Positions 1 to 64,000 of a stretch of DNA of 64,000 bases are shown in pieces. The DNA is from Vulcanimicrobiota bacterium. GTDB lineage: Bacteria; Vulcanimicrobiota; Vulcanimicrobiia; Vulcanimicrobiales; Vulcanimicrobiaceae. Both the position numbers and the translations under genes were made by a program. The stretch's first letter is position 1, and each line of letters starts with the position of its first letter. Below the pieces are notes generated by a model. The model was not told where the DNA came from, searched no databases, and worked only from the letters and a program-made list of their open reading frames with translations. The stretch covers positions 2,784,001 to 2,848,000 of the forward strand of contig OY970223.1 in assembly GCA_963714015.1 (NCBI GenBank), given 5' to 3'.

Positions 1-728
1 TCGCCGCGCTTGCTGACCGCGACGATTTGGGTCTGCGTATGCACTTCGATGCCTTCGTCCCGATAATATCCCGTGAGCGCATCCCCGATGTCGTGATCTT
101 CGCCGGAAAGCAGATGCCGGCTGCGCAGCACGATACTTGTTTTGACGCCCATACGCGCAAAGAATTGCCCCAGCTCGCAGCCGATGTAACCGCCGCCCAG
201 CACGATGAGCGATTCCGGCAACGCGCTCAATTCGAGCGCGCCGTCGCTGTCGATGTAGCCAGTTTCTTCAAGTCCGTGAACGGCGCTCCCCGGTGCGACC
301 ATGCTGCCCGTTGCAATGATGAACTTCTTCGCCTCGATAATCAGGTCGGAACCGACCTGCACTTCGTGGGGTGAAATGAACCGCGCCGGTCCCTGGTAGA
401 GCGGAAATGTCTCGATGCCCTCGATGCGATAATCCGCAAACCCTTTGATAAGCTCGCGCTTGCGACGCATGATGTGCGGAAAGTCAATGCTAATGCGTTC
501 CGCGTGTATGCCCAGTTCGGCGGCCTCTCGCATGTCATGGGCCGCATCGCTGGAGGCGATGAGCGTCTTGCTCGGCATACAGCCGCGCAAAATGCACAAG
601 CCGCCAAGGGGCCCATGATCGATAAGCGCGACATCGGCGCCGCAATCACGTGCGGTGCGTGCGGCGGCAAAGCCGCCGGAACCGGCTCCAACGACGAGGA
701 CGAAATGATTCTTACGCTGCATAGCCAT
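1..728 (-). CDS. Pyridine nucleotide-disulfide oxidoreductase (dihydrolipoamide dehydrogenase/mercuric reductase family), runs off window edge
   Basis: Manual translation of minus strand from ATG 728: VLVVGAGSGG FAD motif, GGLCILRGCMPSK redox disulfide, IIATGS, IVLGGGYIGCE; no stop before window edge so absent from ORF track. Confidence 0.9.
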   Translation of the reverse strand, partial: MAMQRKNHFVLVVGAGSGGFAAARTARDCGADVALIDHGPLGGLCILRGCMPSKTLIASSDAAHDMREAAELGIHAERISIDFPHIMRRKRELIKGFADYRIEGIETFPLYQGPARFISPHEVQVGSDLIIEAKKFIIATGSMVAPGSAVHGLEETGYIDSDGALELSALPESLIVLGGGYIGCELGQFFARMGVKTSIVLRSRHLLSGEDHDIGDALTGYYRDEGIEVHTQTQIVAVSKRG

Positions 729-1714
729 TAGGGAGACTTGGAATACACCGGCATTGGACGCGCGCCCAGACGATGGACCGACTCGATGAAGCGCACCGTT
801 CCGTCCGAGTGCATGACGACCGAGTGCGTGCGAGCGTTGTTCCCGAAGAAGCGCACGCCCCGCGTCAAATCGCCGTCCGTAATGCCGGTCGCGCAGAACA
901 CGACGTGCGCGCCTTTGATCAAGTCGTCGATTCCCAGCATGCGATCGCTCTGACCGAAGCCCATGGCTTTGGCGCGCTCGACCTCTTCGGCGTTACGAAA
1001 CTCGAGCCGTCCCATGAAATTCCCGCCCATGCATTTGAGTGCGGCTGCGGCAAGCACGCCTTCGGGCGCGCCGCCGATCCCCATAGCCACGTGAACACCG
1101 GTTCCCGGCACGGCGGTTGCAATACATGCGTCCACGTCGCCGTCGGAGATCAGTTTGATGCGCGCGCCGACCTCGCGAACCTGACGAATCAGCTCCGTGT
1201 GGCGCGGGCGATCGAGGATGACGACCGTGACGTCGTTGATCGGTTTTTCGAGCGCGTTCGAGACCGCCTCCAAGTTGTCGCGCACCGACGCGTCGATGTG
1301 CACGTACGGGGCGGCTTTGGGGCCGACGGCGAGTTTCTTCATATAAGTGTCCGGCGCGTTCAGCAATCCGCCGCGCTCCGAGATAGCCATGACCGCGATC
1401 GAGTTGGGAAGGCCGTTTGCAACCAGATTCGTTCCCTCGACGGGATCGACCGCGATGTCGACCTCGAACCCTCCGCGGCCGAGCTCCTCGCCGATGTACA
1501 GCATGGGCGCTTCGTCACGCTCGCCTTCTCCGATGACGATGCGGCCGGAAATCTCCATGGCGTTCAAGCTTTCGCGCATCCGCTCGACCGCGGCGCCGTC
1601 GGCGGTGTCGCGCTCTCCGCGGCCCATCCACCGCGAGGCCGCGAGCGCTGCGCTCTCCGTCACTTTCACGAAATCCAGCGTATTTATCGGGCTGGTTACC
1701 GTCCTTGCCGTCAT
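728..1714 (-). CDS. glpX: Class II fructose-1,6-bisphosphatase
   Basis: IVIGEGERDEAPML, DIAVDPVEGT, LISDGDV, GIGGAPEGV motifs. Confidence 0.97.
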   Translation of the reverse strand: MTARTVTSPINTLDFVKVTESAALAASRWMGRGERDTADGAAVERMRESLNAMEISGRIVIGEGERDEAPMLYIGEELGRGGFEVDIAVDPVEGTNLVANGLPNSIAVMAISERGGLLNAPDTYMKKLAVGPKAAPYVHIDASVRDNLEAVSNALEKPINDVTVVILDRPRHTELIRQVREVGARIKLISDGDVDACIATAVPGTGVHVAMGIGGAPEGVLAAAALKCMGGNFMGRLEFRNAEEVERAKAMGFGQSDRMLGIDDLIKGAHVVFCATGITDGDLTRGVRFFGNNARTHSVVMHSDGTVRFIESVHRLGARPMPVYSKSP

Positions 1715-1764
1715 GGTCACCACGCCGTTTGGCTACAAGGGAACACCGACGATTCCTTTAACTG

Positions 1765-3350
1765 TTGCTCCTCGTGTCGGCCCACGCAGAACATTCCCGC
1801 GCCGCTGCGCGAATCGTACTTCCTTCCGTCGACGTATTCCTGACGGCCGGCTGGGGGCCGCTCGTCGTCGTCGCTCTGTCCGGCCTCAGCTTAGGATTCT
1901 TCTTCTGGGACCAAGGCGTCATACCGACGCATCGGCCAACGCTGATTCAAGCCGGTCTGCTGTTCTTGCCGCCGCTGTGCGCGCTCGCGAGCGTGGGATT
2001 GTGGCTGTGGTACGGCCGATATTTCTCGCTGCGCACCGGCGTGAGGTATCAGCGCTCCCTCGAGTACGACGCTTTGGCGTGGCTGCCGTTCATCGGATTG
2101 TGGCTCACGTTCATGATCCCGATCTCGGTCTCGCACGGAAGCAGCCGTTTACTGCTTTACTGCTTTGCGGTGTTCTGCGCCGTGAAGCTCGCGGTGGCGG
2201 TGCGTTTCAATATGACCGTGCGCGAAGTCACGATCGATTTCATCGTTACGCGCTTTGCGATCATCGTCATTGCGGAACTGGCTGCGGTCATTATCGGCCA
2301 ACGTCCCGGCGTGCACGTCCAAGAATCGCGCAACCTGCTGCTGAACGTCTGGGGACGCTGGGATGCCGTGCACTACATCGACATCGCGACGGTCGGATAT
2401 CACGGGACCGACATGGCGTTCTTCCCGCTCTATCCCCTGCTCATCGCCGCGCTGGGAGTGTCGATCGGCAACCATCTCATCGCGGGCCTGGTGATCTCGA
2501 ACGTCGCCTTTTTCTTTGGGCTTCTCTTTCTCTACAAGCTGCTCGAACATGAATACAGCCGGGACGTCGCCCGCCGCGCGATTTTCTACGTTTCGATCTT
2601 TCCTACGTCGCTGTACTTTTCGGCGGTATATCCGGAGTCGCTCTTCTTTATGCTCTCGGTCGCCTCGTTCTATTACATGCGCGGGCGGCGCTGGTGGATG
2701 GCGGGGATCATCGGATTCTTTGCGGCGATGACGCGGGTCGAAGGCGTACTCTTGACGGTTCCGTTTGCAATCGAGTGGGTGACGGCCCATTGGAACACGT
2801 TCAAGGAGATGCTTCATCCACGCGGCACCGAGTGCGTAAGGTAACCATCGACGCATTGCCGGTGCTGCTGATCCCTGCGGGGCTGGCCGTGTACATGTGG
2901 TATCTGTGGGTGCTAAACGGCGATCCGCTTTACTTCTCGCACGTGCAAGTGAATTGGAACCGGCACCTGGCGGCGCCATGGACCGCGATCTGGAACTCCG
3001 TTCACAAGATCGCGACATCCGCCGCCACCGGCACGGTCGCCGGACAACAAACCGTTGCGAATCAAACATTGGAACTGGTCTTCACCGCGTTGATGATCGG
3101 CGTGCTGCTGGCGGGGTCGCGAAAAGTCAAATCATCGTACATTGCGTACATGGCGATCTCGATTCTCGTACCGCTCTGCACCTCGAGTTTGATGTCGATG
3201 CCGCGCTTTGCGCTCGTGCTCTTCCCGATGTTTGCGATCTTCGCGCTCTGGGGAAGCCGGGCGGCAGCCAACAACGCAATCGTTGCTTTCTCACTGCCGC
3301 TGCTCGGCCTGTACACCGTGCTTTTCGCGGATTGGTACTGGGTTGCTTGA
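1765..3350 (+). CDS. GT-C membrane mannosyltransferase-like protein (PIG-V family); one frameshift near 2830
   Basis: RWDAVHYIDIA, AFFPLYP, YPESLF motifs in ORF 1765-2844; continues in ORF ending 3350 (SMPRFALVLFP); many TM segments. Confidence 0.8.
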
Positions 3351-3741
3351 CCTGATTCAACGCCGCGGCGTACGGCAGTTCGTCAAGTTCGGCACCGTCG
3401 GCGCCACGGGCACGATTGTGAACTTCGTGGTTGCGCACGGCATTCAGAAGGGCGCCCCGAGCTTTCCGTGGGTCGGGGATTTTGCGATTGGGTTCATGGC
3501 GGGCGGCGTCTCGAATTGGTATCTGAACCGTATCTGGACGTTCCGGTCGAGCGCACATCCCGGCCGTGAAGCGCTTCAGTTTTTAACGGTCTCGGCGATC
3601 TCGCTCGGCGTCGGGTCGCTGATTTTCTTGTGGCGGCCGTTCGGTAATCACTTCTCGTTCACGTGGGCTGCCGCAACGCTGGCGGGCATTTTCGTCAACT
3701 TTTTCCTGAACAAGTATTGGACGTTCAAAGACGCGACCTAG
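3343..3741 (+). CDS. GtrA family lipid-linked sugar flippase
   Basis: QFVKFGTVGATGTIVN, NWYLNRIWTF, NFFLNKYWTF; about 4 TM; TTG start inferred. Confidence 0.88.
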   Translation: MLDLIQRRGVRQFVKFGTVGATGTIVNFVVAHGIQKGAPSFPWVGDFAIGFMAGGVSNWYLNRIWTFRSSAHPGREALQFLTVSAISLGVGSLIFLWRPFGNHFSFTWAAATLAGIFVNFFLNKYWTFKDAT

Positions 3742-5327
3742 GCGCGCTTGCCTGGCGCGCCGCACTGGGTTCGATTTTGCTGCTCGGGCTGGTTCTGCGC
3801 CTGAAAGGCATCCACGATCCGCTTTTGGACCACCCCGGTTGGCGCCAAGGCGATACGGCTTCGATTGCCAAGAACTTCGCGACGCTGCAGTACAACATTC
3901 TGTACCCGCAGACGAACTACGACGGGCCGCCGCCCAACTACGTCGAGCTCGAACTCCAGATCGTTCCCTTTATTGCGGCGACGCTCTACAAGATTTTCGG
4001 CGTTCACGAAGTTTTCGGGCGCGTCATTACGATCGTCTTCAGCTTGGGAACGGTTGGAGTCGTCGGCTGCTTCGCGCGCTGGCTGTTTCTGAGCGACGTC
4101 GCGGGGCTGCTCGCGGCATTGCTCTACGCGATCATGCCCGGCAGCATCTATTACGGCCGCACGTTCACGCCCGATGCGACCATGGTGTTCTTCATGACCG
4201 CGGCGCTCTACGCGATTGCAAAGCTGCTGCTGCAAAGCGATCGCTGGACGCCGCGTGCGGTTTCCAGTTCGACGTTGCTGCTCGCTTTGGCGTTCTTAGC
4301 AAAGCCGGTTTCGCTGGTGGCGCTCGTCCCTATTGCAGCGCTCGCGGTGGTTGCGTTCCGTTCCCGCAAGCGCCTCGAGTGGGAGAGCCTCGCCGTAATC
4401 GTCATCGTTCCGCTGCTCCTCCTCTACGGCTACGATCGATTCGTGTCCGCACATGCGGAATGGCACTGGGCCTCGGGGATTACGACGCTGCACGTGCTTC
4501 CGGCTCTGGGACAATCGTTACGCAGCGCGGCGGCGCTGCATTTCAAGTTCACGCAGTTCCGTCTCGTTCTCGGCATGCTGGCGTGGATTATGATCGGCCC
4601 CGTCATCACCGCATTCGCGATTCTCGGCTGTTTCTTTACGCCTCCGGGCACGCGTTCGCGCGCGCTGCTGTGGGCTTGGCTCGCGGGCGGCCTCCTGTAC
4701 ACATACGTAGTCGTCACGGTGGAGCGCGTGGACTATTACATGTATCTCATGCTTCCGCTGGCCGCGCTTACGGCAGCCGCATTCCTTTCGCGGCTGTTCG
4801 AGGCCGTTCGTGAGAGCGCAGCCCGCAAAGAGCTGAAGTATGCCGCAGCGGTCGTGGGATTGCTGGCGCTTGCCGCAACGATTTACCAGAATCGGCAGAT
4901 TGTCGCGCCGTACTACCGGTACAGCAAGGCCGTCTATCGTGACGCCATTGCGCTTGATGGGACGCTACGGCCGGGACTGCTGGTCGTCATGGGACATTAC
5001 GATCCGTCGGTGCTTTATTATATCGGGCACTACGGCTGGGAAGAGGATCCGTATCTCTGGACACCGTTCGACGAGCAGAGCGCAATCCGCAAAGGCGCCC
5101 GGTACTACATCGACATCGAGCGTAACCGTTTCAACAAAAACGTCGAGCTCTGCGCATGGATGCAGCGCTTTCCGGTACTGGACACGAACGCGCGCTGGCC
5201 GGTCTACGTTACCGACCCGGCACTGGTCTTACCGAGCGCCGGCGCGCAATGGCGTGAATTCCGAAATGCCGAAAAAGCGGGCGATGCTCGCGCGTGGCTG
5301 GACGCGCACGGAATGTGTCTGAAGTAG
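3717..5327 (+). CDS. ArnT/PMT-like (GT39/GT83) membrane glycosyltransferase
   Basis: WRQGDTASIAKNF luminal motif, multiple TM helices; start uncertain (ORF from 3663). Confidence 0.8.
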   Translation: MDVQRRDLGALAWRAALGSILLLGLVLRLKGIHDPLLDHPGWRQGDTASIAKNFATLQYNILYPQTNYDGPPPNYVELELQIVPFIAATLYKIFGVHEVFGRVITIVFSLGTVGVVGCFARWLFLSDVAGLLAALLYAIMPGSIYYGRTFTPDATMVFFMTAALYAIAKLLLQSDRWTPRAVSSSTLLLALAFLAKPVSLVALVPIAALAVVAFRSRKRLEWESLAVIVIVPLLLLYGYDRFVSAHAEWHWASGITTLHVLPALGQSLRSAAALHFKFTQFRLVLGMLAWIMIGPVITAFAILGCFFTPPGTRSRALLWAWLAGGLLYTYVVVTVERVDYYMYLMLPLAALTAAAFLSRLFEAVRESAARKELKYAAAVVGLLALAATIYQNRQIVAPYYRYSKAVYRDAIALDGTLRPGLLVVMGHYDPSVLYYIGHYGWEEDPYLWTPFDEQSAIRKGARYYIDIERNRFNKNVELCAWMQRFPVLDTNARWPVYVTDPALVLPSAGAQWREFRNAEKAGDARAWLDAHGMCLK

Positions 5328-5341
5328 CGCCCAACGAATCG

Positions 5342-5992
5342 CTACGGTACGGGCAGCAGTGACCCTTCCGGAGCCGACGTAGTCGATTGTGCCGCGGCCG
5401 GAACGCCCGACTCCACCAACTGACGGTAGGCGATGAGCCGGTTCGTGTTCTTGGCGACGTCCAGTTCCAGCTCGTACGAACTCTGAATCGCCTTCGTCAG
5501 CTCCTGCGTGTCGTACGTGTAGCCGAAATTCTTGAGGTCTTTCAAGATGCTCTTCGTGTTGAGGGCCGCGTAGGATTCTTGCATCTGCAGGCCCGCGGCT
5601 TCGTACGTCGGATAGTTGGAAATGACGATCTCGCGTTTGAGGCGCGCGTCGTCGATCCGCGAACGCAGCGCCTGCAGCCGTACGCTCAGCGGATCGAATC
5701 GCTGCGCTTCGTTGAGGGTACTCAGCGCGTCGTCGAAATCGCCCTTGCGATAATCCGTTTCCGCGATGTCCGCGGCGGCGGTCGAGAAGCCGGCTCGCGC
5801 CCGCGCGTCGTGCAGATTCACGCGCAGGGCTAAGCGGTACGCCGTTTCGGCTTCGTGCAGGCTGCCCCGGTCCAGCGCTACGTCACCTTGATGAACGCGC
5901 GTATTGACGATCCAATGCTCGACGCTGCCGGCACAGCCGGAAAATACAAGCATGCTGCAGAGAAGTGCACAATATCGCCAAAAACCGTTCAT
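5342..5992 (-). CDS. TPR-containing lipoprotein, unknown function
   Basis: Lipobox FSGC; TPR-like helices (EAETAYRLAL, DDALSTLNEA). Confidence 0.65.
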   Translation of the reverse strand: MNGFWRYCALLCSMLVFSGCAGSVEHWIVNTRVHQGDVALDRGSLHEAETAYRLALRVNLHDARARAGFSTAAADIAETDYRKGDFDDALSTLNEAQRFDPLSVRLQALRSRIDDARLKREIVISNYPTYEAAGLQMQESYAALNTKSILKDLKNFGYTYDTQELTKAIQSSYELELDVAKNTNRLIAYRQLVESGVPAAAQSTTSAPEGSLLPVP

Positions 5993-6007
5993 CGCTTTTC
6001 CGAACCT

Positions 6008-6925
6008 CTAACGCCCATGGTTGACCAGGTGAGCTACTGCCGCGATGATCCATGCCGCGGGCCACAGCAGCACTTGAGAAAGCAGCCACCCGATTATTGC
6101 CGTAAGCGAAAGATAGAAGACCATGGCCTTGACTTCCTCGTGCGGGCGCTCGCCCTTGACGGCCTCGTCGACGATAATCGACGAAGTCGGGTCGACGAAG
6201 AACGTAAAGGCAATCGTTCCGATTCCGTTGATGATGCCGGAAGTTCCTATGGCCGTTCGTGCAACGTTCACGTCAATCACGCTCGCGTAATAGGCCGCGA
6301 CGACGCCGATCGCATAGATCCCGGTAACGACCACGTTGAATATAAGGAGCCGTCTGGGGATGTTCCGGGTTGAAAAGGCAAAAATTTCGCGGTAGTGCGG
6401 TACCCGCAGATGTGAGACGACGTTCCAAGCGACCCGCACGTCGGCTAGACGGGCGAGCGAATGCGGCAACGACTTGGTCCGCTCGAACGAACGCACGCCG
6501 CGCACGTACATATACGTGAACATGGGCAGCATCAGGCTTCCCAGAATCGTACCGAACATGCCGGCAAGAATGATGAGCCGCAATTGCCATTCAAAGGTGT
6601 GCTGCACTTGCGCGACGGCGGCAGCGGCGCCCGGAGCGATCGGGTGGCTCACGAGCGCCTTGACGGCGTTCCCGGCACGATCCGAAAGCGGGCCCAGCAT
6701 CAGCGTGTAGACGAGCGTGGCCAACCGGCTCGCGGTTACGAAAAGATTGAAGAGCGAAATCGACGTCGCGATGCGCCCCGTGCGCACGCCCGCCAAACGC
6801 GCTGCGTAGGCGCCGATCTGAATCGCTTGAACGACCACGTTGATCGCCAGCGCGGTCGCAAGCTGCCAACTCCAGAACGGTATGGCCGGCGCGATGCCGT
6901 TATGCAGCGCTACGGTTCCACTCAA
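6008..6925 (-). CDS. amj: Amj family (DUF2837) lipid II flippase
   Basis: RLAGVRTGRIATSISLFN, GTILGSL, SGIINGIGTI..FVDP motifs typical of Amj. Confidence 0.8.
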   Translation of the reverse strand: MSGTVALHNGIAPAIPFWSWQLATALAINVVVQAIQIGAYAARLAGVRTGRIATSISLFNLFVTASRLATLVYTLMLGPLSDRAGNAVKALVSHPIAPGAAAAVAQVQHTFEWQLRLIILAGMFGTILGSLMLPMFTYMYVRGVRSFERTKSLPHSLARLADVRVAWNVVSHLRVPHYREIFAFSTRNIPRRLLIFNVVVTGIYAIGVVAAYYASVIDVNVARTAIGTSGIINGIGTIAFTFFVDPTSSIIVDEAVKGERPHEEVKAMVFYLSLTAIIGWLLSQVLLWPAAWIIAAVAHLVNHGR

Positions 6926-8168
6926 CCGAGGCTTCGTCGACGGGACCGAGCACGCATAGACCCAGGCGATCCTCCGCCAGCAGTTCTTGCGCCAGCGTCT
7001 GAATCTCAGCGGCTGTAACGGCTTCGACCTTTTCCTCGATCTCTTCGGTCGTCAGCTGACGTCCGAGCGAAAACTCGCTGCGTCCGAGGCGAATCATGCG
7101 GCTCGAGGTGCTCTCGAGCGAGAGCGTCAAGCTGCCCTTGATGTGCTCCTTGGCCAGACGCAGTTCCGAGTCTGTGACCGGCGTGTCCCGCATACTCGCG
7201 AACTGCTCGCCGACGACTGAGACACATTCGCCGACGTTCTGGGGCGAGGTGCCTGCGTACACGGCGAAAAGTCCGGCGCCGCGGTACCCGGCTTGAAAGG
7301 AATAGACCGTATACACGAGCCCGCGCTTCTCGCGAATCTCCTGAAACAGGCGGCTCGACATCCCGCCGCCCAAAATCGTGTCGAGCACCGTCAGCACGTA
7401 CCGGCGATCGTCGCGAACCGAAAGGCCGCTGGTGCCTAGAACCACGTAGGCTTGCTCGCTGTCCTTCGAACGGAATAACCTGTTCGGTGTGGCAAGGGGC
7501 GATTCCGGAACCGGCAACTCGCACGAACCGCTGAAGGGCTCGAAGGCTTTTTCGATCATCGCCACGACCTCGTCGTGCTCGACGTTCCCCGCAGCTGCGA
7601 TCAGTACCGAGTTGGGCGCATAGCTGCGTCGCATGTGCGCGCGCAGATCGTCGGGCGTCAAACTCGTGACCGTGTCGGCGAAGCCGATCGTCGGCGCGCC
7701 GAGATTGCTGCCCTCCCACATCGTCTGAATGAAGAGATCGTGGATCAGCTCGTCCGGCGAGTCGTCGTACATCTTGATCTCTTCGAGGACGACTTTTTGT
7801 TCTTTGGCGAGCTCTTCGGGATCGAAGCGAGAGTTCAGGAACATGTCGGCAAGCACGTCGACCGCTAGCGGAAGATGCTGATCCATGACCTTGGCGTAAT
7901 AGCAGGTCGTCTCTTTGTCCGTGAATGCGTTCAGATTGCCGCCGATCCCGTCCATCTCTTCGGCGATGCGGCGCGCCGTGCGCGTCTGCGTGCCTTTGAA
8001 GAGCATGTGCTCGACCAAGTGCGAAACGCCGCGTTTTTCGGGCGCTTCGGCCGCGGATCCGACGTCGGCCCAGATGCCGATCGAAGCGGATCGAAAGGCC
8101 GGCATCGATTCGGTGATGACGCGGACGCCGTTGCGAAGTGTGGTCTTGCGATACATGCCCGGTCTCAT
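6900..8168 (-). CDS. M16 (pitrilysin-like) zinc peptidase
   Basis: HLVEHMLFKGT inverted zinc motif; GGGMSSRLFQEIREKRGLVY. Confidence 0.95.
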   Translation of the reverse strand: MRPGMYRKTTLRNGVRVITESMPAFRSASIGIWADVGSAAEAPEKRGVSHLVEHMLFKGTQTRTARRIAEEMDGIGGNLNAFTDKETTCYYAKVMDQHLPLAVDVLADMFLNSRFDPEELAKEQKVVLEEIKMYDDSPDELIHDLFIQTMWEGSNLGAPTIGFADTVTSLTPDDLRAHMRRSYAPNSVLIAAAGNVEHDEVVAMIEKAFEPFSGSCELPVPESPLATPNRLFRSKDSEQAYVVLGTSGLSVRDDRRYVLTVLDTILGGGMSSRLFQEIREKRGLVYTVYSFQAGYRGAGLFAVYAGTSPQNVGECVSVVGEQFASMRDTPVTDSELRLAKEHIKGSLTLSLESTSSRMIRLGRSEFSLGRQLTTEEIEEKVEAVTAAEIQTLAQELLAEDRLGLCVLGPVDEASVEWNRSAA

Positions 8169-8680
8169 TTTAGAGCGGTCCGGGCCCACTCCTGGTCCCA
8201 GAAGACGCCGGTCCCTTGCCGCATGCGCGCCAAAAGCGCATCGGCGCTCTCGCCCCGCCGCACGGAAACGCTGAAAACGGTGCGCGACGCCGGTTTGGCA
8301 AGGTCGCCCGAGACGACGATATCTTTACCGACGCGTATGGGAACGGTGGCCCAAACGTCGACCTCGTCGGGGGAAGACGCCGCAAAGGCGTCGTGCACCA
8401 GCGCAGCGATCTCGTCCAGGAATTGCTCGCGGCTGAGCGCGTGGTGAAAGTGCACCCCCGATACGTGCAGTCCCGCTACCCGAAAAGCGCCGATGCCGCT
8501 CTCGTAGACGTTCAAGACTTGGGCGGGCCACTCGGTGCGGAAGATCGCCCGGCCCATACGAACCGCGAGCGGCTTGAGATTTCCGGACGCGCGCGCATAC
8601 GCGTCGCTCGCGCCGACGCCGGGCGCCGCGGTGGGGAAAAGCGTCTGCGCCGCGAGCAGCAGACTAATAACTCTGAGCAA
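8165..8680 (-). CDS. Hypothetical exported protein
   Basis: ORF overlapping both neighbours in operon; N-terminal signal-like segment. Confidence 0.6.
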   Translation of the reverse strand: MLRVISLLLAAQTLFPTAAPGVGASDAYARASGNLKPLAVRMGRAIFRTEWPAQVLNVYESGIGAFRVAGLHVSGVHFHHALSREQFLDEIAALVHDAFAASSPDEVDVWATVPIRVGKDIVVSGDLAKPASRTVFSVSVRRGESADALLARMRQGTGVFWDQEWARTALK

Positions 8681-10133
8681 AATAGGCGTTGACCTTTGCC
8701 GGCTCTCCGCATGCGACGCACCGAGATCCCGGCTCTTCCAAGTCGCGGGTGTTGCGCGAGGTCGCGCTCGTTTGAGCCTTCACGTCCGCCTCGCACTCTT
8801 CGCGCGCGCACCACGCGATGTCGATCATTCCCGCGCGCGACCGGCATTTTTCGAAGAACTCCTCGCGATCGCGCACGACGAGCGTGTGCGAAACCAGAAA
8901 TTCGTTGGCCCGCGCGTACATCGACTCGTGAATGCTCTGCAGCAGTTCACGCAGCTTCATACCGAGCTCCGCGAAGCTCGCCGGCGTCTTCGCGCCTTCC
9001 TCGCCCTTCTCTTTATCCCGGCGCACGAGCATCACGCTGCCGTTCTCCAAATCGCGCGGACCGATTTCGATCCGCACCGGAACGCCGCGCATCTCCCATT
9101 CGCTGTATTTCCAGCCCGGCGTTTGATCGCGATCGTCGACGCGCACGCGGAATCCGGCGGCGCGCAGTTCTTTTGCGAGCTCGTGCGACTTCGCGACCGC
9201 GGCAGTATTGCCGCCGCGTACGATTGGAACGAAGACGGCTTCGATCGGCGCAAGGTTAGGCGGAATACGAAGACCGCGATCGTCGCCGTGCGTCATGATG
9301 ACGGCGCCGAGCATACGCCACGACATGCCCCAAGAGGTTGTGTATACGTGCTTGATTTGCTGATCGCTGTCCGCAAACGTGATGTCGTACGCTTTGCTAA
9401 AGTTCTGGCCCAGATCGTGCGAGGTCGCAGACTGCAGCGCTTTGCCGTCCGGCATTAGGGCCTCAATCGAATAGGTCTCAACCGCACCCGGGAATCGTTC
9501 GTTGGCGCTTTTGGCTCCCGAATAGACCGGAACAGCCGCGACGCTGCGAGCGAAATCTTCATAGACGCCGAGCATCTGCAGCGTCTCTTCGCGCGCTTCC
9601 TTTGCGGAGGCGTGGGCCGTGTGGCCTTCCTGCCAGAGGAATTCCATCGTGCGCAAAAAGGGCCGCGTCGCCTTCTCCCAGCGCAGCACGTTGACCCACT
9701 GATTGATCAGCACCGGCAGATCGCGATAGGACTGAATCCACTTAGCGTACATGACGCCGATGATCACTTCGGACGTCGGGCGAATCGCCAACCGCTCTTC
9801 GAGTTTTTCCTGACCGCCTTCGGTGACCCACGCAACTTCCGGCGCAAAGCCTTCGACGTGCTGCGCTTCCTTAGTAAGTAAACTCTCGGGTATCAGGAGC
9901 GGAAAATAGGCGTTCTCGTGGCCGGTCGCTTTGAAGCGCTCATCCAGATGCTTTTGGAGATTCTCCCACATGCCGAAGCCGTGCGGACGCAGCACCACGC
10001 AGCCGCGCACTGGCGAATACGAAATCAGTTCCGCCTTCAGGCAAACAGCGGTATACCACGCAGAGAGGTCGGCCGCCTTAGGCGGAATCTCTTTGACCAG
10101 CGGTTCTTGAGAATCTTGGGGTTCTTCGGCCAT
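8664..10133 (-). CDS. proS: Proline--tRNA ligase (archaeal/eukaryotic type)
   Basis: HVEGFAPEV, IRPTSE, PFLRTMEFLWQEGHTAH, TSHDLGQNF, C-terminal Cys cluster ending AQSY; start at MAEEPQ. Confidence 0.97.
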   Translation of the reverse strand: MAEEPQDSQEPLVKEIPPKAADLSAWYTAVCLKAELISYSPVRGCVVLRPHGFGMWENLQKHLDERFKATGHENAYFPLLIPESLLTKEAQHVEGFAPEVAWVTEGGQEKLEERLAIRPTSEVIIGVMYAKWIQSYRDLPVLINQWVNVLRWEKATRPFLRTMEFLWQEGHTAHASAKEAREETLQMLGVYEDFARSVAAVPVYSGAKSANERFPGAVETYSIEALMPDGKALQSATSHDLGQNFSKAYDITFADSDQQIKHVYTTSWGMSWRMLGAVIMTHGDDRGLRIPPNLAPIEAVFVPIVRGGNTAAVAKSHELAKELRAAGFRVRVDDRDQTPGWKYSEWEMRGVPVRIEIGPRDLENGSVMLVRRDKEKGEEGAKTPASFAELGMKLRELLQSIHESMYARANEFLVSHTLVVRDREEFFEKCRSRAGMIDIAWCAREECEADVKAQTSATSRNTRDLEEPGSRCVACGEPAKVNAYFAQSY

Positions 10134-10171
10134 GACCGGCCCGGTATTCCGAGCGTCGGGGTCAGGTTCCC

Positions 10172-11380
10172 CTAACGCCGTTGCACCGATGCAGCGCCTT
10201 CGGACGGCGTGATTTTGAAGACGAACGTCGAACCGCCCGGCGTCGATATCGAACCCCACACGTTCCCATCGGGGCCGCCAGCGACGGCCGGATAGATCAA
10301 GTACGATTGATCGACGCCGAATCCATAGCCCGCTACGCCGAGAAGCGTACCCGCCGGCGAAATCGAGAGAAATCCATGCGCCGGCACGTCCTGATTGCCT
10401 AATCCGCTCCACGCTCTATCGAAGACGTAGACATTTCCGTCAGGCCCGACTGCAAGCGGAGGAACGAACCACGTGTCTCCACTGACGCAATCGCCGCTGC
10501 ACACGATATTCTGCGGCAAATTCGTGAATGAAACCCCATAGCTGCCTTCGTCGATTGAAACTAATTGCTCCGGGGGTTCCGAAGGAGATACCGCCGTCGA
10601 CCACAAGACGCCGAAAATCTTACTCTCGCCCGCGGCAAAGCCCTGAATTGCGCCGGCCGGATTAGGCGCCGCGTACACTTTGCCGACGACTGGCGAGGCA
10701 GTAGGCATGATCTTGAGAAATCCCGCCGGATTTACCGTAGAAATCAGCAACGCGCCGTCCTTCGGATTGGTGACGATAGCGCTTCCGCCGAAAACGCCAT
10801 GCGATGCCGGAAGTGTCAGGGTTGTCACAACCCTATGCGTCGCCGGTGAAAAGCTAACGAGCGTGCTATCCCCGCGCAAACCAGCGCCGATATACCAAAG
10901 ATTGCCGTCACTGCCCAAAGCGATGGCCAACGCTGCACCATAAGCCGAAGGAATCGGGTAACTGCTGACGTTGCCGTCCGTATCGCTTCGCACCATGAAA
11001 TCGCCGTCGCCGTTGCCCATGGAAAACCAGAGCGCTCCATCCGGACCTGCCACGAGCTGCCCGGACAAAAGACCCTGGCTATTTGGAACGGGATACGCCG
11101 TGTAGTTTCCGCTCGTCGTCAGCTTCGCAAAGGAAAACCCGGCGTAACCGTTCAGAACGAACCACAGATTCCCATCCGGGCCCGAGACCGGTCCGCCGAC
11201 GGCGTACCAATGTCGCGGAAACGGGGTGCTGACCACGGCGCTCAAAGCCGGAACCATCGGCGGCGCCGGCGTGGCCGTGGGAGCCGACGACCGTCCGGCG
11301 GATGGCGTCGAGCCGCCGCCGCAACCAGCGCAAAGCAGCGCAATAAACGCTGCAAGAGACATTAAAACTCGATGTTGCAT
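10172..11380 (-). CDS. Vgb-like beta-propeller lipoprotein
   Basis: Lipobox CAGC, Pro/Thr linker, repeated GPDGNLWF/GSDGNLWY blades. Confidence 0.75.
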   Translation of the reverse strand: MQHRVLMSLAAFIALLCAGCGGGSTPSAGRSSAPTATPAPPMVPALSAVVSTPFPRHWYAVGGPVSGPDGNLWFVLNGYAGFSFAKLTTSGNYTAYPVPNSQGLLSGQLVAGPDGALWFSMGNGDGDFMVRSDTDGNVSSYPIPSAYGAALAIALGSDGNLWYIGAGLRGDSTLVSFSPATHRVVTTLTLPASHGVFGGSAIVTNPKDGALLISTVNPAGFLKIMPTASPVVGKVYAAPNPAGAIQGFAAGESKIFGVLWSTAVSPSEPPEQLVSIDEGSYGVSFTNLPQNIVCSGDCVSGDTWFVPPLAVGPDGNVYVFDRAWSGLGNQDVPAHGFLSISPAGTLLGVAGYGFGVDQSYLIYPAVAGGPDGNVWGSISTPGGSTFVFKITPSEGAASVQRR

Positions 11381-11482
11381 ACACTCCCCGCCGTTTGTGA
11401 AACGGACTTCAACGCAGCGCCGTTGGTCTCCGGTTCACGGCGTGAATAGGGATGAGCAAGCCGTGGATGCGAAAGTTCCCGC

Positions 11483-12088
11483 ATGCCTAAATTGACGCGA
11501 ATCTACACGCGCACCGGCGACGACGGGACCACCGGGCTCGTCGGCGGCGCGCGCGTGAAAAAGAACACGCTGCGCATTGCGAGCTATGGAACCCTTGACG
11601 AACTCTCCAGCCACATCGGCTTGGCGCGGGCCGCGATGCGCGGCCGATCGCAGGACGAGGGCGTTGCGCGGCTCGACGCCTGGCTCGCCTGGACGCAAGA
11701 TGCGCTGTTCAATTTGGGCGCCGAACTGGCAACGCCACACGATAAACGTTGGGAAGCTATGCCTCTGGTCTCGGCCGACGACGCAAAGGTACTCGAACGC
11801 GCTATAGATGAAGCGCAGAGCGATCTGCCGCCGCTTGCGAATTTCATTCATCCCGGCGGATCGACGGCGGGTGCGCATTTACACGTCGCGCGCACGGTGT
11901 GCCGCCGCGCCGAACGCCTGATGATCTCGCTGCGTGATGAAGACCCGGAAATCTCCCTCGATACGGTGCGTTTCGTGAATCGTTTATCCGATGCGCTCTT
12001 CGTTTGGGCTCGTTGGATCAATCACCGGTTCGGCGAACCGGAGCATCTGTGGGACTCGAAATCCTACCCTCCCGACCAGGTTCATTAG
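11483..12088 (+). CDS. pduO: PduO-type ATP:cob(I)alamin adenosyltransferase
   Basis: IYTRTGDDGTT, YGTLDEL, RTVCRRAER, NRLSD. Confidence 0.95.
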   Translation: MPKLTRIYTRTGDDGTTGLVGGARVKKNTLRIASYGTLDELSSHIGLARAAMRGRSQDEGVARLDAWLAWTQDALFNLGAELATPHDKRWEAMPLVSADDAKVLERAIDEAQSDLPPLANFIHPGGSTAGAHLHVARTVCRRAERLMISLRDEDPEISLDTVRFVNRLSDALFVWARWINHRFGEPEHLWDSKSYPPDQVH

Positions 12089-12094
12089 CCAACT

Positions 12095-12655
12095 CTAGTA
12101 CGTCGCGACAGGCGTTTGAATCTGCAGTAGTCCGCTTTGGACGCCGTAGCGAAGCAATGCCGCAACGGTGACCGCGTCGTTGATCTGGCCGGCGGCTGCC
12201 GCTTTCACCGCGACTTCCGCGGGAACGCGGACGAGTTCGATGCTTTCTACGCTCTCGTTTTCGACTTCCACGTGCTCGACGCCATGCGCCAAGAATAACT
12301 CGATCGGCCGATCGATCAAGGAGGGAATCTCATACAGCCGCCCCAGCGGCTGCCAGTGGAGCGCGGTTACGCCGAGCTCTTCGCGCGTTTCGCGCTGAGC
12401 GCATTGTATGGCGTTCTCGCCCTCGTCCGCGCCGCCTTTGACGACCTCCAGCACGTCCGCTTGGGCACCGAAACGCGGTTGACGCGCGAATAGTAAATCA
12501 CTGCCGTCGGCAACGACGACAGCCGAACACGGCGGCGTCACGATCAACAGGTGTTCGCCCTCCACGCCGGTTGGGTGGATTATTTTGTGCGCTTCCACCG
12601 CGAGGTACGGATTGCGGTAGAGTTCGCTTTTGCTCAGGCGCTGGTATCCGGTCAT
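12095..12655 (-). CDS. NUDIX hydrolase (ADP-ribose pyrophosphatase-like)
   Basis: Nudix box GGADEGENAIQCAQRETREELG; start at MTGYQRL. Confidence 0.88.
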   Translation of the reverse strand: MTGYQRLSKSELYRNPYLAVEAHKIIHPTGVEGEHLLIVTPPCSAVVVADGSDLLFARQPRFGAQADVLEVVKGGADEGENAIQCAQRETREELGVTALHWQPLGRLYEIPSLIDRPIELFLAHGVEHVEVENESVESIELVRVPAEVAVKAAAAGQINDAVTVAALLRYGVQSGLLQIQTPVATY

Positions 12656-12710
12656 GACGCGGAAGACTTCGGGTAGGGCGCCCCGCGCTCTTGCGCGAAC
12701 GCCGGGCGGG

Positions 12711-14237
12711 ATGTCCATAGCCGACCGCCTCTTTGCCACGACTAACGTCGACAAGCTCCGAGCGCTTTCCCAGCAAAAGATTCTGCGCCGGGCTTTGACC
12801 GCCAAAGACCTGATCGCCATCGGCCTGGGCACCATGATCGGCGGCGGCATCTTCACCACCATTGGAACCGGCGTAAAAGGCGCCGGTCCTGCGGTCATCG
12901 TCTCGTACTTGCTGGCCGGCGTAACGTCGTTTTTTGCCGCCCTGTGCTATGCGGAGCTCGGCGCGATGGTGCCGATTGCGGGCAGCGCTTACACATACGC
13001 TTACGCGACGCTGGGCAAACTCTTTGCTTGGATCATCGGCTTTGCGCTGATCTTCGAGTACGGCATCAGCGCCGCGCCGGTCGCGCAGCAGTTCTCTGCG
13101 GCAATTCAGGATGTGCTCAAGACGGTCGGCATCGTGCTGCCAGTGTGGGCGCAGCAGTCGAATTTGGTGTTTCACGGCGCGTGGTGGATTCCGACGAACT
13201 GGGACCTAGCACATTCGCAAGGCGATTTCATCGCCTCGCTTTTCGTCATCGGTCTAAGCCTTCTGCTCAGCGTCGGAATCCGTGAAACGGCGACGACGAA
13301 CAACGTTTTCGTCGTGCTTAAAATCTCGGCGCTGCTGGTGTTCATCATTGCCGGCGTTTGGCTCTTTCACGGGGATCACTTTGCGACGTTCTCGCCATAC
13401 GGCTGGGGCGCGCTCAGACCGTTCGGCGGTATGGCGGACTACTCGTCCTCACTGCAGCCGTACGGCATCATCGCGATCGGCGCGTTCGTCTTCTTCAGCT
13501 ATATCGGTTTCGACACCGCCACGACGACTGCCGAGGAATGCAAGAATCCCAAGGTTGACGTTCCCGTCGGCGTCATCGGCGCTCTCGCCATCGGGACAGT
13601 CATTTACTGCGCGACGGCCGTCGTGCTGATTGGCGCCGTGCCATGGAACCAAGTGCCGATCAAAGATCCGCTCGTCTATGCGCTCGCGCCGCTTCACCTG
13701 CCGTTCCTAAGCGCGATCATCACGATCGGCGTTCTTGCCGGAACCACGAGTGTTGCGCTGGCTTCACTGCTCGGGCAAACGCGCATCTTCTACGTGATGG
13801 CGCGCGACAAGATGCTGCCGCCGGCCGTTGCCAAAGTTCACCCGCGGTTTAAAACGCCGGTGATTACGACCATGCTGACGGGAGTCGCCGTAGCCCTTCT
13901 GGCGCTGATCGTCCCGCTGACGCAGTTGCTGAATCTGGTCAACATCGGAACGCTCATCGCGTTCACGGTCGTCTGCGCCGGCGTGTTGTATCTGCGCAAG
14001 CATCGTCCGGAGATTCCCCGCAGCTTCAGGGTGCCGTTCGTTCCGCTCTTTCCGATTTTAGGGATCGTTTTCTCGCTGTTCCTCGCGATCTTCGGACTTT
14101 CGCGCACCACCTGGACATGGTTCGCCATCGCACTGGTGGTGGGTCTCATCTTCTTTTTCTCGTACGGATACCATAAGTCGGACCCCGAGCGAATCGAGCC
14201 GGTGATCGAACCGGAAGCCCTTCAGGAATTTGTTTAG
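12711..14237 (+). CDS. APC family amino acid permease
   Basis: GLGTMIGGGIF, LCYAELGAMVPIAGSAYTY, FFSYIGFD, about 12 TM. Confidence 0.95.
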   Translation: MSIADRLFATTNVDKLRALSQQKILRRALTAKDLIAIGLGTMIGGGIFTTIGTGVKGAGPAVIVSYLLAGVTSFFAALCYAELGAMVPIAGSAYTYAYATLGKLFAWIIGFALIFEYGISAAPVAQQFSAAIQDVLKTVGIVLPVWAQQSNLVFHGAWWIPTNWDLAHSQGDFIASLFVIGLSLLLSVGIRETATTNNVFVVLKISALLVFIIAGVWLFHGDHFATFSPYGWGALRPFGGMADYSSSLQPYGIIAIGAFVFFSYIGFDTATTTAEECKNPKVDVPVGVIGALAIGTVIYCATAVVLIGAVPWNQVPIKDPLVYALAPLHLPFLSAIITIGVLAGTTSVALASLLGQTRIFYVMARDKMLPPAVAKVHPRFKTPVITTMLTGVAVALLALIVPLTQLLNLVNIGTLIAFTVVCAGVLYLRKHRPEIPRSFRVPFVPLFPILGIVFSLFLAIFGLSRTTWTWFAIALVVGLIFFFSYGYHKSDPERIEPVIEPEALQEFV

Positions 14238-14292
14238 GGCTTCGTTCTCCAAACTGAGGCGCCCTCAATTCGGAGAAATGCGGCGATCGCCC

Positions 14293-14531
14293 TTAGCTTT
14301 CGGGACGCTGCCGTTGTTGTGCGAAGATCATGAACGCCAACGCTCCCAGAGTAGGGTCAGCGGCACAGCGAGCCAAAGCCAGCGGGCGGCCGGAGGCGAT
14401 TCATCGCCAAAATGCAGACGCTCCCGCGCGCAGTGGTCGTGCTGCGGATCGCCTTCGACGAAAATATTCCGGTGTTTGGGGCAATGCCCGTTCAGGCAGG
14501 TGTAGTATACGGTCGTCGTTGCTTGCTCCAT
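14293..14531 (-). CDS. Small Cys/His-rich protein with C-terminal TM helix (probable frameshift near 14350)
   Basis: CLNGHCPKH...HDHC; alternate frame continues LGALAFMIFAQQRQRPES* completing a hydrophobic helix; 19 bp after upstream stop. Confidence 0.5.
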
Positions 14532-14549
14532 GCAACGACTGTACCCGCG

Positions 14550-15023
14550 TTACTGAGCTTCGAACTGGGCAGGCGATGCTTCCGAGACGCCGGGCGTATT
14601 GACGTCAACCCGCGCCGTAAGTTTGTCGAAGCGCACACGCACGCCGAAGACCTGCTGCACCGAATGCAGGCTCACCATCACACGGCCGCGCACGCGGAAG
14701 GGCGCGTGCTTTAGCGTCACCGGCATGCCGTTGAGCTTGGCGTGCGTCGAGCCGACGTGGAAGCGAACGACCTGATCGCCGCGCGTCACGATGACGTCAC
14801 CGGACTTGCGCTCGTAATGCGTCTCGGCGCCGAGCGCATCGCCCACGGGGCGCAGCGGGACGAAGACGCCTTTTGACGTGGAAACCGGGGGAACGTCGCT
14901 AAGAACCGGCTGCCCGTCCACTCGGACCTCGACCGGCTTGGAATAGCTGAACGCCAGCGACCCCAGCAGCGCCAGGACCGTGGTGGCGATGAACGTCGCC
15001 CTAGACGGCGGTTGATATCTCAT
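14550..15023 (-). CDS. Copper amine oxidase N-terminal (stalk) domain exported protein
   Basis: Signal peptide; VFVPLRPVGDALGA and GRVMVSL..VQQVFG repeats. Confidence 0.8.
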   Translation of the reverse strand: MRYQPPSRATFIATTVLALLGSLAFSYSKPVEVRVDGQPVLSDVPPVSTSKGVFVPLRPVGDALGAETHYERKSGDVIVTRGDQVVRFHVGSTHAKLNGMPVTLKHAPFRVRGRVMVSLHSVQQVFGVRVRFDKLTARVDVNTPGVSEASPAQFEAQ

Positions 15024-16143
15024 GAACGTAGTCGGGATATTTTTCGGCAATCACTTTTTCGATCTCCAGCCGCAGGGCACCCAGAAGCTGCTCCTCGGGG
15101 AACGTTCCTACGAGCTCGCCAGCGCGGTAGATGGCTCCTTTGCCCTTCCCACCGGCAACACCGACGTCGGCCATCTTGGACTCGCCCGGACCGTTTACCA
15201 CACATCCCATCACGGCAACCTTGACGGGGGCTGAGTACTCTTTGGCAATTGCTTCCACGCTGCGCCCCAGCTCCAGGACGCTGATCTCGGCGCGGCCGCA
15301 CGAGGGACACGCGGTAATCTCAAAGCCCTTCTCGCGCAGGCCGAGCGACTTGAGAATCGACCAGCAGACCGGGACTTCTTCGATGGGGTCGGCCGCGAGC
15401 GAGACGCGGATGGTATCGCCGATGCCTTCCCACAGCAGCAGGCCCAGGCCGATGGACGATTTAATCGTGCCGTCCCGAAGCAGGCCCGCCTCCGTGATGC
15501 CCAAGTGCAACGCATACGGCGTCTCACGGTCGCGCAAGCGCTTGTCCATCAGCCGGTACGCGGCGACGGTCGTGCGCACGTCGTGCGCTTTCAACGAGAT
15601 GATGATATCGGTGTGATTCAAACCCTCGAGAATCTCGACATGGCGCATCGCCGACTCGACCATCGCCTCGGGCGTATGGCCCAGCGTTTTTTCAAGATCC
15701 GGCGCAAGGGAACCCATGTTCACCCCGATGCGAATCGGAATGCTCTTGGCCTTTGCCGCTTCGACGACTTCAGCGGTCTTTTTCGGATCGCGGATGTTTC
15801 CCGGGTTCAAGCGCAGCTTGGCAACGCCGGCTTCGATAGCCGCCAGCGCCATGCGATGATCGAAATGAATGTCGGCCACGATCGGCACCGGTGAGCGGTA
15901 CACGATCGCCGGCATTGCCGCCGCATCCGGCGGATCCTTGACCGTGACGCGCACGACTTCGGCGCCTTCCATCGCGAGCCCGTAGATTTGCGCCAGCGTC
16001 GCATCGGCGTCCGCAGTGTCCGTCGTCGTCATCGTCTGCACGACGACCGGATGATCGCCGCCGATCCAAACGCCCTTTGCGTCGGCCTTTCCCGTCTTAT
16101 TTTGCAGAAAAACGGGTTTGCTTTTCCTACGCAGGCTTATCAA
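15001..16143 (-). CDS. ispG: 4-hydroxy-3-methylbut-2-en-1-yl diphosphate synthase
   Basis: VQTMTTT, ADIHF, RLNPGN, HLGITEAG, GDTIRVSL, CPSCGR, MGCVVNGPGE; TTG start inferred. Confidence 0.97.
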   Translation of the reverse strand: MISLRRKSKPVFLQNKTGKADAKGVWIGGDHPVVVQTMTTTDTADADATLAQIYGLAMEGAEVVRVTVKDPPDAAAMPAIVYRSPVPIVADIHFDHRMALAAIEAGVAKLRLNPGNIRDPKKTAEVVEAAKAKSIPIRIGVNMGSLAPDLEKTLGHTPEAMVESAMRHVEILEGLNHTDIIISLKAHDVRTTVAAYRLMDKRLRDRETPYALHLGITEAGLLRDGTIKSSIGLGLLLWEGIGDTIRVSLAADPIEEVPVCWSILKSLGLREKGFEITACPSCGRAEISVLELGRSVEAIAKEYSAPVKVAVMGCVVNGPGESKMADVGVAGGKGKGAIYRAGELVGTFPEEQLLGALRLEIEKVIAEKYPDYVHEISTAV

Positions 16144-17288
16144 AAGGGCCCCTTTCCTTCGACGATCTGGACGACGTTGTTCAGATTGATCACGAGCATT
16201 AAAGCAATCAGCACGGCAAAGCCGGTAACGTGCACCCAGGCTTCTTTCTCCGGATCGACGGGTTTTCCGCGTATGAGTTCGGCGATAATGAATGCTGCAC
16301 GTCCGCCGTCGAGCGCCGGAATCGGCAGCAGGTTGAAGATGCCCAGCGCGAACGAAATCAGCGCCGCAAACTGCAGGTAATAACCCCAGCCCCAATCCTG
16401 CAGCGTGATCGCCGCCTGACCCAGACCAACCACGCCCGAGAGCTGCCCGCCGTATTTGGCCGGGTGGCTGAAAATCATGGCAAGTTGCCCGAGCGTGCTC
16501 TCCGCGATCCCCGCGAATCCCGCGGCGCTGAGCTTGACCGCTTGCACGAACGGAACGTGTTTGTATTGGGCGACGGGAATGAATCCGATGCAGCCTTCGT
16601 TGCGCTGCGGCGCCGGACAGGCCCCCGGCGTAACCTTGATCCGGTGCGAAATGCCGCCGCGCAGGAAATCGATCGTCAGCCGTTTGCCCCGCGAATGATG
16701 AATGAAGTCGACGAGTTCGGTGCCGCCACTTACGGGCTTGCCGTCGATGGCGACGATCCTATCGTCGAGCTTCAATCCGGCGTGCGAGGCCGGTGAATTT
16801 GGTTCGATGTAACTGATGAGCGGTTGCGGTTGATCGCTCGCAACGCCGAACGCCAGCGCGCTCACGAGCAGAATGACGAAGGTCAAGATGAAGTTGGCGA
16901 TCGGTCCCGCGAGGACGATTGCCAGACGCGGCCATGCGCCTTTGGCCTGAAAGTTGTCCTCGTCGTATTCACGCCCGTTAACCGTTACGACGGAGCGGTA
17001 CTCACGCTGCTGCTCGGCCTCGGAAACCTTGTTGTCCTCGCCGTGCATCGCGCAGTAGCCGCCGATGGGCAGCAGCCGGAGCGAATACAGTGTGCCGCTG
17101 CGTTTGCTGCGCCGCCCGAAAAGCAGGGGACCCATGCCGACGGCAAACTCCAGCACGCGCACCTTGTTCAACCGCGCCAGCAGAAAATGTCCGTATTCGT
17201 GCAACACGACGAGCACGGACAACATCACCAGAAAGAGCAGAACCTTCCAGACGTTCGCGATGGCTATGACTGCCAGAAATGGGACCAC
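16140..17288 (-). CDS. rseP: RIP/M50 intramembrane zinc metalloprotease with PDZ domain
   Basis: HEYGH, AGPIAN, NLLPIPALDGG; conserved position after dxr. Confidence 0.95.
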   Translation of the reverse strand: MVPFLAVIAIANVWKVLLFLVMLSVLVVLHEYGHFLLARLNKVRVLEFAVGMGPLLFGRRSKRSGTLYSLRLLPIGGYCAMHGEDNKVSEAEQQREYRSVVTVNGREYDEDNFQAKGAWPRLAIVLAGPIANFILTFVILLVSALAFGVASDQPQPLISYIEPNSPASHAGLKLDDRIVAIDGKPVSGGTELVDFIHHSRGKRLTIDFLRGGISHRIKVTPGACPAPQRNEGCIGFIPVAQYKHVPFVQAVKLSAAGFAGIAESTLGQLAMIFSHPAKYGGQLSGVVGLGQAAITLQDWGWGYYLQFAALISFALGIFNLLPIPALDGGRAAFIIAELIRGKPVDPEKEAWVHVTGFAVLIALMLVINLNNVVQIVEGKGPF

Positions 17289-18441
17289 TTACACCTCAAT
17301 GCTGCGGGAAAGCCGGCTTATCACTTCACGCGCATCCTCGCGCGCTTGGCGGTCCGCTCGCCGAACCCCGCCCAGACTGAGTTCCTCGCGGGTACTGCGC
17401 GACATCGCGTACTCGATGACCGCCGGCACTCCGCCGAAACGTATCTCTCCATCTACAAACGCTGCCACGGCAACCTCGTTTGCGGCTGAGAGAACCGCCG
17501 GCATCGTGCCGCCCGCCCGGAGGGCTTCGTAAGCAAGCTCGACGCAAGGAAACCGTTCGGGGTCGGGCCGCTCGAAGTCGTACCGGATCGCCTTCGCTTC
17601 CGAATGAGCCCCCACGGCGACGAGGGGGTCCGCCATTGCCTCCGGTCCCGCCGGTGTCGCCGGCAGCCGATCCGGATATGCCAAAGCATATCCGATGGGC
17701 AGCCGCATATCGGGCGCCGCGGCTTGAATCTTTACACTCCCGTCGGTGAAGACGACCAGACCATGTGCGATTGACTGCGGATGGACCAGAATCCGCACCC
17801 GATCCGCGGGCATCGAGAACAGCCGGCTGGCTTCGATGACTTCCAAGCCTTTGTTCATCATACTGGCGGAATCCACCGTGTTCTTGATACCCATCCGCCA
17901 GGTCGGATGCGCGAGCGCAGCATCGAGCGAAGCGTCGTCGATCTCACGTTTGGTCTTGCGCCAAAACGGTCCGCCGGACGCCGTGAGAATAATCGAAGCG
18001 ACGCGGTCCGGCCGCTCGCCAATCAAACATTGAAAGACGGCCGAGTGCTCGGAGTCCACCGGTAAAACGAGCGAACCGCTGCGCGCAGCAGCGGCAAGCA
18101 GCAGCTCACCCGCGGCGACGATCAGCTCTTTTGTTTGCCACGGCAATATTCGTGCCGCGTTCCACGGCGGCGAAGATTGCATCGAACGACACAAAGCCGT
18201 CCGTTGCAGCTAGGACGACGTCCGGTTTCGAGTCGACGGCAACGCGAAGCAGCCCTTGAGGTCCATCGGCGGCGTCGGCAATAACGGGAACGCCGAATCG
18301 CTGCGCCTGCTCGCGCAAACGCTCGACTTGTCTGCCGGCGGCCAAGCCGACGACTTCAAAACGATCGGGATGGCGCGCGATAACGTCGAGCGCCTGCGTT
18401 CCGATGGAACCGGTGCTGCCGAGAATCGCCACGCGCTTCAC
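17289..18441 (-). CDS. dxr: 1-deoxy-D-xylulose-5-phosphate reductoisomerase; +1 frameshift in T-run near 18130
   Basis: ILGSTGSIGTQAL, ANK/E junction broken, PVDSEH, LTASGGPF, HPTWRMG, NKGLEVIEA. Confidence 0.93.
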
Positions 18442-19283
18442 GTCGGAAATCCCAAGAGTCCAATGACATGCAGCAAACCAAAAAACGCCATGCCGCCAAA
18501 GAGATAAGAGTCGAAGCGGTCCAAGACGCCCCCGTGGCCTTGGATGACCGTGCCGGTGTCTTTTACGCCCGCGTCGCGCTTCAAAGCCGATTCCGCTAAG
18601 TCGCCGGCTTGCGCTGCCAAACATGTCACTGCGCCGAGCGCCGCACCCTGCCACCAACTGATGCCCAGTTGCGGAATCGAGGCGGCAGCCGCACCGATCG
18701 CGGCCACGACGAAGAATGCCGAAAGCGAGCCTTCAATCGTCTTCTTCGGCGAGATCTTCGTAAGCTGGTGTCTTCCGTAAACCGATCCGGTGAGCATAGC
18801 GGAGATGTCCGTCATCGCAATGAGCACGATTACGAAGAGCGTCCAATACATTCCGAATAGCGGCACGTCACGGATCAGCACGAAGTACGTGAGCAGTTTG
18901 CCGATGTAGAGCACTGCAAGCAGCGTGTAAGCCGTCCGCGCGAAGTAGCCTTTCTGCTCCCCGTACATGCCGAGCCAGAACGCAGCGAAAACGATGCCGG
19001 CGAGCAGTACGCCTTCCCATTTTGGCAGCAGATGGAAGATTGCAAGAAAGACGTAGGCCAGAACGCCCACCGCGGCGACTTGATACTCCAGCGGCTGACC
19101 TTTGATGTCGCATAGGCGCGAGAGCTCGTAGAGCATCACGCTTCCCACGATGATCAGCAGCGCGTAGAAGCCGGGCGCCCAAAGCACGCAGCTCAGCCCG
19201 ACCGCGGCAAGCGCCAGACCGGCGAGGACCCGCCGCATCGTGATGGGGCTCGCCGGCGCAGCGAGGGCCGGCGACGCCGTCAC
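18438..19283 (-). CDS. cdsA: Phosphatidate cytidylyltransferase
   Basis: ISPKKTIEG, GDLAESALKRDAGVKD, GHGGVLDRFDS; GTG start at 19283. Confidence 0.93.
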   Translation of the reverse strand: MTASPALAAPASPITMRRVLAGLALAAVGLSCVLWAPGFYALLIIVGSVMLYELSRLCDIKGQPLEYQVAAVGVLAYVFLAIFHLLPKWEGVLLAGIVFAAFWLGMYGEQKGYFARTAYTLLAVLYIGKLLTYFVLIRDVPLFGMYWTLFVIVLIAMTDISAMLTGSVYGRHQLTKISPKKTIEGSLSAFFVVAAIGAAAASIPQLGISWWQGAALGAVTCLAAQAGDLAESALKRDAGVKDTGTVIQGHGGVLDRFDSYLFGGMAFFGLLHVIGLLGFPT

Positions 19284-20030
19284 TAAGCGCCCCCGAAGCG
19301 TCGCTGCCGTTTTTGAAATTCTATCAGCGCCCGTACGAATTCGTCCTTGCCGAAATCCGGCCAATACACCTCGCTCATAACGAGTCTCCGTATATGCGAC
19401 CTGGTAGAGAAGGAAATTAGACAGGCGGTGTTCGCCGCCTGGTCTGATGAGGATGTCGGGGTCCGGCAGGTTCCCCGTGTCCAGATAGGACGCTATCAGT
19501 TCTTCGTCGATCGCGCCGGGTGCCAGGCGCCCCGTAGCAACGTTCTGCGCAATTTGCGCCACGGCGCGCTGCAGTTCCGATCGCGCGCTGTAATTCACCG
19601 CCAGGTTCAGCAGCAATCCGCTGTTGGAAGCCGTGCGCCGCATCAGGTCCTCGAGCGCTTCGCGGGAGGCCGGCGGGAGCGCCCGATAGGCGCCGATCAC
19701 GTTCACTCGCACGTCGTTGCGGCAGAGCTCGGCCAGCTCGTTCTGTGCGAAGTATACGCACAGATCGAGCAGCAGTGAAATCTCGGTGGAGTCGCGACGC
19801 CAATTCTCGGTCGAGAATCCATACACGGTCAGAATGCCGATGCCTAAGTCGCTGCAGGCACGGGTGATTTCGCGCAGCGCGATCATGCCCCGGCGATGGC
19901 CTTCTATCGCAGGAAGCGCGCGCTTTTTCGCCCAGCGCCGATTGCCATCCATGATGATGGCGACGTGTCGCGGAAGGTTCGCTGAATCGAGTTCCGCCGC
20001 CAGTGACGGAATGACGCCGGTTATTGTCAT
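19283..20030 (-). CDS. uppS: Undecaprenyl diphosphate synthase; +1 frameshift near 19385
   Basis: HVAIIMDGNRRWA, GFSTENW, RLSNFLLYQ; conserved tail YWPDF..QKRQRRFGG* is in the adjacent frame. Confidence 0.93.
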
Positions 20031-20276
20031 TGCCTTAGTATGCGCCTGAGGAAACGGCAGGGGCTCGTACGCCTCATACCCGCAAACGAGCTCGACCAAC
20101 GCTTCGTCCTGCGGCGGGGCGTCTCCGGCATTGACCGGCCGAGCTCGAAGAACGCGCAGCGTACCTCGGCCTGCGTATGCGCCGAGCGGCGCGAGGACGG
20201 AGAATTCGACGCATCGTCCTGCGAGGGCTTTACGAGCGTCGACTTCCGGCATAAGCGTGAGATATTCCAGGGACAT
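20031..20276 (-). CDS. Small hypothetical protein between frr and uppS (reads in frame into uppS here)
   Basis: 82 codons MSLEYL...VELVCGYEAYEPL starting 8 bp after frr stop. Confidence 0.45.
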
Positions 20277-20284
20277 AATGGAGG

Positions 20285-20842
20285 CTACACCTCCATGATT
20301 TCTTTTTCTTTGCTCGCGATCAGCTGATCGATTTCTTTGACGAACTTGTCCGTGAGCTTTTGCAGCTGATCCTGAAAGCGCTTGTTCTCGTCCTCGGTAA
20401 TCTTGTGGTCTTTGAGCTGCGTCTTCAGATCGTCGTGAATCTTGTGGCGCACGTTGCGCACGGCGACCTTGCCGTCTTCGCCTTTTTTCTTGACGAGCTT
20501 GACCAGGTCTTTGCGGCGTTCTTCGTTCAGCGGCGGAATGACGAGCCGGATCTGCGTGCCGTCGATGTTCGGCGTCAGACCCAGGTCGCTCTTTTCGATC
20601 GCCTTTCGGATCTCGCCGACGGTGTTGCGATCGAAGGCGGCAATCAACAAGGATCGCGCGTCTGGAACGCTGACTGTCGCGACTTGCTTGAGCGGCACGG
20701 CGGAACCGTAAGCCTCGACGTGCAGCCGGTCGAGCAAAGCCGGTGAAGCGCGTCCCGTCCGGATTGAGGCGAACTCGCCGCGCGTGGCCTCGACCGCCTT
20801 GTTCATCCTGCTTTCGGCGTCTTTGATGTTGTCGGTTGCCAT
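20285..20842 (-). CDS. frr: Ribosome recycling factor
   Basis: IRTGRASP, SDLGLTP, PPLNEERRK, KEKEIMEV. Confidence 0.98.
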   Translation of the reverse strand: MATDNIKDAESRMNKAVEATRGEFASIRTGRASPALLDRLHVEAYGSAVPLKQVATVSVPDARSLLIAAFDRNTVGEIRKAIEKSDLGLTPNIDGTQIRLVIPPLNEERRKDLVKLVKKKGEDGKVAVRNVRHKIHDDLKTQLKDHKITEDENKRFQDQLQKLTDKFVKEIDQLIASKEKEIMEV

Positions 20843-20849
20843 CAAAAAA

Positions 20850-22203
<1,354 letters not shown>

Positions 22204-23168
22204 GGTTGACACAGATATTCTCCAGAACGGTTTTTTTTACTTAGTGCGGTCGGGTGCGAGAGGAGTGAAGAGCCGGCTTCGGCCTCGGCCAGCGTGGTGA
22301 CCGTTTCCTCGGGCTGGGCGTAAGATTCGTAGTCGATGCTTTCATCGCCATAGTCGGCGGCATCGCCCGCGCTCTGCGTCTCGGTCCGGCCTTCGATGAT
22401 CGCGTCGGCGATCTTAGAGACCATCAGTTTGACCGCGCGAATCGCGTCGTCGTTACCTGGAATCGGGAAGTCGATCTCATCCGGATCGCAGTTCGTGTCG
22501 ATGACGGCGATGATTGGAATCTTCAGCTTGCGCGCTTCCAGCACCGCAATGCGCTCTTTCTTGGGGTCGACGATGAAGACTGCGTCGGGCAAACGGTGCA
22601 TGTCCTTGATGCCGCCCAAGAAGCGCTCGAGCTTGCCCATCTCGTCGGAAAGCTTCGCGACTTCCTTTTTAGGAAGACGATCGAAGTCGCCTTGCTGCTT
22701 CATATTCTCTAGTTCACGCAGACGCGCGATGCGCTTCTGAATCGTCGCAAAATTCGTGAGCGTGCCTCCCAGCCAGCGCTGGTTCACGTAAAAAGTGCCG
22801 GCGCGTTCGGATTCTTCTTTGACGACGTCTTGCGCTTGCTTTTTGGTTCCGACGAAGAGGACGACTTTGCCCTCGCGCGACATCTGCTTGACCGCCTCGT
22901 ACGTCTCGCGCAGCTTTTGAACGGTAAGGGCGAGATCGATGATGTAGATGCCGTTACGCTCTTGGAAGATGTACGGCTTCATTTTCGGGTTCCACCGGCG
23001 GGTCTGGTGGCCGAAATGGACGCCCGCTTCGAGCAGGGCGCGCATGGAAATAACCGACAAGTCAGTCAACCTTTCTGGACCTCGGGCCGGCCGCCGTCCT
23101 GGCACCTTCCCACGTTGAGGCCATAACCACCCTGCCTCCATGCCGGGTGAAGTAGGAACAACCGGGTG

Positions 23169-23198
23169 AGTATACCACGCCGCTTAAAGCCATGTCAT
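23169..23198 (-). promoter_or_regulatory. Sigma-70 promoter of rpsB operon
   Basis: ATGACA-N18-TATACT with extended TG (GTGGTATACT). Confidence 0.6.
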
Positions 23199-23277
23199 CC
23201 GCAGCCGGCGCTTCGCGCATAACGCGCGACCGGTCGCCGCGAACAGCGTCGAACCGCGCGGGCGGCGCGAGTGAAGC

Positions 23278-23604
23278 TTACCTGCTCACCCGGCAGGCAG
23301 CCGCCGCGTCATCAAGCGTTAGGAACGTCGGCCAAGCCTCGTCCAGGCGAACGATATGAAAGATGCGTTGGATCATAGGTGACGCGATGACGATTTTGGC
23401 TAGATCGAGCCCGCGGCTATCCCGCTCCTTGCGCAGGTGGACGAGCGCGCCCAGACACGTGCTGTCGATATAGTTCGCGCCGGACAGGTCGAGGATGACG
23501 TCGGGCGCGTCATACACGGACTCTAGCCGCTGGCGCAATTCGTCGACACGATAGACGTCCCAGTCGCCCTCCAGCGCTATAACCAGCGGCTCATCCGCCG
23601 TCAT
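23278..23604 (-). CDS. STAS domain anti-sigma factor antagonist
   Basis: LEGDWD, ILDLSGANYIDSTCLGALV, IQRIFHIVRL. Confidence 0.88.
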   Translation of the reverse strand: MTADEPLVIALEGDWDVYRVDELRQRLESVYDAPDVILDLSGANYIDSTCLGALVHLRKERDSRGLDLAKIVIASPMIQRIFHIVRLDEAWPTFLTLDDAAAACRVSR

Positions 23605-23721
23605 GCTGTGCGGCTCTCTTGGCGCAAGCCCGTCCATTAAATAATAATAGCACGCTAGGCTACGACTTCCCTGTGAAACGCCGGAGGGCGCCTTCAGCAC
23701 GGCGCCATAAGATAGTGCGCC

Positions 23722-24403
23722 ATGGATCCGCACGTCCTCGACGACCTTGGGGCCCTATATCATGACTACCGGCTGTTCGGCGTGCAGAACCGGCAGCTGC
23801 CCAACTTCGTCGTGAACCAGCGAGTCAAGGAACCCATTCTGCTGGGCTACATCTCGCTGGCCATGGGAAAATGCCGCGCCAACGTGGATCAGCCGGTATC
23901 CTTTGCCGAGCTCTTCTGCGCCGACGGATATTTCACGATGGTCGCGAGCTTGCTCGGTGCGCGGCCTGCCGTAGGCATCGACAACAATCGGGACGGCTGG
24001 AGCAACAACATGATGGAAGTCGCCCGCCGCTTGGGTTGTGACGTTCAGTTTCAGCAGCGTGACGTCAACGAGCTGAGATGGGGCCGGGACGTACGACGTC
24101 GTCGCAAACATCGGCGGCTTGTACCACGTCCCTAACCCGGTCGAGATCCTGCGCAAGTCTTGGAATCTGGCCCGGCGCTATCTTATCGTCCAAAGCGTGG
24201 TCTCGATGGCGAACGAAGGCGAAACGTACTTCGAGTCTCCCGCACCGGGATGGGCGCACGGCAGCCGTTTCAGCGCAAAATCGTTCATCAACATGCTGCG
24301 AATCGAAGGCTACAAGGTCGTTGACGGACACTTCAACGTGCTCGAAGGCAACACGCGCCCGGAAGACCGCGGCAGCGTCTATTTTCTGATCGAAAAAGCA
24401 TAA
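23722..24403 (+). CDS. Class I SAM-dependent methyltransferase; +1 frameshift near 24080
   Basis: ELFCADGYF motif I variant, GIDNN; second frame YDVVANIGGLYHVPNP. Confidence 0.7.
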
Positions 24404-24450
24404 CGCACCACTAAGCTAAACCAACGTTAAATCGGCGATGCGCGGCTTGC

Positions 24451-24477
24451 TATGAAAAGGGCCATCGCCGCCGATAA
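24451..24477 (+). promoter_or_regulatory. Candidate sigma-28 promoter
   Basis: TATG-N15-GCCGATAA (perfect -10, weak -35) 8 nt before ATG 24486. Confidence 0.4.
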
Positions 24478-24485
24478 CATCCACT

Positions 24486-25361
24486 ATGGACGTTCTTCAA
24501 AGAACCTTGGGCGGCTACGGCATGGGAGCGCAAAAACAGCGAGTGCCGGTGGCGCATTTAGGCCAACGACAAACTATGGGCTTTGCCCACCTGAATTCGT
24601 ATCTTCAAGAGATACTGGGTCCGCGCACGTTCGGCTCCGTGCTGAACATCGGCGCAGGGCGCATGAGCATCATGTTTCGTCAAGCGGAGATGTTTGCCGG
24701 CGACGAGTACCATACGCTCGAAACGCCGGGTGCGGATATCGAGGCTACATATCACTGCTACGGCGAGAATATGGACACCGTCCCAAGCGATCGCTACGAT
24801 TGGCTGATTTCGACAGCCGTATTGGAGCACGTCGCCGATCCTTGGGCGGTCGCGCGTGAAGCAATGCGCGTAACCAAGCCGGGCGGCTTCATCTACACGC
24901 TAACGCCGTTCTACCAGCAGGTTCACGTCGGCCCCACATACAGCGACTACTGGCGATTCACGCCCGCGGGGCTCGAAGCGCTCTTTCCCGGCTGTCGCTT
25001 GCGTGAAGTAGAGATCTGGGGAGACAGCCCAATCACGCCCAACGCTTTTGCAATCCTCGTACAGAAGCCTCCGTTTGAGGAAGCCGCGCAGCTCCGTACA
25101 TCTGGCTTGACTTCCCGAACGAAGATCCGTGGCGGCCATTCACGCCAAATGCTCGTACGCAGTATGATTGCCCGCTGTATCAGCTCGACGAAAACGCCGT
25201 TCGTGATAACGAACGAAATGCAAATGCTGCGCGAACAAATTAACGTTTCCACGGGCACCTTCGTCCCGATTCATCAGATCGTCCGGGGAAGCATCGATCG
25301 GTATGCGCGGCGTATAGGGACGCTCGGCTTCCGGGGCGACACATCGTACGTCAGCGGGTAA
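24486..25361 (+). CDS. Class I SAM-dependent methyltransferase
   Basis: VLNIGAG, STAVLEHVADP, RVTKPGG, DYWRFTPAGL. Confidence 0.85.
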   Translation: MDVLQRTLGGYGMGAQKQRVPVAHLGQRQTMGFAHLNSYLQEILGPRTFGSVLNIGAGRMSIMFRQAEMFAGDEYHTLETPGADIEATYHCYGENMDTVPSDRYDWLISTAVLEHVADPWAVAREAMRVTKPGGFIYTLTPFYQQVHVGPTYSDYWRFTPAGLEALFPGCRLREVEIWGDSPITPNAFAILVQKPPFEEAAQLRTSGLTSRTKIRGGHSRQMLVRSMIARCISSTKTPFVITNEMQMLREQINVSTGTFVPIHQIVRGSIDRYARRIGTLGFRGDTSYVSG

Positions 25362-25442
25362 TCGCTCGCATCGTCGCGCGCAACCGAGGCATCGCTGCCC
25401 AGGTTTGCGGGACTTTTTCTTTTCGCCTTCGATAATATTTAG

Positions 25443-26447
25443 ATGCGACTACTGGTCACCGGCGGCCTTGGATTTATAGGCTCGAACTTCATTCGTATCT
25501 TGCTGCGAGAGCGCCCAACCGCAACGGTCGTCAATCTGGACGCGATGACGTATGCCGGCAACCCGAACAACTGCGCCGACATCGCGAACGACCGCCGTTA
25601 CAGGTTCATCAAGGGCAACATCTGCGATCCGGCTGTCGTAGAAGCGGCAATCGAGGACGGCGTCGACGCCATCGTCAACTTTGCGGCCGAGACTCACGTC
25701 GATCGATCGATCCTCGACCCGGAAGAGTTTCTGCGGACGGACATTTTAGGCACTCACGTGCTGCTCGAAGCAGTTCGCAAGTTTCACATTCCACGCTACC
25801 TTCAAGTCTCCACCGATGAGGTTTACGGGCACGTGCCCGAGGGAGAATCGGCGGAATCCGATCCGCTTCGTCCGCGCAGCCCTTATAGCGCGAGCAAGGC
25901 CGGCGGCGACCTCCAAGTACTTGCATACTGGACCACGTACCGGACTCCAGTACTGATCACTCGCGGATCGAACACGTACGGCCCGTATCAATATCCGGAA
26001 AAGCTTATTCCGCTGTTCATTACGAACCTGATCGACGGCGAGAGTGTTCCCGTGTATGGCGATGGACTGCAAGTGCGCGATTGGCTTCACGTAAACGATC
26101 ACGCGCGCGGCATCCTTCACGTTCTCGAGCACGGAGAACTGGGCGAGATCTACAACATCGGCGGCGGCAATCCTCAAACCAACATCGACATCACGCGCCG
26201 GCTCATCGAAGCTTGTGGACGATCGATGGAAACCGACGTCAGGCACGTTGCGGACCGCGAGGGGCACGACCGGCGTTATGCGATTGACTGCACTAAGGCT
26301 CGAAAGCTTGGCTGGAAATCCGAAGTTCCGTTCGACCAGGGTCTCGCATCGACGATCGAGTGGTACAAGCGTAACGAGGCGTGGTGGCGGCCACTGAAGA
26401 GCGGCGAATTCCTGGCCTATTACAGGCGGCAGTACGCGCACAGATAA
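25443..26447 (+). CDS. rfbB: dTDP-glucose 4,6-dehydratase
   Basis: TGGLGFIGSNF, AAETHVDRSI, STDEVYG, PYSASK, EKLIP. Confidence 0.97.
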   Translation: MRLLVTGGLGFIGSNFIRILLRERPTATVVNLDAMTYAGNPNNCADIANDRRYRFIKGNICDPAVVEAAIEDGVDAIVNFAAETHVDRSILDPEEFLRTDILGTHVLLEAVRKFHIPRYLQVSTDEVYGHVPEGESAESDPLRPRSPYSASKAGGDLQVLAYWTTYRTPVLITRGSNTYGPYQYPEKLIPLFITNLIDGESVPVYGDGLQVRDWLHVNDHARGILHVLEHGELGEIYNIGGGNPQTNIDITRRLIEACGRSMETDVRHVADREGHDRRYAIDCTKARKLGWKSEVPFDQGLASTIEWYKRNEAWWRPLKSGEFLAYYRRQYAHR

Positions 26448-26470
26448 ACCTTGGAGCCGTTGACGGAAAC

Positions 26471-27295
26471 TTAGCCCTGATGGCGGCGGTAAAGTCGACG
26501 GTCCTCGGGTTGGTAGTACTCGTCCAGATTCGTTACGACGCGCGTGTAATAACCCAAGAGTTGCTGGGTCCTCGGCGGCAGCGACAAAACCACGTCATCC
26601 CCAAGCGCTCGAACGTAGTCGATCTGCTGCTTGATAAACGACCGCGTAAACTGGTGGTTCATTGCGAGACGGTCTCTTCCGGAACTGTTTTGCCCCGCTG
26701 CGTGCCAAATCGTTGAATCAAAGATCACCATCGAACCGCTCGGCGCTACAGCGGGGACGCTCGCTCGTTGCATGTAATCCGGATCGGGAAGCTCGCCACG
26801 TTGGTGGCTCCCTGGAACGAATAGCGTGGAACCGTTGCTCTCGGTAAACTCATCGATGGCAAAGAATACGTTGATGGACGCAAGATAGCCATTCAGGTAC
26901 CTGGGAAAGTCGCGATGGAATGTATTTTGGAAAACTGCAGGTGAAGCAACCGTGGCGCAAGAGGGCAGAATGAAGCCATTTTGGAGATGGAGTATCGCCG
27001 TATCACCCAGTGTTGCATCGACGACGCGCAGCACCGGTTCGAGCTGCAAGAAATCGAAGAAATGGCGGTCGTACCTCAAAAGGAGACGCAGAGTTCCGAT
27101 CTCACCGGCGGCTCTGAGTCTGTCCTCTCCAATCTCCGCAACGATACCGTCACGGGCACGACGAAGCGCTGAGCGCGTGCGGTCGACGAACTCTTCCGAT
27201 AGGACACCCGTCACGACCCCATATCCGTCGTCTCTGAGCGCCTGAAGCGTAAGATCCAGCCATCGGTCGTCTTTAAGGGAAACGAGGAATGTCAT
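26471..27295 (-). CDS. Phytanoyl-CoA dioxygenase family (2OG-Fe(II)) protein
   Basis: [24 protein letters not shown]. Confidence 0.88.
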
Positions 27296-28197
27296 CGCAC
27301 CAATCGCGCTAGGCCGAAACCGGTTCTTCCGTACGAATTTCCATTGTAGAGCATATACCTAACACCCGCGTGATCGAACACGTGAGGGTAGCAAACCATC
27401 TCTGAATCCCAGCCATCAGGACTAACGTCGATTCCGGCCTCCTCGTCCTTCCGGGTCCAATCGATTCCGTCCGGCGATTCCGCATATCCTATTCGGTACC
27501 GCTCGCCGCGGAAACAATACCACATCCGGTAGATCGCATCGTCCCTAATGACGCTCGGACGGGCGATTGCGTACTCGCCAGGCTTGAAGTCAACGCACAC
27601 CCGGCCATCCCGGCGCCAAAAAATACCGTCATCCGATTCTGCATACCTGACATGATAAAAGTGCTTTGGAGCGCCGTTCTCGAGTTCCCATCGCTGACCG
27701 GAGATGTACCACATTCGCCAGAATCCCCTATCCCGCATTACAAACGGCGAGGCAGTCAAGAACGGGTCAGTGGGGTTGCGGTCGATAATCGGCGCGAGCG
27801 AAAGCTTCGCGTAGTTGAGCGCGGCAGCTTCGCTCGTTGCAAGCCCGATGTTGTAATAAAACGGCACGGTTTTTCCCAGCATGACGCCCGTGAAATACAT
27901 GAACTGACGGCCTTCGTGCACGACCGCCGAGGCGCTAAGCACGCCACGGTCATCGAAAGCCCCTAGAGGCCCAACCGTCAGAATTGGCGTCTTCGATATA
28001 ACGGCCGATCCTACCGGATCGCGAAGGTCGGTCTCGACATAGCCGATTTGGGCGCGCCCCTCGCGGTCACGTCCGGAGCAGTAGACCCGCACTCGAGTTC
28101 CTGCCAGCGGCGTTGCAAAAGGGAGGGCCGCATGCGTCACCATCCAATCCGCGGCATTCTCCGGATCGACGATCCGTCCGAGTTTCTGCCACTTCAT
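27292..28197 (-). CDS. Five-bladed beta-propeller glycoside hydrolase-like protein
   Basis: Repeats [38 protein letters not shown]; end [14 protein letters not shown]. Confidence 0.7.
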
Positions 28198-29788
28198 CCT
28201 GCAAGCCGTTCTGCGACGAGCTCGCGAATGATCTCTGCGTAACGAGCAGTGCTCGCCCGAAGGTTGTATTGTTCGACGACGCGCTCGCGCAACGCGTTTC
28301 CGTCGACTACGCGGGCTTCAGGATCGTTTATGTAGCGCCGCGCGATTTCAACATAAGCCCCGATGTCGCCGGCGTCCGCTATCGGAACGATTCCGTCGAG
28401 TCGGGTCTCTGCAGTAGCCGTTATGGCACCGGCGCTCGTTGGGTCCAGATCGGGGTCTAAGGCGCGGCGCATGCCGACGATCGGCAGACCCGCTTGCATA
28501 GCATCCATTAGGCTCTGCCCACCGGTCCATGGATGAGTATCGCAGTAAAGATCAACGCTCTTTACCAGACGCGGTGCATCAGCTTGACGCATCCCTAAGT
28601 ACACAGTTTTGTTTGCAACGGCGCGGCGATCGAAGAACGCTCGAATTGCGGGCAGCCGGCCTGAAGAATCGGGGCCCGCTAAGACCAGCCACGCCTTTGC
28701 TTCAGATTCGAGAATCCTGGCCAGGCTCTCCAGGTACACGGGAGTGTCGCACTTTTCGATTCGACCGAACGTCGCCAGCGCAACCGCATCGCTGGGAATG
28801 CCGAGCTCGCTTTTCTGAATCGGCGTCGCGGCGTCTATTTCGTCTGCCATTGCGACGCCGCCGCCCGTAAAGCGGCTCTTTCCCGGCCACGCAGTTTTTA
28901 TCTCCTGTTCCGGCGAGACGCCATGATTGATAAGGTCGAATTTCCCGACCTGCGGTTCCAACGCACGGACGTCGAACGTTTGCACGGGAGCGACGCCGAT
29001 ACAGGCGATGAGTTTCGCCAAATTGTCAACGGCGGACGTAAGATAGACGGCCACATGCGGTTGGCGCACGTTGAAGTAGTTTATGAGCCAGCGCGTTCGC
29101 TGTTCCCACGTGCCGGCAGGCGTTTCGGCGAACGACACGCCGAGATCTCGCAGGATGCGAACTATCCGCGAACCGGCGCTGGCACCCATGCCGGTCGAGA
29201 CAACCTCCACCGAAAATCCGAGAGCCGAAAAATACTCTGTACGCTTGAGCGTCATTACGCTGGGTCCATCTTCGTCCGCAAGTACCGAACACAGGCAGAC
29301 CATCCTAAGGAGTCGGAACGCGCTGCGCCAAAGCGCGGACCCGGGACGAATGTGGCGAGCTTTTCGATCGCCCTGTCGATCTCGATATCGTGAGCGAATC
29401 TCATGGCGCGCCGGGAGCGCGCGTCCCGCCGCTGACCAGATGCAAAGCCGCGGTTCACAGCTTCTTGCAGATACTGCATGGCCGCATCGACGCTCCCTGC
29501 TTGCGCCGCTTGAATTCCGAGCCCCTTGAGGACCTCGATGAACGGCTCGTCCCAGTCTGAAATCTCGAGCAAGCGCTGGACCGCGTTCAGCGTTCCTTGG
29601 TCAGCGTACTGTTGCTCTCGCGCCAAATTCGCAGTCGCCTGCAAGGCGCTGCGAATAGCCGTCTTACCCAAGGCCAGGCGGGCAGTCGCGCGTGCCTTCG
29701 CGTCCCCCGACTCTAGTAAATCGCTCAACTCCGACTCGCTGAAATCCAACCGCGCGTTGATTCCAGCGATCAGTTCTTGAAGCGTCAT
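28194..29788 (-). CDS. GT41-like (OGT/SPINDLY/HMW1C) glycosyltransferase with helical N-terminus; frameshift near 29305
   Basis: ATFGRIEK and DLYCDTHPWTGGQSLMDAMQAGLPIV resemble the GT41 C-terminal signature; two abutting ORFs. Confidence 0.65.
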
Positions 29789-29877
29789 GCCGCGAGGTTC
29801 GCGGCAAGAAATGGTGACACCCGTAACACCGCGAAGGCCCTCCACGATGCACCGGACCACAAGATCGGAGGCGCTAG

Positions 29878-30618
29878 ATTAAGGGTGTAATTCTTGCAGG
29901 CGGCCTAGGAACGCGGCTTCGCCCTTTAACTAAGGTCACGAACAAGCATCTCCTGCCGATCTACGACAAGCCGATGATCTATTACCCGATCGAGGCTTTG
30001 TGCCGAGCCGGCATTCGGGATATTATGATCGTGACGGGCGGGAATTCCGCGGGCGATTTTCTTAGACTGCTCGGAAACGGCAGAGAGTTTGGACTCAAGG
30101 ACATCAACTATACGTACCAAGAAGGCGAAGGAGGGATCGCGGACGCGCTAAAACTCTGCGAACACTTCGCCGAAGGCGATAGAATGTGCGTCATCTTGGG
30201 CGACAACATCGTTCAAGACGACATCTCTCCGTACGTGACTAAATTTCTAGAGCAAGATTCAGGCGCCCGCATTCTCCTCAAGCGCGTCGACGATCCCGAG
30301 CGTTTCGGCTGTCCGGTCCTCGACGGAGACCGAATCGTCGCAATCGAAGAAAAACCGCAAAGTCCAAAGAGCGAGTACGCCGTGACCGGAATCTACATGT
30401 ACGACCGGCGAGTGTTCGATTTTTGCCGCCGCCTCGAACCTTCGGCTCGCGGAGAGCTCGAGATCACGGACGTCAATAACGCTTACATTAAGGAAGGCGA
30501 CCTCTTCTACGATGTCCTCGAGGGATGGTGGACGGATGCCGGACAGTTTGAAAGCCTGTTGCGCGCTAATCAGCTCGTAGCCGAAATACGGCGAGTCCAA
30601 CCGAGCGCAACCGAATGA
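29878..30618 (+). CDS. rfbA: Glucose-1-phosphate thymidylyltransferase (short form), ATT start
   Basis: In-frame KGVILAGGLGTRLRPLTKVTNKHLLPIYDKPM from 29881; EEKP, RGELEITD. Confidence 0.93.
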   Translation: MKGVILAGGLGTRLRPLTKVTNKHLLPIYDKPMIYYPIEALCRAGIRDIMIVTGGNSAGDFLRLLGNGREFGLKDINYTYQEGEGGIADALKLCEHFAEGDRMCVILGDNIVQDDISPYVTKFLEQDSGARILLKRVDDPERFGCPVLDGDRIVAIEEKPQSPKSEYAVTGIYMYDRRVFDFCRRLEPSARGELEITDVNNAYIKEGDLFYDVLEGWWTDAGQFESLLRANQLVAEIRRVQPSATE

Positions 30619-31277
30619 AAAAAGCGGTCGTCTTCGGCGTCGGCGACTTCGCTCAGGTCGCTTCACTCTATCTTCGGGATGATAGCGAATACAAAATCGA
30701 GGCTTTTACGGTGAACAGAGCGTACATCGAACGGGAAAGCCTTTTGGATTTGCCCATAGTTGCGTTTGAAGACTTGGACCAAAGTTACCCAAGCGGCGAA
30801 TTCGCAATCTTCGTGGCAATTGGTTTCAGCAAGGTAAACGCGGCTCGCCGATCCGTTTTCGAGGCCTGCCGAGAGCGCGGGTACGTCGTACCAACGTACG
30901 TTAACTCCACTGTGAACGTATGGAGGGAAACGTCCATCGGAGACGGTTGCTTCATTTTCGAGAACAATGTGATTCAGCCGTTCGTCGAGATTGGAAGCAA
31001 CTGCGTGCTTTGGAGCGGGAACCACATCGGCCACCATTCGAGAATCGGCGACAACGTCTTCATTGCAAGCCATGTCGTTATCTCCGGAAAGTGCAGTATC
31101 GGAAACAATACGTTTATCGGCGTGAACGCAACTTTCCGTGACGGCATCACGGTGGGTCCGGACTGCGTTATCGGTGCCGGCGCCATCGTTCTCAAGGACA
31201 CCGTAGAAAGCGGCGTGTACAAGAGCGTCAACACGGAGCCGCAGGAACGCCGCAGCCACGAGCTCCGGAACTTCTAA
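30615..31277 (+). CDS. Hexapeptide-repeat sugar acetyltransferase (NeuD/PglD-like)
   Basis: N-terminal Rossmann-like VFGVG, left-handed beta-helix repeats, IGHHSRIG. Confidence 0.88.
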   Translation: MKKAVVFGVGDFAQVASLYLRDDSEYKIEAFTVNRAYIERESLLDLPIVAFEDLDQSYPSGEFAIFVAIGFSKVNAARRSVFEACRERGYVVPTYVNSTVNVWRETSIGDGCFIFENNVIQPFVEIGSNCVLWSGNHIGHHSRIGDNVFIASHVVISGKCSIGNNTFIGVNATFRDGITVGPDCVIGAGAIVLKDTVESGVYKSVNTEPQERRSHELRNF

Positions 31278-31281
31278 TCCC

Positions 31282-31995
31282 GTGAGCGGCCCGCGCGTCG
31301 GCATTATTCAGTCGAATTACATTCCTTGGAAAGGGTATTTCGACTTTATCGACAGCGTCGACGAATTCGTACTTTTCGATGAGGTCCAATACACGCGCCG
31401 GGACTGGCGCAACCGCAACAGAATCAAAACCAAAGACGGATTGAAGTGGCTCACTATCCCCGTTGAAGTCAAGGGAAAGTACGACCAGCGAGTCAGCGAA
31501 ACGCGCATCTCCGACAAGCGCTGGGCCCACGAGCACGCATCTTCGCTACGGCATGCGTACGGAAAATCTCCGCACTTTCGCGAAGAGTGGACGTGGATAG
31601 AACCACTGTATGAAGAAAGCGCGTCGGTCGATTTTTTGAGCAGCGTAAACGAACTCTTCATTCGCGCGATCCGTGACCGGTTGTCGATTCAAACGCCGAT
31701 ACGGCTTTCCTCGGAGTTCGATTTACCCGACGGCAAGAACGAACGCTTGATTTCGATCTGCAAGCAACTTGGAGCCGCTGAGTATTTGTCCGGACCTGCC
31801 GCGCGCGGCTATATTGACGAGAGCCTTTGGACGGCGGCAGGTATCCGCGTCACCTACAAGTCCTACGACGATTACCCGGAATACGCACAGCCATACCCTC
31901 CTTTCGAGCACGCCGTCTCTATAGTCGATTTGCTCTTCAACACGGGCCCTCAGGCGCCAAGCTACATCAAAGGGACCGCGGATGTCCGTTCCTGA
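31282..31995 (+). CDS. WbqC family protein
   Basis: QSNYIPWKGYFD, DWRNRNRIK, YLSGPAARGY, SIVDLLFN. Confidence 0.9.
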   Translation: MSGPRVGIIQSNYIPWKGYFDFIDSVDEFVLFDEVQYTRRDWRNRNRIKTKDGLKWLTIPVEVKGKYDQRVSETRISDKRWAHEHASSLRHAYGKSPHFREEWTWIEPLYEESASVDFLSSVNELFIRAIRDRLSIQTPIRLSSEFDLPDGKNERLISICKQLGAAEYLSGPAARGYIDESLWTAAGIRVTYKSYDDYPEYAQPYPPFEHAVSIVDLLFNTGPQAPSYIKGTADVRS

Positions 31996-32623
31996 CGAGC
32001 TGGGCGTTCTGCAAAAGATCGCCTCATATTACACGGAGAAAGTAGAGCAGCATGGCCCGACCCCTCGCGGAGTCGACTGGAACTCGTCGGAAGCACAGAG
32101 CATTCGCTTCGAGCAGATTACTAAAGTTGTTCCTCTCGCAGGGTCGTACTCGATTGCCGACTACGGCTGCGGATACGGGGCCCTGTTCGACTTCTTGTCG
32201 GCTGCGAAGCGCCGCCCCGACCTTTATGAAGGGTACGATGTCTCTGCAGCAATGATCGACCGGGCGCGCCGCATTCACGAGGACGAGCCGAACTGCGTTT
32301 TTACGACGAGTTCTGCGGATCTGGTACCTGCTGACTGTACCGTTGCGAGCGGAATATTCAGCGTCCGAATGGACTTTGCGGTACAAGCCTGGGAAGCTTA
32401 TGTGTTTGAAACTCTGGATAAAATGCGCAGTCTGAGTCGAAAAGCGTTTTCGTTCAACATGCTGACCGCCTACTCGGACCCTGAACGAATGCGCGCAGAT
32501 CTCTACTATGCTGACCCTCATCGATACTTCGACTATTGCCGCACGCGGTTCGCCAGGAACGTGGCGCTGCTCCATGACTACGGGCTTTACGAATTTACGG
32601 TCTTGGTCAGGCTGGACGCTTGA
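31982..32623 (+). CDS. Class I SAM-dependent methyltransferase
   Basis: DYGCGYG, GYDVS, ASGIF, HDYGLYEF. Confidence 0.88.
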   Translation: MSVPDELGVLQKIASYYTEKVEQHGPTPRGVDWNSSEAQSIRFEQITKVVPLAGSYSIADYGCGYGALFDFLSAAKRRPDLYEGYDVSAAMIDRARRIHEDEPNCVFTTSSADLVPADCTVASGIFSVRMDFAVQAWEAYVFETLDKMRSLSRKAFSFNMLTAYSDPERMRADLYYADPHRYFDYCRTRFARNVALLHDYGLYEFTVLVRLDA

Positions 32624-32628
32624 GCCTC

Positions 32629-33385
32629 TCACACAAGCAATCTGATTCCGACCCCAAGCAAGACGACTGCAAGAAACATGCGGAAATAATGACCCGAAAG
32701 ACGCGCCCCTAAGACGGAGCCCACGATGGTACCGGGTACCGATCCTGCGAGCAGACTGGCCTGCAATCGAGATATTTATGTCGCCTGCGTGCCAGTGCCC
32801 AAGGATAGCCGGCACGAGCAGCAGCGCCGCAAATGCCACGTCGGTTCCTACCAGCGGCCGGATCTGGATTCCGGGCACGGCCAGCAGAAGCAACGGGAGA
32901 GTCAGCGACCCGCTGCCTATCGACGTAATACTTACCATGGTGCCGACGAAGAAACCAATAAGCACAAGCCAGCCGCGCTGCGGGCCGCTAGGCCCATTTG
33001 CCGCCGGCTCGCCGGACGGCGGTCTGAAAAGTATCACGAACGCAGAAACCAAAAGGGCGCATCCAATGAGGATCGAGAGCACGTGGTTTACGGTACGAAT
33101 ATCGATTGTGGCGCGAAGCGCAGCATAGACGAAGTCTCCGAAAATTGCCCCCGGTATTCCGCCGCATGCCAGATAGAGCAGTACGCCTCGATCGATGGTG
33201 CGGCGTCGCACGTGGGCGAGCAGCGCGAGGGCCTTCGTTCCAAAGCTGAAAACTAAATCCGATCCGATGGCCGTTGCCGAATCGATGCCCAAGAACAATA
33301 GGATCGGGGTCGTTAGGGCACCGGCGCCGACGCCGGAGTATGTAACGCATAAGCTGACCGCAAAGCCAACCATGGCGTATTTCAC
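32629..33385 (-). CDS. TauE/SafE (TSUP) sulfur-compound transporter; frameshift near 32760
   Basis: SGVGAGALTTP, AIGSDL, TSIGSGS, LVGTD; second frame SLLAGSVPGTIVGS...LLV* ends 32629. Confidence 0.8.
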
Positions 33386-35210
33386 AGTCGAACGTTGGCC
33401 TCTACAAACTCCATGAGATCCGCCGCCGATGCCGCTACGGTTTGTCGAGCGGTTTCGATGACGAGGTCGGGTGATTGCGGCGGCTCGTAAGGGGAGGATA
33501 CGCCCGTAAAATTCGCAATTTCGCCCGAGCGCGCCCTGCGATACAAACCGCTGGAGTCGCGATGCTCCGCCGTTTCAATATCGCAAGAAATGTATATCTC
33601 GAAAAAGCGCGCAGGGTAAGCTGCCCGAGCACGCTGCCTATCGGCTGCAAACGGCGAGATAAAGGCGCAAAGCACAATCTGACCTGCCTCTGCAAGAAGC
33701 GCAGCCACTGACGCAGCGCGGCGAACGTTTTCGGTCCGGTCGTCGTCTGTAAAGCCCAAATCGATGTTCAAAGACGTACGCAGCGTCTCACCGTCCAGTA
33801 CAAAAGCCTGACGTCCCCGATCGAAAAGCATCCGCTGCACCGTCATAGCAATCGTCGATTTGCCCGCCCGCGGCAATCCCGTCAACCAGAAGATCCCGCC
33901 TGAATGGCCGTTCCGGCGAGCACGTTCTTGCGCGGGTACCGATGATTTCTGTGCAATAACGTCGGTGGCTCCCTGCGAGCGGGGACGTCCGATAACCGAT
34001 CGTACGCGGCCCCCCGCCACGACGGCAAGATCGCGAACGAGAACGAAGCGCCCTATGCTCGAAGCGAGGCTCTCATCGTCGGCGGCGATTAACTCGTGTG
34101 CGGTCAGGGTTATGACGGCTACGTCGCCGCTCCCGACGTGATCCCGCTGGACCGGCTCCATTGTGTCGGGATCAATAACCTCGTTCACGCGTTGAATAGA
34201 GACTGGAATCTCTCGCGTTCCTAAACGCATTCGAAGCGGTATGCTCGGTTCGAGCGCTTGTTGCGAAAGCCAAACAATCTCCGCCTGCATAGCGTGTCCC
34301 AGCGACGGCTGGTCACCTGCCAGCGTGCCTACCGCGCCGCGATCGACGAATATGCGCTCGTCGAGTTCGATAGCGATTGATTGACCGGCAACGGCTTCAT
34401 CGTCGTCTTGAGGCCAGGAGGCGATGCGCTTGACAGTCGCGGAAGTCTGCAGCGGCCAAAAAATAAGACGATCGCCCTTACGAACTCTACCTGCACCGAC
34501 GCGCCCCGCGATGAAGCGCGTGCCTTCACGGCGATACACATCCTGGACGATGAACCGAAGCGACGCGTTTACCGGAGCCGATTGGGCATGCACTTCCTCG
34601 AGAGCATCGAGGAAACTCGAACCCTTCCACCATGTGTACGCCAGTGACTTTTCAGCAATGTTTTCACCGCTTCGTCCGGCTATCGGAACGATGGCCGACG
34701 CTTGCAGGCCCAAGTGTTGCAGGAAAGATTCAACCTCGGCGCGCCTTCGTTCGAAAGCTCTTGGGGATCCTCGGCAAGATCCAACTTGTTGATTGCGACC
34801 AAAACCGATTCGAAGCCGAACCACCGCAGAAAAAGCGCCTGGCGCCGGGTTTGAAATGTTATCCCTTCATCCGCGGCTACGACCATGACCGCTGCGTCGA
34901 CCTCCGATGCGCCGCTGAGCAAATTACGGATCAGCTCGCGGTGCCCGGGCGCATCCACGAAAACGTAATCCCTGGTGGCGGTATGCAACCAGACGCGGGT
35001 TATATCGAGAGTTATTGCCTGATCTCGTTCGACCTGGAAGGCGTCGAGCAAGAACGAATATTCGATCGGAACGCCGCGCTTTGCACTCGAGCTTTCGAGC
35101 TCCGCGAGTTTATCCGGCGTCACCTCGCCTAAATCGACGAGCAGACGTCCAAGAATCGTGGATTTGCCCGCGTCCACGTCGCCGACCATGACGATTCGGA
35201 CTTGCTTCAC
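33382..35210 (-). CDS. cysNC: Bifunctional sulfate adenylyltransferase subunit 1 / adenylyl-sulfate kinase; frameshift near 34765
   Basis: GDVDAGKST, DAPGH, INKLD GTPase motifs; C-terminal WLTGLPRAGKST, DLGF..DRTEN, FTGVSSPYEPP. Confidence 0.9.
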
Positions 35211-36016
35211 ATGTAACCCGACGTACGCAGTCGTTCAAATGTGTCTTCGCTCTCGTTGTCCATTGTGCGCCCCGCCCGCTCCGGCTCGCGCGTCTCTTCC
35301 AACTCTTCGATTATAGCGTCGAGCGTCGTAGCGTTACTCGCAATCGGAACGGTAATGTTACTCTCACCGAGCGAGCGAAAGCGCAGTCCCTCGCGGGCAA
35401 GGTACAGCGGCACGTACGGGATGGCCTCACGACGCGTATAGCGCCAGATGTCGAGCTCGGTCCATTGCAGCAACGGATGAATCCGCACGTGGGCGCCATC
35501 GGGTACATCGTAAGGAAAATAGTCCCAAAGCTCAGGCGGTTGAGAGCGCGGATCCCAGGAGCCGTCGGCATTCCTCGGACTGAAGATCCGTTCTTTGGCG
35601 CGGATAGCCTGCTCGTCTCTGCGTATGCCTAGGATCAGCCCCCGATACCCTTCGCGTGCCAAGAGTTTGCGAAGGCCGGCGGTCTTGCGTGCAGCGTGCC
35701 GTGCTGCGGGCGGCAAGGTCGGATCGACCTCGGACTCCGGCGGGCACTCTTCGTTTAGTATCGGCAAGTTCCACGAGCGCACCAGCTCGTCCCGGAATCG
35801 ATACACTTCAGGAAATTCCATTCCCGTATCCAACAGCACGACCGGAAAAGGAATCTCGCCAAGAAAGGCCTTTCTGACCATCCACAGCAATGCAGTGCTG
35901 TCTTTGCCAATCGACCAGAGCATCGCCACCGGAGCGACGCAGGCAAATGCCTCACGCAGGATGTACACCGTCCTGGCCTCGAGTTCGTCGAGGTCGTCGA
36001 GGGCCGCACGTGTCAT
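35207..36016 (-). CDS. cysD: Sulfate adenylyltransferase subunit 2
   Basis: WSIGKDS, GIRRDE..RAKERIFSPR, RIHPLLQWTELDIW, ends LRTSGYM. Confidence 0.95.
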   Translation of the reverse strand: MTRAALDDLDELEARTVYILREAFACVAPVAMLWSIGKDSTALLWMVRKAFLGEIPFPVVLLDTGMEFPEVYRFRDELVRSWNLPILNEECPPESEVDPTLPPAARHAARKTAGLRKLLAREGYRGLILGIRRDEQAIRAKERIFSPRNADGSWDPRSQPPELWDYFPYDVPDGAHVRIHPLLQWTELDIWRYTRREAIPYVPLYLAREGLRFRSLGESNITVPIASNATTLDAIIEELEETREPERAGRTMDNESEDTFERLRTSGYM

Positions 36017-36137
36017 TATTGTCCGCGTTCGTTCGAACGCTTCGCAGTCATTCCTTCGCTTTAACCTCGCCCGGCTTACTGCCCACGTGGCGTCCGGACG
36101 CAGGCGAATGCCCTTTCAACTGACGCAGTAGGATCTG

Positions 36138-37298
36138 ATGCCGATAACCGACCCCGAAAGGGACAGAATTCCATTCAACCGTCCCTTCACCACGGGCCGC
36201 GAGTGGGAGTACATGTCGGATTCGATTGCGCGCGCGCACATCTCCGGAGACGGCTATTATACAAAGGCCTGTCACAGGCTGCTCGAGGAAGCACTGCCGG
36301 CGCACCGAGCACTGCTTACCACCAGTTGCACGCACGCTTTGGAGATGACGGCACTTCTTCTGGATTTGTCGCCCGGTGACGAGATCATCATGCCGGCATT
36401 TACGTTCGTGTCTACAGCGAATGCGTATGCGCTCCGCGGGGCAAAACCGATCTTTGTAGACGTACGCGCCGACACTCTCAACCTGAACGAACGCCTGGTC
36501 GAACGGGCGATAACGCCTCGCACCAAAGCGGTCGTCGCCGTTCACTACGCAGGCGTCGGATGCGAGATGGAAACCTTGCTGAACGTCTGCCGTGACCATG
36601 GAGTGGAGCTCATAGAAGACAACGCACACGGCTTGTTCGGAAAATACGGTGGAAAATCGCTCGGCACTTTCGGCGCGATGGCGACGCAAAGTTTTCACGA
36701 AACGAAGAACTTCATGTGCGGCGAGGGAGGAGCGCTGATCTTCAACGACGCCCGATTCACCGATCGGGCTGAGATCCTTCGAGAAAAAGGAACGGACCGG
36801 AGCCGTTTTTTCCGCGGCCAGGTCGACAAGTACTCTTGGGTCGACCTCGGATCGAGCTACCTCCCCTCCGATATTCTGGCCGCGTTTTTGCTGGCGCAGT
36901 TGGAGTCGCGGGATCGCATTCAAGCGATCCGGCGCCGTATCTGGGAAAACTACGCGAGCGGTTTGACGCACTGGGCGGCACGGTACGGCATCGCGCTTCC
37001 GACTGTTCCGCAAGAGTGCGAACAGTCGTACCATCTGTTTTACCTGCTGATGCCGAGCTTTGACGATCGCCAAGTACTCATTTCACACCTCAAGGAGCAC
37101 TCGATCAATGCCGTCTTTCACTACCTGCCGCTAAATAGATCCGAGATGGCGCGACGCTTGGGCGCCGTAGCCGACTGTCCTGTGACGGAAAACGTGAGCG
37201 ATCGCCTAGTTCGACTGCCGTTTCACAACGAACTGAGCGAAGAACAGCAGGCGCGGGTTATTGAAGCGATTTGCGAGTTCCGGCCTAACCGGCTTTGA
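36138..37298 (+). CDS. rffA: dTDP-4-amino-4,6-dideoxygalactose transaminase family
   Basis: TTSCTHALEM, SFHETKN, EKGTDRSRFFRGQVDKYSW, VFHYLPL. Confidence 0.93.
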   Translation: MPITDPERDRIPFNRPFTTGREWEYMSDSIARAHISGDGYYTKACHRLLEEALPAHRALLTTSCTHALEMTALLLDLSPGDEIIMPAFTFVSTANAYALRGAKPIFVDVRADTLNLNERLVERAITPRTKAVVAVHYAGVGCEMETLLNVCRDHGVELIEDNAHGLFGKYGGKSLGTFGAMATQSFHETKNFMCGEGGALIFNDARFTDRAEILREKGTDRSRFFRGQVDKYSWVDLGSSYLPSDILAAFLLAQLESRDRIQAIRRRIWENYASGLTHWAARYGIALPTVPQECEQSYHLFYLLMPSFDDRQVLISHLKEHSINAVFHYLPLNRSEMARRLGAVADCPVTENVSDRLVRLPFHNELSEEQQARVIEAICEFRPNRL

Positions 37299-38172
37299 TC
37301 GCGCTCTCGGTAGTGGCCTGCGGAGCATTGAGCGCCAGCAGTTTGCGGCTGAAGGCCACGTTCACCTTGAAAAGTTCGCAGAGCATGTTGGCTTGAGCTC
37401 GATCGCGGCGCTTGAGCGCGTCGTATAATTCGCGGGCGAACGGCAGCAGGCAGGCGTCGCCGCTCGAATCGTGGTGGCGCAGCTGCTCGGCAACGAATTG
37501 AGCCGTTACGGCCTGCAGCGCCTCGGCGGAAGGCACGTCAAAGCCTAAAGCTTCGATCATCTCGGTTGCCTGTTCGATCGGCTCGGTAAACCACCGGCCG
37601 TACTCGACAATGGCTTGCAGTCTGTCGCCTAAGTAAGACAACGCGTCGACGTAGTGCTCCAGCCAAAGCAGCTCGGAATAGACGGGATTGACCATCTCGC
37701 GGGCGTAAAGCGACTTGGCGACGTCACGCGGATGACGGACCACTAGAACGTAGCGCGGGTTCAGATGCAGCTCTCTAAAAATCTCGTCCCAGAGCGGCAG
37801 TAATCGCGCCGTGCGCGGATCCTTGAAACCCCACGTGCCCGGAGCGCGCATGACTTCGCCGCGAACCAGATCGGTCAATTGCCGTTTGAACGGCTGCACT
37901 TGCGGCAGGTTCCACCACATCGACGGAAACGGCTTCAGGCTCTCGCTGCTGTTCCAGGCTTGGCCGATGCTCGCCAGGATGTCATCGTGGATCTTTGCGA
38001 TCGTGAGCGACTCGAAATAGCCCATTGCATTGTGCTGCGTTGCCGGCATCAGGTCTTCGCTCAGCGAAACACCCAGCGCGTTCAGCATACCCGTCGTGAG
38101 CGATGTGCCCGACCGATGCATCCCCAACACGACCACAACGGGACGGGAACCGTTCGACGAATGCTCTGACAC
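37285..38172 (-). CDS. Sulfotransferase family protein
   Basis: GMHRSGTS 5'-PSB loop, WGFKDPR, VRHPRDVAKSL 3'-PB motif. Confidence 0.85.
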   Translation of the reverse strand: MSEHSSNGSRPVVVVLGMHRSGTSLTTGMLNALGVSLSEDLMPATQHNAMGYFESLTIAKIHDDILASIGQAWNSSESLKPFPSMWWNLPQVQPFKRQLTDLVRGEVMRAPGTWGFKDPRTARLLPLWDEIFRELHLNPRYVLVVRHPRDVAKSLYAREMVNPVYSELLWLEHYVDALSYLGDRLQAIVEYGRWFTEPIEQATEMIEALGFDVPSAEALQAVTAQFVAEQLRHHDSSGDACLLPFARELYDALKRRDRAQANMLCELFKVNVAFSRKLLALNAPQATTESAIKAG

Positions 38173-38215
38173 GATGATTTACTCTCCTTTGCGCCCGAGT
38201 AAGGGCACAATGACT

Positions 38216-38243
38216 TTATCGGCCCGAGTCTAAGTAAGGGTTA
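38216..38243 (-). promoter_or_regulatory. Sigma-28 promoter of sulfotransferase
   Basis: TAAC-N16-GCCGATAA, followed by AAAGGAG SD and GTG 38172. Confidence 0.65.
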
Positions 38244-38248
38244 GCCTC

Positions 38249-39169
38249 ATGCCGGCCTTGTACTACAAGCATTTCGGACTCGAACGCGATCCGTTTTTAG
38301 ATACGGCCGATCCGTATTTTTACTGCGAACTGGGTCCGTTCCGTAAAGCCAAGGATCGGCTGACCGGTTCCGTCGGCCAGTCTCGCGGTCTCACCGTCGT
38401 GCTGGGCGAACCCGGCACCGGTAAGACCAGTCTATCCGGTGCACTCGAGCAAGATCTGCTGCAAGACGATAAGATCGTGCTCGGTAAAATTCTCGATCCG
38501 ACGTTCGCCACGGAGGTCGAGTTTTTGATTGCCATTGGGCGCGTCTTCGGGCTGTCGCTTCCTGCCCGGTCGAGCGCCGCGCTTAAAAACGCCTTGAAAA
38601 ACTTGTTTTTCGAAACGGCAGTGCTCGAGGACCGTTTGCTGGTGCTTACGATCGACGAAGCGCAAAATCTCACTGACGAAGGGCTCGAAGCGCTGCGCAT
38701 GCTGCTCAATTATCAAGTGCCGCAAAAGAAGCTGCTGAACATTCTGCTCTTCGGACAAACCGAACTGGAGGCGAGAATCGCGGCACGGCAAAACTTAGCC
38801 GACCGCGTCGACACCTGGATTCGGCTGCAACCGCTGGACGAGGCAATGAGCGGGGCGGTTTTGGACTACCGTCTCACGCAGGCCGGCCTTGCTCCGGGCG
38901 AACGCATCATCACGCCGGAGGCACGCAGTCTGCTCGCGGCAGCATCGGGCGGGCTGGTTCGGCGGCTTACCGTGCTCGCACACCTTTCCATGGAAGAGGC
39001 GGCCGACCGCGCGAGCACGCTGGTGCGCGAGGAGCACGTTCAGGCCGCCATAGCCGCGCGCGGCCTGGATGCCGGCGCCGTGCGCTCGAAGCTTGCAGGG
39101 GCCTCATCGAACGGCTCGCACCGCGGATTCTGGGAACGACTGCTCGAACGGCTCGGCCTTCACTCATGA
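38249..39169 (+). CDS. ExeA/GspA-like AAA ATPase
   Basis: YYKHFGLERDPF, GEPGTGKT, IDEAQNL, LFGQTEL. Confidence 0.9.
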   Translation: MPALYYKHFGLERDPFLDTADPYFYCELGPFRKAKDRLTGSVGQSRGLTVVLGEPGTGKTSLSGALEQDLLQDDKIVLGKILDPTFATEVEFLIAIGRVFGLSLPARSSAALKNALKNLFFETAVLEDRLLVLTIDEAQNLTDEGLEALRMLLNYQVPQKKLLNILLFGQTELEARIAARQNLADRVDTWIRLQPLDEAMSGAVLDYRLTQAGLAPGERIITPEARSLLAAASGGLVRRLTVLAHLSMEEAADRASTLVREEHVQAAIAARGLDAGAVRSKLAGASSNGSHRGFWERLLERLGLHS

Positions 39170-40686
39170 AACCGCGGCGTGAACCGAATTTCAGCAAGAG
39201 CGCAGACATGCGTCTCGTGGAGCTTCAAAGAGAATCGTTGGGGGTTCCGCTTCCCGAACGCGTCTGGCAATCCGCCGAAACCGAAGAGGAGGGCGATACG
39301 CCCGAGACGCCGCCTAAACTCGAGAGCGCGGTGATCGCTTGCGAGGCCTCCGCTACGCCGGCTTCCGGCGTCATTCCGGGCGCCATCGTCACGATATCGG
39401 TGACGGTTCTGAACGAAGGCGCCGCACCCGCCGAGCGCGTCAGGGTTACGGTGCCGCTGCCGGGCGGCGCTTCCTACCGCAACGGATCGTTCGTTCAAGA
39501 CGGGCGCCCGCTGCTGGACGACTTCGCCGAAAAACTCTTCACGATCGGCATTCTACTGCCCGACGTTCCGCCTAAGACCCGGCACACGTTTCTATGGAAA
39601 GTCGGCGTGCGAATCGGGAACAAGCCTTTGGTGATTGCACCGCACGTTACCGGAAAAGACACCGCCGTCATCGGCGCCGAGCCCGTCATCGTCGCGCGCA
39701 AGGAAGGCGCGCAGACGACGTTCTCCGGGGAGATCGCTCGAGCTGACCCGGCGCTCGCTGTGCCCCAGCGGTCCGAGACCTCTGAACTCCCGTTCTACGA
39801 GCTCGATTCGGAAGAGACCCTGGAGCATGAAGCAGCACAGGCGGCTCTCTCGCCGATCGGGCAGTACGAACCGGTCCAACGGCCGCCGGTCGAACCCGTG
39901 CCGGCGCCTGCACAGCCTGAGCCGCTTCCGGCACCGGACCAGCCTGCGCCGGTTCAGGAGCCGGGCACGCCGGTGACCGAGCCGGAGATTCCGCCTCCTC
40001 CGCAGCAGCCGCCCGACGTCGAGCCGGCTGCGCGCGAAGCGGTCGTTCTATCAGGCCGGATCGACCGGCCGTCGGTGGCGTATTTCGACCGAATTTTCAC
40101 CGGCACAAAAGCCCCGACGCTGCTGAGCCATTTCATTCTGGGCGGCGCGCTTGCGTGCACCAACTCGAGCTCCGGGGAAGACGTCGCCGCCCTAAAGAGT
40201 CATCTCAACGCGCAGAGTCAACTGCTGCAGCGCATCGTTCTGCACGAGAAGCTCGGCAAAAAGGAACCGATCGCGGAATACGCCGGAACGCTGCTCGCGC
40301 AAGTCGATCGTCTGGTTTCTGAGCCCGTACCGCGGTTGACGCCCGACGAAGACAAGAACTCGCTGCTCCTTCAGACCGAGCTGGACAATCCGACGATTGC
40401 CGTGCTGCAGCGCATGCAAGAGGATCGCGCCCGGTGGGATTTTACCAAAGCGCGGCAATTTACGTTGGCCCTGCAAGCTCGCAGCGTCGTTTCAAACGCG
40501 CCTTCGGATTTCGTCGAGCGAGCGGATGCCGCGCTTCGCGCATACGCGCAAACTGCAACGACGCAGCTTCAGCGCTTTTTCGTTCGCATGCGGATCGATC
40601 GCACCACCGGTCTTCTCTACGTGCAGGACGAAACGCTCGATAGCGCGGCCCGCACGCTCGTCGAAGCGTTGACCGCGCTATTTTAG
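39166..40686 (+). CDS. Hypothetical protein with DUF11-like beta domain, Pro-rich linker and helical C-terminus
   Basis: PGAIVTISVTVLNEG...VPLPGGASYRNGS; ATGA overlap with ATPase. Confidence 0.6.
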   Translation: MKPRREPNFSKSADMRLVELQRESLGVPLPERVWQSAETEEEGDTPETPPKLESAVIACEASATPASGVIPGAIVTISVTVLNEGAAPAERVRVTVPLPGGASYRNGSFVQDGRPLLDDFAEKLFTIGILLPDVPPKTRHTFLWKVGVRIGNKPLVIAPHVTGKDTAVIGAEPVIVARKEGAQTTFSGEIARADPALAVPQRSETSELPFYELDSEETLEHEAAQAALSPIGQYEPVQRPPVEPVPAPAQPEPLPAPDQPAPVQEPGTPVTEPEIPPPPQQPPDVEPAAREAVVLSGRIDRPSVAYFDRIFTGTKAPTLLSHFILGGALACTNSSSGEDVAALKSHLNAQSQLLQRIVLHEKLGKKEPIAEYAGTLLAQVDRLVSEPVPRLTPDEDKNSLLLQTELDNPTIAVLQRMQEDRARWDFTKARQFTLALQARSVVSNAPSDFVERADAALRAYAQTATTQLQRFFVRMRIDRTTGLLYVQDETLDSAARTLVEALTALF

Positions 40687-40693
40687 GTTTGAA

Positions 40694-41098
40694 TTACTGA
40701 TACTGATTGAGTGAAGCCAGGCGCGAACGGCGCTGTTCGGGGTTGCTCATAGTGCGCAGCGCGATCTTCCAGCGGGACATCAAACGCAGCCGTTCGGCAA
40801 CGGTCTCGTTGAACTGCTGAAGTCTGACCATTTGATTTTGACGAATGGCATGAATGTACCGGATTCGCTGAAATACGGCGCGGTCGAAACCTTCGTCGCG
40901 GACGCCGCGCGCCTCGTCCATGGCATTTCCCAGCGCGTGCGTCAAGCGTCTGGAGTCGACGATTGCAGCGTCCAGGTCCGCCCAGCGGCGGCGCATCATG
41001 GCCGCTTCCATCCTGCCGCAAAGCGCTTCGAGCGCGCCGAGCTCGGCTTCGACGGCGGCGAGCAAAGGCTCGTAGTTGACCTTAACCGACTGCTGCAA
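40694..41098 (-). CDS. FliT/FlgN-like helical flagellar chaperone (putative)
   Basis: All-helical 134 aa ORF directly after fliS. Confidence 0.5.
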   Translation of the reverse strand: MQQSVKVNYEPLLAAVEAELGALEALCGRMEAAMMRRRWADLDAAIVDSRRLTHALGNAMDEARGVRDEGFDRAVFQRIRYIHAIRQNQMVRLQQFNETVAERLRLMSRWKIALRTMSNPEQRRSRLASLNQYQ

Positions 41099-41522
41099 AT
41101 CCGCCTCCCGGCGCTTCTTGAAACTCTTGCTGGCGCATCGCTTTGAACTGCGTGACGGCCTGAAGCCACATTTGGCGGTAGTCGCGAAAATCCGGAAGAA
41201 TCCGCTCGACCCGAGCCGGATCTTTCTGCATGTTGGCCAGAACGAGCTCGTGATGCCAAAACTCGTAGACGCGGAACAGATTGCGCGCCACCTCTCCGCC
41301 GATCTCCATGTCCAGCGACCCCATCAGCAAGCAGAGCGCTCGCTGCGCGCGCAGCAGCGCCTTGTGTATGCCTTCGATGTCGCTGCGATCGGTCTGAAGT
41401 TTGTCGAGCGCTTGCGTCGCCGCCAAAACGAGGACGTCGAAGATCTTCACGATCAGGTCTTCTTTCGAAGCCGTGGCGATCGACGTTTCCAGATACTTCT
41501 TGTCCGCGGAGCTCTTCATCAT
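41082..41522 (-). CDS. fliS: Flagellin export chaperone
   Basis: YLETSIATAS, LMGSLDMEIGGEVARNLFRVY, LVLAN. Confidence 0.9.
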   Translation of the reverse strand: MMKSSADKKYLETSIATASKEDLIVKIFDVLVLAATQALDKLQTDRSDIEGIHKALLRAQRALCLLMGSLDMEIGGEVARNLFRVYEFWHHELVLANMQKDPARVERILPDFRDYRQMWLQAVTQFKAMRQQEFQEAPGGGFAAVG

Positions 41523-41538
41523 GTTTCTCGCTGTTGCG

Positions 41539-43561
41539 CTAGCCGCTGCTGCTGCTGCCGCTCTGGAAGAATGAGCCGAGCTGCTGTTGCAGCGCCTGGT
41601 ATCCGGCTATGGCGGACTCGCTTGCGACGAATTCGGCGCGAAGCTGATCGGCCTGCTGGTTAGCGTTGTCTTGAATTTGCGTGACCTGGGTCTGAAGGTT
41701 TTGCACCTGAGACTGGATACCGGCTTCAAACCCTTGCAGCAGTGATTGCGCCGGCGCGGTGCCTAAGAGCGCGGTTGACGTAATCGTTGAAACGCCGGTC
41801 ACTCCGGTCAGGTACGTGCCGATGCTGTTGACGAATCCTTGCGAACCGCTGAACAGGTTCTGTACGGCAGTGGGATCTGCGGCCAATGCCGCTTGCAGCG
41901 TCCCGATGTTCACGGGCTGAAGCTGGCCGTCGGTCCCGTCGACCGTCTGCGTGGAAACCGGGTTGCTGCCGCCGCTGGAATCGTTCGGGCTGTTCGCCTG
42001 CAGCTGCTGGAACGAGCTGTCGAGCTGAAGTCCAATTGAAGCGAGCGAGTTGTACTGTGAAGCCTGGTTGCCGTACAGATTCGAGACCATCGAGACCAGT
42101 TCGTTTTTGATGGTCGAAACGTCCGAATTGTTGTAGAGTACGCCTCCGCCAACCGACTGCGAGATGATTCGCGCCCCCGGTTGGGGACTGCACCACGATC
42201 GGCGGCGCAGTAGCCTTATTGATTTCGCTGATGGCCGCATTGTACGCGGAAACGAACGCGTTTATGGCGGTGACGAGCTGCGTACTGCTTTGCGATACCG
42301 TTACGGTGAAGGCTGTAGACGGGTCGCTGCTTTGCAGATTCAGCGAGATGCCGGGAATAGCATCGGTAACAGAATTACTGTTGCTGTAAACCGTCTGCGG
42401 CACTCCGCCTTGCGCCTGGAACGTCACCTGCGCCTGCGTTCCCAAAGACGTCGTTGCGCCGCTTGCGGTGGTGAGTCCGGCCGCTTGCAGGAAATTGCTG
42501 GTATCGCTCCCCGAGCCCAGCACGATGTTCTGCGGACCGGTATTCTTGTTCGTCAGCGTGATGGAACCGGTGGCGCTGTTGTAGCTCGCGATCACTCCCG
42601 CCGCAGAGGCGTTTATCGCACCGATTACGTCGTACACGTTTTGGCTTGACGTCACGTTGATCTGCACGCCGTTGATCGTGAAGAATCCCGCGGTGACGGG
42701 CGTGACGAAATTGGCGTTCGTTGCCTGACCTTCCGCGTTCGTCGAGTTGAACGAGAGCGATGCGTTGATTCCGCCGACTCCCGCGGTGGCGGTAACGGTT
42801 CCCGAAGATCCGGTGTTCTGCACCTGAGCCTGATCCAGCCGCAGGACTTGAAGCAGATTGCCTGAGTCGCTCGAGGACCCCAGAGCAATCGGATGTCCCG
42901 AGTCCGTAACTTGAACCGTGTCGCCGGCTCCGACCAAACCGATGTTGAACGTGGCGTCGCCGGCGGTATGGACGGCAGTGTTGATGTTGCCCAAAATCGT
43001 GTCGAGCGATTGTGAGGTGACGTCGTACTTGATCTGGACGCCGTCTACGGTGATGACGCCCTGCCCGGAAGACCCGTTCGACGGGGTAATCGCCGCATAG
43101 GAATCGATGAGCGGAACGTTTGCCGCCACCGTGCCGCCGATTGAAGCGTTCTCGGTTTGTCCCATGTTCGCTGCCGACGTCACTTGCGTTGCGGTAGCCA
43201 ATTCGGCCGAGTCGACGACATACGTACCGGGCGTCGCCGCCACGCTGGGGATGCCGGTGGCCGTAGCGATCGACGTGTTCGACGAGATTCCCGCGTAAGA
43301 TTCGTACAACGACTGATCGGACAGAGCCGTAAGCGCGTTCTGCACCGAGGCCAGCATAGCGTTTATCTTGAGCAGTTCCGCGTTAGCTGCATTGAGCGTG
43401 CTGATCTGCGCGTTGATCTGCGTGACGGGCGCAAGCGTCAGAGACGTCAGTTTTTGAATGATCGAGCTGTAGTCGATGCCTGAAACGATTCCGGGAAATG
43501 AAACGGGCGGGACGTTCGTCCCGGGAATGCTCGAACTGGAACCGGAGCTTAATCCCGACAT
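41539..43561 (-). CDS. fliD: Flagellar filament cap protein; frameshift near 42180
   Basis: GIVSGIDYSSIIQKL, SNSNSVTDAIPGISLNL, FVSAYN, LASIGL, LRAEFVASE. Confidence 0.9.
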
Positions 43562-43562
43562 G

Positions 43563-43931
43563 TCAAGCGCTCCGATCGAGCGTCACGCCGCTCTCTTTGT
43601 CGAAAAACTGCGCCATCTGCACCATGACCTCTGCAGGCACCTGCGCGATCTCTTCGCCGGTCTTCGGATCGGTGAAAACGGTCACGATGATATCGGGATC
43701 GTGCACCACGCGATACGAAACGTTCACTGCATCGGGTTGAGGCAGCGCGGAATTCGAACCGAAGATCTTGGCGGCAACGGGCGAGAGCGATCCCTCGTGC
43801 GGCTGCGGCGCGGGTTGAAGACTGCCCGGCGTGCTTGCCGGCAGCGGCTGAGATTGCGGCGCGCCCGAAGCGGCGGCTTCGGGAATCTGCTGCTGACCCG
43901 GCACGCCGGGTACAACAACCTGAACATCCAT
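43563..43931 (-). CDS. flaG: FlaG family protein
   Basis: DPKTGEEIAQVPAEVM..G..LDRSA; immediately upstream of fliD. Confidence 0.8.
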   Translation of the reverse strand: MDVQVVVPGVPGQQQIPEAAASGAPQSQPLPASTPGSLQPAPQPHEGSLSPVAAKIFGSNSALPQPDAVNVSYRVVHDPDIIVTVFTDPKTGEEIAQVPAEVMVQMAQFFDKESGVTLDRSA

Positions 43932-43958
43932 GTCGAGGGCCTCCTACCTTTAATCTGT

Positions 43959-43986
43959 ATTTCGGCGCAAAAACGGCGTCAATTTA
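43959..43986 (-). promoter_or_regulatory. Sigma-28 promoter of flaG-fliD-fliS
   Basis: TAAA-N16-GCCGAAAT, then AGGAGG SD. Confidence 0.7.
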
Positions 43987-45952
43987 GGCCGGCACCGCCG
44001 AGGAGGCTTGGGCGTAGGCCGCCACGGTCTCGCGGAAACAGCGATCCGCATCGCAATCCGAGGCGACGGCGGCGAGCAGCGCTGCGGGCGGGCGGTGTTC
44101 CCAGGCTTGGCGCAACCCCGCCTCAATCGAAGCGACGTCGGCGACGTCGGCCTCAATGACCGCCGCCCACATGGCGGCGGCGTAAGATTTTGCGGCCGCG
44201 ACGGCGCTGCATCCGCTCAAGAGAGCCCGGGCGATGCGGCTGGAGCTGGTCTGCCACCACGAGACGTCGGCGAAGACGCGCGCCCGCAGGTAAAGACCGG
44301 CCAGCTCCCCCGGCGTAGGCTTGGGAATCAGCACGACGCCGCTATCGATTTCCTCGCGCAGGCTTGGCAAAGTAGAGTGAGTCGGCAACCGGGCCCGCGA
44401 TCACCAGCGGCATCCCCGCCTGACGCGCGGCGCGCACTAAGAAAGACAGATTCGTGTACGGCGCGATGGGCGCGTGCGCCAAAATGAAATCCCACGTCCC
44501 GGCGAGGGCGTCGACGGGTTCGAACGTCTGATTCGCCGGAAGATACGCCGGAACGAACCGGGACTGGCCGGTATAGCCGAAGCGCGTCCGCATGAGCTGT
44601 TCTTCCTGTGCGCCGCTCACGAGCAAAAGATCGACTTTGGAGAGCACCGCGCGTACGCCGCGGTCGAACCCGGGAACCGGCTCGGCGTCGGACGGGACCG
44701 ATTCGTTGGTGTTGAGCCGGCGCTTCGCGATCATCTCCATGTAGTGGTTCATGGCCGTTTCGTCCGCGGCGGTGCGCATGAGCGCACCCGTTACGCCCGT
44801 ACCCCACCGCGTTTCCGCCGTAATATTCGACATCGCGGCCGTCGCGACGATTGGAATCGACCTTTCCCGCGCTCGATCCAAGAGCGGCAAATGTCCCGTC
44901 TCTCCGGCTCCGAAAACGTGCAGCAGATCGACCGATGAAAGATCGATGCGTGCATCCGTGGAGCTGCGCAATTCGGCAGTGAAGCCCTCAGCCGAGAGCC
45001 GCGCCTGCAATTCCGCCGCGTCATCGCCGTCGGCGAGCGAATCGCGAATGGAGTCGGCGTGGCGGACGATCAGGATTCGTCCCGACGATCCTCCCACCAC
45101 CGCGGGTGCGGCCGGCAGCATGCAGTCGCGCCTGTTCTTTTTCTGCTTCACCATCACTCGGAACGACCGCACGGGCGGCGCGTCCTCCGGATCGAACGAA
45201 ACGCAAATCTCGGTTGGAACCGGCGTTGCTACTTCAACGAGCTGCCCCTCATCGCCGTCGAAGCGGATTTCGACCTGCGACCCTTCCAGCTGAATTCCAA
45301 CCTCGTAACTGCCTTCCAGCGGCCCAAAGATCGCGCGGCCGAACCACGCGCGTGCCAAGGCATTCAACTCCGCATCGAGCAGATCGCATTGCACGCGTTG
45401 CGCAAAAGGAGCCAGCAGCGCGGCGCCGGTAGCGCCGCAGCGATCGTTGATGCCGATGTTCGCTGCGTCTGCAAAACGCCGGGCATAGTAATACGGCGCA
45501 GCGCAGGCGGCCAGGTCGCCATATGGCGCAGCGCCGGCAAACGCCGCAGAGCGTGCGAGCTCGAAGCTGCGTTCGCTGACCGCGTCCGAGAATCGTCGAA
45601 TGATCTCCGTGTTCATTTGCCGGGACAAGCTCTGCGCGAGCATCCACGGGAGGACGCGGTCTTCGACTGCATCGAGAACGTCTGCCGGGACCGCCGCCGC
45701 ACAGTCGTGGGGCCAGAGCAGCACGGAGGACTCGCGTTCGACGAGCATCTCGTGCGCAATGCGAATCGCCGGAAGCGCCAATATTTCGGCGCCGTCGGAG
45801 AACGTCAAATCCAGGCACAGGGAAGCCTGCTCGCGTCGCGTGAAGACGGGCTCGATTCTCGCGACGGCGAGAAGATCGGGAGTTACCAGGCGCCGCAGAT
45901 CGGCCGCGGTACGCGAAGCCGGGAATGCCGGCGGCGTTGCATTTACTCTCAT
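43984..45952 (-). CDS. Divergent GT-B (GT4-like) protein with methyltransferase-like N-terminal part; frameshift near 44365
   Basis: DLLHVFG, NLSFLVRAA...PLVIAGP, LYLRARVFADVSWW..ALLSGC across two frames; ATGA overlap with upstream GT2. Confidence 0.6.
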
Positions 45953-48561
45953 GCCGCTCCCTTTGCAGGCGCAATGCGGCGCAAGGCGCTGGGACTGCGC
46001 TCGATCAGCTCGGGCAGCCCGTCGAACGCCGCTTCGCCGCACGCCTCGAGCCGGTACACGGCATCACCGCGCAGCGCCGACACCCAACGATCGATGTCAT
46101 CTTCGTCGCTGACGATGACGTCCGCGATCTCTTCGGCGCCAAGATGCATTTTCTGCAGCATGCGCTCGACTCGGATGCCCAGCGTTGCGGCGGATATTTC
46201 GCTCGGGGCCGCAATGGACAACAGCGTATCGTCGCCCAATCCATACGCGTTCACGTAGCGCTTTACGAAGGCGCCTACGCTTCCCCAATCCCGTTCGTCT
46301 CGAACGACCGCCGCAATGACCAGCCCGTAGCTGCGGTCCTCCCCTTGCATTGGCTGAGTCACGGCCGGAAGCGCAAAGTAGTGCGCGCCGCGATCGAAGC
46401 CGCGGGCGATGGCAGGGCCCAGATCGTAGCCGTTGGCCGGGTATTCCGGCGGTAGATTCCATTTCGCCGCAAACTTCGTCCAATTCGTGCGCATCGTCGC
46501 AGCGTAGTCGACTTTGTTGGCTGCGAACGACCGCGAACCGAAGTGGTGAATGAATACGTCATCGCAGACGTATATTTTATAGCCCGCTGCTCGCACGCGA
46601 ATCGAATAGTCGTCGTCCTCGAAGTTTCCGAGCCCGAAGCGTTCGTCCAAGCCTCCGACTTCCTGGATGACGCGGCGGTCGATGCAAAGGCAGAGGCCGA
46701 TGGCGCGATCGGTAAGATAACCCTGGCCGCGATAGCGCAGCGCGCGACCGCGCGCAAATTCGGCAAGGCCGTCGGGGCCGGTATACTGCGCGTCCGGTAC
46801 CAACTGATCGCCGGCGATCTGGTTGCTGCGCGGAGCCGAGATGCCCAAGCCCGGCACGCGATCGAACGCTCCGAGCAGACCGTCGAGCCAGCCTTCGGTG
46901 ACGGTCACGTCATTGTTGAGCAGGACGACGAAGTCGCCGCCGGCGTGCGCGATGGCTTGATTGTTTCCAGCGGCGTACCCGCGGTTGACCGGATTGAGAA
47001 TGACGCGAATACCCTCTTGCGCTTTGAGCCAGGCAACGGTTTCTTCGTTCGAGCCGTTGTCGACGATCAGGATCTCATAAGGGCCGGTCGTCCAGCGGCG
47101 AATCGACTCGAGCGCAATCTTGGTGTATTCGAGAGCGTTCCAGCTCAGCATGACGATCGAGACGAGACCCCGCGAACGTTTTGAAACGGCGCGCAGACGC
47201 TGCTCGATGCGATCCGGATCGCTGGTCACGACATTCGCAAGCGAAGGCTCCAAAGGGGGTAAGGTTACAAACTCGCTGCGCGCCAAACGCGTGCCGCGGC
47301 GCAGGTCGATGCCCCGCTCGAGGAAATCCGCCACGGTCGCCCCGATGGAACCGCAATACTCCAAGCGATGATGCTGCGGATACTTGCGCAGCGAGATGAG
47401 CGTGCAGCGGGCATCGGCGGCATAGAGTCCGGCGTCACCGCCGGTTCCGGCCTCCGGCGCATAGGCTGCTGCGCCGTTCGTCCAACAAAATTCGAGCTGG
47501 AGCACGAGTTCGTCCAGCCATCCCGCCCGCAGACTGCACCCCGTGTCCACGAACGCCACGCAACGATCGCCGCGACGTTCCATCTCGGCGCGCGCCGTTG
47601 CGACGCCTTTTTCGTCGCCTCCGATATAGACGACGCGATCGATCGGCGTCACGTTGCTGCGCAGCATGCGAAGGAACTCGGAATCTCGCGTGCGATCGAC
47701 CGAACCATGACAAATGATTGTTACCGCGGGATTCTCAACCGAGTCGCAGTAATACTTTCCCCGTGCGCGGCGCACTTCGCGCCGGTTGTGCCCGCGTACC
47801 ATCAAATGCATCGGCCCGTCGTATTCAACCGTGCCGTTCCACCGCTGGGCCAGCAGTTGGCTGTTCCAAGCAACCTTGCGAAACCGCTGCGTACCGGATT
47901 GAGACTCGAAATGGGTGAGCACTGCGCCGGCTTGATACACGATGCGCAGACCGCGCGAGCGCAGCTTGAGACAGTAGTCGATGTCCTCGTAGCCGTTCCA
48001 GTAACGTTCGTCCAGGCCGCCCACTTCCAAGTACAGATCGCGCGGCGTGAGCAAACACGCGCCGGTGATGGTTTGCAGATCGCGTGACTCCGACGCGTAA
48101 GCAAACGCCTCGGGATATTGATACATGTCGTGCGACGGAGTAAAGGCCTCGGTGCCGAACCGGTTACCGTAACTCACGACGCCTGCGTGCTGAAGTGTTC
48201 CGTCCGGAAAGAGTAGACGCGCGCCGACGGCGCCTACAGCAGGATCCGCGGCGGCCGCGAGCATTGCGGCCAGCCAGCCCGGCTTTGCTTCCGTATCGTT
48301 GTTCAGCAGCACGAGAAACTCGCCGCGGGCAAGCCGGGCACCCTGATTATTCGCGCCTGCGAAGCCGAGATTGCGCTCGTTGCGCACGACTCGGACCCAA
48401 GGAAACTCTTCCAGCATCTGCGGGGTTTCGTCGGAACTGGCGTTGTCGATGACGATGATTTCGCCTTCGCCAGCGCCTTCCAGCGTCGGCCGAAGCGTCT
48501 GCAGACAGTGGCGGGTCAGCGCGGCTTTGTTGAATACCGGAATGACGATCGAGTAGTTCAT
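45949..48561 (-). CDS. Multi-domain GT2 glycosyltransferase
   Basis: Two full GT2 domains (IDNASSD/LLNND/EDIDY and VDNGS/LLNND/EDDDY) plus a degenerate middle module. Confidence 0.92.
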   Translation of the reverse strand: MNYSIVIPVFNKAALTRHCLQTLRPTLEGAGEGEIIVIDNASSDETPQMLEEFPWVRVVRNERNLGFAGANNQGARLARGEFLVLLNNDTEAKPGWLAAMLAAAADPAVGAVGARLLFPDGTLQHAGVVSYGNRFGTEAFTPSHDMYQYPEAFAYASESRDLQTITGACLLTPRDLYLEVGGLDERYWNGYEDIDYCLKLRSRGLRIVYQAGAVLTHFESQSGTQRFRKVAWNSQLLAQRWNGTVEYDGPMHLMVRGHNRREVRRARGKYYCDSVENPAVTIICHGSVDRTRDSEFLRMLRSNVTPIDRVVYIGGDEKGVATARAEMERRGDRCVAFVDTGCSLRAGWLDELVLQLEFCWTNGAAAYAPEAGTGGDAGLYAADARCTLISLRKYPQHHRLEYCGSIGATVADFLERGIDLRRGTRLARSEFVTLPPLEPSLANVVTSDPDRIEQRLRAVSKRSRGLVSIVMLSWNALEYTKIALESIRRWTTGPYEILIVDNGSNEETVAWLKAQEGIRVILNPVNRGYAAGNNQAIAHAGGDFVVLLNNDVTVTEGWLDGLLGAFDRVPGLGISAPRSNQIAGDQLVPDAQYTGPDGLAEFARGRALRYRGQGYLTDRAIGLCLCIDRRVIQEVGGLDERFGLGNFEDDDYSIRVRAAGYKIYVCDDVFIHHFGSRSFAANKVDYAATMRTNWTKFAAKWNLPPEYPANGYDLGPAIARGFDRGAHYFALPAVTQPMQGEDRSYGLVIAAVVRDERDWGSVGAFVKRYVNAYGLGDDTLLSIAAPSEISAATLGIRVERMLQKMHLGAEEIADVIVSDEDDIDRWVSALRGDAVYRLEACGEAAFDGLPELIERSPSALRRIAPAKGAA

Positions 48562-48570
48562 CGTTTGTTC

Positions 48571-50538
48571 CTACGCAAGGGCCAATTTGGCAGCGTTGCG
48601 AGCTTCTTCCAAACGCCCGGCGCGCACGAGAAGGTCCGTATAGAGCTGTAGTCCGTCGACGTGCTTTGGATCGGTTGCGAGCAACTGCCCAAGCACTGTT
48701 AACGCCTCGGTCGTACGCCCAATCTCGCGCAGCACGGCGGCATGGAGGTATGCTGCGAGCGGGTAGACGTCACCGTCGGCCGGAGTAATGGGCTCAACCG
48801 CAGCAATCGCCTCTTCCTTGCGTCCGAGGTTGGCGTAAGCGATCGCGCAGCTGTAGTTCAGGCGCGCATCGCGCGGATCGATTTCCAAGCCGCGCAGCGC
48901 ATACTCCAACGCCTTCGCATAGTTTTGATGCGCCAGCAGGATGTTGAAGCGGCGGACGAACTCCGCGGGAGTCTGCGGATCCCAAGACGAGTCTTCGGCG
49001 CGAATTCGCTCGATAGCCGCGCGATCGCCGGCTTGCGCGTAAGCCTTCTCCAGCATATTCGCCACGTCGGCGCTTCGCGGCGCCAGCGCTCGGGCCGCCG
49101 TCAAATAGCGCACCGGGTCCGCGCCGTTCCGGGGCGCAACTGCTGCGGCGGCCATCAGCATCTGAACGGCGACGGCCTCGGGCAGCTTCGCATACGCCGC
49201 TTCGATGATCCCGAGTGCTTCGGATTCTTTGTGGCGGCGCAGCAGATAGTTCACGAGCTCCAGGGCCGGCTGTTCTCCCCCGAAGTCATCGTAAACGCTG
49301 CGAAATGCCGATTCTGCTTCGGGATAGCGTCCTAAGCGCTCCAGCGCTTTGGCATAATTTAAGCGCAGCGGCTCGACCTTCGGACGATTGACCAGCCCGC
49401 GTTCGAACCACTCGAGGGCTTTGACGTCATCCGCCTGGGCGACGTACGTCGATCCGATCTCGCATTGCGCTTTCCACGCCGGGACTTCGTCGTCGACGAT
49501 GAATTGGCGGTCCGAAAACTCGCCGTCCGCGATGGCGCACTCGTACATCGCGCGCGCTTCGTCGTAGCGCTTGAGTTCCACGAGCGCCTTACCGGCGGAG
49601 AAATGCGCGTTCGCATAGCGCGGCGCGAGCTTCAAACACTCTTGCGCCCATTCCAAGCCCTTCTCGGGCTGGTTTTTCCGCTCGGTGTAGACGTCGGCCA
49701 GCGTCTGCAGGCCGTTGGGCGTAAAGCCGCGCAAGCCGTGTTTGCGGCAAAGCTCCCACATGCGCTCGAAGCCCTGAATCGCGCGATCCGCATCGCCGCC
49801 CAGGAACGCCGTCATGCCGTAGTTGTACCAATGAAACGACTCTTCGGGCTCGCGCGCGACGGAAGCTTCCACAATCTCCATGTTGCGCGCCAGCTTGTCG
49901 CGGTCGTCGACCACTTCGTTCAGGTAACCGTGGTGAACGATTTTCAGGGAAGAGTTGCATGCGTCGAGCGTCTGCGAGGCATCGTCGAGGCTGGGAAATT
50001 CGTGGATTGCGCCGTGAAAACGGATCCGTTCGGTATTCGGAAACACTCGCACGATCGCGTGTGAGACGGTGCCGCCTCCCCGATACTTGTCGGAGGCGTT
50101 CACGCAACGGATCCAGACGCCTTTCAGGTGCGCCGGCGCAACGGCGATCGATCGCAGATCCGCCTTCGACTCCGCGACGAATTCCTCGTCGGCGTCCAAC
50201 TGCAGAATCCAGCGCTTCGTCGCCATCTTCAGCGCCTCGTTGCGCGCCCAGCCGAAGTCGTTGCGCCATTCGCGCTGCTCGACGCGCGCGCCGAACCGCT
50301 TCGCAATTTCAATTGTCCGGTCGGTCGAGCCGGTGTCGACGATGTTGATCTCGTCCACGACGTCCGCGACGCTGGCAAGGCACCGTTCCAGGAAGCGCTC
50401 TTCGTTCTTGACGATCATGCACAGGCTTATCCCGGCCGGAAGCTGCGCCCATCCGGGCGGCGGCTCAGGCAGGCCGAACGGCATGGCGCTCGCAGGGGCA
50501 GGCGCGGCCGATCGGCGGGCCTTCACACGAAGTGGCAT
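48571..50538 (-). CDS. GT2 + TPR glycosyltransferase (flagellin glycosyltransferase-like)
   Basis: ISLCMIVKNEE, VDTGSTD, LDADE, GAIHE, HHGY, then TPRs; directly downstream of flagellin; start uncertain. Confidence 0.9.
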   Translation of the reverse strand: MPLRVKARRSAAPAPASAMPFGLPEPPPGWAQLPAGISLCMIVKNEERFLERCLASVADVVDEINIVDTGSTDRTIEIAKRFGARVEQREWRNDFGWARNEALKMATKRWILQLDADEEFVAESKADLRSIAVAPAHLKGVWIRCVNASDKYRGGGTVSHAIVRVFPNTERIRFHGAIHEFPSLDDASQTLDACNSSLKIVHHGYLNEVVDDRDKLARNMEIVEASVAREPEESFHWYNYGMTAFLGGDADRAIQGFERMWELCRKHGLRGFTPNGLQTLADVYTERKNQPEKGLEWAQECLKLAPRYANAHFSAGKALVELKRYDEARAMYECAIADGEFSDRQFIVDDEVPAWKAQCEIGSTYVAQADDVKALEWFERGLVNRPKVEPLRLNYAKALERLGRYPEAESAFRSVYDDFGGEQPALELVNYLLRRHKESEALGIIEAAYAKLPEAVAVQMLMAAAAVAPRNGADPVRYLTAARALAPRSADVANMLEKAYAQAGDRAAIERIRAEDSSWDPQTPAEFVRRFNILLAHQNYAKALEYALRGLEIDPRDARLNYSCAIAYANLGRKEEAIAAVEPITPADGDVYPLAAYLHAAVLREIGRTTEALTVLGQLLATDPKHVDGLQLYTDLLVRAGRLEEARNAAKLALA

Positions 50539-50546
50539 CGCACTAG

Positions 50547-50575
50547 TAATCGGCCCAACAACGTGTCCCGCTTTA
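50547..50575 (-). promoter_or_regulatory. Candidate sigma-28 promoter of glycosyltransferase operon
   Basis: TAAA-N17-GCCGATTA, 8 nt before ATG 50538. Confidence 0.45.
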
Positions 50576-50634
50576 GTTAAGAACCGCAAAGAATATGACG
50601 GGGAACTCACTGCTGCCTGGGCCGGTCCCACGTT

Positions 50635-50852
50635 CCCGGGTCGCCGCTAGAAAATCAGCGTCCTGCAGTCTTTGATGCGCAGGGTGCGAGCCGCCATGCC
50701 CCCGAGGCGCGCTCCGACATTTTTGCGTAAACCACGGATGGTTTCTTCAAAGCTTGCTTTCGCAAAAATGCGGCGCGAGCAGAAAATTCCCATGGAGGGG
50801 AATTTTCTAGCGGCGACACGGGGGCATGGCGGCTCGCACCCTGCGCATCAAA
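50635..50852. repeat. Structured palindromic element with perfect 34-bp inverted repeat (REP/MITE-like or ncRNA)
   Basis: 50671-50704 is the exact reverse complement of 50819-50852; 50640-50655 is the exact reverse complement of 50802-50817; internal hairpins. Confidence 0.8.
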
Positions 50853-50865
50853 AACCGCCCCCTAA

Positions 50866-50897
50866 TAAAAAAAGGAGCCCGCCGAAGCGGGCTCCCT
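50866..50897 (-). terminator. Intrinsic terminator of flagellin gene
   Basis: GGAGCCCGC-TTCG-GCGGGCTCC followed by T7 on minus strand. Confidence 0.9.
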
Positions 50898-50915
50898 TGA
50901 CCAGCCTTGAACCGA

Positions 50916-52146
50916 TTAACGGAAGAGGCCGAGAACCGACTGTGCGTTGGCGTTCGACTGCGCCAAGACCGAGGTGCCGACTTGCACCAGGACTTGAAGC
51001 TTCGTGAACTCCGTGGTCGCTTGGCCCACGTTGAGGTCGCGAATTGCCGACTCGGACGCTTGCAGGTTGACCGAGGCAACGCTGTCGTTGTTCGCATCTT
51101 CGTTCAGACGAACGACGACCGCACCGAGCTGGGCCTGCTGGCCGAGCAGCGTGTTGAGCGCGTTGTCGATCTGACCGATGGCGTCTTCCGAGGAGAGCAC
51201 GCCGGCGGCCGTGTTCGCAACGTTGATGTTGGAGATACGGAGCGCCTGGGCGTTCGTCGCCTGGATGCCGATCTGCACGGTGTCGCCTTCGTCAGCGCCC
51301 GACTGGACGGTGAACGGACCGGCGGCCGAGCTCGAGGCTGCGACGGCTTGGTTGACCTTGATGAACGCCGTGGTGCCCGCATCGCCGAGCGAAACGTTGC
51401 CGACCGTGATCGTGAGACCGTCGACGGTGATCGCGCCGGTGTTGGCGGCGTAGTTGCCGATGACTTGGGCCGGCACCGACGTCGAGGTGTTGGTGCTGGA
51501 CCAGAACGACACTTGAACTTCAACCGTCGAGCTGTTCTTGTTGATGACTTGCAGCTCGACCGTTCCGTCTACCGCGCCGGCATTCGTCGTCTGGAAGCTG
51601 GCGGTCGTTCCGACGCTGGCAACGAGATTGCCGCTGCCGGCACCGGCGCCCGCTTGCGCCAGAACGGCGTTCGACGTGATGTTGAACGTCGAGGCCTGGT
51701 AGGCCTGGAATCCGGAGTGGCTGCCGTCGAGCAGAGCGGCACCGTTGAAGTTGGTGTTCTGCGCGATGCGGTTGACTTCCAGAAGCAGCTGGTTGATTTC
51801 GTCCTGCAGATTCTGCGTGTCGGACGGGCTGTTGACGCTGCTGGCCGCTTCGACGGCTAGGCCGCGGATGCGCTGCAGGATGTCGGTTTCCGTGGAGAGC
51901 GCGCCGAGCGCGACTTGTGCCGCGTTGTTCGCGTCTTGAACGTTCTGCGAAGACTTGGTTGAACGCGTCGACCTGCGTCTGCAGGTTGGTCGCGATTGCG
52001 TTGCCGGACGGATCGTCGGCAGCAGAGTTGATGCGAAGACCGCTCGAGAGCTGCGTAACGGTGTTTTGCAGCGCGGCTTGGTTTTTGTCCAGATTGTACT
52101 GGACTTGGTTGGCCAACAGATTGTTGGCGATACTCAGACCTGGCAT
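50916..52146 (-). CDS. fliC: Flagellin; +1 frameshift near 51953
   Basis: LSSGLRINSAADDPSG, ILQRIRGLAVEAA, NTNFNG, QAQLGA, ESAIRD, VLAQSNA..QSVLGL. Confidence 0.95.
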
Positions 52147-52218
52147 GTTTCCTCCATGATCACACGCTTGTGTGGGATGACTAGTCGAGGGGGGACGTCC
52201 TATCCCCCTTCTGTCAAG

Positions 52219-52245
52219 GTATCGGCCCTACGCGATACGACTTTA
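52219..52245 (-). promoter_or_regulatory. Sigma-28 promoter of flagellin
   Basis: TAAA-N15-GCCGATAC. Confidence 0.8.
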
Positions 52246-52515
52246 GCGGTTTTTATCGGGTTTCGAAGATTTTTTGCGCGGAGCGAGCGCGGCGCGCCCA
52301 ACGGTCCCGGCATGCTCGGTCGCAGCCGCGGCGGTGTCGGCCGCAGAACGGTTGCTGCGCTGGATCTCTTCATAGATTTCGGAGCGGTGTACGGCGATCT
52401 CGCGAGGCGCTTCGATGCCGAGTTTGACTTGGTCGCGGTCGACGGCGACGACCACCACGCGGACGTTGTCGCCCACCATGATGGACTGATTCACTTTGCG
52501 GCTTAGGACAAGCAT
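52243..52515 (-). CDS. csrA: Carbon storage regulator
   Basis: MLVLSRKVNQSIMVGD..GIEAPREIAVHRSEIY; AAGGAGG SD. Confidence 0.95.
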   Translation of the reverse strand: MLVLSRKVNQSIMVGDNVRVVVVAVDRDQVKLGIEAPREIAVHRSEIYEEIQRSNRSAADTAAAATEHAGTVGRAALAPRKKSSKPDKNR

Positions 52516-52595
52516 CGGTGCCCTCCTTGGCGTTTCGGCGGCTCGCCGCGCACCGGAATAGTTCCCGGAAGCGGCCGCCTTCGGCTGTCCTGCTT

Positions 52596-53084
52596 CTACG
52601 CCGGTTGGGCCGCGCCTTGCGGCAGGAACTTGCGGCGCGGGATAGGCGCCTTGATCGGGTAGTTCGAGTTCTCGAGCATGACCTGGCGCGCCCGGTTCGT
52701 CTTCAGGTTGATGACGATGGGGGCCATGAGGTTCATGGTCATTTCCTGCGCGTCTTTGGTGACGACGACCACGCAAAGAACGGTGAAGTCCTCGCTGCTG
52801 CGCAGGTTCAGCGTCTCGGTAGCATAGACCGGCAGTCGCGGCTCGTAGTCGGCGAAAATCTGCCAGGGGTCGGCGGCCGGAAGCGCGACCTTCGGATCGT
52901 CGATGGATTGAAGCCACACGAAGTTCGGCTGCTCGTCGAGCGAAAGCGCGAGGAAGCGTTGCAGACCCGAGAATCCGGGAAGTCCCCACGGGAACTGTAC
53001 GACGTCGCTGAGGGCGAAGCTTATTTCTCCGAAACGCGCCGTCTGGATCGTCGCGGTCTGAGCCGGCTCCATCACTGTTTCCAT
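52596..53084 (-). CDS. fliW: Flagellar assembly factor, CsrA antagonist
   Basis: TARFGEI, FPWGLPGF, WLQS, TMNLMAPIVIN. Confidence 0.93.
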   Translation of the reverse strand: METVMEPAQTATIQTARFGEISFALSDVVQFPWGLPGFSGLQRFLALSLDEQPNFVWLQSIDDPKVALPAADPWQIFADYEPRLPVYATETLNLRSSEDFTVLCVVVVTKDAQEMTMNLMAPIVINLKTNRARQVMLENSNYPIKAPIPRRKFLPQGAAQPA

Positions 53085-53099
53085 TCCTCCGGGTATCTC

Positions 53100-54404
53100 C
53101 TAACTTTGCAGGTAGTTGAAGAGCGTTTGGCTCTCGAGGCGGGCCGTGGTTCCGTACGCTGCCTGCAGCACGGTCTGCGTCTGAGAAAGCTGCGTGACTA
53201 CTTTTGCAATATCGGCATCTTCAATGCCCGACTGCACTTGGGTATCGTTAACAACCTGTGAACCGATGGCGCTTCCCATCGCGGAAAGCGTTTGCAGCGT
53301 TCCGCCCAGCGACGAACGCGCATTCAACATCACTTGCGTCGCACGATCGATGTCGCCGATTTGACCGGAAATCTCGGTCTGCAGATTCGCGGTCGTCTGC
53401 AACCCGAAGGCTTCGACGAAGTTTCCGGGCGAAGCAGCACCGGCGCTGGCGACGTCGGTAACGGTGAAGTTGCCGTTCGCAGACGTAAGAGTCAGACGCT
53501 GCTGCTTGTAGTCGAACGAGGCAGTTACTCCGGTCGCGCCGGTCTGCGCGTTGATCGCCGCAAGGACTTGCGGAACCGTATCGTTGGCCGGGATCGCGAC
53601 GGTAAGGCCGTTCGGCGCTTGCGAAGTGGTGAGTTCGATGTCGACGTTGCCGTTGCTGTCCGGCGTCAGCGGCGTGGCCAATATTCCAGCGGTGTTTATC
53701 GGTTGTGCACCGGCTCCGGCGACAAAGGCCGTGTCCGCTTTATTGACTTGCGCAGCGCTCTGTGAAGTCACCGTGCCGTTTTGCAGAGCGTCGCGCAGCG
53801 CGATCAGCGTCTGAAAAATGTCGGGCGATCCGTCGGGCGAATTGTAGTTGAATGCTTGCTGCAGCGTTACGCCGGCATTGACCGAGGAGCCGTTATACAG
53901 CTCCTGCTTAGTGCTGCTTTCATTGCCGGTAAAAGTAACCGACGAGACCGGTTGGCCGTTCGCGACTACAGGCGCGGTCTGCTGTCCGGACGTTCCGGCG
54001 AAGACGTACTTGCCCGCATACTGGCTGTTTGCGACGCCGATGGCTTCCTGCAGTAATCCGTCGACTTGACTCGCCATTGCCTGCTGCTGCGTCTGGCTGG
54101 TAAAACCGCCTGCGGCTTGAACCGCGATGCCGCGCGCGCTCTGCATGATGCTCGTGAGCGTCGAAAGAGAGCCGTCGACCGTCGTAAGCTGGGCGGTCGT
54201 GCTCTGAATGTTGGAGTTGGTTTGGTTCTCCTGCGCGATGGTGGTGCGGATCTGCAAGTCTTGCGCGATTTCCATAGGATTGTCCGAAGGCGCCGTCAAT
54301 TGTAGGCCCGACGACGACTCGGTCGCAAGCTGCTGCTGTTGCGCAACCAGATTGTCGATCTGGGCGATCTGGTTGTCGTACTGGGTCGATGTGGCGATTC
54401 TCAC
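53100..54404 (-). CDS. flgL: Hook-filament junction protein HAP3
   Basis: MRIATS, SSG..LTAPSDNP, ANSQYAGKYVFAG, IEDADIA, TLFNYL. Confidence 0.93.
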   Translation of the reverse strand: MRIATSTQYDNQIAQIDNLVAQQQQLATESSSGLQLTAPSDNPMEIAQDLQIRTTIAQENQTNSNIQSTTAQLTTVDGSLSTLTSIMQSARGIAVQAAGGFTSQTQQQAMASQVDGLLQEAIGVANSQYAGKYVFAGTSGQQTAPVVANGQPVSSVTFTGNESSTKQELYNGSSVNAGVTLQQAFNYNSPDGSPDIFQTLIALRDALQNGTVTSQSAAQVNKADTAFVAGAGAQPINTAGILATPLTPDSNGNVDIELTTSQAPNGLTVAIPANDTVPQVLAAINAQTGATGVTASFDYKQQRLTLTSANGNFTVTDVASAGAASPGNFVEAFGLQTTANLQTEISGQIGDIDRATQVMLNARSSLGGTLQTLSAMGSAIGSQVVNDTQVQSGIEDADIAKVVTQLSQTQTVLQAAYGTTARLESQTLFNYLQS

Positions 54405-54432
54405 GTGCGTCTAGCCTCCATGCCGTTCGTCG

Positions 54433-56577
54433 TTAGTTTCCGGTTCCAAGGGTCGTAATAACCGTGTTCAGGAGCGAGTCCATAACGTTCATCGTGCGCG
54501 CCACGGCTTGATACGCGTTTTGGTACTTGATCAAATTCTGCGTCTCTTCGTCGATGTTGATGCCGTCGACGCTTTGGCGCGCCGTATCGATGTTTTGCGC
54601 GAGGGTCGTCTGCGCAGACGATCCCGCGGTCGCGGTCTGAACGTCCGAGCCCATCTTCGTAACGAGCTGACCGTAATACTGGCCTGCCGTCTGGTTCTGC
54701 GCCGAGGCAATCGAGAAGCCCGCGGCGTGCGCATTGGCGAAGGTTGCCGTAAACGACTCGATGCCGGTCGCGGGGTTGGTGTTGACCGCCGACACGGTTA
54801 CGTTTTCTTGCGGCGGTCCGCCGCCGGGCTGCGCGTCGATCGTGAGAACGTCGCCCACCTGCACGTTGTTTACGCCTGCGGGAAGCGCGATGGTCGCGAG
54901 GCCGGGCGCCGCGACGGTTTGGATTCCGCTGTTCGTCTGAACCGCCGGTACGCCGACGTTCGAAGCGAACATCTGCAGCAGCGCGTTGGCGCCGCTCGTA
55001 TCGCTTGCTCCGAACGCGTTGGAGCTGTTCTGCTGTACGCCGTTTACGCCGGACGCGCCGAGTGCGCCGAGGATCGACGTTCCCGCCACGGCCGGATTGT
55101 TGCTGTCGGTAATGGTGAACGTCGGATCGGTCGGCGTTCCGGCTGCGGCCTGCGCGGCACGGTGCACCAAATCGATGTTCGACGGGTCGCGCATGAACAC
55201 GATCGATTGAGAAGACGCGTCGAACGATGCGGTCACGCCGTAGTGCATGCCGTTGAAGTGGCTGACGAACGCGTCGACCGACGTGTCGGTCGTGTTCGTG
55301 TCGTAGTTGAACGTTTGCGCCACGCCGTCCACAGTAACGGTCAGCGTCCCGCTGATTCCCGCGGCAGCCGGCGGATCGCTGAGCGCGCCGTTAGCATTGA
55401 GCGGGGCTGAGGTGTCGACCGTGTTATTGGCGGAGTTCATCGGCTGAACGAGCGTTCCGGCCGCCGTCGAGGCAAGCGAAACGGGAAGCTGTGCCGGGTC
55501 TGTAATGCCCACGCTGATGTTGGATGCGGTAATCGCGGTGTTCGGGACGGCGGACGTGAAGAGCGCGGTGCCCGGAATGCCGTTCTGATCGTACCCCGCT
55601 TCCGTAATGCGGTTCGTTTCCGAAGCCAGCGTCGAAGCGAACCCGTCCAGCTGCTGCCCGTACACCGTAAGCTTGTTGTTGTACAGATCCTGATAGCCGG
55701 CGAGCTGCCCGCTCCCTAGGTTGATGCCGGGGGCACCGGCTGCCGCGGGCGGATTCGTGTCGAACTGAATCTTGAACGCCGGCGCGCCGTTCGACGCGAC
55801 GCCGATGACCGGCTGCGCTAAATGATACGCTACGGAGTCGTTCACCAGCGCTTGGCCGTTGACCGTTATGAGCGCCGATCCGTCCGGCTGGATGCTGGTC
55901 TGCGTCGACACGTACTGCGAGAGCTGATCGGTGAGCTGGTCGCGCTCGTCTTCCAGCGTGTTGGGGTTGTCCCCAACTGCGGTGGACGCACGAATCTGTC
56001 CGTTGAGCGCAGCGATCTGGTCGAGCAGCGAATTGACCTGGTTGACCGCCGAGCCGGCCTGCTGGAGCACTTGAGCCTGCTGCTGCGAGATCGCCGAAGC
56101 ACCGGAATTGAGCACGCCGGCGAGGGATTGCGCCGCGGAGATTACGGCCGCATTGGCACTGGTCGAGCCGCCGGAGGATGCAAGTTGGTTGACGGCGGTT
56201 TGGAACGCCGTGTAATAGGAGTTGACGCCGTTGCTCGGCTCGCCGAACGAGGACTGCAGCGAACTGAGCGTGCTCTGTTCGGTCGAGAAGTAGTTCTGCG
56301 AGGACGACGCTCCGCGGAAAAGCGAATCGTAGGAATCGTCGTGAATGCGCTGCACCGAAGCGACAATCGAACCGGTACCGAGCGTTCCGGGAATGTGCGC
56401 GGCGCCGAACGGCGATCCACTGATGGCCGGAGCCTCGCTGATGTTCACGATCTGACGCGACGCTCCGGGCGTGTCCTGGTTCGCGATGTTGTCCGAAGTG
56501 ACGTTCGTCGCTTCTTGAAACGTGTCGAGCGCGTTGCCGAGGATGCCGAAGCCGAAGAAACTCCCGAGGTAGCTCAT
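54433..56577 (-). CDS. flgK: Hook-associated protein HAP1
   Basis: NIANQDTPGASRQ, LEDERD, GINIDEETQNLIKYQNAY. Confidence 0.93.
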   Translation of the reverse strand: MSYLGSFFGFGILGNALDTFQEATNVTSDNIANQDTPGASRQIVNISEAPAISGSPFGAAHIPGTLGTGSIVASVQRIHDDSYDSLFRGASSSQNYFSTEQSTLSSLQSSFGEPSNGVNSYYTAFQTAVNQLASSGGSTSANAAVISAAQSLAGVLNSGASAISQQQAQVLQQAGSAVNQVNSLLDQIAALNGQIRASTAVGDNPNTLEDERDQLTDQLSQYVSTQTSIQPDGSALITVNGQALVNDSVAYHLAQPVIGVASNGAPAFKIQFDTNPPAAAGAPGINLGSGQLAGYQDLYNNKLTVYGQQLDGFASTLASETNRITEAGYDQNGIPGTALFTSAVPNTAITASNISVGITDPAQLPVSLASTAAGTLVQPMNSANNTVDTSAPLNANGALSDPPAAAGISGTLTVTVDGVAQTFNYDTNTTDTSVDAFVSHFNGMHYGVTASFDASSQSIVFMRDPSNIDLVHRAAQAAAGTPTDPTFTITDSNNPAVAGTSILGALGASGVNGVQQNSSNAFGASDTSGANALLQMFASNVGVPAVQTNSGIQTVAAPGLATIALPAGVNNVQVGDVLTIDAQPGGGPPQENVTVSAVNTNPATGIESFTATFANAHAAGFSIASAQNQTAGQYYGQLVTKMGSDVQTATAGSSAQTTLAQNIDTARQSVDGINIDEETQNLIKYQNAYQAVARTMNVMDSLLNTVITTLGTGN

Positions 56578-57083
56578 ACTTTACTGCTCACGATGACGCT
56601 TGCGCCCGGGGGCGCGACGAAGCCGCGGCGGCGGTAGACTCCGGTTCGCTCACTCAAGGTCTCTTGAACCTTTGCGGTGATCTTCATCAAGCGATCCAGT
56701 CCGGCGACGATCAGCGACTTGTTGTTGTTGATGGTAATTCCCAGCGCGGTCGAGCCGTATCGCAGTTCGGCCAGACGCTGGTTGAAGTGTCCCGCCAAAT
56801 GCGGCGGAGCGTAGCGGCAAACTTGGTCGAGCGTCAGTGTTGCGAAGCCGCGTACCTGCATGCCGCGACGCTTTGCCGAGGCGGCCTGGTGATCCAAGCG
56901 CGCGCTGTTGAGCCAGCGATCGGCTTCCGCGATCTCTTCGGGAGAACCGTTCACGAGCATCGAGGTGACGTGACGGGCGGCGGCATTCAGGCGCTGAAGG
57001 CCGACCGACTCTTCCCAGAGCGCCAAATTGAACGCATCCCAGGAATCTCCGGAGGTAGGTTGGACGGCGGCATGGGCGGTCAT
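56574..57083 (-). CDS. flgN: FlgN-like export chaperone
   Basis: Helical protein between flgJ and flgK; NNKSLI and C-terminal GVY..G pattern. Confidence 0.6.
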   Translation of the reverse strand: MTAHAAVQPTSGDSWDAFNLALWEESVGLQRLNAAARHVTSMLVNGSPEEIAEADRWLNSARLDHQAASAKRRGMQVRGFATLTLDQVCRYAPPHLAGHFNQRLAELRYGSTALGITINNNKSLIVAGLDRLMKITAKVQETLSERTGVYRRRGFVAPPGASVIVSSKV

Positions 57084-57442
57084 GGTTCGAGCTCCCGCGG
57101 CAGTGAAGTTTTGGATTCGCGAGCAGCGTCCGTCAGCACGCTAGAGCGCAACTGCTGCTCGAGGACTTTGGCTATGCCGAACGAGCCGCTCTGCGCAACT
57201 GCTTGCGAACGCTGCTCGTCGAGCATCTGTTGGAACGTATCTTCCGAACTGGACTCGTTGCCGAAGATGCTTTCCTTCGGAACCGTCTGGCGCATTGCGG
57301 AAAAGAGCATGTCCAAGAACACGCCTTCGAGCTGCGTTGCCGCAGTATGAAGCCGCTGCAGCGCCTGCTTTTGCGTCGCCGTCAGGTTCTCGGACGTCGG
57401 AGTCTGCGTGGACGCGGACGTGTTCTGAATGCTCATCGTCAT
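57080..57442 (-). CDS. flgJ: Rod-binding protein (short FlgJ)
   Basis: AATQLEGVFL.MLFSAMRQTVP, FQQMLDEQ, FGIAKVL. Confidence 0.88.
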   Translation of the reverse strand: MTMSIQNTSASTQTPTSENLTATQKQALQRLHTAATQLEGVFLDMLFSAMRQTVPKESIFGNESSSEDTFQQMLDEQRSQAVAQSGSFGIAKVLEQQLRSSVLTDAARESKTSLPRELEP

Positions 57443-58548
57443 TGAATCTCTAGGTCCGCCTGCATTGCGCCGGCTTCACGAAGCGCTTGCACGATGGCGA
57501 TCAAATCGCGCGGAGAGACACCCATGGTGTTGAGCGCGCGCACGACGGACGAGAGTGTCGCCGCTCCGGCCACGAACGTCAGTTGACGCTTCTGCTCGAC
57601 CGCCTGGATTCGCGTGTTGTTCTGAAGGCCGCCGCCGCTGGTGCTGAACGGCGCCGGGACGAACTTCTGCTCCGTCGTGATCGTGATGGAGAGATTTCCG
57701 TGCGCAATGGCGCAGGGCGCGAGCTTGATGTCGCCGCCGAAGACGATCGTGCCGGTGCGTTCGTTCATAATCACCTTCGCCAGTTGGTCTTGATCCAGCG
57801 AGACGTCGCTGGCATCGGCCAGAAACTGCACGGGATTGTTGGCGTAGGTTGGGGGCAGCGTTATGTGCACCGTCTCGGCGTCCAGCGCACCCGCCGTGCC
57901 GCCGCCGAAGTGATGGTTCAGCGCGGTGGCCAGGTTTGCGGCAGTCTTGAAATCCGGCGTCGTCAGAACGTAGTTGAATCCGTTCCCGCTTTGAATCGGC
58001 GTGACCATGTCGCGCGCGACGACTGCACCGTTCGGAATCCGTCCTGCGGTAGGATGATTTTGGGTCACATTAGGACCTGAGGCATAACCCGCGCTGAAGC
58101 CGCCTATCGAGACCGGTCCTTGCGCGGTTGCGTACACGAGATCGTTCGCGGCTTTGAGCTCGGTCATGATCAACGTTCCACCCTGCAGGCTGTTGGAGTC
58201 ACCCATCGCCGAGACGGTAACGTCGATATTGTCGCCCGAGTGCGCGAACGGCGGAAGCGTCGCGGTGACTATCACCGCGGCGACGTCGCGCGTGCGTACT
58301 TCATTGCTTGTGGTGTTCAGCCCGAACGATTGCAGCACGTTTTGAATCGTGTGGCTCGTGAAGATTACCGAAGTCGAGTCGCCCGTACCGTTCAGACCCG
58401 TCACGAGACCGTAGCCCACGAGTTGGTTGCCGGTCACGCCCTGTACCCGCGCAACGTCCTTCACCAGGACGCTGGTTTCGGCAAAGGCCGAGGCCGTGCA
58501 GAGCACCGAGAAGGCCAGGGTTGCGGAGAGAAATCGCTTCAATATCAT
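57439..58548 (-). CDS. flgI: Flagellar P-ring protein
   Basis: NQLVGYGLVTGLNGTGD, SLQGGTL, NERTGTIV. Confidence 0.97.
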   Translation of the reverse strand: MILKRFLSATLAFSVLCTASAFAETSVLVKDVARVQGVTGNQLVGYGLVTGLNGTGDSTSVIFTSHTIQNVLQSFGLNTTSNEVRTRDVAAVIVTATLPPFAHSGDNIDVTVSAMGDSNSLQGGTLIMTELKAANDLVYATAQGPVSIGGFSAGYASGPNVTQNHPTAGRIPNGAVVARDMVTPIQSGNGFNYVLTTPDFKTAANLATALNHHFGGGTAGALDAETVHITLPPTYANNPVQFLADASDVSLDQDQLAKVIMNERTGTIVFGGDIKLAPCAIAHGNLSITITTEQKFVPAPFSTSGGGLQNNTRIQAVEQKRQLTFVAGAATLSSVVRALNTMGVSPRDLIAIVQALREAGAMQADLEIQ

Positions 58549-58549
58549 G

Positions 58550-59146
58550 TCAGAATAAAAAATCCAGAATGTGGCGAATGAGGCCCTCGCTCTTCTGCTG
58601 GAAGTTTCCGCTGAAGGAGCCTTGGGCGTCGGCGACGCGCGAGGAGAGAACCGTGTCGGTTACGTCGATGTCTTCGGGCCGCACGAAGCCCGTAATGTGC
58701 AGCACTTGGTTTTGACCGTTGACGACCATGTCTTGATCGCCGCTGATCTCCAGCGCGCCGCTGGGCAGCACGCCGATCACCGTGCACATCATGTCGCTCA
58801 GAAAGGACGTCGTGCCGTTCTCGGTCTTGCTGCTTTGCGTTCCGGACTGCCCGCCCAGCGATGTGGGGATGCGCAGGAAGCCCAGGGAGAAGTTCCCGGT
58901 ACCGCCGGGTGTTCCGACGTTGAACTGCTTGCTGTCGTTCACGACGTCGCTGCTGGCACTGTTCACCGCGAAGTTGAATTGGACGTGGACCAGATCGCCG
59001 ATCTGCGAGGCCCGGTGGTCCGGTCCCAGACGCAGCGGATGACCCGCGCCGGCCGCCGCGGGCTGCGCGACGTAAAGCGTGTCGGCCAAAACGCCGGCCG
59101 GCAGCAGCGCAATAACGAGCGCTAAGACGGCATATCTGTATTTCAC
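58550..59146 (-). CDS. flgH: Flagellar L-ring protein
   Basis: RASQIGDLV, VLPSGAL.I.G, GFVRPEDI..TVLSSRVADA. Confidence 0.9.
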   Translation of the reverse strand: MKYRYAVLALVIALLPAGVLADTLYVAQPAAAGAGHPLRLGPDHRASQIGDLVHVQFNFAVNSASSDVVNDSKQFNVGTPGGTGNFSLGFLRIPTSLGGQSGTQSSKTENGTTSFLSDMMCTVIGVLPSGALEISGDQDMVVNGQNQVLHITGFVRPEDIDVTDTVLSSRVADAQGSFSGNFQQKSEGLIRHILDFLF

Positions 59147-59853
59147 TGATCGCCTCCCGAGATGTCGAGTTCCACCGTGCCCGGAGCCGTTACGGTACCG
59201 GACAGTGCCTTATGCGTCATCGGATTGTAAACGAAGACCTCGTCGCCTAATCCGCCGCTCGTGCGCGCCACCGCGTCCGCAGTCACTGCAACGCCGCTGT
59301 CGCGAACGATGAAGACCACGGTCGATCCGGCTTGAACGATTTGGTTGACGGCCGTCTCCTGAATCGTTATCGGCGAGCCCTTTAGCGAAGCGGAGAGGAT
59401 CTTGCGCCCCACGAGTGCATCGATTCCGTTAGCCGCTTGCCCGGTATACGGAACGCGGCCGATTGTTAAGTCTTCGGATGCAAGTACCGTTCCGGGCAGC
59501 AGATCGTGCGAGGCTACGGCTGTTTGCACGTACTGCTGTACGCGGTAGCCGACCATCACGGTGCGGTCCTCGCGGCCGTCTACGTCGATCTCGACCGGAA
59601 CGTTGATGAACGACGTATTGCCCACCGGCGTGCCGGCGTGCAGATCGACGCGGCCGGTCTGGACGATCTGATCCGGCACCATCGATTCTTGAACCAGGTC
59701 CTGATCCGGATCCAGCGACACGGTCGAAAGCTCGTGCGCCGCAAGGATGCTGATGCGCTTTCCGGAGATTCGCTGCGTGGAAATGCCTTGCGCACCCGCA
59801 CCGAGCGGTGCGAGTGCGAGGATCGAGGCCAGCGCGATCCCGATGAGGCGCAT
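59143..59853 (-). CDS. flgA: P-ring formation chaperone
   Basis: Signal peptide, SAF domain, GGLGDEVFVYNP. Confidence 0.85.
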   Translation of the reverse strand: MRLIGIALASILALAPLGAGAQGISTQRISGKRISILAAHELSTVSLDPDQDLVQESMVPDQIVQTGRVDLHAGTPVGNTSFINVPVEIDVDGREDRTVMVGYRVQQYVQTAVASHDLLPGTVLASEDLTIGRVPYTGQAANGIDALVGRKILSASLKGSPITIQETAVNQIVQAGSTVVFIVRDSGVAVTADAVARTSGGLGDEVFVYNPMTHKALSGTVTAPGTVELDISGGDQ

Positions 59854-59855
59854 CG

Positions 59856-60641
59856 TTATTGGTTCATCTGGTTCACGGTCTGCAGCATCTGATCTGCGGC
59901 CGTGATGGACTTGGAGTTGGCTTCGAATGCGCGCTGCGCAACGATCATGTTGACGATCTCTTGAACGACTTGAACGTTGGAATTCTCGAGATAGCCCTCT
60001 TGCAGCGAACCCATTCCGTTGATGGACGCCTGTCCGACGACCGGCGCGCCCGAAGCGGCAGTCTGGGTGAACAGATTATTCCCCTGCGGCGCAAGGCCGG
60101 CCGGATTGACGAAATTTGCGAGCGTAATCGTTCCAATCTGCTGCGGCTGCGTCGATCCGGGAACCATGGCCGTCACCGTACCGTCGGCGCCGACGGCGAT
60201 CGACTGCGCGTTCTGCGGAATGGTCAGCTGCGGCTGGACGAAGTACCCGTCCGAGGTTACCAGCGCACCGTTTGCGTCCTGTTTGAACGACCCGTCGCGC
60301 GTGTATGCGGTCGTGCCGTCCGGCATCGTTACTTGGAAGAAACCTTGACCTTGAATTGCGAGATCCAGATTGTTGCCGGTCTGAACCAGGTTGCCTTGAG
60401 AGAAGATCTTCTCGGAGGAGCCGACCTTCACGCCTAAACCAACTTCTTGTCCGACCGGAACGACGGCCGCGCCGACCGGCGATCCCGGCGCTTGAATTTG
60501 CTGGTACACCAGGTCTTGGAAGCGCGCTTGATTGCGCATGAACCCGGTGGTGGACACGTTCGCCAGGTTGTTGGAGATGGTGTCCATGTTGTACTGTTGG
60601 GCTTCCATACCGCTGGCCGCGGTGTAGAGTGCTCGCATCAT
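59856..60641 (-). CDS. flgG: Distal basal-body rod protein
   Basis: ALYTAASGM, NNLANV, FQDLVYQ, YTRDGSF, LENSNV. Confidence 0.96.
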   Translation of the reverse strand: MMRALYTAASGMEAQQYNMDTISNNLANVSTTGFMRNQARFQDLVYQQIQAPGSPVGAAVVPVGQEVGLGVKVGSSEKIFSQGNLVQTGNNLDLAIQGQGFFQVTMPDGTTAYTRDGSFKQDANGALVTSDGYFVQPQLTIPQNAQSIAVGADGTVTAMVPGSTQPQQIGTITLANFVNPAGLAPQGNNLFTQTAASGAPVVGQASINGMGSLQEGYLENSNVQVVQEIVNMIVAQRAFEANSKSITAADQMLQTVNQMNQ

Positions 60642-60656
60642 GTTCGGTTTACTTCC

Positions 60657-61448
60657 TTATTGACCGGTCGAGCGCGCCACGTTTGCGGTCGCCAAGCCGT
60701 TAGCGGTGTCGTGAGTTTGGATGACTTTTTCATTTGCTTCGAACCAACGTTGCGCCGTGATCAAATCGACCATGGATCGCACGACGTTGGCATTGCTGCG
60801 CTCGAGGAATCCTTGGTTGACCGTTGAGGTCGCGTCCAGCGCCGGGCGGCCTGCGCCCGTGTCGACGAAGCGATTGTCGCCTTCGGGGCGAACTGCCGTG
60901 AGGTTACCGAAGCTTACGACGCGCAATTGGTCTACGATCTGGCCGTTTTGACGAACGGTGCCGTCCTGCGCTATTTGCACGGGACCGGCCTGCAGTTGAA
61001 TCGAACCGTTGCGGCCCAGAACGCGGTCGCCCTCGAGCGTCACCAAATTGCCTTGGCCGTCGCGTGTGAACTCACCGTCGCGCGTGTAGCGAATGCCCTG
61101 CGCGGTCTGCAGCGTAAAGAAACCGTTACCTTGAATCGCGAGATCGAGGCCGTTGCCGGTGCTCTCGAGCGATCCTTGCTCGAAGACGGCGGGAGTATCG
61201 GACACCTGCGCGCCCGTTCCCAATGAGCCGACATACTGCGAATGCGCAACGCCCGTCACCGTTCCGTTGAGCGCGGTCGCCGGATCGTTTTGAAGGCGGT
61301 AAATATTCATGTCCGGCGCTGATTGCACCTGGAGCAGCGTGCGCTTGAATCCGGCCGTGTTGACGTTCGCGAGATTGTTTGCGATGACGTCGGCCTGCGA
61401 TTCCGCTACCAGCGCTCCCGAGGCTGCCGTGTAAAGCCCTCGTACCAA
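60657..61448 (-). CDS. flgF: Basal-body rod protein FlgF/FlgG family
   Basis: RGLYTAASG, NNLANVNTAGFK, YTRDGEF, LERSNAN; TTG start after GGAGGG. Confidence 0.9.
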   Translation of the reverse strand: MVRGLYTAASGALVAESQADVIANNLANVNTAGFKRTLLQVQSAPDMNIYRLQNDPATALNGTVTGVAHSQYVGSLGTGAQVSDTPAVFEQGSLESTGNGLDLAIQGNGFFTLQTAQGIRYTRDGEFTRDGQGNLVTLEGDRVLGRNGSIQLQAGPVQIAQDGTVRQNGQIVDQLRVVSFGNLTAVRPEGDNRFVDTGAGRPALDATSTVNQGFLERSNANVVRSMVDLITAQRWFEANEKVIQTHDTANGLATANVARSTGQ

Positions 61449-61571
61449 AAGAAAAACCCTCCGCACGAGTAGGTGGTCCGCAGTAACTGCGTCCTTGCGA
61501 AGCCGTCAATCGGTCGGGCTTCGCCGCGGCCCCCACCCCGTGCGAGGGTAGTCCAGCCGCGTTCTTTTCAA

Positions 61572-61599
61572 CTATCGGCAAGCGGGCGCCGAGGGTTTA
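61572..61599 (-). promoter_or_regulatory. Sigma-28 promoter of flgF operon
   Basis: TAAA-N16-GCCGATAG. Confidence 0.75.
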
Positions 61600-61609
61600 G
61601 GCCGCTCCC

Positions 61610-63187
61610 TCAGAGACCGCCGAATGCGTACGAATAGTCTTTCAAATGCGGCCAGATTTCGTTCAGCGGCTTTACGGGATCGCGCAATATCCAGATGGGA
61701 AGATTGTTTTCATACGGCATTGCGAGCGGATTGTAAAAAGTTGCAGCGCGCGTGACGGATCGATAGTACGGAAGGAGCTCCTTCCCGTTGACGTCCACGA
61801 TTACGGCTCCGCTGAAGCCGCGCGGACCCCAGACCCAGTAGGTGTCGTTTCCGCTCAGCGCCGGCGGCAAGCCGAGCGGGCCGTCGTAGTAATCGATTGC
61901 GGAAGCTTCACCGAAATTGTGCGAGTAGATCGCAGCACTCGCGCGATCGCCCGGTGTCAAGCCGTCGTAAATTTTTCGAACTTGGGCTGCGAGTTCAGGC
62001 CAACCGGTCATGTCGCCGTAGTATTGAATCGGTAGATTGTTGCCGGCTTTCTCTACGTGGAAGTTGATGTGAAATGCCCGGCCAAGGAATTCCTGATACG
62101 CAATGTACGTGCCCATGGGCAGCACCGGAATGACGAACGGCGTCGAAGGTACTGCGCAAGCGGCGACTATTGCGACGATGGCCTGTCGCCACGCACGCAG
62201 CCCGGTGGTCCAGCTCCCGATGGGCACGGCTCCCGCTGCGATCAGGTATGGGTACACCGGACCCGGGTAGTAATTCTTTGCGTCGAGCGACCACATCATC
62301 GCAATCAGCACCAGATAGGCGTAGCCCAGAAATCGCAGACGCGGTTTCCAGAGCAGCCATCCCAGGCCGATGAGCCATTCCAGCGAGAGCAGCGGGCTCA
62401 TTATCATGATTTGCTGGATTGGGAACGGCGGCCAGCGCAGCAAGAACTTGTCGTAGTCATTGTGGAGCAGCTGCAGAATCGGCCAATGATATTGCCACTG
62501 CCACCATACGTCCGGCGCGACGAGCAGCGCACCGAGCGCCGCACCGGCGGCGAACCACCACGAACGCAGCACGCGCCGCTCCGGAGTCAGAATCAGCCCG
62601 GCAATCAAGGCTACGGCGAAAAAGGCGACGCTGTATTTTGCCCAGCCCGCGAACGCTGCGAGCGCTCCGACCGCGAGCCACCATCGCGGGTTGGCTCCCT
62701 TCGTGATGCGCCACACCCAAAGCGCAATCAGCGACCAGGTCGCCGTCTCGATCGTGTCCGGAGAAAGGCGCGCTCCGAATGCCATCAGCACGGGCGAGGC
62801 GATCGTCACCAATGCCGCGAGGGCTATTGCAAAGACTTCACCGCCCAAATCGTACGCAAAAACGCATGCGACGTAGGTGGCCACCCCCGAGAAGACCGCG
62901 GGAATCGCGCGCAGCGCGAAAAGCGAGTGACCGAAGCTTTGCGAGAATGCGGCCAGAAGCGGAACGAGCGAGGGTTGATCGACGTACCCCAAGCTGGGGT
63001 GCAATCCGCAAATGATGAAGTAGAGTTCGTCCCGGAAAAATCCGTAGTGCGCGTTGCCTCCAAGGTGGAGCGCAAGCGCGACTAGGCCCGCCAGCAGCGG
63101 GACTCGGCGGCGTAATCGCGGCCGAGCCGCCTGAACGGGCGGCTGGGCGGAGCCGGCCGGTATCGTAATCGGTCGCTCGAGCAGCAC
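61610..63187 (-). CDS. ArnT/PMT-like (GT39) membrane glycosyltransferase
   Basis: YGFFRDELYF, GYVDQP, multiple TM, NFGEASAI, YWVWGP. Confidence 0.85.
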   Translation of the reverse strand: MLLERPITIPAGSAQPPVQAARPRLRRRVPLLAGLVALALHLGGNAHYGFFRDELYFIICGLHPSLGYVDQPSLVPLLAAFSQSFGHSLFALRAIPAVFSGVATYVACVFAYDLGGEVFAIALAALVTIASPVLMAFGARLSPDTIETATWSLIALWVWRITKGANPRWWLAVGALAAFAGWAKYSVAFFAVALIAGLILTPERRVLRSWWFAAGAALGALLVAPDVWWQWQYHWPILQLLHNDYDKFLLRWPPFPIQQIMIMSPLLSLEWLIGLGWLLWKPRLRFLGYAYLVLIAMMWSLDAKNYYPGPVYPYLIAAGAVPIGSWTTGLRAWRQAIVAIVAACAVPSTPFVIPVLPMGTYIAYQEFLGRAFHINFHVEKAGNNLPIQYYGDMTGWPELAAQVRKIYDGLTPGDRASAAIYSHNFGEASAIDYYDGPLGLPPALSGNDTYWVWGPRGFSGAVIVDVNGKELLPYYRSVTRAATFYNPLAMPYENNLPIWILRDPVKPLNEIWPHLKDYSYAFGGL

Positions 63188-63232
63188 GGTTGCTCGTATA
63201 CCCGCTCCGAGCGGCCAGTACCCGCGTGAAAT

Positions 63233-64000
63233 CTACATACGCCACGCCCATGCGTTCCAAAATGTCGAACCGAGGGGGGACGGGGCAAAGCCGTGGACTG
63301 GTCGCTGGAAAGCGTCCGGCATGTCGACTTGCCACAACGTGAGTTCGGGCAAGTCGCGAATAAGTTCGCGCTGCACTGCTGCATAATCTTCGATTCGACG
63401 CTGCGTATCGAACGTTTCCAGCGCATCATGCATAGCGGCGTCCGCCCGTTTGCTGCACCAGAAATAAGAATTTTCTCCGGCCGGCGGCTGCTGGTCGCAT
63501 GCGAAGTTCCAAGAATCGTCGGGATCCGGGCCGAGCGTCCACCACGCATTATAGGCCAGCTGGTAACGTCCATTGGCCAGAACGCCGCCGGCGGTTTTCG
63601 GATCCCACATCAGTCCCGGCGGATACGTTTTTATGTCGACGCCTATCCCGACGTCGTGCAGATAGCGCTGAACGACCGTAGCCACCAGCGCCGAACCGTT
63701 GATTCCTTGCGGCGCAATCGCCAGCGAGAGGCTCGAGCAAACGTCCCTTTCTTGATCGGATACCGCCGGGTCCCATATGCCAGCCGCTCTGCTCGAGCAA
63801 TCGGCGCGCCGTTTGCGGATCGTAGCGAATGCGATCGAGCCGAGGATCGTACGCCCAGCCGTTCCTCGGCTGGTCCCCTTCGAGCGCGATTCCGGCACCG
63901 TGAGTAGCGACTTGCATCAGCTTTTCGCGATCGATCGCGTGCGCGACGGCTCGGCGCACCCTGACGTCGCCGACTACCGGATCGCGCAGGTTGAACTCCA
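63233..64000 (-). CDS. Peptide ABC transporter substrate-binding protein (family 5), 3' part; frameshift near 63735
   Basis: VRRAVAHAIDRE, YDPQTARRLLEQSGW; second frame VGIGVDIK..FWNAWAW. Confidence 0.85.

Follow-up and report, generated by a model that had tools for sequence, protein, structure and literature searches.

The genes rfbA, rfbB, wecE and WbqC belong to the classic O-antigen repertoire, with WbqC-like proteins occurring in O-antigen amino-sugar clusters, and the sulfate-activating enzymes CysDN and CysC also feed PAPS reductase in many bacteria. Genes of both kinds are found beside flagellar genes in an uncultured soil bacterium of the phylum Eremiobacterota, at positions 23722-52146 of a 64-kb window (the whole stretch of DNA that was analysed). 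Pfam and NCBIfam profile searches, in which 41 ORFs of the window were scanned, place rfbA/rfbB/wecE, a VioB-type acetyltransferase, WbqC, PhyH, cysD-cysNC-TauE and a sulfotransferase (ST) in this region, together with three soluble glycosyltransferases (GTs), flaG-fliD-fliS and flagellin; rpsB borders the island on one side and the flagellar filament operon on the other. These matches bear out overall the gene list of an earlier sequence-only reading. The interpretation that we favour, with moderate confidence, is that the region would be a variable island for flagellin O-glycosylation, linked in part to sigma-28, that supplies its own PAPS and encodes a glycan sulfotransferase; this agrees with the earlier interpretation, which each in-silico test that was run supports. 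Both the location of the glycan on flagellin and its sulfation are points that we infer from gene content.

Sugar-nucleotide synthesis is represented on the plus strand by rfbB, a dTDP-glucose 4,6-dehydratase (25443-26447; TIGR01181 435.6 bits, cut-off 365.1), by rfbA, a glucose-1-phosphate thymidylyltransferase (29881-30618), and by a wecE/rffA-type dTDP-4-keto-6-deoxyhexose 4-aminotransferase (36138-37298; NF008687 539 bits, cut-off 375; TIGR02379 495.5 bits, cut-off 434.85). The rfbA match (TIGR01207, E 2.1e-58) was obtained with an ATG-started ORF at 29974-30618 that is short of 31 N-terminal residues; coding continues in frame back to about 29881, and the sole possible upstream start is an ATT after an in-frame TAG. 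Also on the plus strand are a NeuD/PglB/VioB-family sugar N-acetyltransferase (30615-31277; TIGR03570 184.3 bits, cut-off 160.8) and the WbqC-like protein (31282-31995; PF08889 E 1.2e-75). The minus strand carries a PhyH-family 2-oxoglutarate/Fe(II) dioxygenase (26471-27295; PF05721 E 6.8e-28) and a GH130-like five-bladed beta-propeller with a glycoside phosphorylase/hydrolase fold (27292-28197), two genes that are paired in relatives too. The latter assignment comes from a PDB profile search (1,2-beta-oligomannan phosphorylase, E 2.8e-14) and from an AlphaFold model (pLDDT 88.3) that Foldseek aligns to 9fj8 with a TM of 0.73. Two of three methyltransferases claimed earlier were found, both on the plus strand, and no third: a SAM-dependent enzyme at 24486-25361 (Methyltransf_11 32.7 bits, cut-off 21.2), and a probable one at 23722-24403, in two ORF pieces with a frameshift near 24075. 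A single 336-aa protein of one relative (L002) covers both pieces; the window piece reaches only E 0.024, and the L002 orthologue matches Methyltransf_31 at E 5.6e-6.

Three GTs had been read next to flagellin, all on the minus strand, and two of them stand: an 870-aa protein with two GT2 domains (45949-48561; Glycos_transf_2 E 2.1e-52, in two stretches) and a GT2 domain fused to TPR repeats (48571-50631; Glycos_transf_2 E 3.3e-20, with many TPR families also matching). The GT2-TPR protein, which matches the SunS-family profile TIGR04195 at E 1.7e-30, under its cut-off, is a candidate flagellin-binding initiating glycosyltransferase. The third, a divergent GT-B-like protein of ~660 aa (43993-45952; frameshift near 44340, both ORFs spanned by single proteins of five relatives), had no match in the Pfam search, and its GT-B call is weak, with PDB GT-B profile matches at E 0.1-0.5 and Atlas look-alikes at 0.93, every one GT4. 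Farther off, an enzyme earlier called “GT41-like” is indeed a GT, a GT-B protein of ~550 aa with an N-terminal helical domain (28194-29860, minus strand; frameshift near 29320, both ORFs spanned by single proteins of six relatives), but the family label is weak (GT41 E 0.017 versus Glyco_trans_1_4 E 1.8e-5; E 2.1e-7 for the L008 orthologue).

The flagellin gene itself (50916-52146, minus strand) carries Flagellin_N and Flagellin_C on two ORF pieces in different frames, a break near 51900 separating the N-terminal helices from the remainder. Its central 179 residues are 24% Ser+Thr, versus 12.4% in other proteins; a Ser/Thr-rich core is ordinary for flagellins. An intrinsic terminator lies 3' of the gene (50871-50898, minus strand; 12-bp stem with 8 GC pairs and a T run), and between it and the GT operon is an unexplained 46-nt inverted repeat around 102 nt (50665-50858; RNA fold z = -11). 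The remaining flagellar genes, flaG, fliD, fliS and a gene for a 134-aa helical FliT-like protein (40694-43931, minus strand; Pfam FliS, FliD_N/C, FlaG), include a fliD frameshifted near 42190, with its true end at 41578 and the break spanned by eleven relatives' FliD proteins. Beside them on the plus strand, at 38249-40686, are an AAA_22 (ExeA/GspA-like) ATPase (AAA_22 E 3.1e-20; TIGR03015 124.5 bits, under the cut-off of 324.5) and a 506-aa protein with a DUF11-like Ig domain, for which the Atlas yields DUF11 leads only.

The sulfation module lies entirely on the minus strand. It comprises cysD, the ATP sulfurylase small subunit (35207-36016; NF003587 300 bits, cut-off 195), cysNC, a cysN GTPase fused to APS kinase (33382-35210; GTP_EFTU plus APS_kinase E 8.7e-57; TIGR00455 205.9 bits, cut-off 138.7), a TauE/SafE (TSUP) anion permease (32638-33385; PF01925 E 5.5e-30), and a soluble, 295-aa PAPS-type ST (37285-38172). 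The cysNC frameshift, near 34760, is spanned by thirteen relatives' proteins and leaves the P-loop and G motifs intact; that of TauE lies near 32765, the C-terminus carrying on in another frame. Although the ST scores marginally against Pfam (Sulfotransfer_3 28.5 bits, cut-off 27), its identity is confirmed by the best PDB matches of its AlphaFold model (pLDDT 90.5), which are all sulfotransferases (Foldseek, top E 7.6e-7); the motifs LGMHRSGTS and RHPRDVAKS are conserved.

Relatives of the ST, at 41-58% identity, were compared in 16 Eremiobacterota loci. The order cysD-cysNC-TauE-ST recurs on a single strand in six (L009, L011, L014, L015, L016, L002); in L003 it is kept with a weak methyltransferase-like match between TauE and ST, and the short contig L008 begins with TauE-ST. 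This recurrent order ties PAPS synthesis to sulfotransfer, not assimilation. Linkage of the ST to flagellar filament genes is conserved as well: genes for fliS, the FliT-like protein, the AAA_22 ATPase and the 506-aa protein lie within 10 kb of the ST in 13 of the 16 loci, which belong to related genomes and so do not amount to 13 independent observations, the ATPase and 506-aa genes being conserved at the same place. Near the ST are also fliD (12 loci), flaG (8), cysD (10), cysNC (9), TauE (8), and rfbA, rfbB and wecE (10 each). Three loci (L001, L003, L012) have rpsB/tsf on the far side, like the window. The gaps of 12 loci hold 71 further ORFs, among them methyltransferases, GNAT, ATP-grasp, acyl-AMP ligase, SDR and PhyH.

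Regulation by sigma-28, proposed earlier for the whole system, holds for part of it. Upstream of flagellin is a canonical sigma-28-type promoter, TAAAGT-N13-GCCGATA (52220-52245, minus strand), the single match in the window to TAAA-N14-16-CCGATA, with 0.15 expected. The ST has a sigma-28-like promoter, TAAC-N16-GCCGATAA (38217-38243, minus strand), and a CCGATA box, resembling a sigma-28 -10 element and with a weak -35, precedes the methyltransferase-rfbB unit (24471-24476, plus strand), just 10 nt ahead of the annotated methyltransferase ATG, so that the true start may sit further downstream. Intergenic CCGATA boxes number just four between 22 and 63.5 kb, and each faces the gene that follows it: flagellin, flgF, the ST or the first gene of the methyltransferase-rfbB unit; in the same scan, none was seen at the PAPS operon, rfbA-vioB-WbqC, wecE or the GT operon, and no sigma-28 gene was seen in the window. 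Across genomes, 14 of 17 have CCGATA in the 200 nt that precede the ST, versus 144 of 3012 background windows (4.8%). A count of the extended motif gave 10 in 303 kb of relatives' loci, against 2.0 +/- 1.4 simulated, 8 of the 10 lying directly 5' of the ST or the 550-aa GT, and TAAGC-N14-GCCGATTC precedes cysD in L003, L007 and L010. Because such elements precede flagellin, the ST and the methyltransferase-rfbB unit, these at least are predicted to be expressed with late flagellar genes.

For the proposed path, the enzyme families are those assigned above, and substrates and step order are our reading of them. RfbA and RfbB would yield dTDP-4-keto-6-deoxyglucose, which the WecE-type aminotransferase would convert to a dTDP-4-amino-4,6-dideoxyhexose, a sugar that the VioB-type acetyltransferase, WbqC, methyltransferases, PhyH and GH130-like protein may then tailor. 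Soluble GTs (the GT2-TPR protein, which would probably dock on flagellin and initiate, plus the double GT2 and the two GT-B-like proteins) would assemble the glycan directly on flagellin Ser/Thr in the cytoplasm, before flagellar type III export. TauE would supply or balance a sulfur anion, CysD and CysN-APS kinase would make PAPS, and the ST would use PAPS to sulfate the glycan on a hydroxyl (or amino) group. Consistent with cytoplasmic attachment, TauE alone among the island proteins has membrane-like hydrophobic segments, all others being predicted soluble by hydropathy, and the island holds no export gene.

It is possible, if unlikely, that the product is instead a sulfated envelope glycan (O-antigen, capsule or S-layer), its export and lipid-carrier genes lying elsewhere and the flagellar neighbourhood being inherited order with no functional link. 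The O-antigen character of rfbA, rfbB, wecE and WbqC fits such a product, as do GT-C enzymes (PMT_2) elsewhere in the window. Outside Eremiobacterota, moreover, polysaccharide export is the main setting of the ST family: among 63 loci, 22 have ABC polysaccharide exporters beside the ST (a Wzt-like ABC ATPase in 17, a fused ABC exporter in 5), with Wzt confirmed by Pfam in four Stella-type loci (L017, L018, L025, L026). Flagellar markers occur in only 4, and fusions of the ST to giant multi-GT proteins are frequent (L035, L038, L040, L041). Even within Eremiobacterota, one non-flagellar locus nested in the flagellar ST clade (L006) adjoins ABC-2/ABC transporter genes and rmlC/D. On the other hand, the 41 window ORFs searched with Pfam place no export, flippase, polymerase, lipid-carrier or initiating phosphoglycosyl transferase gene in the island, as the earlier reading had said of Wzx, Wzy, Wzm, Wzt, Wza and the initiating enzyme, and among the relatives' 71 extra ORFs export genes appear just in L006. 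The fliS/fliD linkage persists though the island's internal gene order varies between lineages, and the sigma-28-type boxes 5' of the ST, together with ST-TPR fusions that adjoin flagellar genes in another phylum, also argue against an envelope product.

At least nine genes are frameshifted in 17-52 kb of the assembly, which had gone unremarked; among them are flagellin, cysNC, TauE, fliD, two GTs, the methyltransferase at 23722-24403, and the essential dxr and uppS. Since these last two are also broken, the frameshifts are probably assembly indels. If the breaks in the island were real, it would be a decaying pseudogene cluster and the system would be dead in this strain. The number of breaks favours such decay, as does their position, just 2 of 9 having a homopolymer of at least 5 bases nearby; we regard it as improbable, given that housekeeping dxr and uppS are broken at an equal rate, that relatives from similar long-contig MAG assemblies also have split genes (rfbB in L003 and L007, AAA_22 in L002), and that the frames are otherwise intact and conserved apart from single shifts.

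Returning to flagellin glycosylation and the acceptor of the sulfate, it is quite improbable that the ST, like tyrosylprotein sulfotransferases, acts on Tyr, Ser or Thr side chains, whether in flagellin or in a different flagellar protein, and not on a sugar. TPST1/2 are among the best Foldseek matches (E 1.7e-6 to 2e-5, TM 0.44-0.50), and the TPR repeats fused to the ST in Verrucomicrobiota suggest that it docks on a protein; yet polyketide, lipid and carbohydrate sulfotransferases match at least as well as TPST1/2, glycosyltransferases and polysaccharide exporters are neighbours or fusion partners of family members, and the larger flagellin piece (344 residues) contains 2 Tyr. That cysD-cysNC-TauE is ordinary assimilatory sulfate activation, here by chance, with an ST unrelated to flagella, is very improbable: the known role of CysDN and CysC in assimilation and a cysH that could lie outside the window would allow it, but the contiguous order in six relatives, the APS kinase adjoining ST homologues in 10 of the 63 outgroup loci, and the lack of cysH and cysI (as earlier stated) and of cysJ among the window's 41 scanned ORFs oppose it.

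A parallel to the sulfated flagellin glycan that we favour is in Verrucomicrobiota, where a separate ST clade (100/98 support) lies, TPR-fused, beside fliW-csrA or flagellin: flagellin is followed by an ST-TPR protein in L020, fliW-csrA by an ST-TPR-methyltransferase protein in L032, and flgK-flgL-fliW by the ST in L019. This occurrence outside Eremiobacterota is an independent recurrence. To our knowledge, sulfate decoration has not yet been described for bacterial flagella, and the island, if we read it correctly, would provide a modified amino-sugar flagellar coat bearing sulfate.

We favor, with some reserve, an explanation in which the island at 23722..52146 is a partly σ28-linked flagellin O-glycosylation locus that probably has its own PAPS supply and a glycan sulfotransferase (hereafter, ST). 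When the ORFs of the window (G+C ~60%) are scanned with Pfam and NCBIfam, a housekeeping run of ispG, rseP, dxr, cdsA/uppS, frr, pyrH, tsf, and rpsB is found up to 23.1 kb, followed by a STAS-domain gene and then by the island, which opens with a weak methyltransferase (23722-24403), a methyltransferase (24486-25361), and rfbB (25443-26447). Next come, on the minus strand, a PhyH gene (26471-27295), a GH130-like β-propeller (27292-28197), and a ~550-aa GT-B protein (28194-29860); on the plus strand, rfbA, a VioB-family acetyltransferase, and WbqC (29881-31995); and on the minus strand again, TauE, cysN-APS kinase, and cysD (32638-36016). A plus-strand WecE-type aminotransferase (36138-37298) precedes ST itself (37285-38172, minus), beyond which lie, on the plus strand, genes for an AAA_22 ATPase and a 506-aa protein (38249-40686). 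The filament genes of the flagellum follow as one minus-strand block, comprising a FliT-like gene, fliS, fliD, flaG, a ~660-aa GT-B-like gene, a double-GT2 gene, a GT2-TPR gene, and flagellin (50916-52146), with csrA, fliW, flgL, flgK, and rod/ring genes continuing on that strand to 61.5 kb. The gene list of the earlier, sequence-only reading is matched by these profiles, save that there are two methyltransferases rather than three and that its “GT41-like” label corresponds to a match at only E 0.017. No third methyltransferase turned up; a 134-aa ORF (43984-44388) with a faint methyltransferase-like match (E 0.21) belongs to the GT-B-like protein as its C-terminal part.

That reading had also drawn attention to what the region lacks, and here it is borne out: Wzx, Wzy, Wzm, Wzt, Wza, an initiating transferase, CysH, and CysI are all absent from the scanned window ORFs. 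Among the ORFs of 15-56.6 kb, no exporter, flippase/polymerase, or initiating phosphoglycosyl transferase of the O-antigen/EPS type is found, and TauE alone of the island proteins has membrane-like segments, there being no other multi-pass membrane protein. Viewed as a flagellin island, the locus thus combines soluble glycosyltransferases with nucleotide-sugar genes and does without lipid-carrier initiation, flippase, polymerase, or exporter. The GT2-TPR protein (686 aa) directly adjoins flagellin, the core of which is 24% Ser+Thr, a composition that is permissive for O-glycosylation but ordinary.

Several other features of the window may be recorded here. A PMT_2 (ArnT-like GT-C) membrane glycosyltransferase gene (61573-63187) sits immediately upstream of flgF, with a TAAA-N16-GCCGATA motif in the gap between them, and two further GT-C-type genes occur at 1765-2844 and 3663-5327. 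Immediately upstream of flagellin lie fliW and csrA (52147-53084), and the flagellin leader has GGA motifs around its ribosome-binding site; we take fliW, csrA, and flagellin to correspond to the genes of the partner switch between FliW, CsrA, and flagellin in Bacillus. Over the whole window, Rfam yields no families and ARAGORN no tRNAs.

The assignment of ST, a protein of 295 aa, draws on several lines of evidence. It passes the Pfam Sulfotransfer_3 cut-off only marginally (28.5 bits against 27) and has no match in NCBIfam. Homologues at E <= 1e-5 number 2037, and for many members of the family PF13469 is among the precomputed annotations. Searching PDB sequences with the ST profile gave nothing meaningful (best E 0.16, to unrelated proteins), so that a comparison of folds was needed. 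The AlphaFold model (pLDDT 90.5, pTM 0.87) retrieves sulfotransferases or the related retinol dehydratase in 48 of the 50 PDB matches listed, the exceptions being rank 42, an adenylate kinase, and rank 49, a dephospho-CoA kinase. The best of these matches are to OLS/CurM domains, TPST1/2, the mycobacterial enzymes Stf9, Stf1, and Stf0, and heparan sulfate 3-OST; the best E value is 7.6e-7, but TM scores reach only 0.43-0.50, and we therefore regard ST as representing a divergent family. Two motifs stand out, LGMHRSGTS at residues 16-24 and RHPRDVAKS at residues 146-154, which we take to be the 5'-phosphosulfate-binding loop and the Arg/Ser 3'-phosphate-binding motif, respectively. Within them, H19, R20, G22, T23, S24, R146, P148, and S154 each show 90% conservation or more, if not complete identity, across 33 sequences. 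By profile, modeled fold, and motifs, then, ST is predicted to be a PAPS-dependent P-loop sulfotransferase.

A genome scan with an alignment of 24 ST family members returned 79 loci, the closest 16 of which (ST 41-58% identical) come from Eremiobacterota/Vulcanimicrobiota MAGs, the window's own genome not being one of them. All ORFs of these loci were searched with the window's proteins (phmmer) across 10 kb around ST. Within that distance, fliS, FliT-like, AAA_22, and 506-aa genes are each found in 13 of the 16 loci, those 13 syntenic loci belonging to related genomes; fliD is found in 12 and flaG in eight. Of the sulfate genes, cysD is present in 10 of 16, cysNC in nine, and TauE in eight, while the sugar genes rfbA, rfbB, wecE, and WbqC each occur in 10 and vioB in eight. 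The common order runs flaG-fliD-fliS-fliT-like, then the 506-aa and AAA22 genes on the opposite strand, cysD-cysNC-TauE-ST, and finally methyltransferase, glycosyltransferase, and sugar genes, although order within the island varies by lineage, the window having wecE between ST and cysD. On the far side of the island stand rpsB/tsf in L001, L003, and L012, as in the window. No cysDN is within reach of ST in L001 or L013, and flagellar neighbors are missing from L006, from L008 (a short contig lacking that side), and from L012 (where the flank ends in a weak GT-B-like match). In the gaps of 12 loci, 71 more ORFs include methyltransferases (TylF, FkbM, and others), GNAT, ATP-grasp, and an acyl-AMP ligase plus SDR, besides PhyH. 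Only L006, a locus with rmlC/D and no flagellar genes, contributes transporter genes to this set, for an ABC-2 membrane protein and an ABC ATPase. The picture is of a hypervariable glycosylation island kept at one chromosomal site beside the filament genes.

The AAA_22 ATPase (ExeA/GspA-like) and the 506-aa protein form a divergently transcribed pair between the fliS/FliT-like and sulfate genes of the same 13 loci (L001-L005, L007, L009-L011, and L013-L016). The 506-aa protein consists of a DUF11-like Ig domain, a Pro-rich linker, and a helical C-terminus, and an Atlas search with it gave DUF11 Ig-domain leads only, all <0.9.

Promoters recognized by σ28 (FliA) have a consensus of the TAAA-N15-GCCGATAA type. 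The pattern TAAA-N14-16-CCGATA has a single match in the window, at 52245-52220, 26 nt ahead of the flagellin leader, against a chance expectation of 0.15; with a strong terminator behind the gene (50898-50871), flagellin is therefore transcribed as a separate unit. Of the CCGATA boxes between 22 and 63.5 kb, just four are intergenic, and they face flagellin, flgF, ST, and the methyltransferase-rfbB unit. The candidate for ST, TAAC-N16-GCCGATAA, lies at 38243-38217, and the methyltransferase-rfbB unit has a -10 box alone; no σ28-like box precedes cysD, rfbA, wecE, or the GT operon in the window. The σ28 control claimed in the sequence-only reading for the system as a whole accordingly narrows, on these motifs, to a full promoter for flagellin, a candidate for ST, and a -10 element for methyltransferase-rfbB, the other island units being without a box. 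Neither fliA nor any other σ70-family gene is found among the window ORFs scanned.

The box before ST recurs in relatives. In 14 of 17 genomes, the window included, the 200 nt ahead of the conserved N-terminus of ST contain CCGATA (background, 144 of 3012 200-nt windows), which is absent in L001, L006, and L013; as L008, L009, L011, and L014-L016 are close kin and count as one lineage, about eight lineages have it. When the motif is extended by a -35-like TAA, it has 10 occurrences in the 303 kb of these loci, versus 2.0 +/- 1.4 (maximum 6) in 100 Markov simulations, and five of these sites lie directly before ST and three directly before the 550-aa GT. In L003, L007, and L010, TAAGC-N14-GCCGATTC precedes cysD. 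A σ70/terminator scan of 36-52.4 kb stays at chance level (four promoter-like sites versus 3.1 expected, 18 terminator-like versus 18.2), with the strong flagellin terminator as the sole exception.

Between that terminator and the start of the GT2-TPR/GT operon sits an inverted repeat (50665-50858), the sole such pair in the window, with 46-nt arms that are 91% complementary and have a 30-nt perfect core, placed around 102 nt with further small palindromes. Folded as RNA, the region gives -175 kcal/mol (z = -11). Possible identities are a promoter switch that inverts to control the GT operon, a mobile element of small size, and a UTR with RNA structure; the window shows no gene for a recombinase.

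Outside the phylum, ST relatives keep rather different company, and it is for this reason that the serious rival is an envelope polysaccharide whose export genes lie elsewhere in the genome. Contexts were read at 63 outgroup loci, all with home-made HMMs and 27 also with Pfam, so that labels for 36 come from the home-made models alone. On this basis, a Wzt-like ABC ATPase is near ST in 17 of 63 (with Pfam-confirmed Wzt and its glycan-binding domain Wzt_C in the Stella-type loci L017, L018, L025, and L026), a fused ABC exporter in five (L022, L024, L033, L037, and L048), an APS kinase in 10 (L029, L033, L061, and L064, for example), and flagellar markers in just four (L019, L020, L032, and L055). 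Many outgroup STs form the N-terminal domain of giant multi-GT proteins, such as those of 2335 aa in L035 and 1622 aa in L040. ST is fused to giant multi-GT proteins in L038 and L041 too, and L072 and others have either such a fusion or a Wzt neighbor. Fusion to multi-GT proteins and placement beside exporters argue that the family acts on glycans, with context setting the target; in other phyla, one may speculate, sulfate serves as a chain-end mark of ABC-exported polysaccharides. These habits lend the envelope-polysaccharide alternative its weight; the export and initiation genes that it calls for are missing around the window's island, where filament genes are the conserved neighbors, and we consider it unlikely.

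Three clear flagellar cases are found outside the phylum. L019 has the order flgI-flgJ-flgN-flgK-flgL-fliW-ST-GT4/GT2. L020 has cheA-fliW-flagellin followed by an ST-TPR protein (601 aa, 9770-11572), and L032 has fliW-csrA followed by an ST-TPR-methyltransferase (756 aa, 9881-12148) and a triple-GT2 protein. No σ28-like -10 element precedes ST in these loci or in L055. In the last, a contig labeled as an Oscillatoriaceae cyanobacterium MAG, flagellin-like and GT2-TPR-like genes adjoin the ST homologue; since flagella are not known in cyanobacteria, this contig may be mis-binned. After the Verrucomicrobiota ST-TPR fusions come 1900-aa multi-GT/TPR/methyltransferase proteins. The GT2-TPR architecture is known from flagellin glycosyltransferases, and by analogy the TPR fusions of ST hint that it docks on a protein.

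A maximum-likelihood tree built from 80 ST domains unites the Eremiobacterota sequences in one clade (100/93), within which L006 is nested, and places L019, L020, and L032 in another, of Verrucomicrobiota type (100/98), the neighbors of which are a Binatia sequence and Stella sequences, both from exporter contexts. Mapping the flagellar label onto this tree requires four changes. With the flagellar STs in separate clades and that number of changes, flagellar linkage must have arisen more than once.

A second alternative, that the cluster is a decaying set of pseudogenes, takes its cue from single-base frame changes in nine genes between 17 and 52 kb, seen by three-frame translation and by tblastn of relatives' proteins against the window. 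They fall in dxr (~18130), uppS (~19385), the first methyltransferase (~24075), the 550-aa GT (~29320), TauE (~32765), cysNC (~34760), fliD (~42190), the 660-aa GT-B-like protein (~44340), and flagellin (~51900). Because the essential genes dxr and uppS are frameshifted at the same rate as island genes, and relatives in similar long-contig MAG records also have split genes, these are most likely long-read assembly indels rather than pseudogenes, and we think decay quite improbable. Long homopolymers are seldom close by, a run of at least five bases lying near just two of the nine. Two ORFs are frameshift artefacts, namely the uppS-cdsA “fusion” (18438-20276) and a 453-aa TauE.

CysD matches NF003587 with 300 bits (cut-off 195). 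CysN/APS kinase, one protein in 13 relatives, lies here on two frameshifted pieces that give 370.8 and 136.2 bits with NF004035 (cut-off 715); its APS kinase domain alone gives 205.9 bits with TIGR00455 (cut-off 138.7), and the G-motifs of CysN are intact, as is the P-loop of the APS kinase. In the dTDP-4-amino-4,6-dideoxyhexose set, RfbB, WecE, and the VioB-family enzyme all exceed their cut-offs, and in NCBIfam the aminotransferase matches WecE (galacto configuration) better than VioA. On an ORF without its first 31 residues, RfbA reaches 197.7 bits against a cut-off of 360.65. Its conserved N-terminus opens at ATT, preceded by GGAGG and an in-frame TAG (29866-29885), with no ATG, GTG, or TTG until residue 32, which points to a rare start at ATT or to an error in a base.

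Under the flagellin glycosylation model, RfbA, RfbB, and WecE would make dTDP-4-amino-4,6-dideoxyhexose, which the VioB-type enzyme would N-acylate and which WbqC, the methyltransferases, PhyH, and the GH130-like propeller might then tailor, on the sugar or on its acyl group. The GT2-TPR protein would initiate the glycan on flagellin Ser/Thr in the cytoplasm, the remaining GTs extending it. CysD and CysN-APS kinase would supply PAPS, with TauE moving a sulfur anion, and ST would sulfate the glycan either as nucleotide sugar or on the protein. This proposal draws on the enzyme families, their soluble nature, the conserved filament linkage, the operon link between PAPS genes and ST, and the promoter motifs. 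Direct sulfation of the protein by ST, for which the putative TPR docking might be cited, seems very unlikely in a family whose fusions point to glycans. That an assimilatory cysDNC is here by chance is the least probable alternative of all, cysD lying near ST in most of the relatives and the window having neither cysH nor cysI.

A wider reading can be offered tentatively. Flagellated Eremiobacterota and, separately, some Verrucomicrobiota may coat their filaments with a sulfate-ester glycan, through an ST family captured at least twice that elsewhere may serve ABC-transporter polysaccharide pathways. In Eremiobacterota, ST would have been put behind a σ28 promoter and equipped with PAPS genes of its own (cysD-cysNC-TauE), so that it acts as the filament is assembled; its Verrucomicrobiota counterparts would have been fused to TPR repeats that dock them on flagellin. 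More boldly, in islands such as L003, L010, and L013, where the 4-aminotransferase is present and the VioB acetyltransferase absent within the flank, sulfate might be placed on the 4-amino group as a sulfamate.

How a filament assembles, what charge its surface bears, and how phages attach and hosts recognize it all depend in part on flagellin glycans, the known bacterial repertoire of which includes nonulosonic acids, viosamine derivatives, HexNAc, and phospho- and sulfonate-capped glycans. In the literature covered, with most subscription journals outside its scope, we found no bacterial flagellin glycan with a sulfate ester and no sulfotransferase/PAPS module in a flagellin glycosylation island; the literature on Eremiobacterota with flagella gave no such report either, in agreement with the earlier remark that the system is undescribed for this lineage. 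V. alpinus WC8-2, the one representative of the phylum in culture, lacks both flagella and a gene for flagellin (PMC9758169). A sulfated filament, if true, would add a strongly anionic chemistry so far known from archaella, and would offer a first functional approach to the cell surface in a widespread, nearly uncultured soil phylum. The ST family is large and uncharacterized and, divided as it is between flagellar and O-antigen contexts, is a useful one in which to look for glycan sulfotransferases.

Among known systems, Listeria GmaR is reportedly a flagellin O-GlcNAc transferase with a GT2 domain and TPR repeats, and the window's GT2-TPR protein is likened to it by this two-part architecture, no anti-repressor role being implied. 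Rhizobial NodP/NodQ/NodH pair dedicated PAPS synthesis with a carbohydrate sulfotransferase for Nod factor. Here, too, by predicted gene roles, a second-purpose CysD and CysN-APS kinase are encoded with a putative sugar sulfotransferase and would serve a glycoconjugate rather than cysteine synthesis, but the Nod acceptor is a lipo-chitooligosaccharide signal, and neither flagellar linkage nor TauE is known in that system.

The Pseudomonas viosamine-type islands (vioA, vioB, vioT, vioR, vioM, fgt1, and fgt2 in P. syringae pv. tabaci) reportedly share the dTDP-4-amino-4,6-dideoxyhexose route (RmlA/RmlB-type enzymes, aminotransferase, VioB-family acyltransferase, and methyltransferases) and soluble flagellin GTs encoded beside flagellin, the glycan being O-linked to Ser/Thr in the cytoplasm, as proposed for the window's island (PMC3927599). 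They differ in phylum and in having VioA where the window has a WecE-type enzyme; the window's GTs are GT2-TPR, double-GT2, and GT-B-like, and it adds cysD-cysNC-TauE and ST, not reported for the Pseudomonas system. That sulfur oxyanions do occur on bacterial flagellin glycans is clear from Clostridioides difficile type B, whose O-linked glycan has methylated rhamnose and an amino-deoxyhexose end with an anionic sulfur-containing cap; there, however, sulfur is present as sulfonate, in the taurine of a peptidyl cap, with no PAPS-derived ester and no cysDNC/sulfotransferase (PMC5207245). A precedent for the predicted chemistry is archaeal: the Agl30 and Agl31 sulfotransferases of Halobacterium salinarum modify the N-linked tetrasaccharide carried by glycoproteins, archaellins among them (PMC11980604). 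Although that pathway is N-glycosylation via a lipid carrier and oligosaccharyltransferase, and the archaellum is unrelated to the flagellum, both systems, the window's by prediction, would employ dedicated sulfotransferases (one of the archaeal pair being soluble) to place sulfate esters on a motility-filament glycan (PMC11980604).
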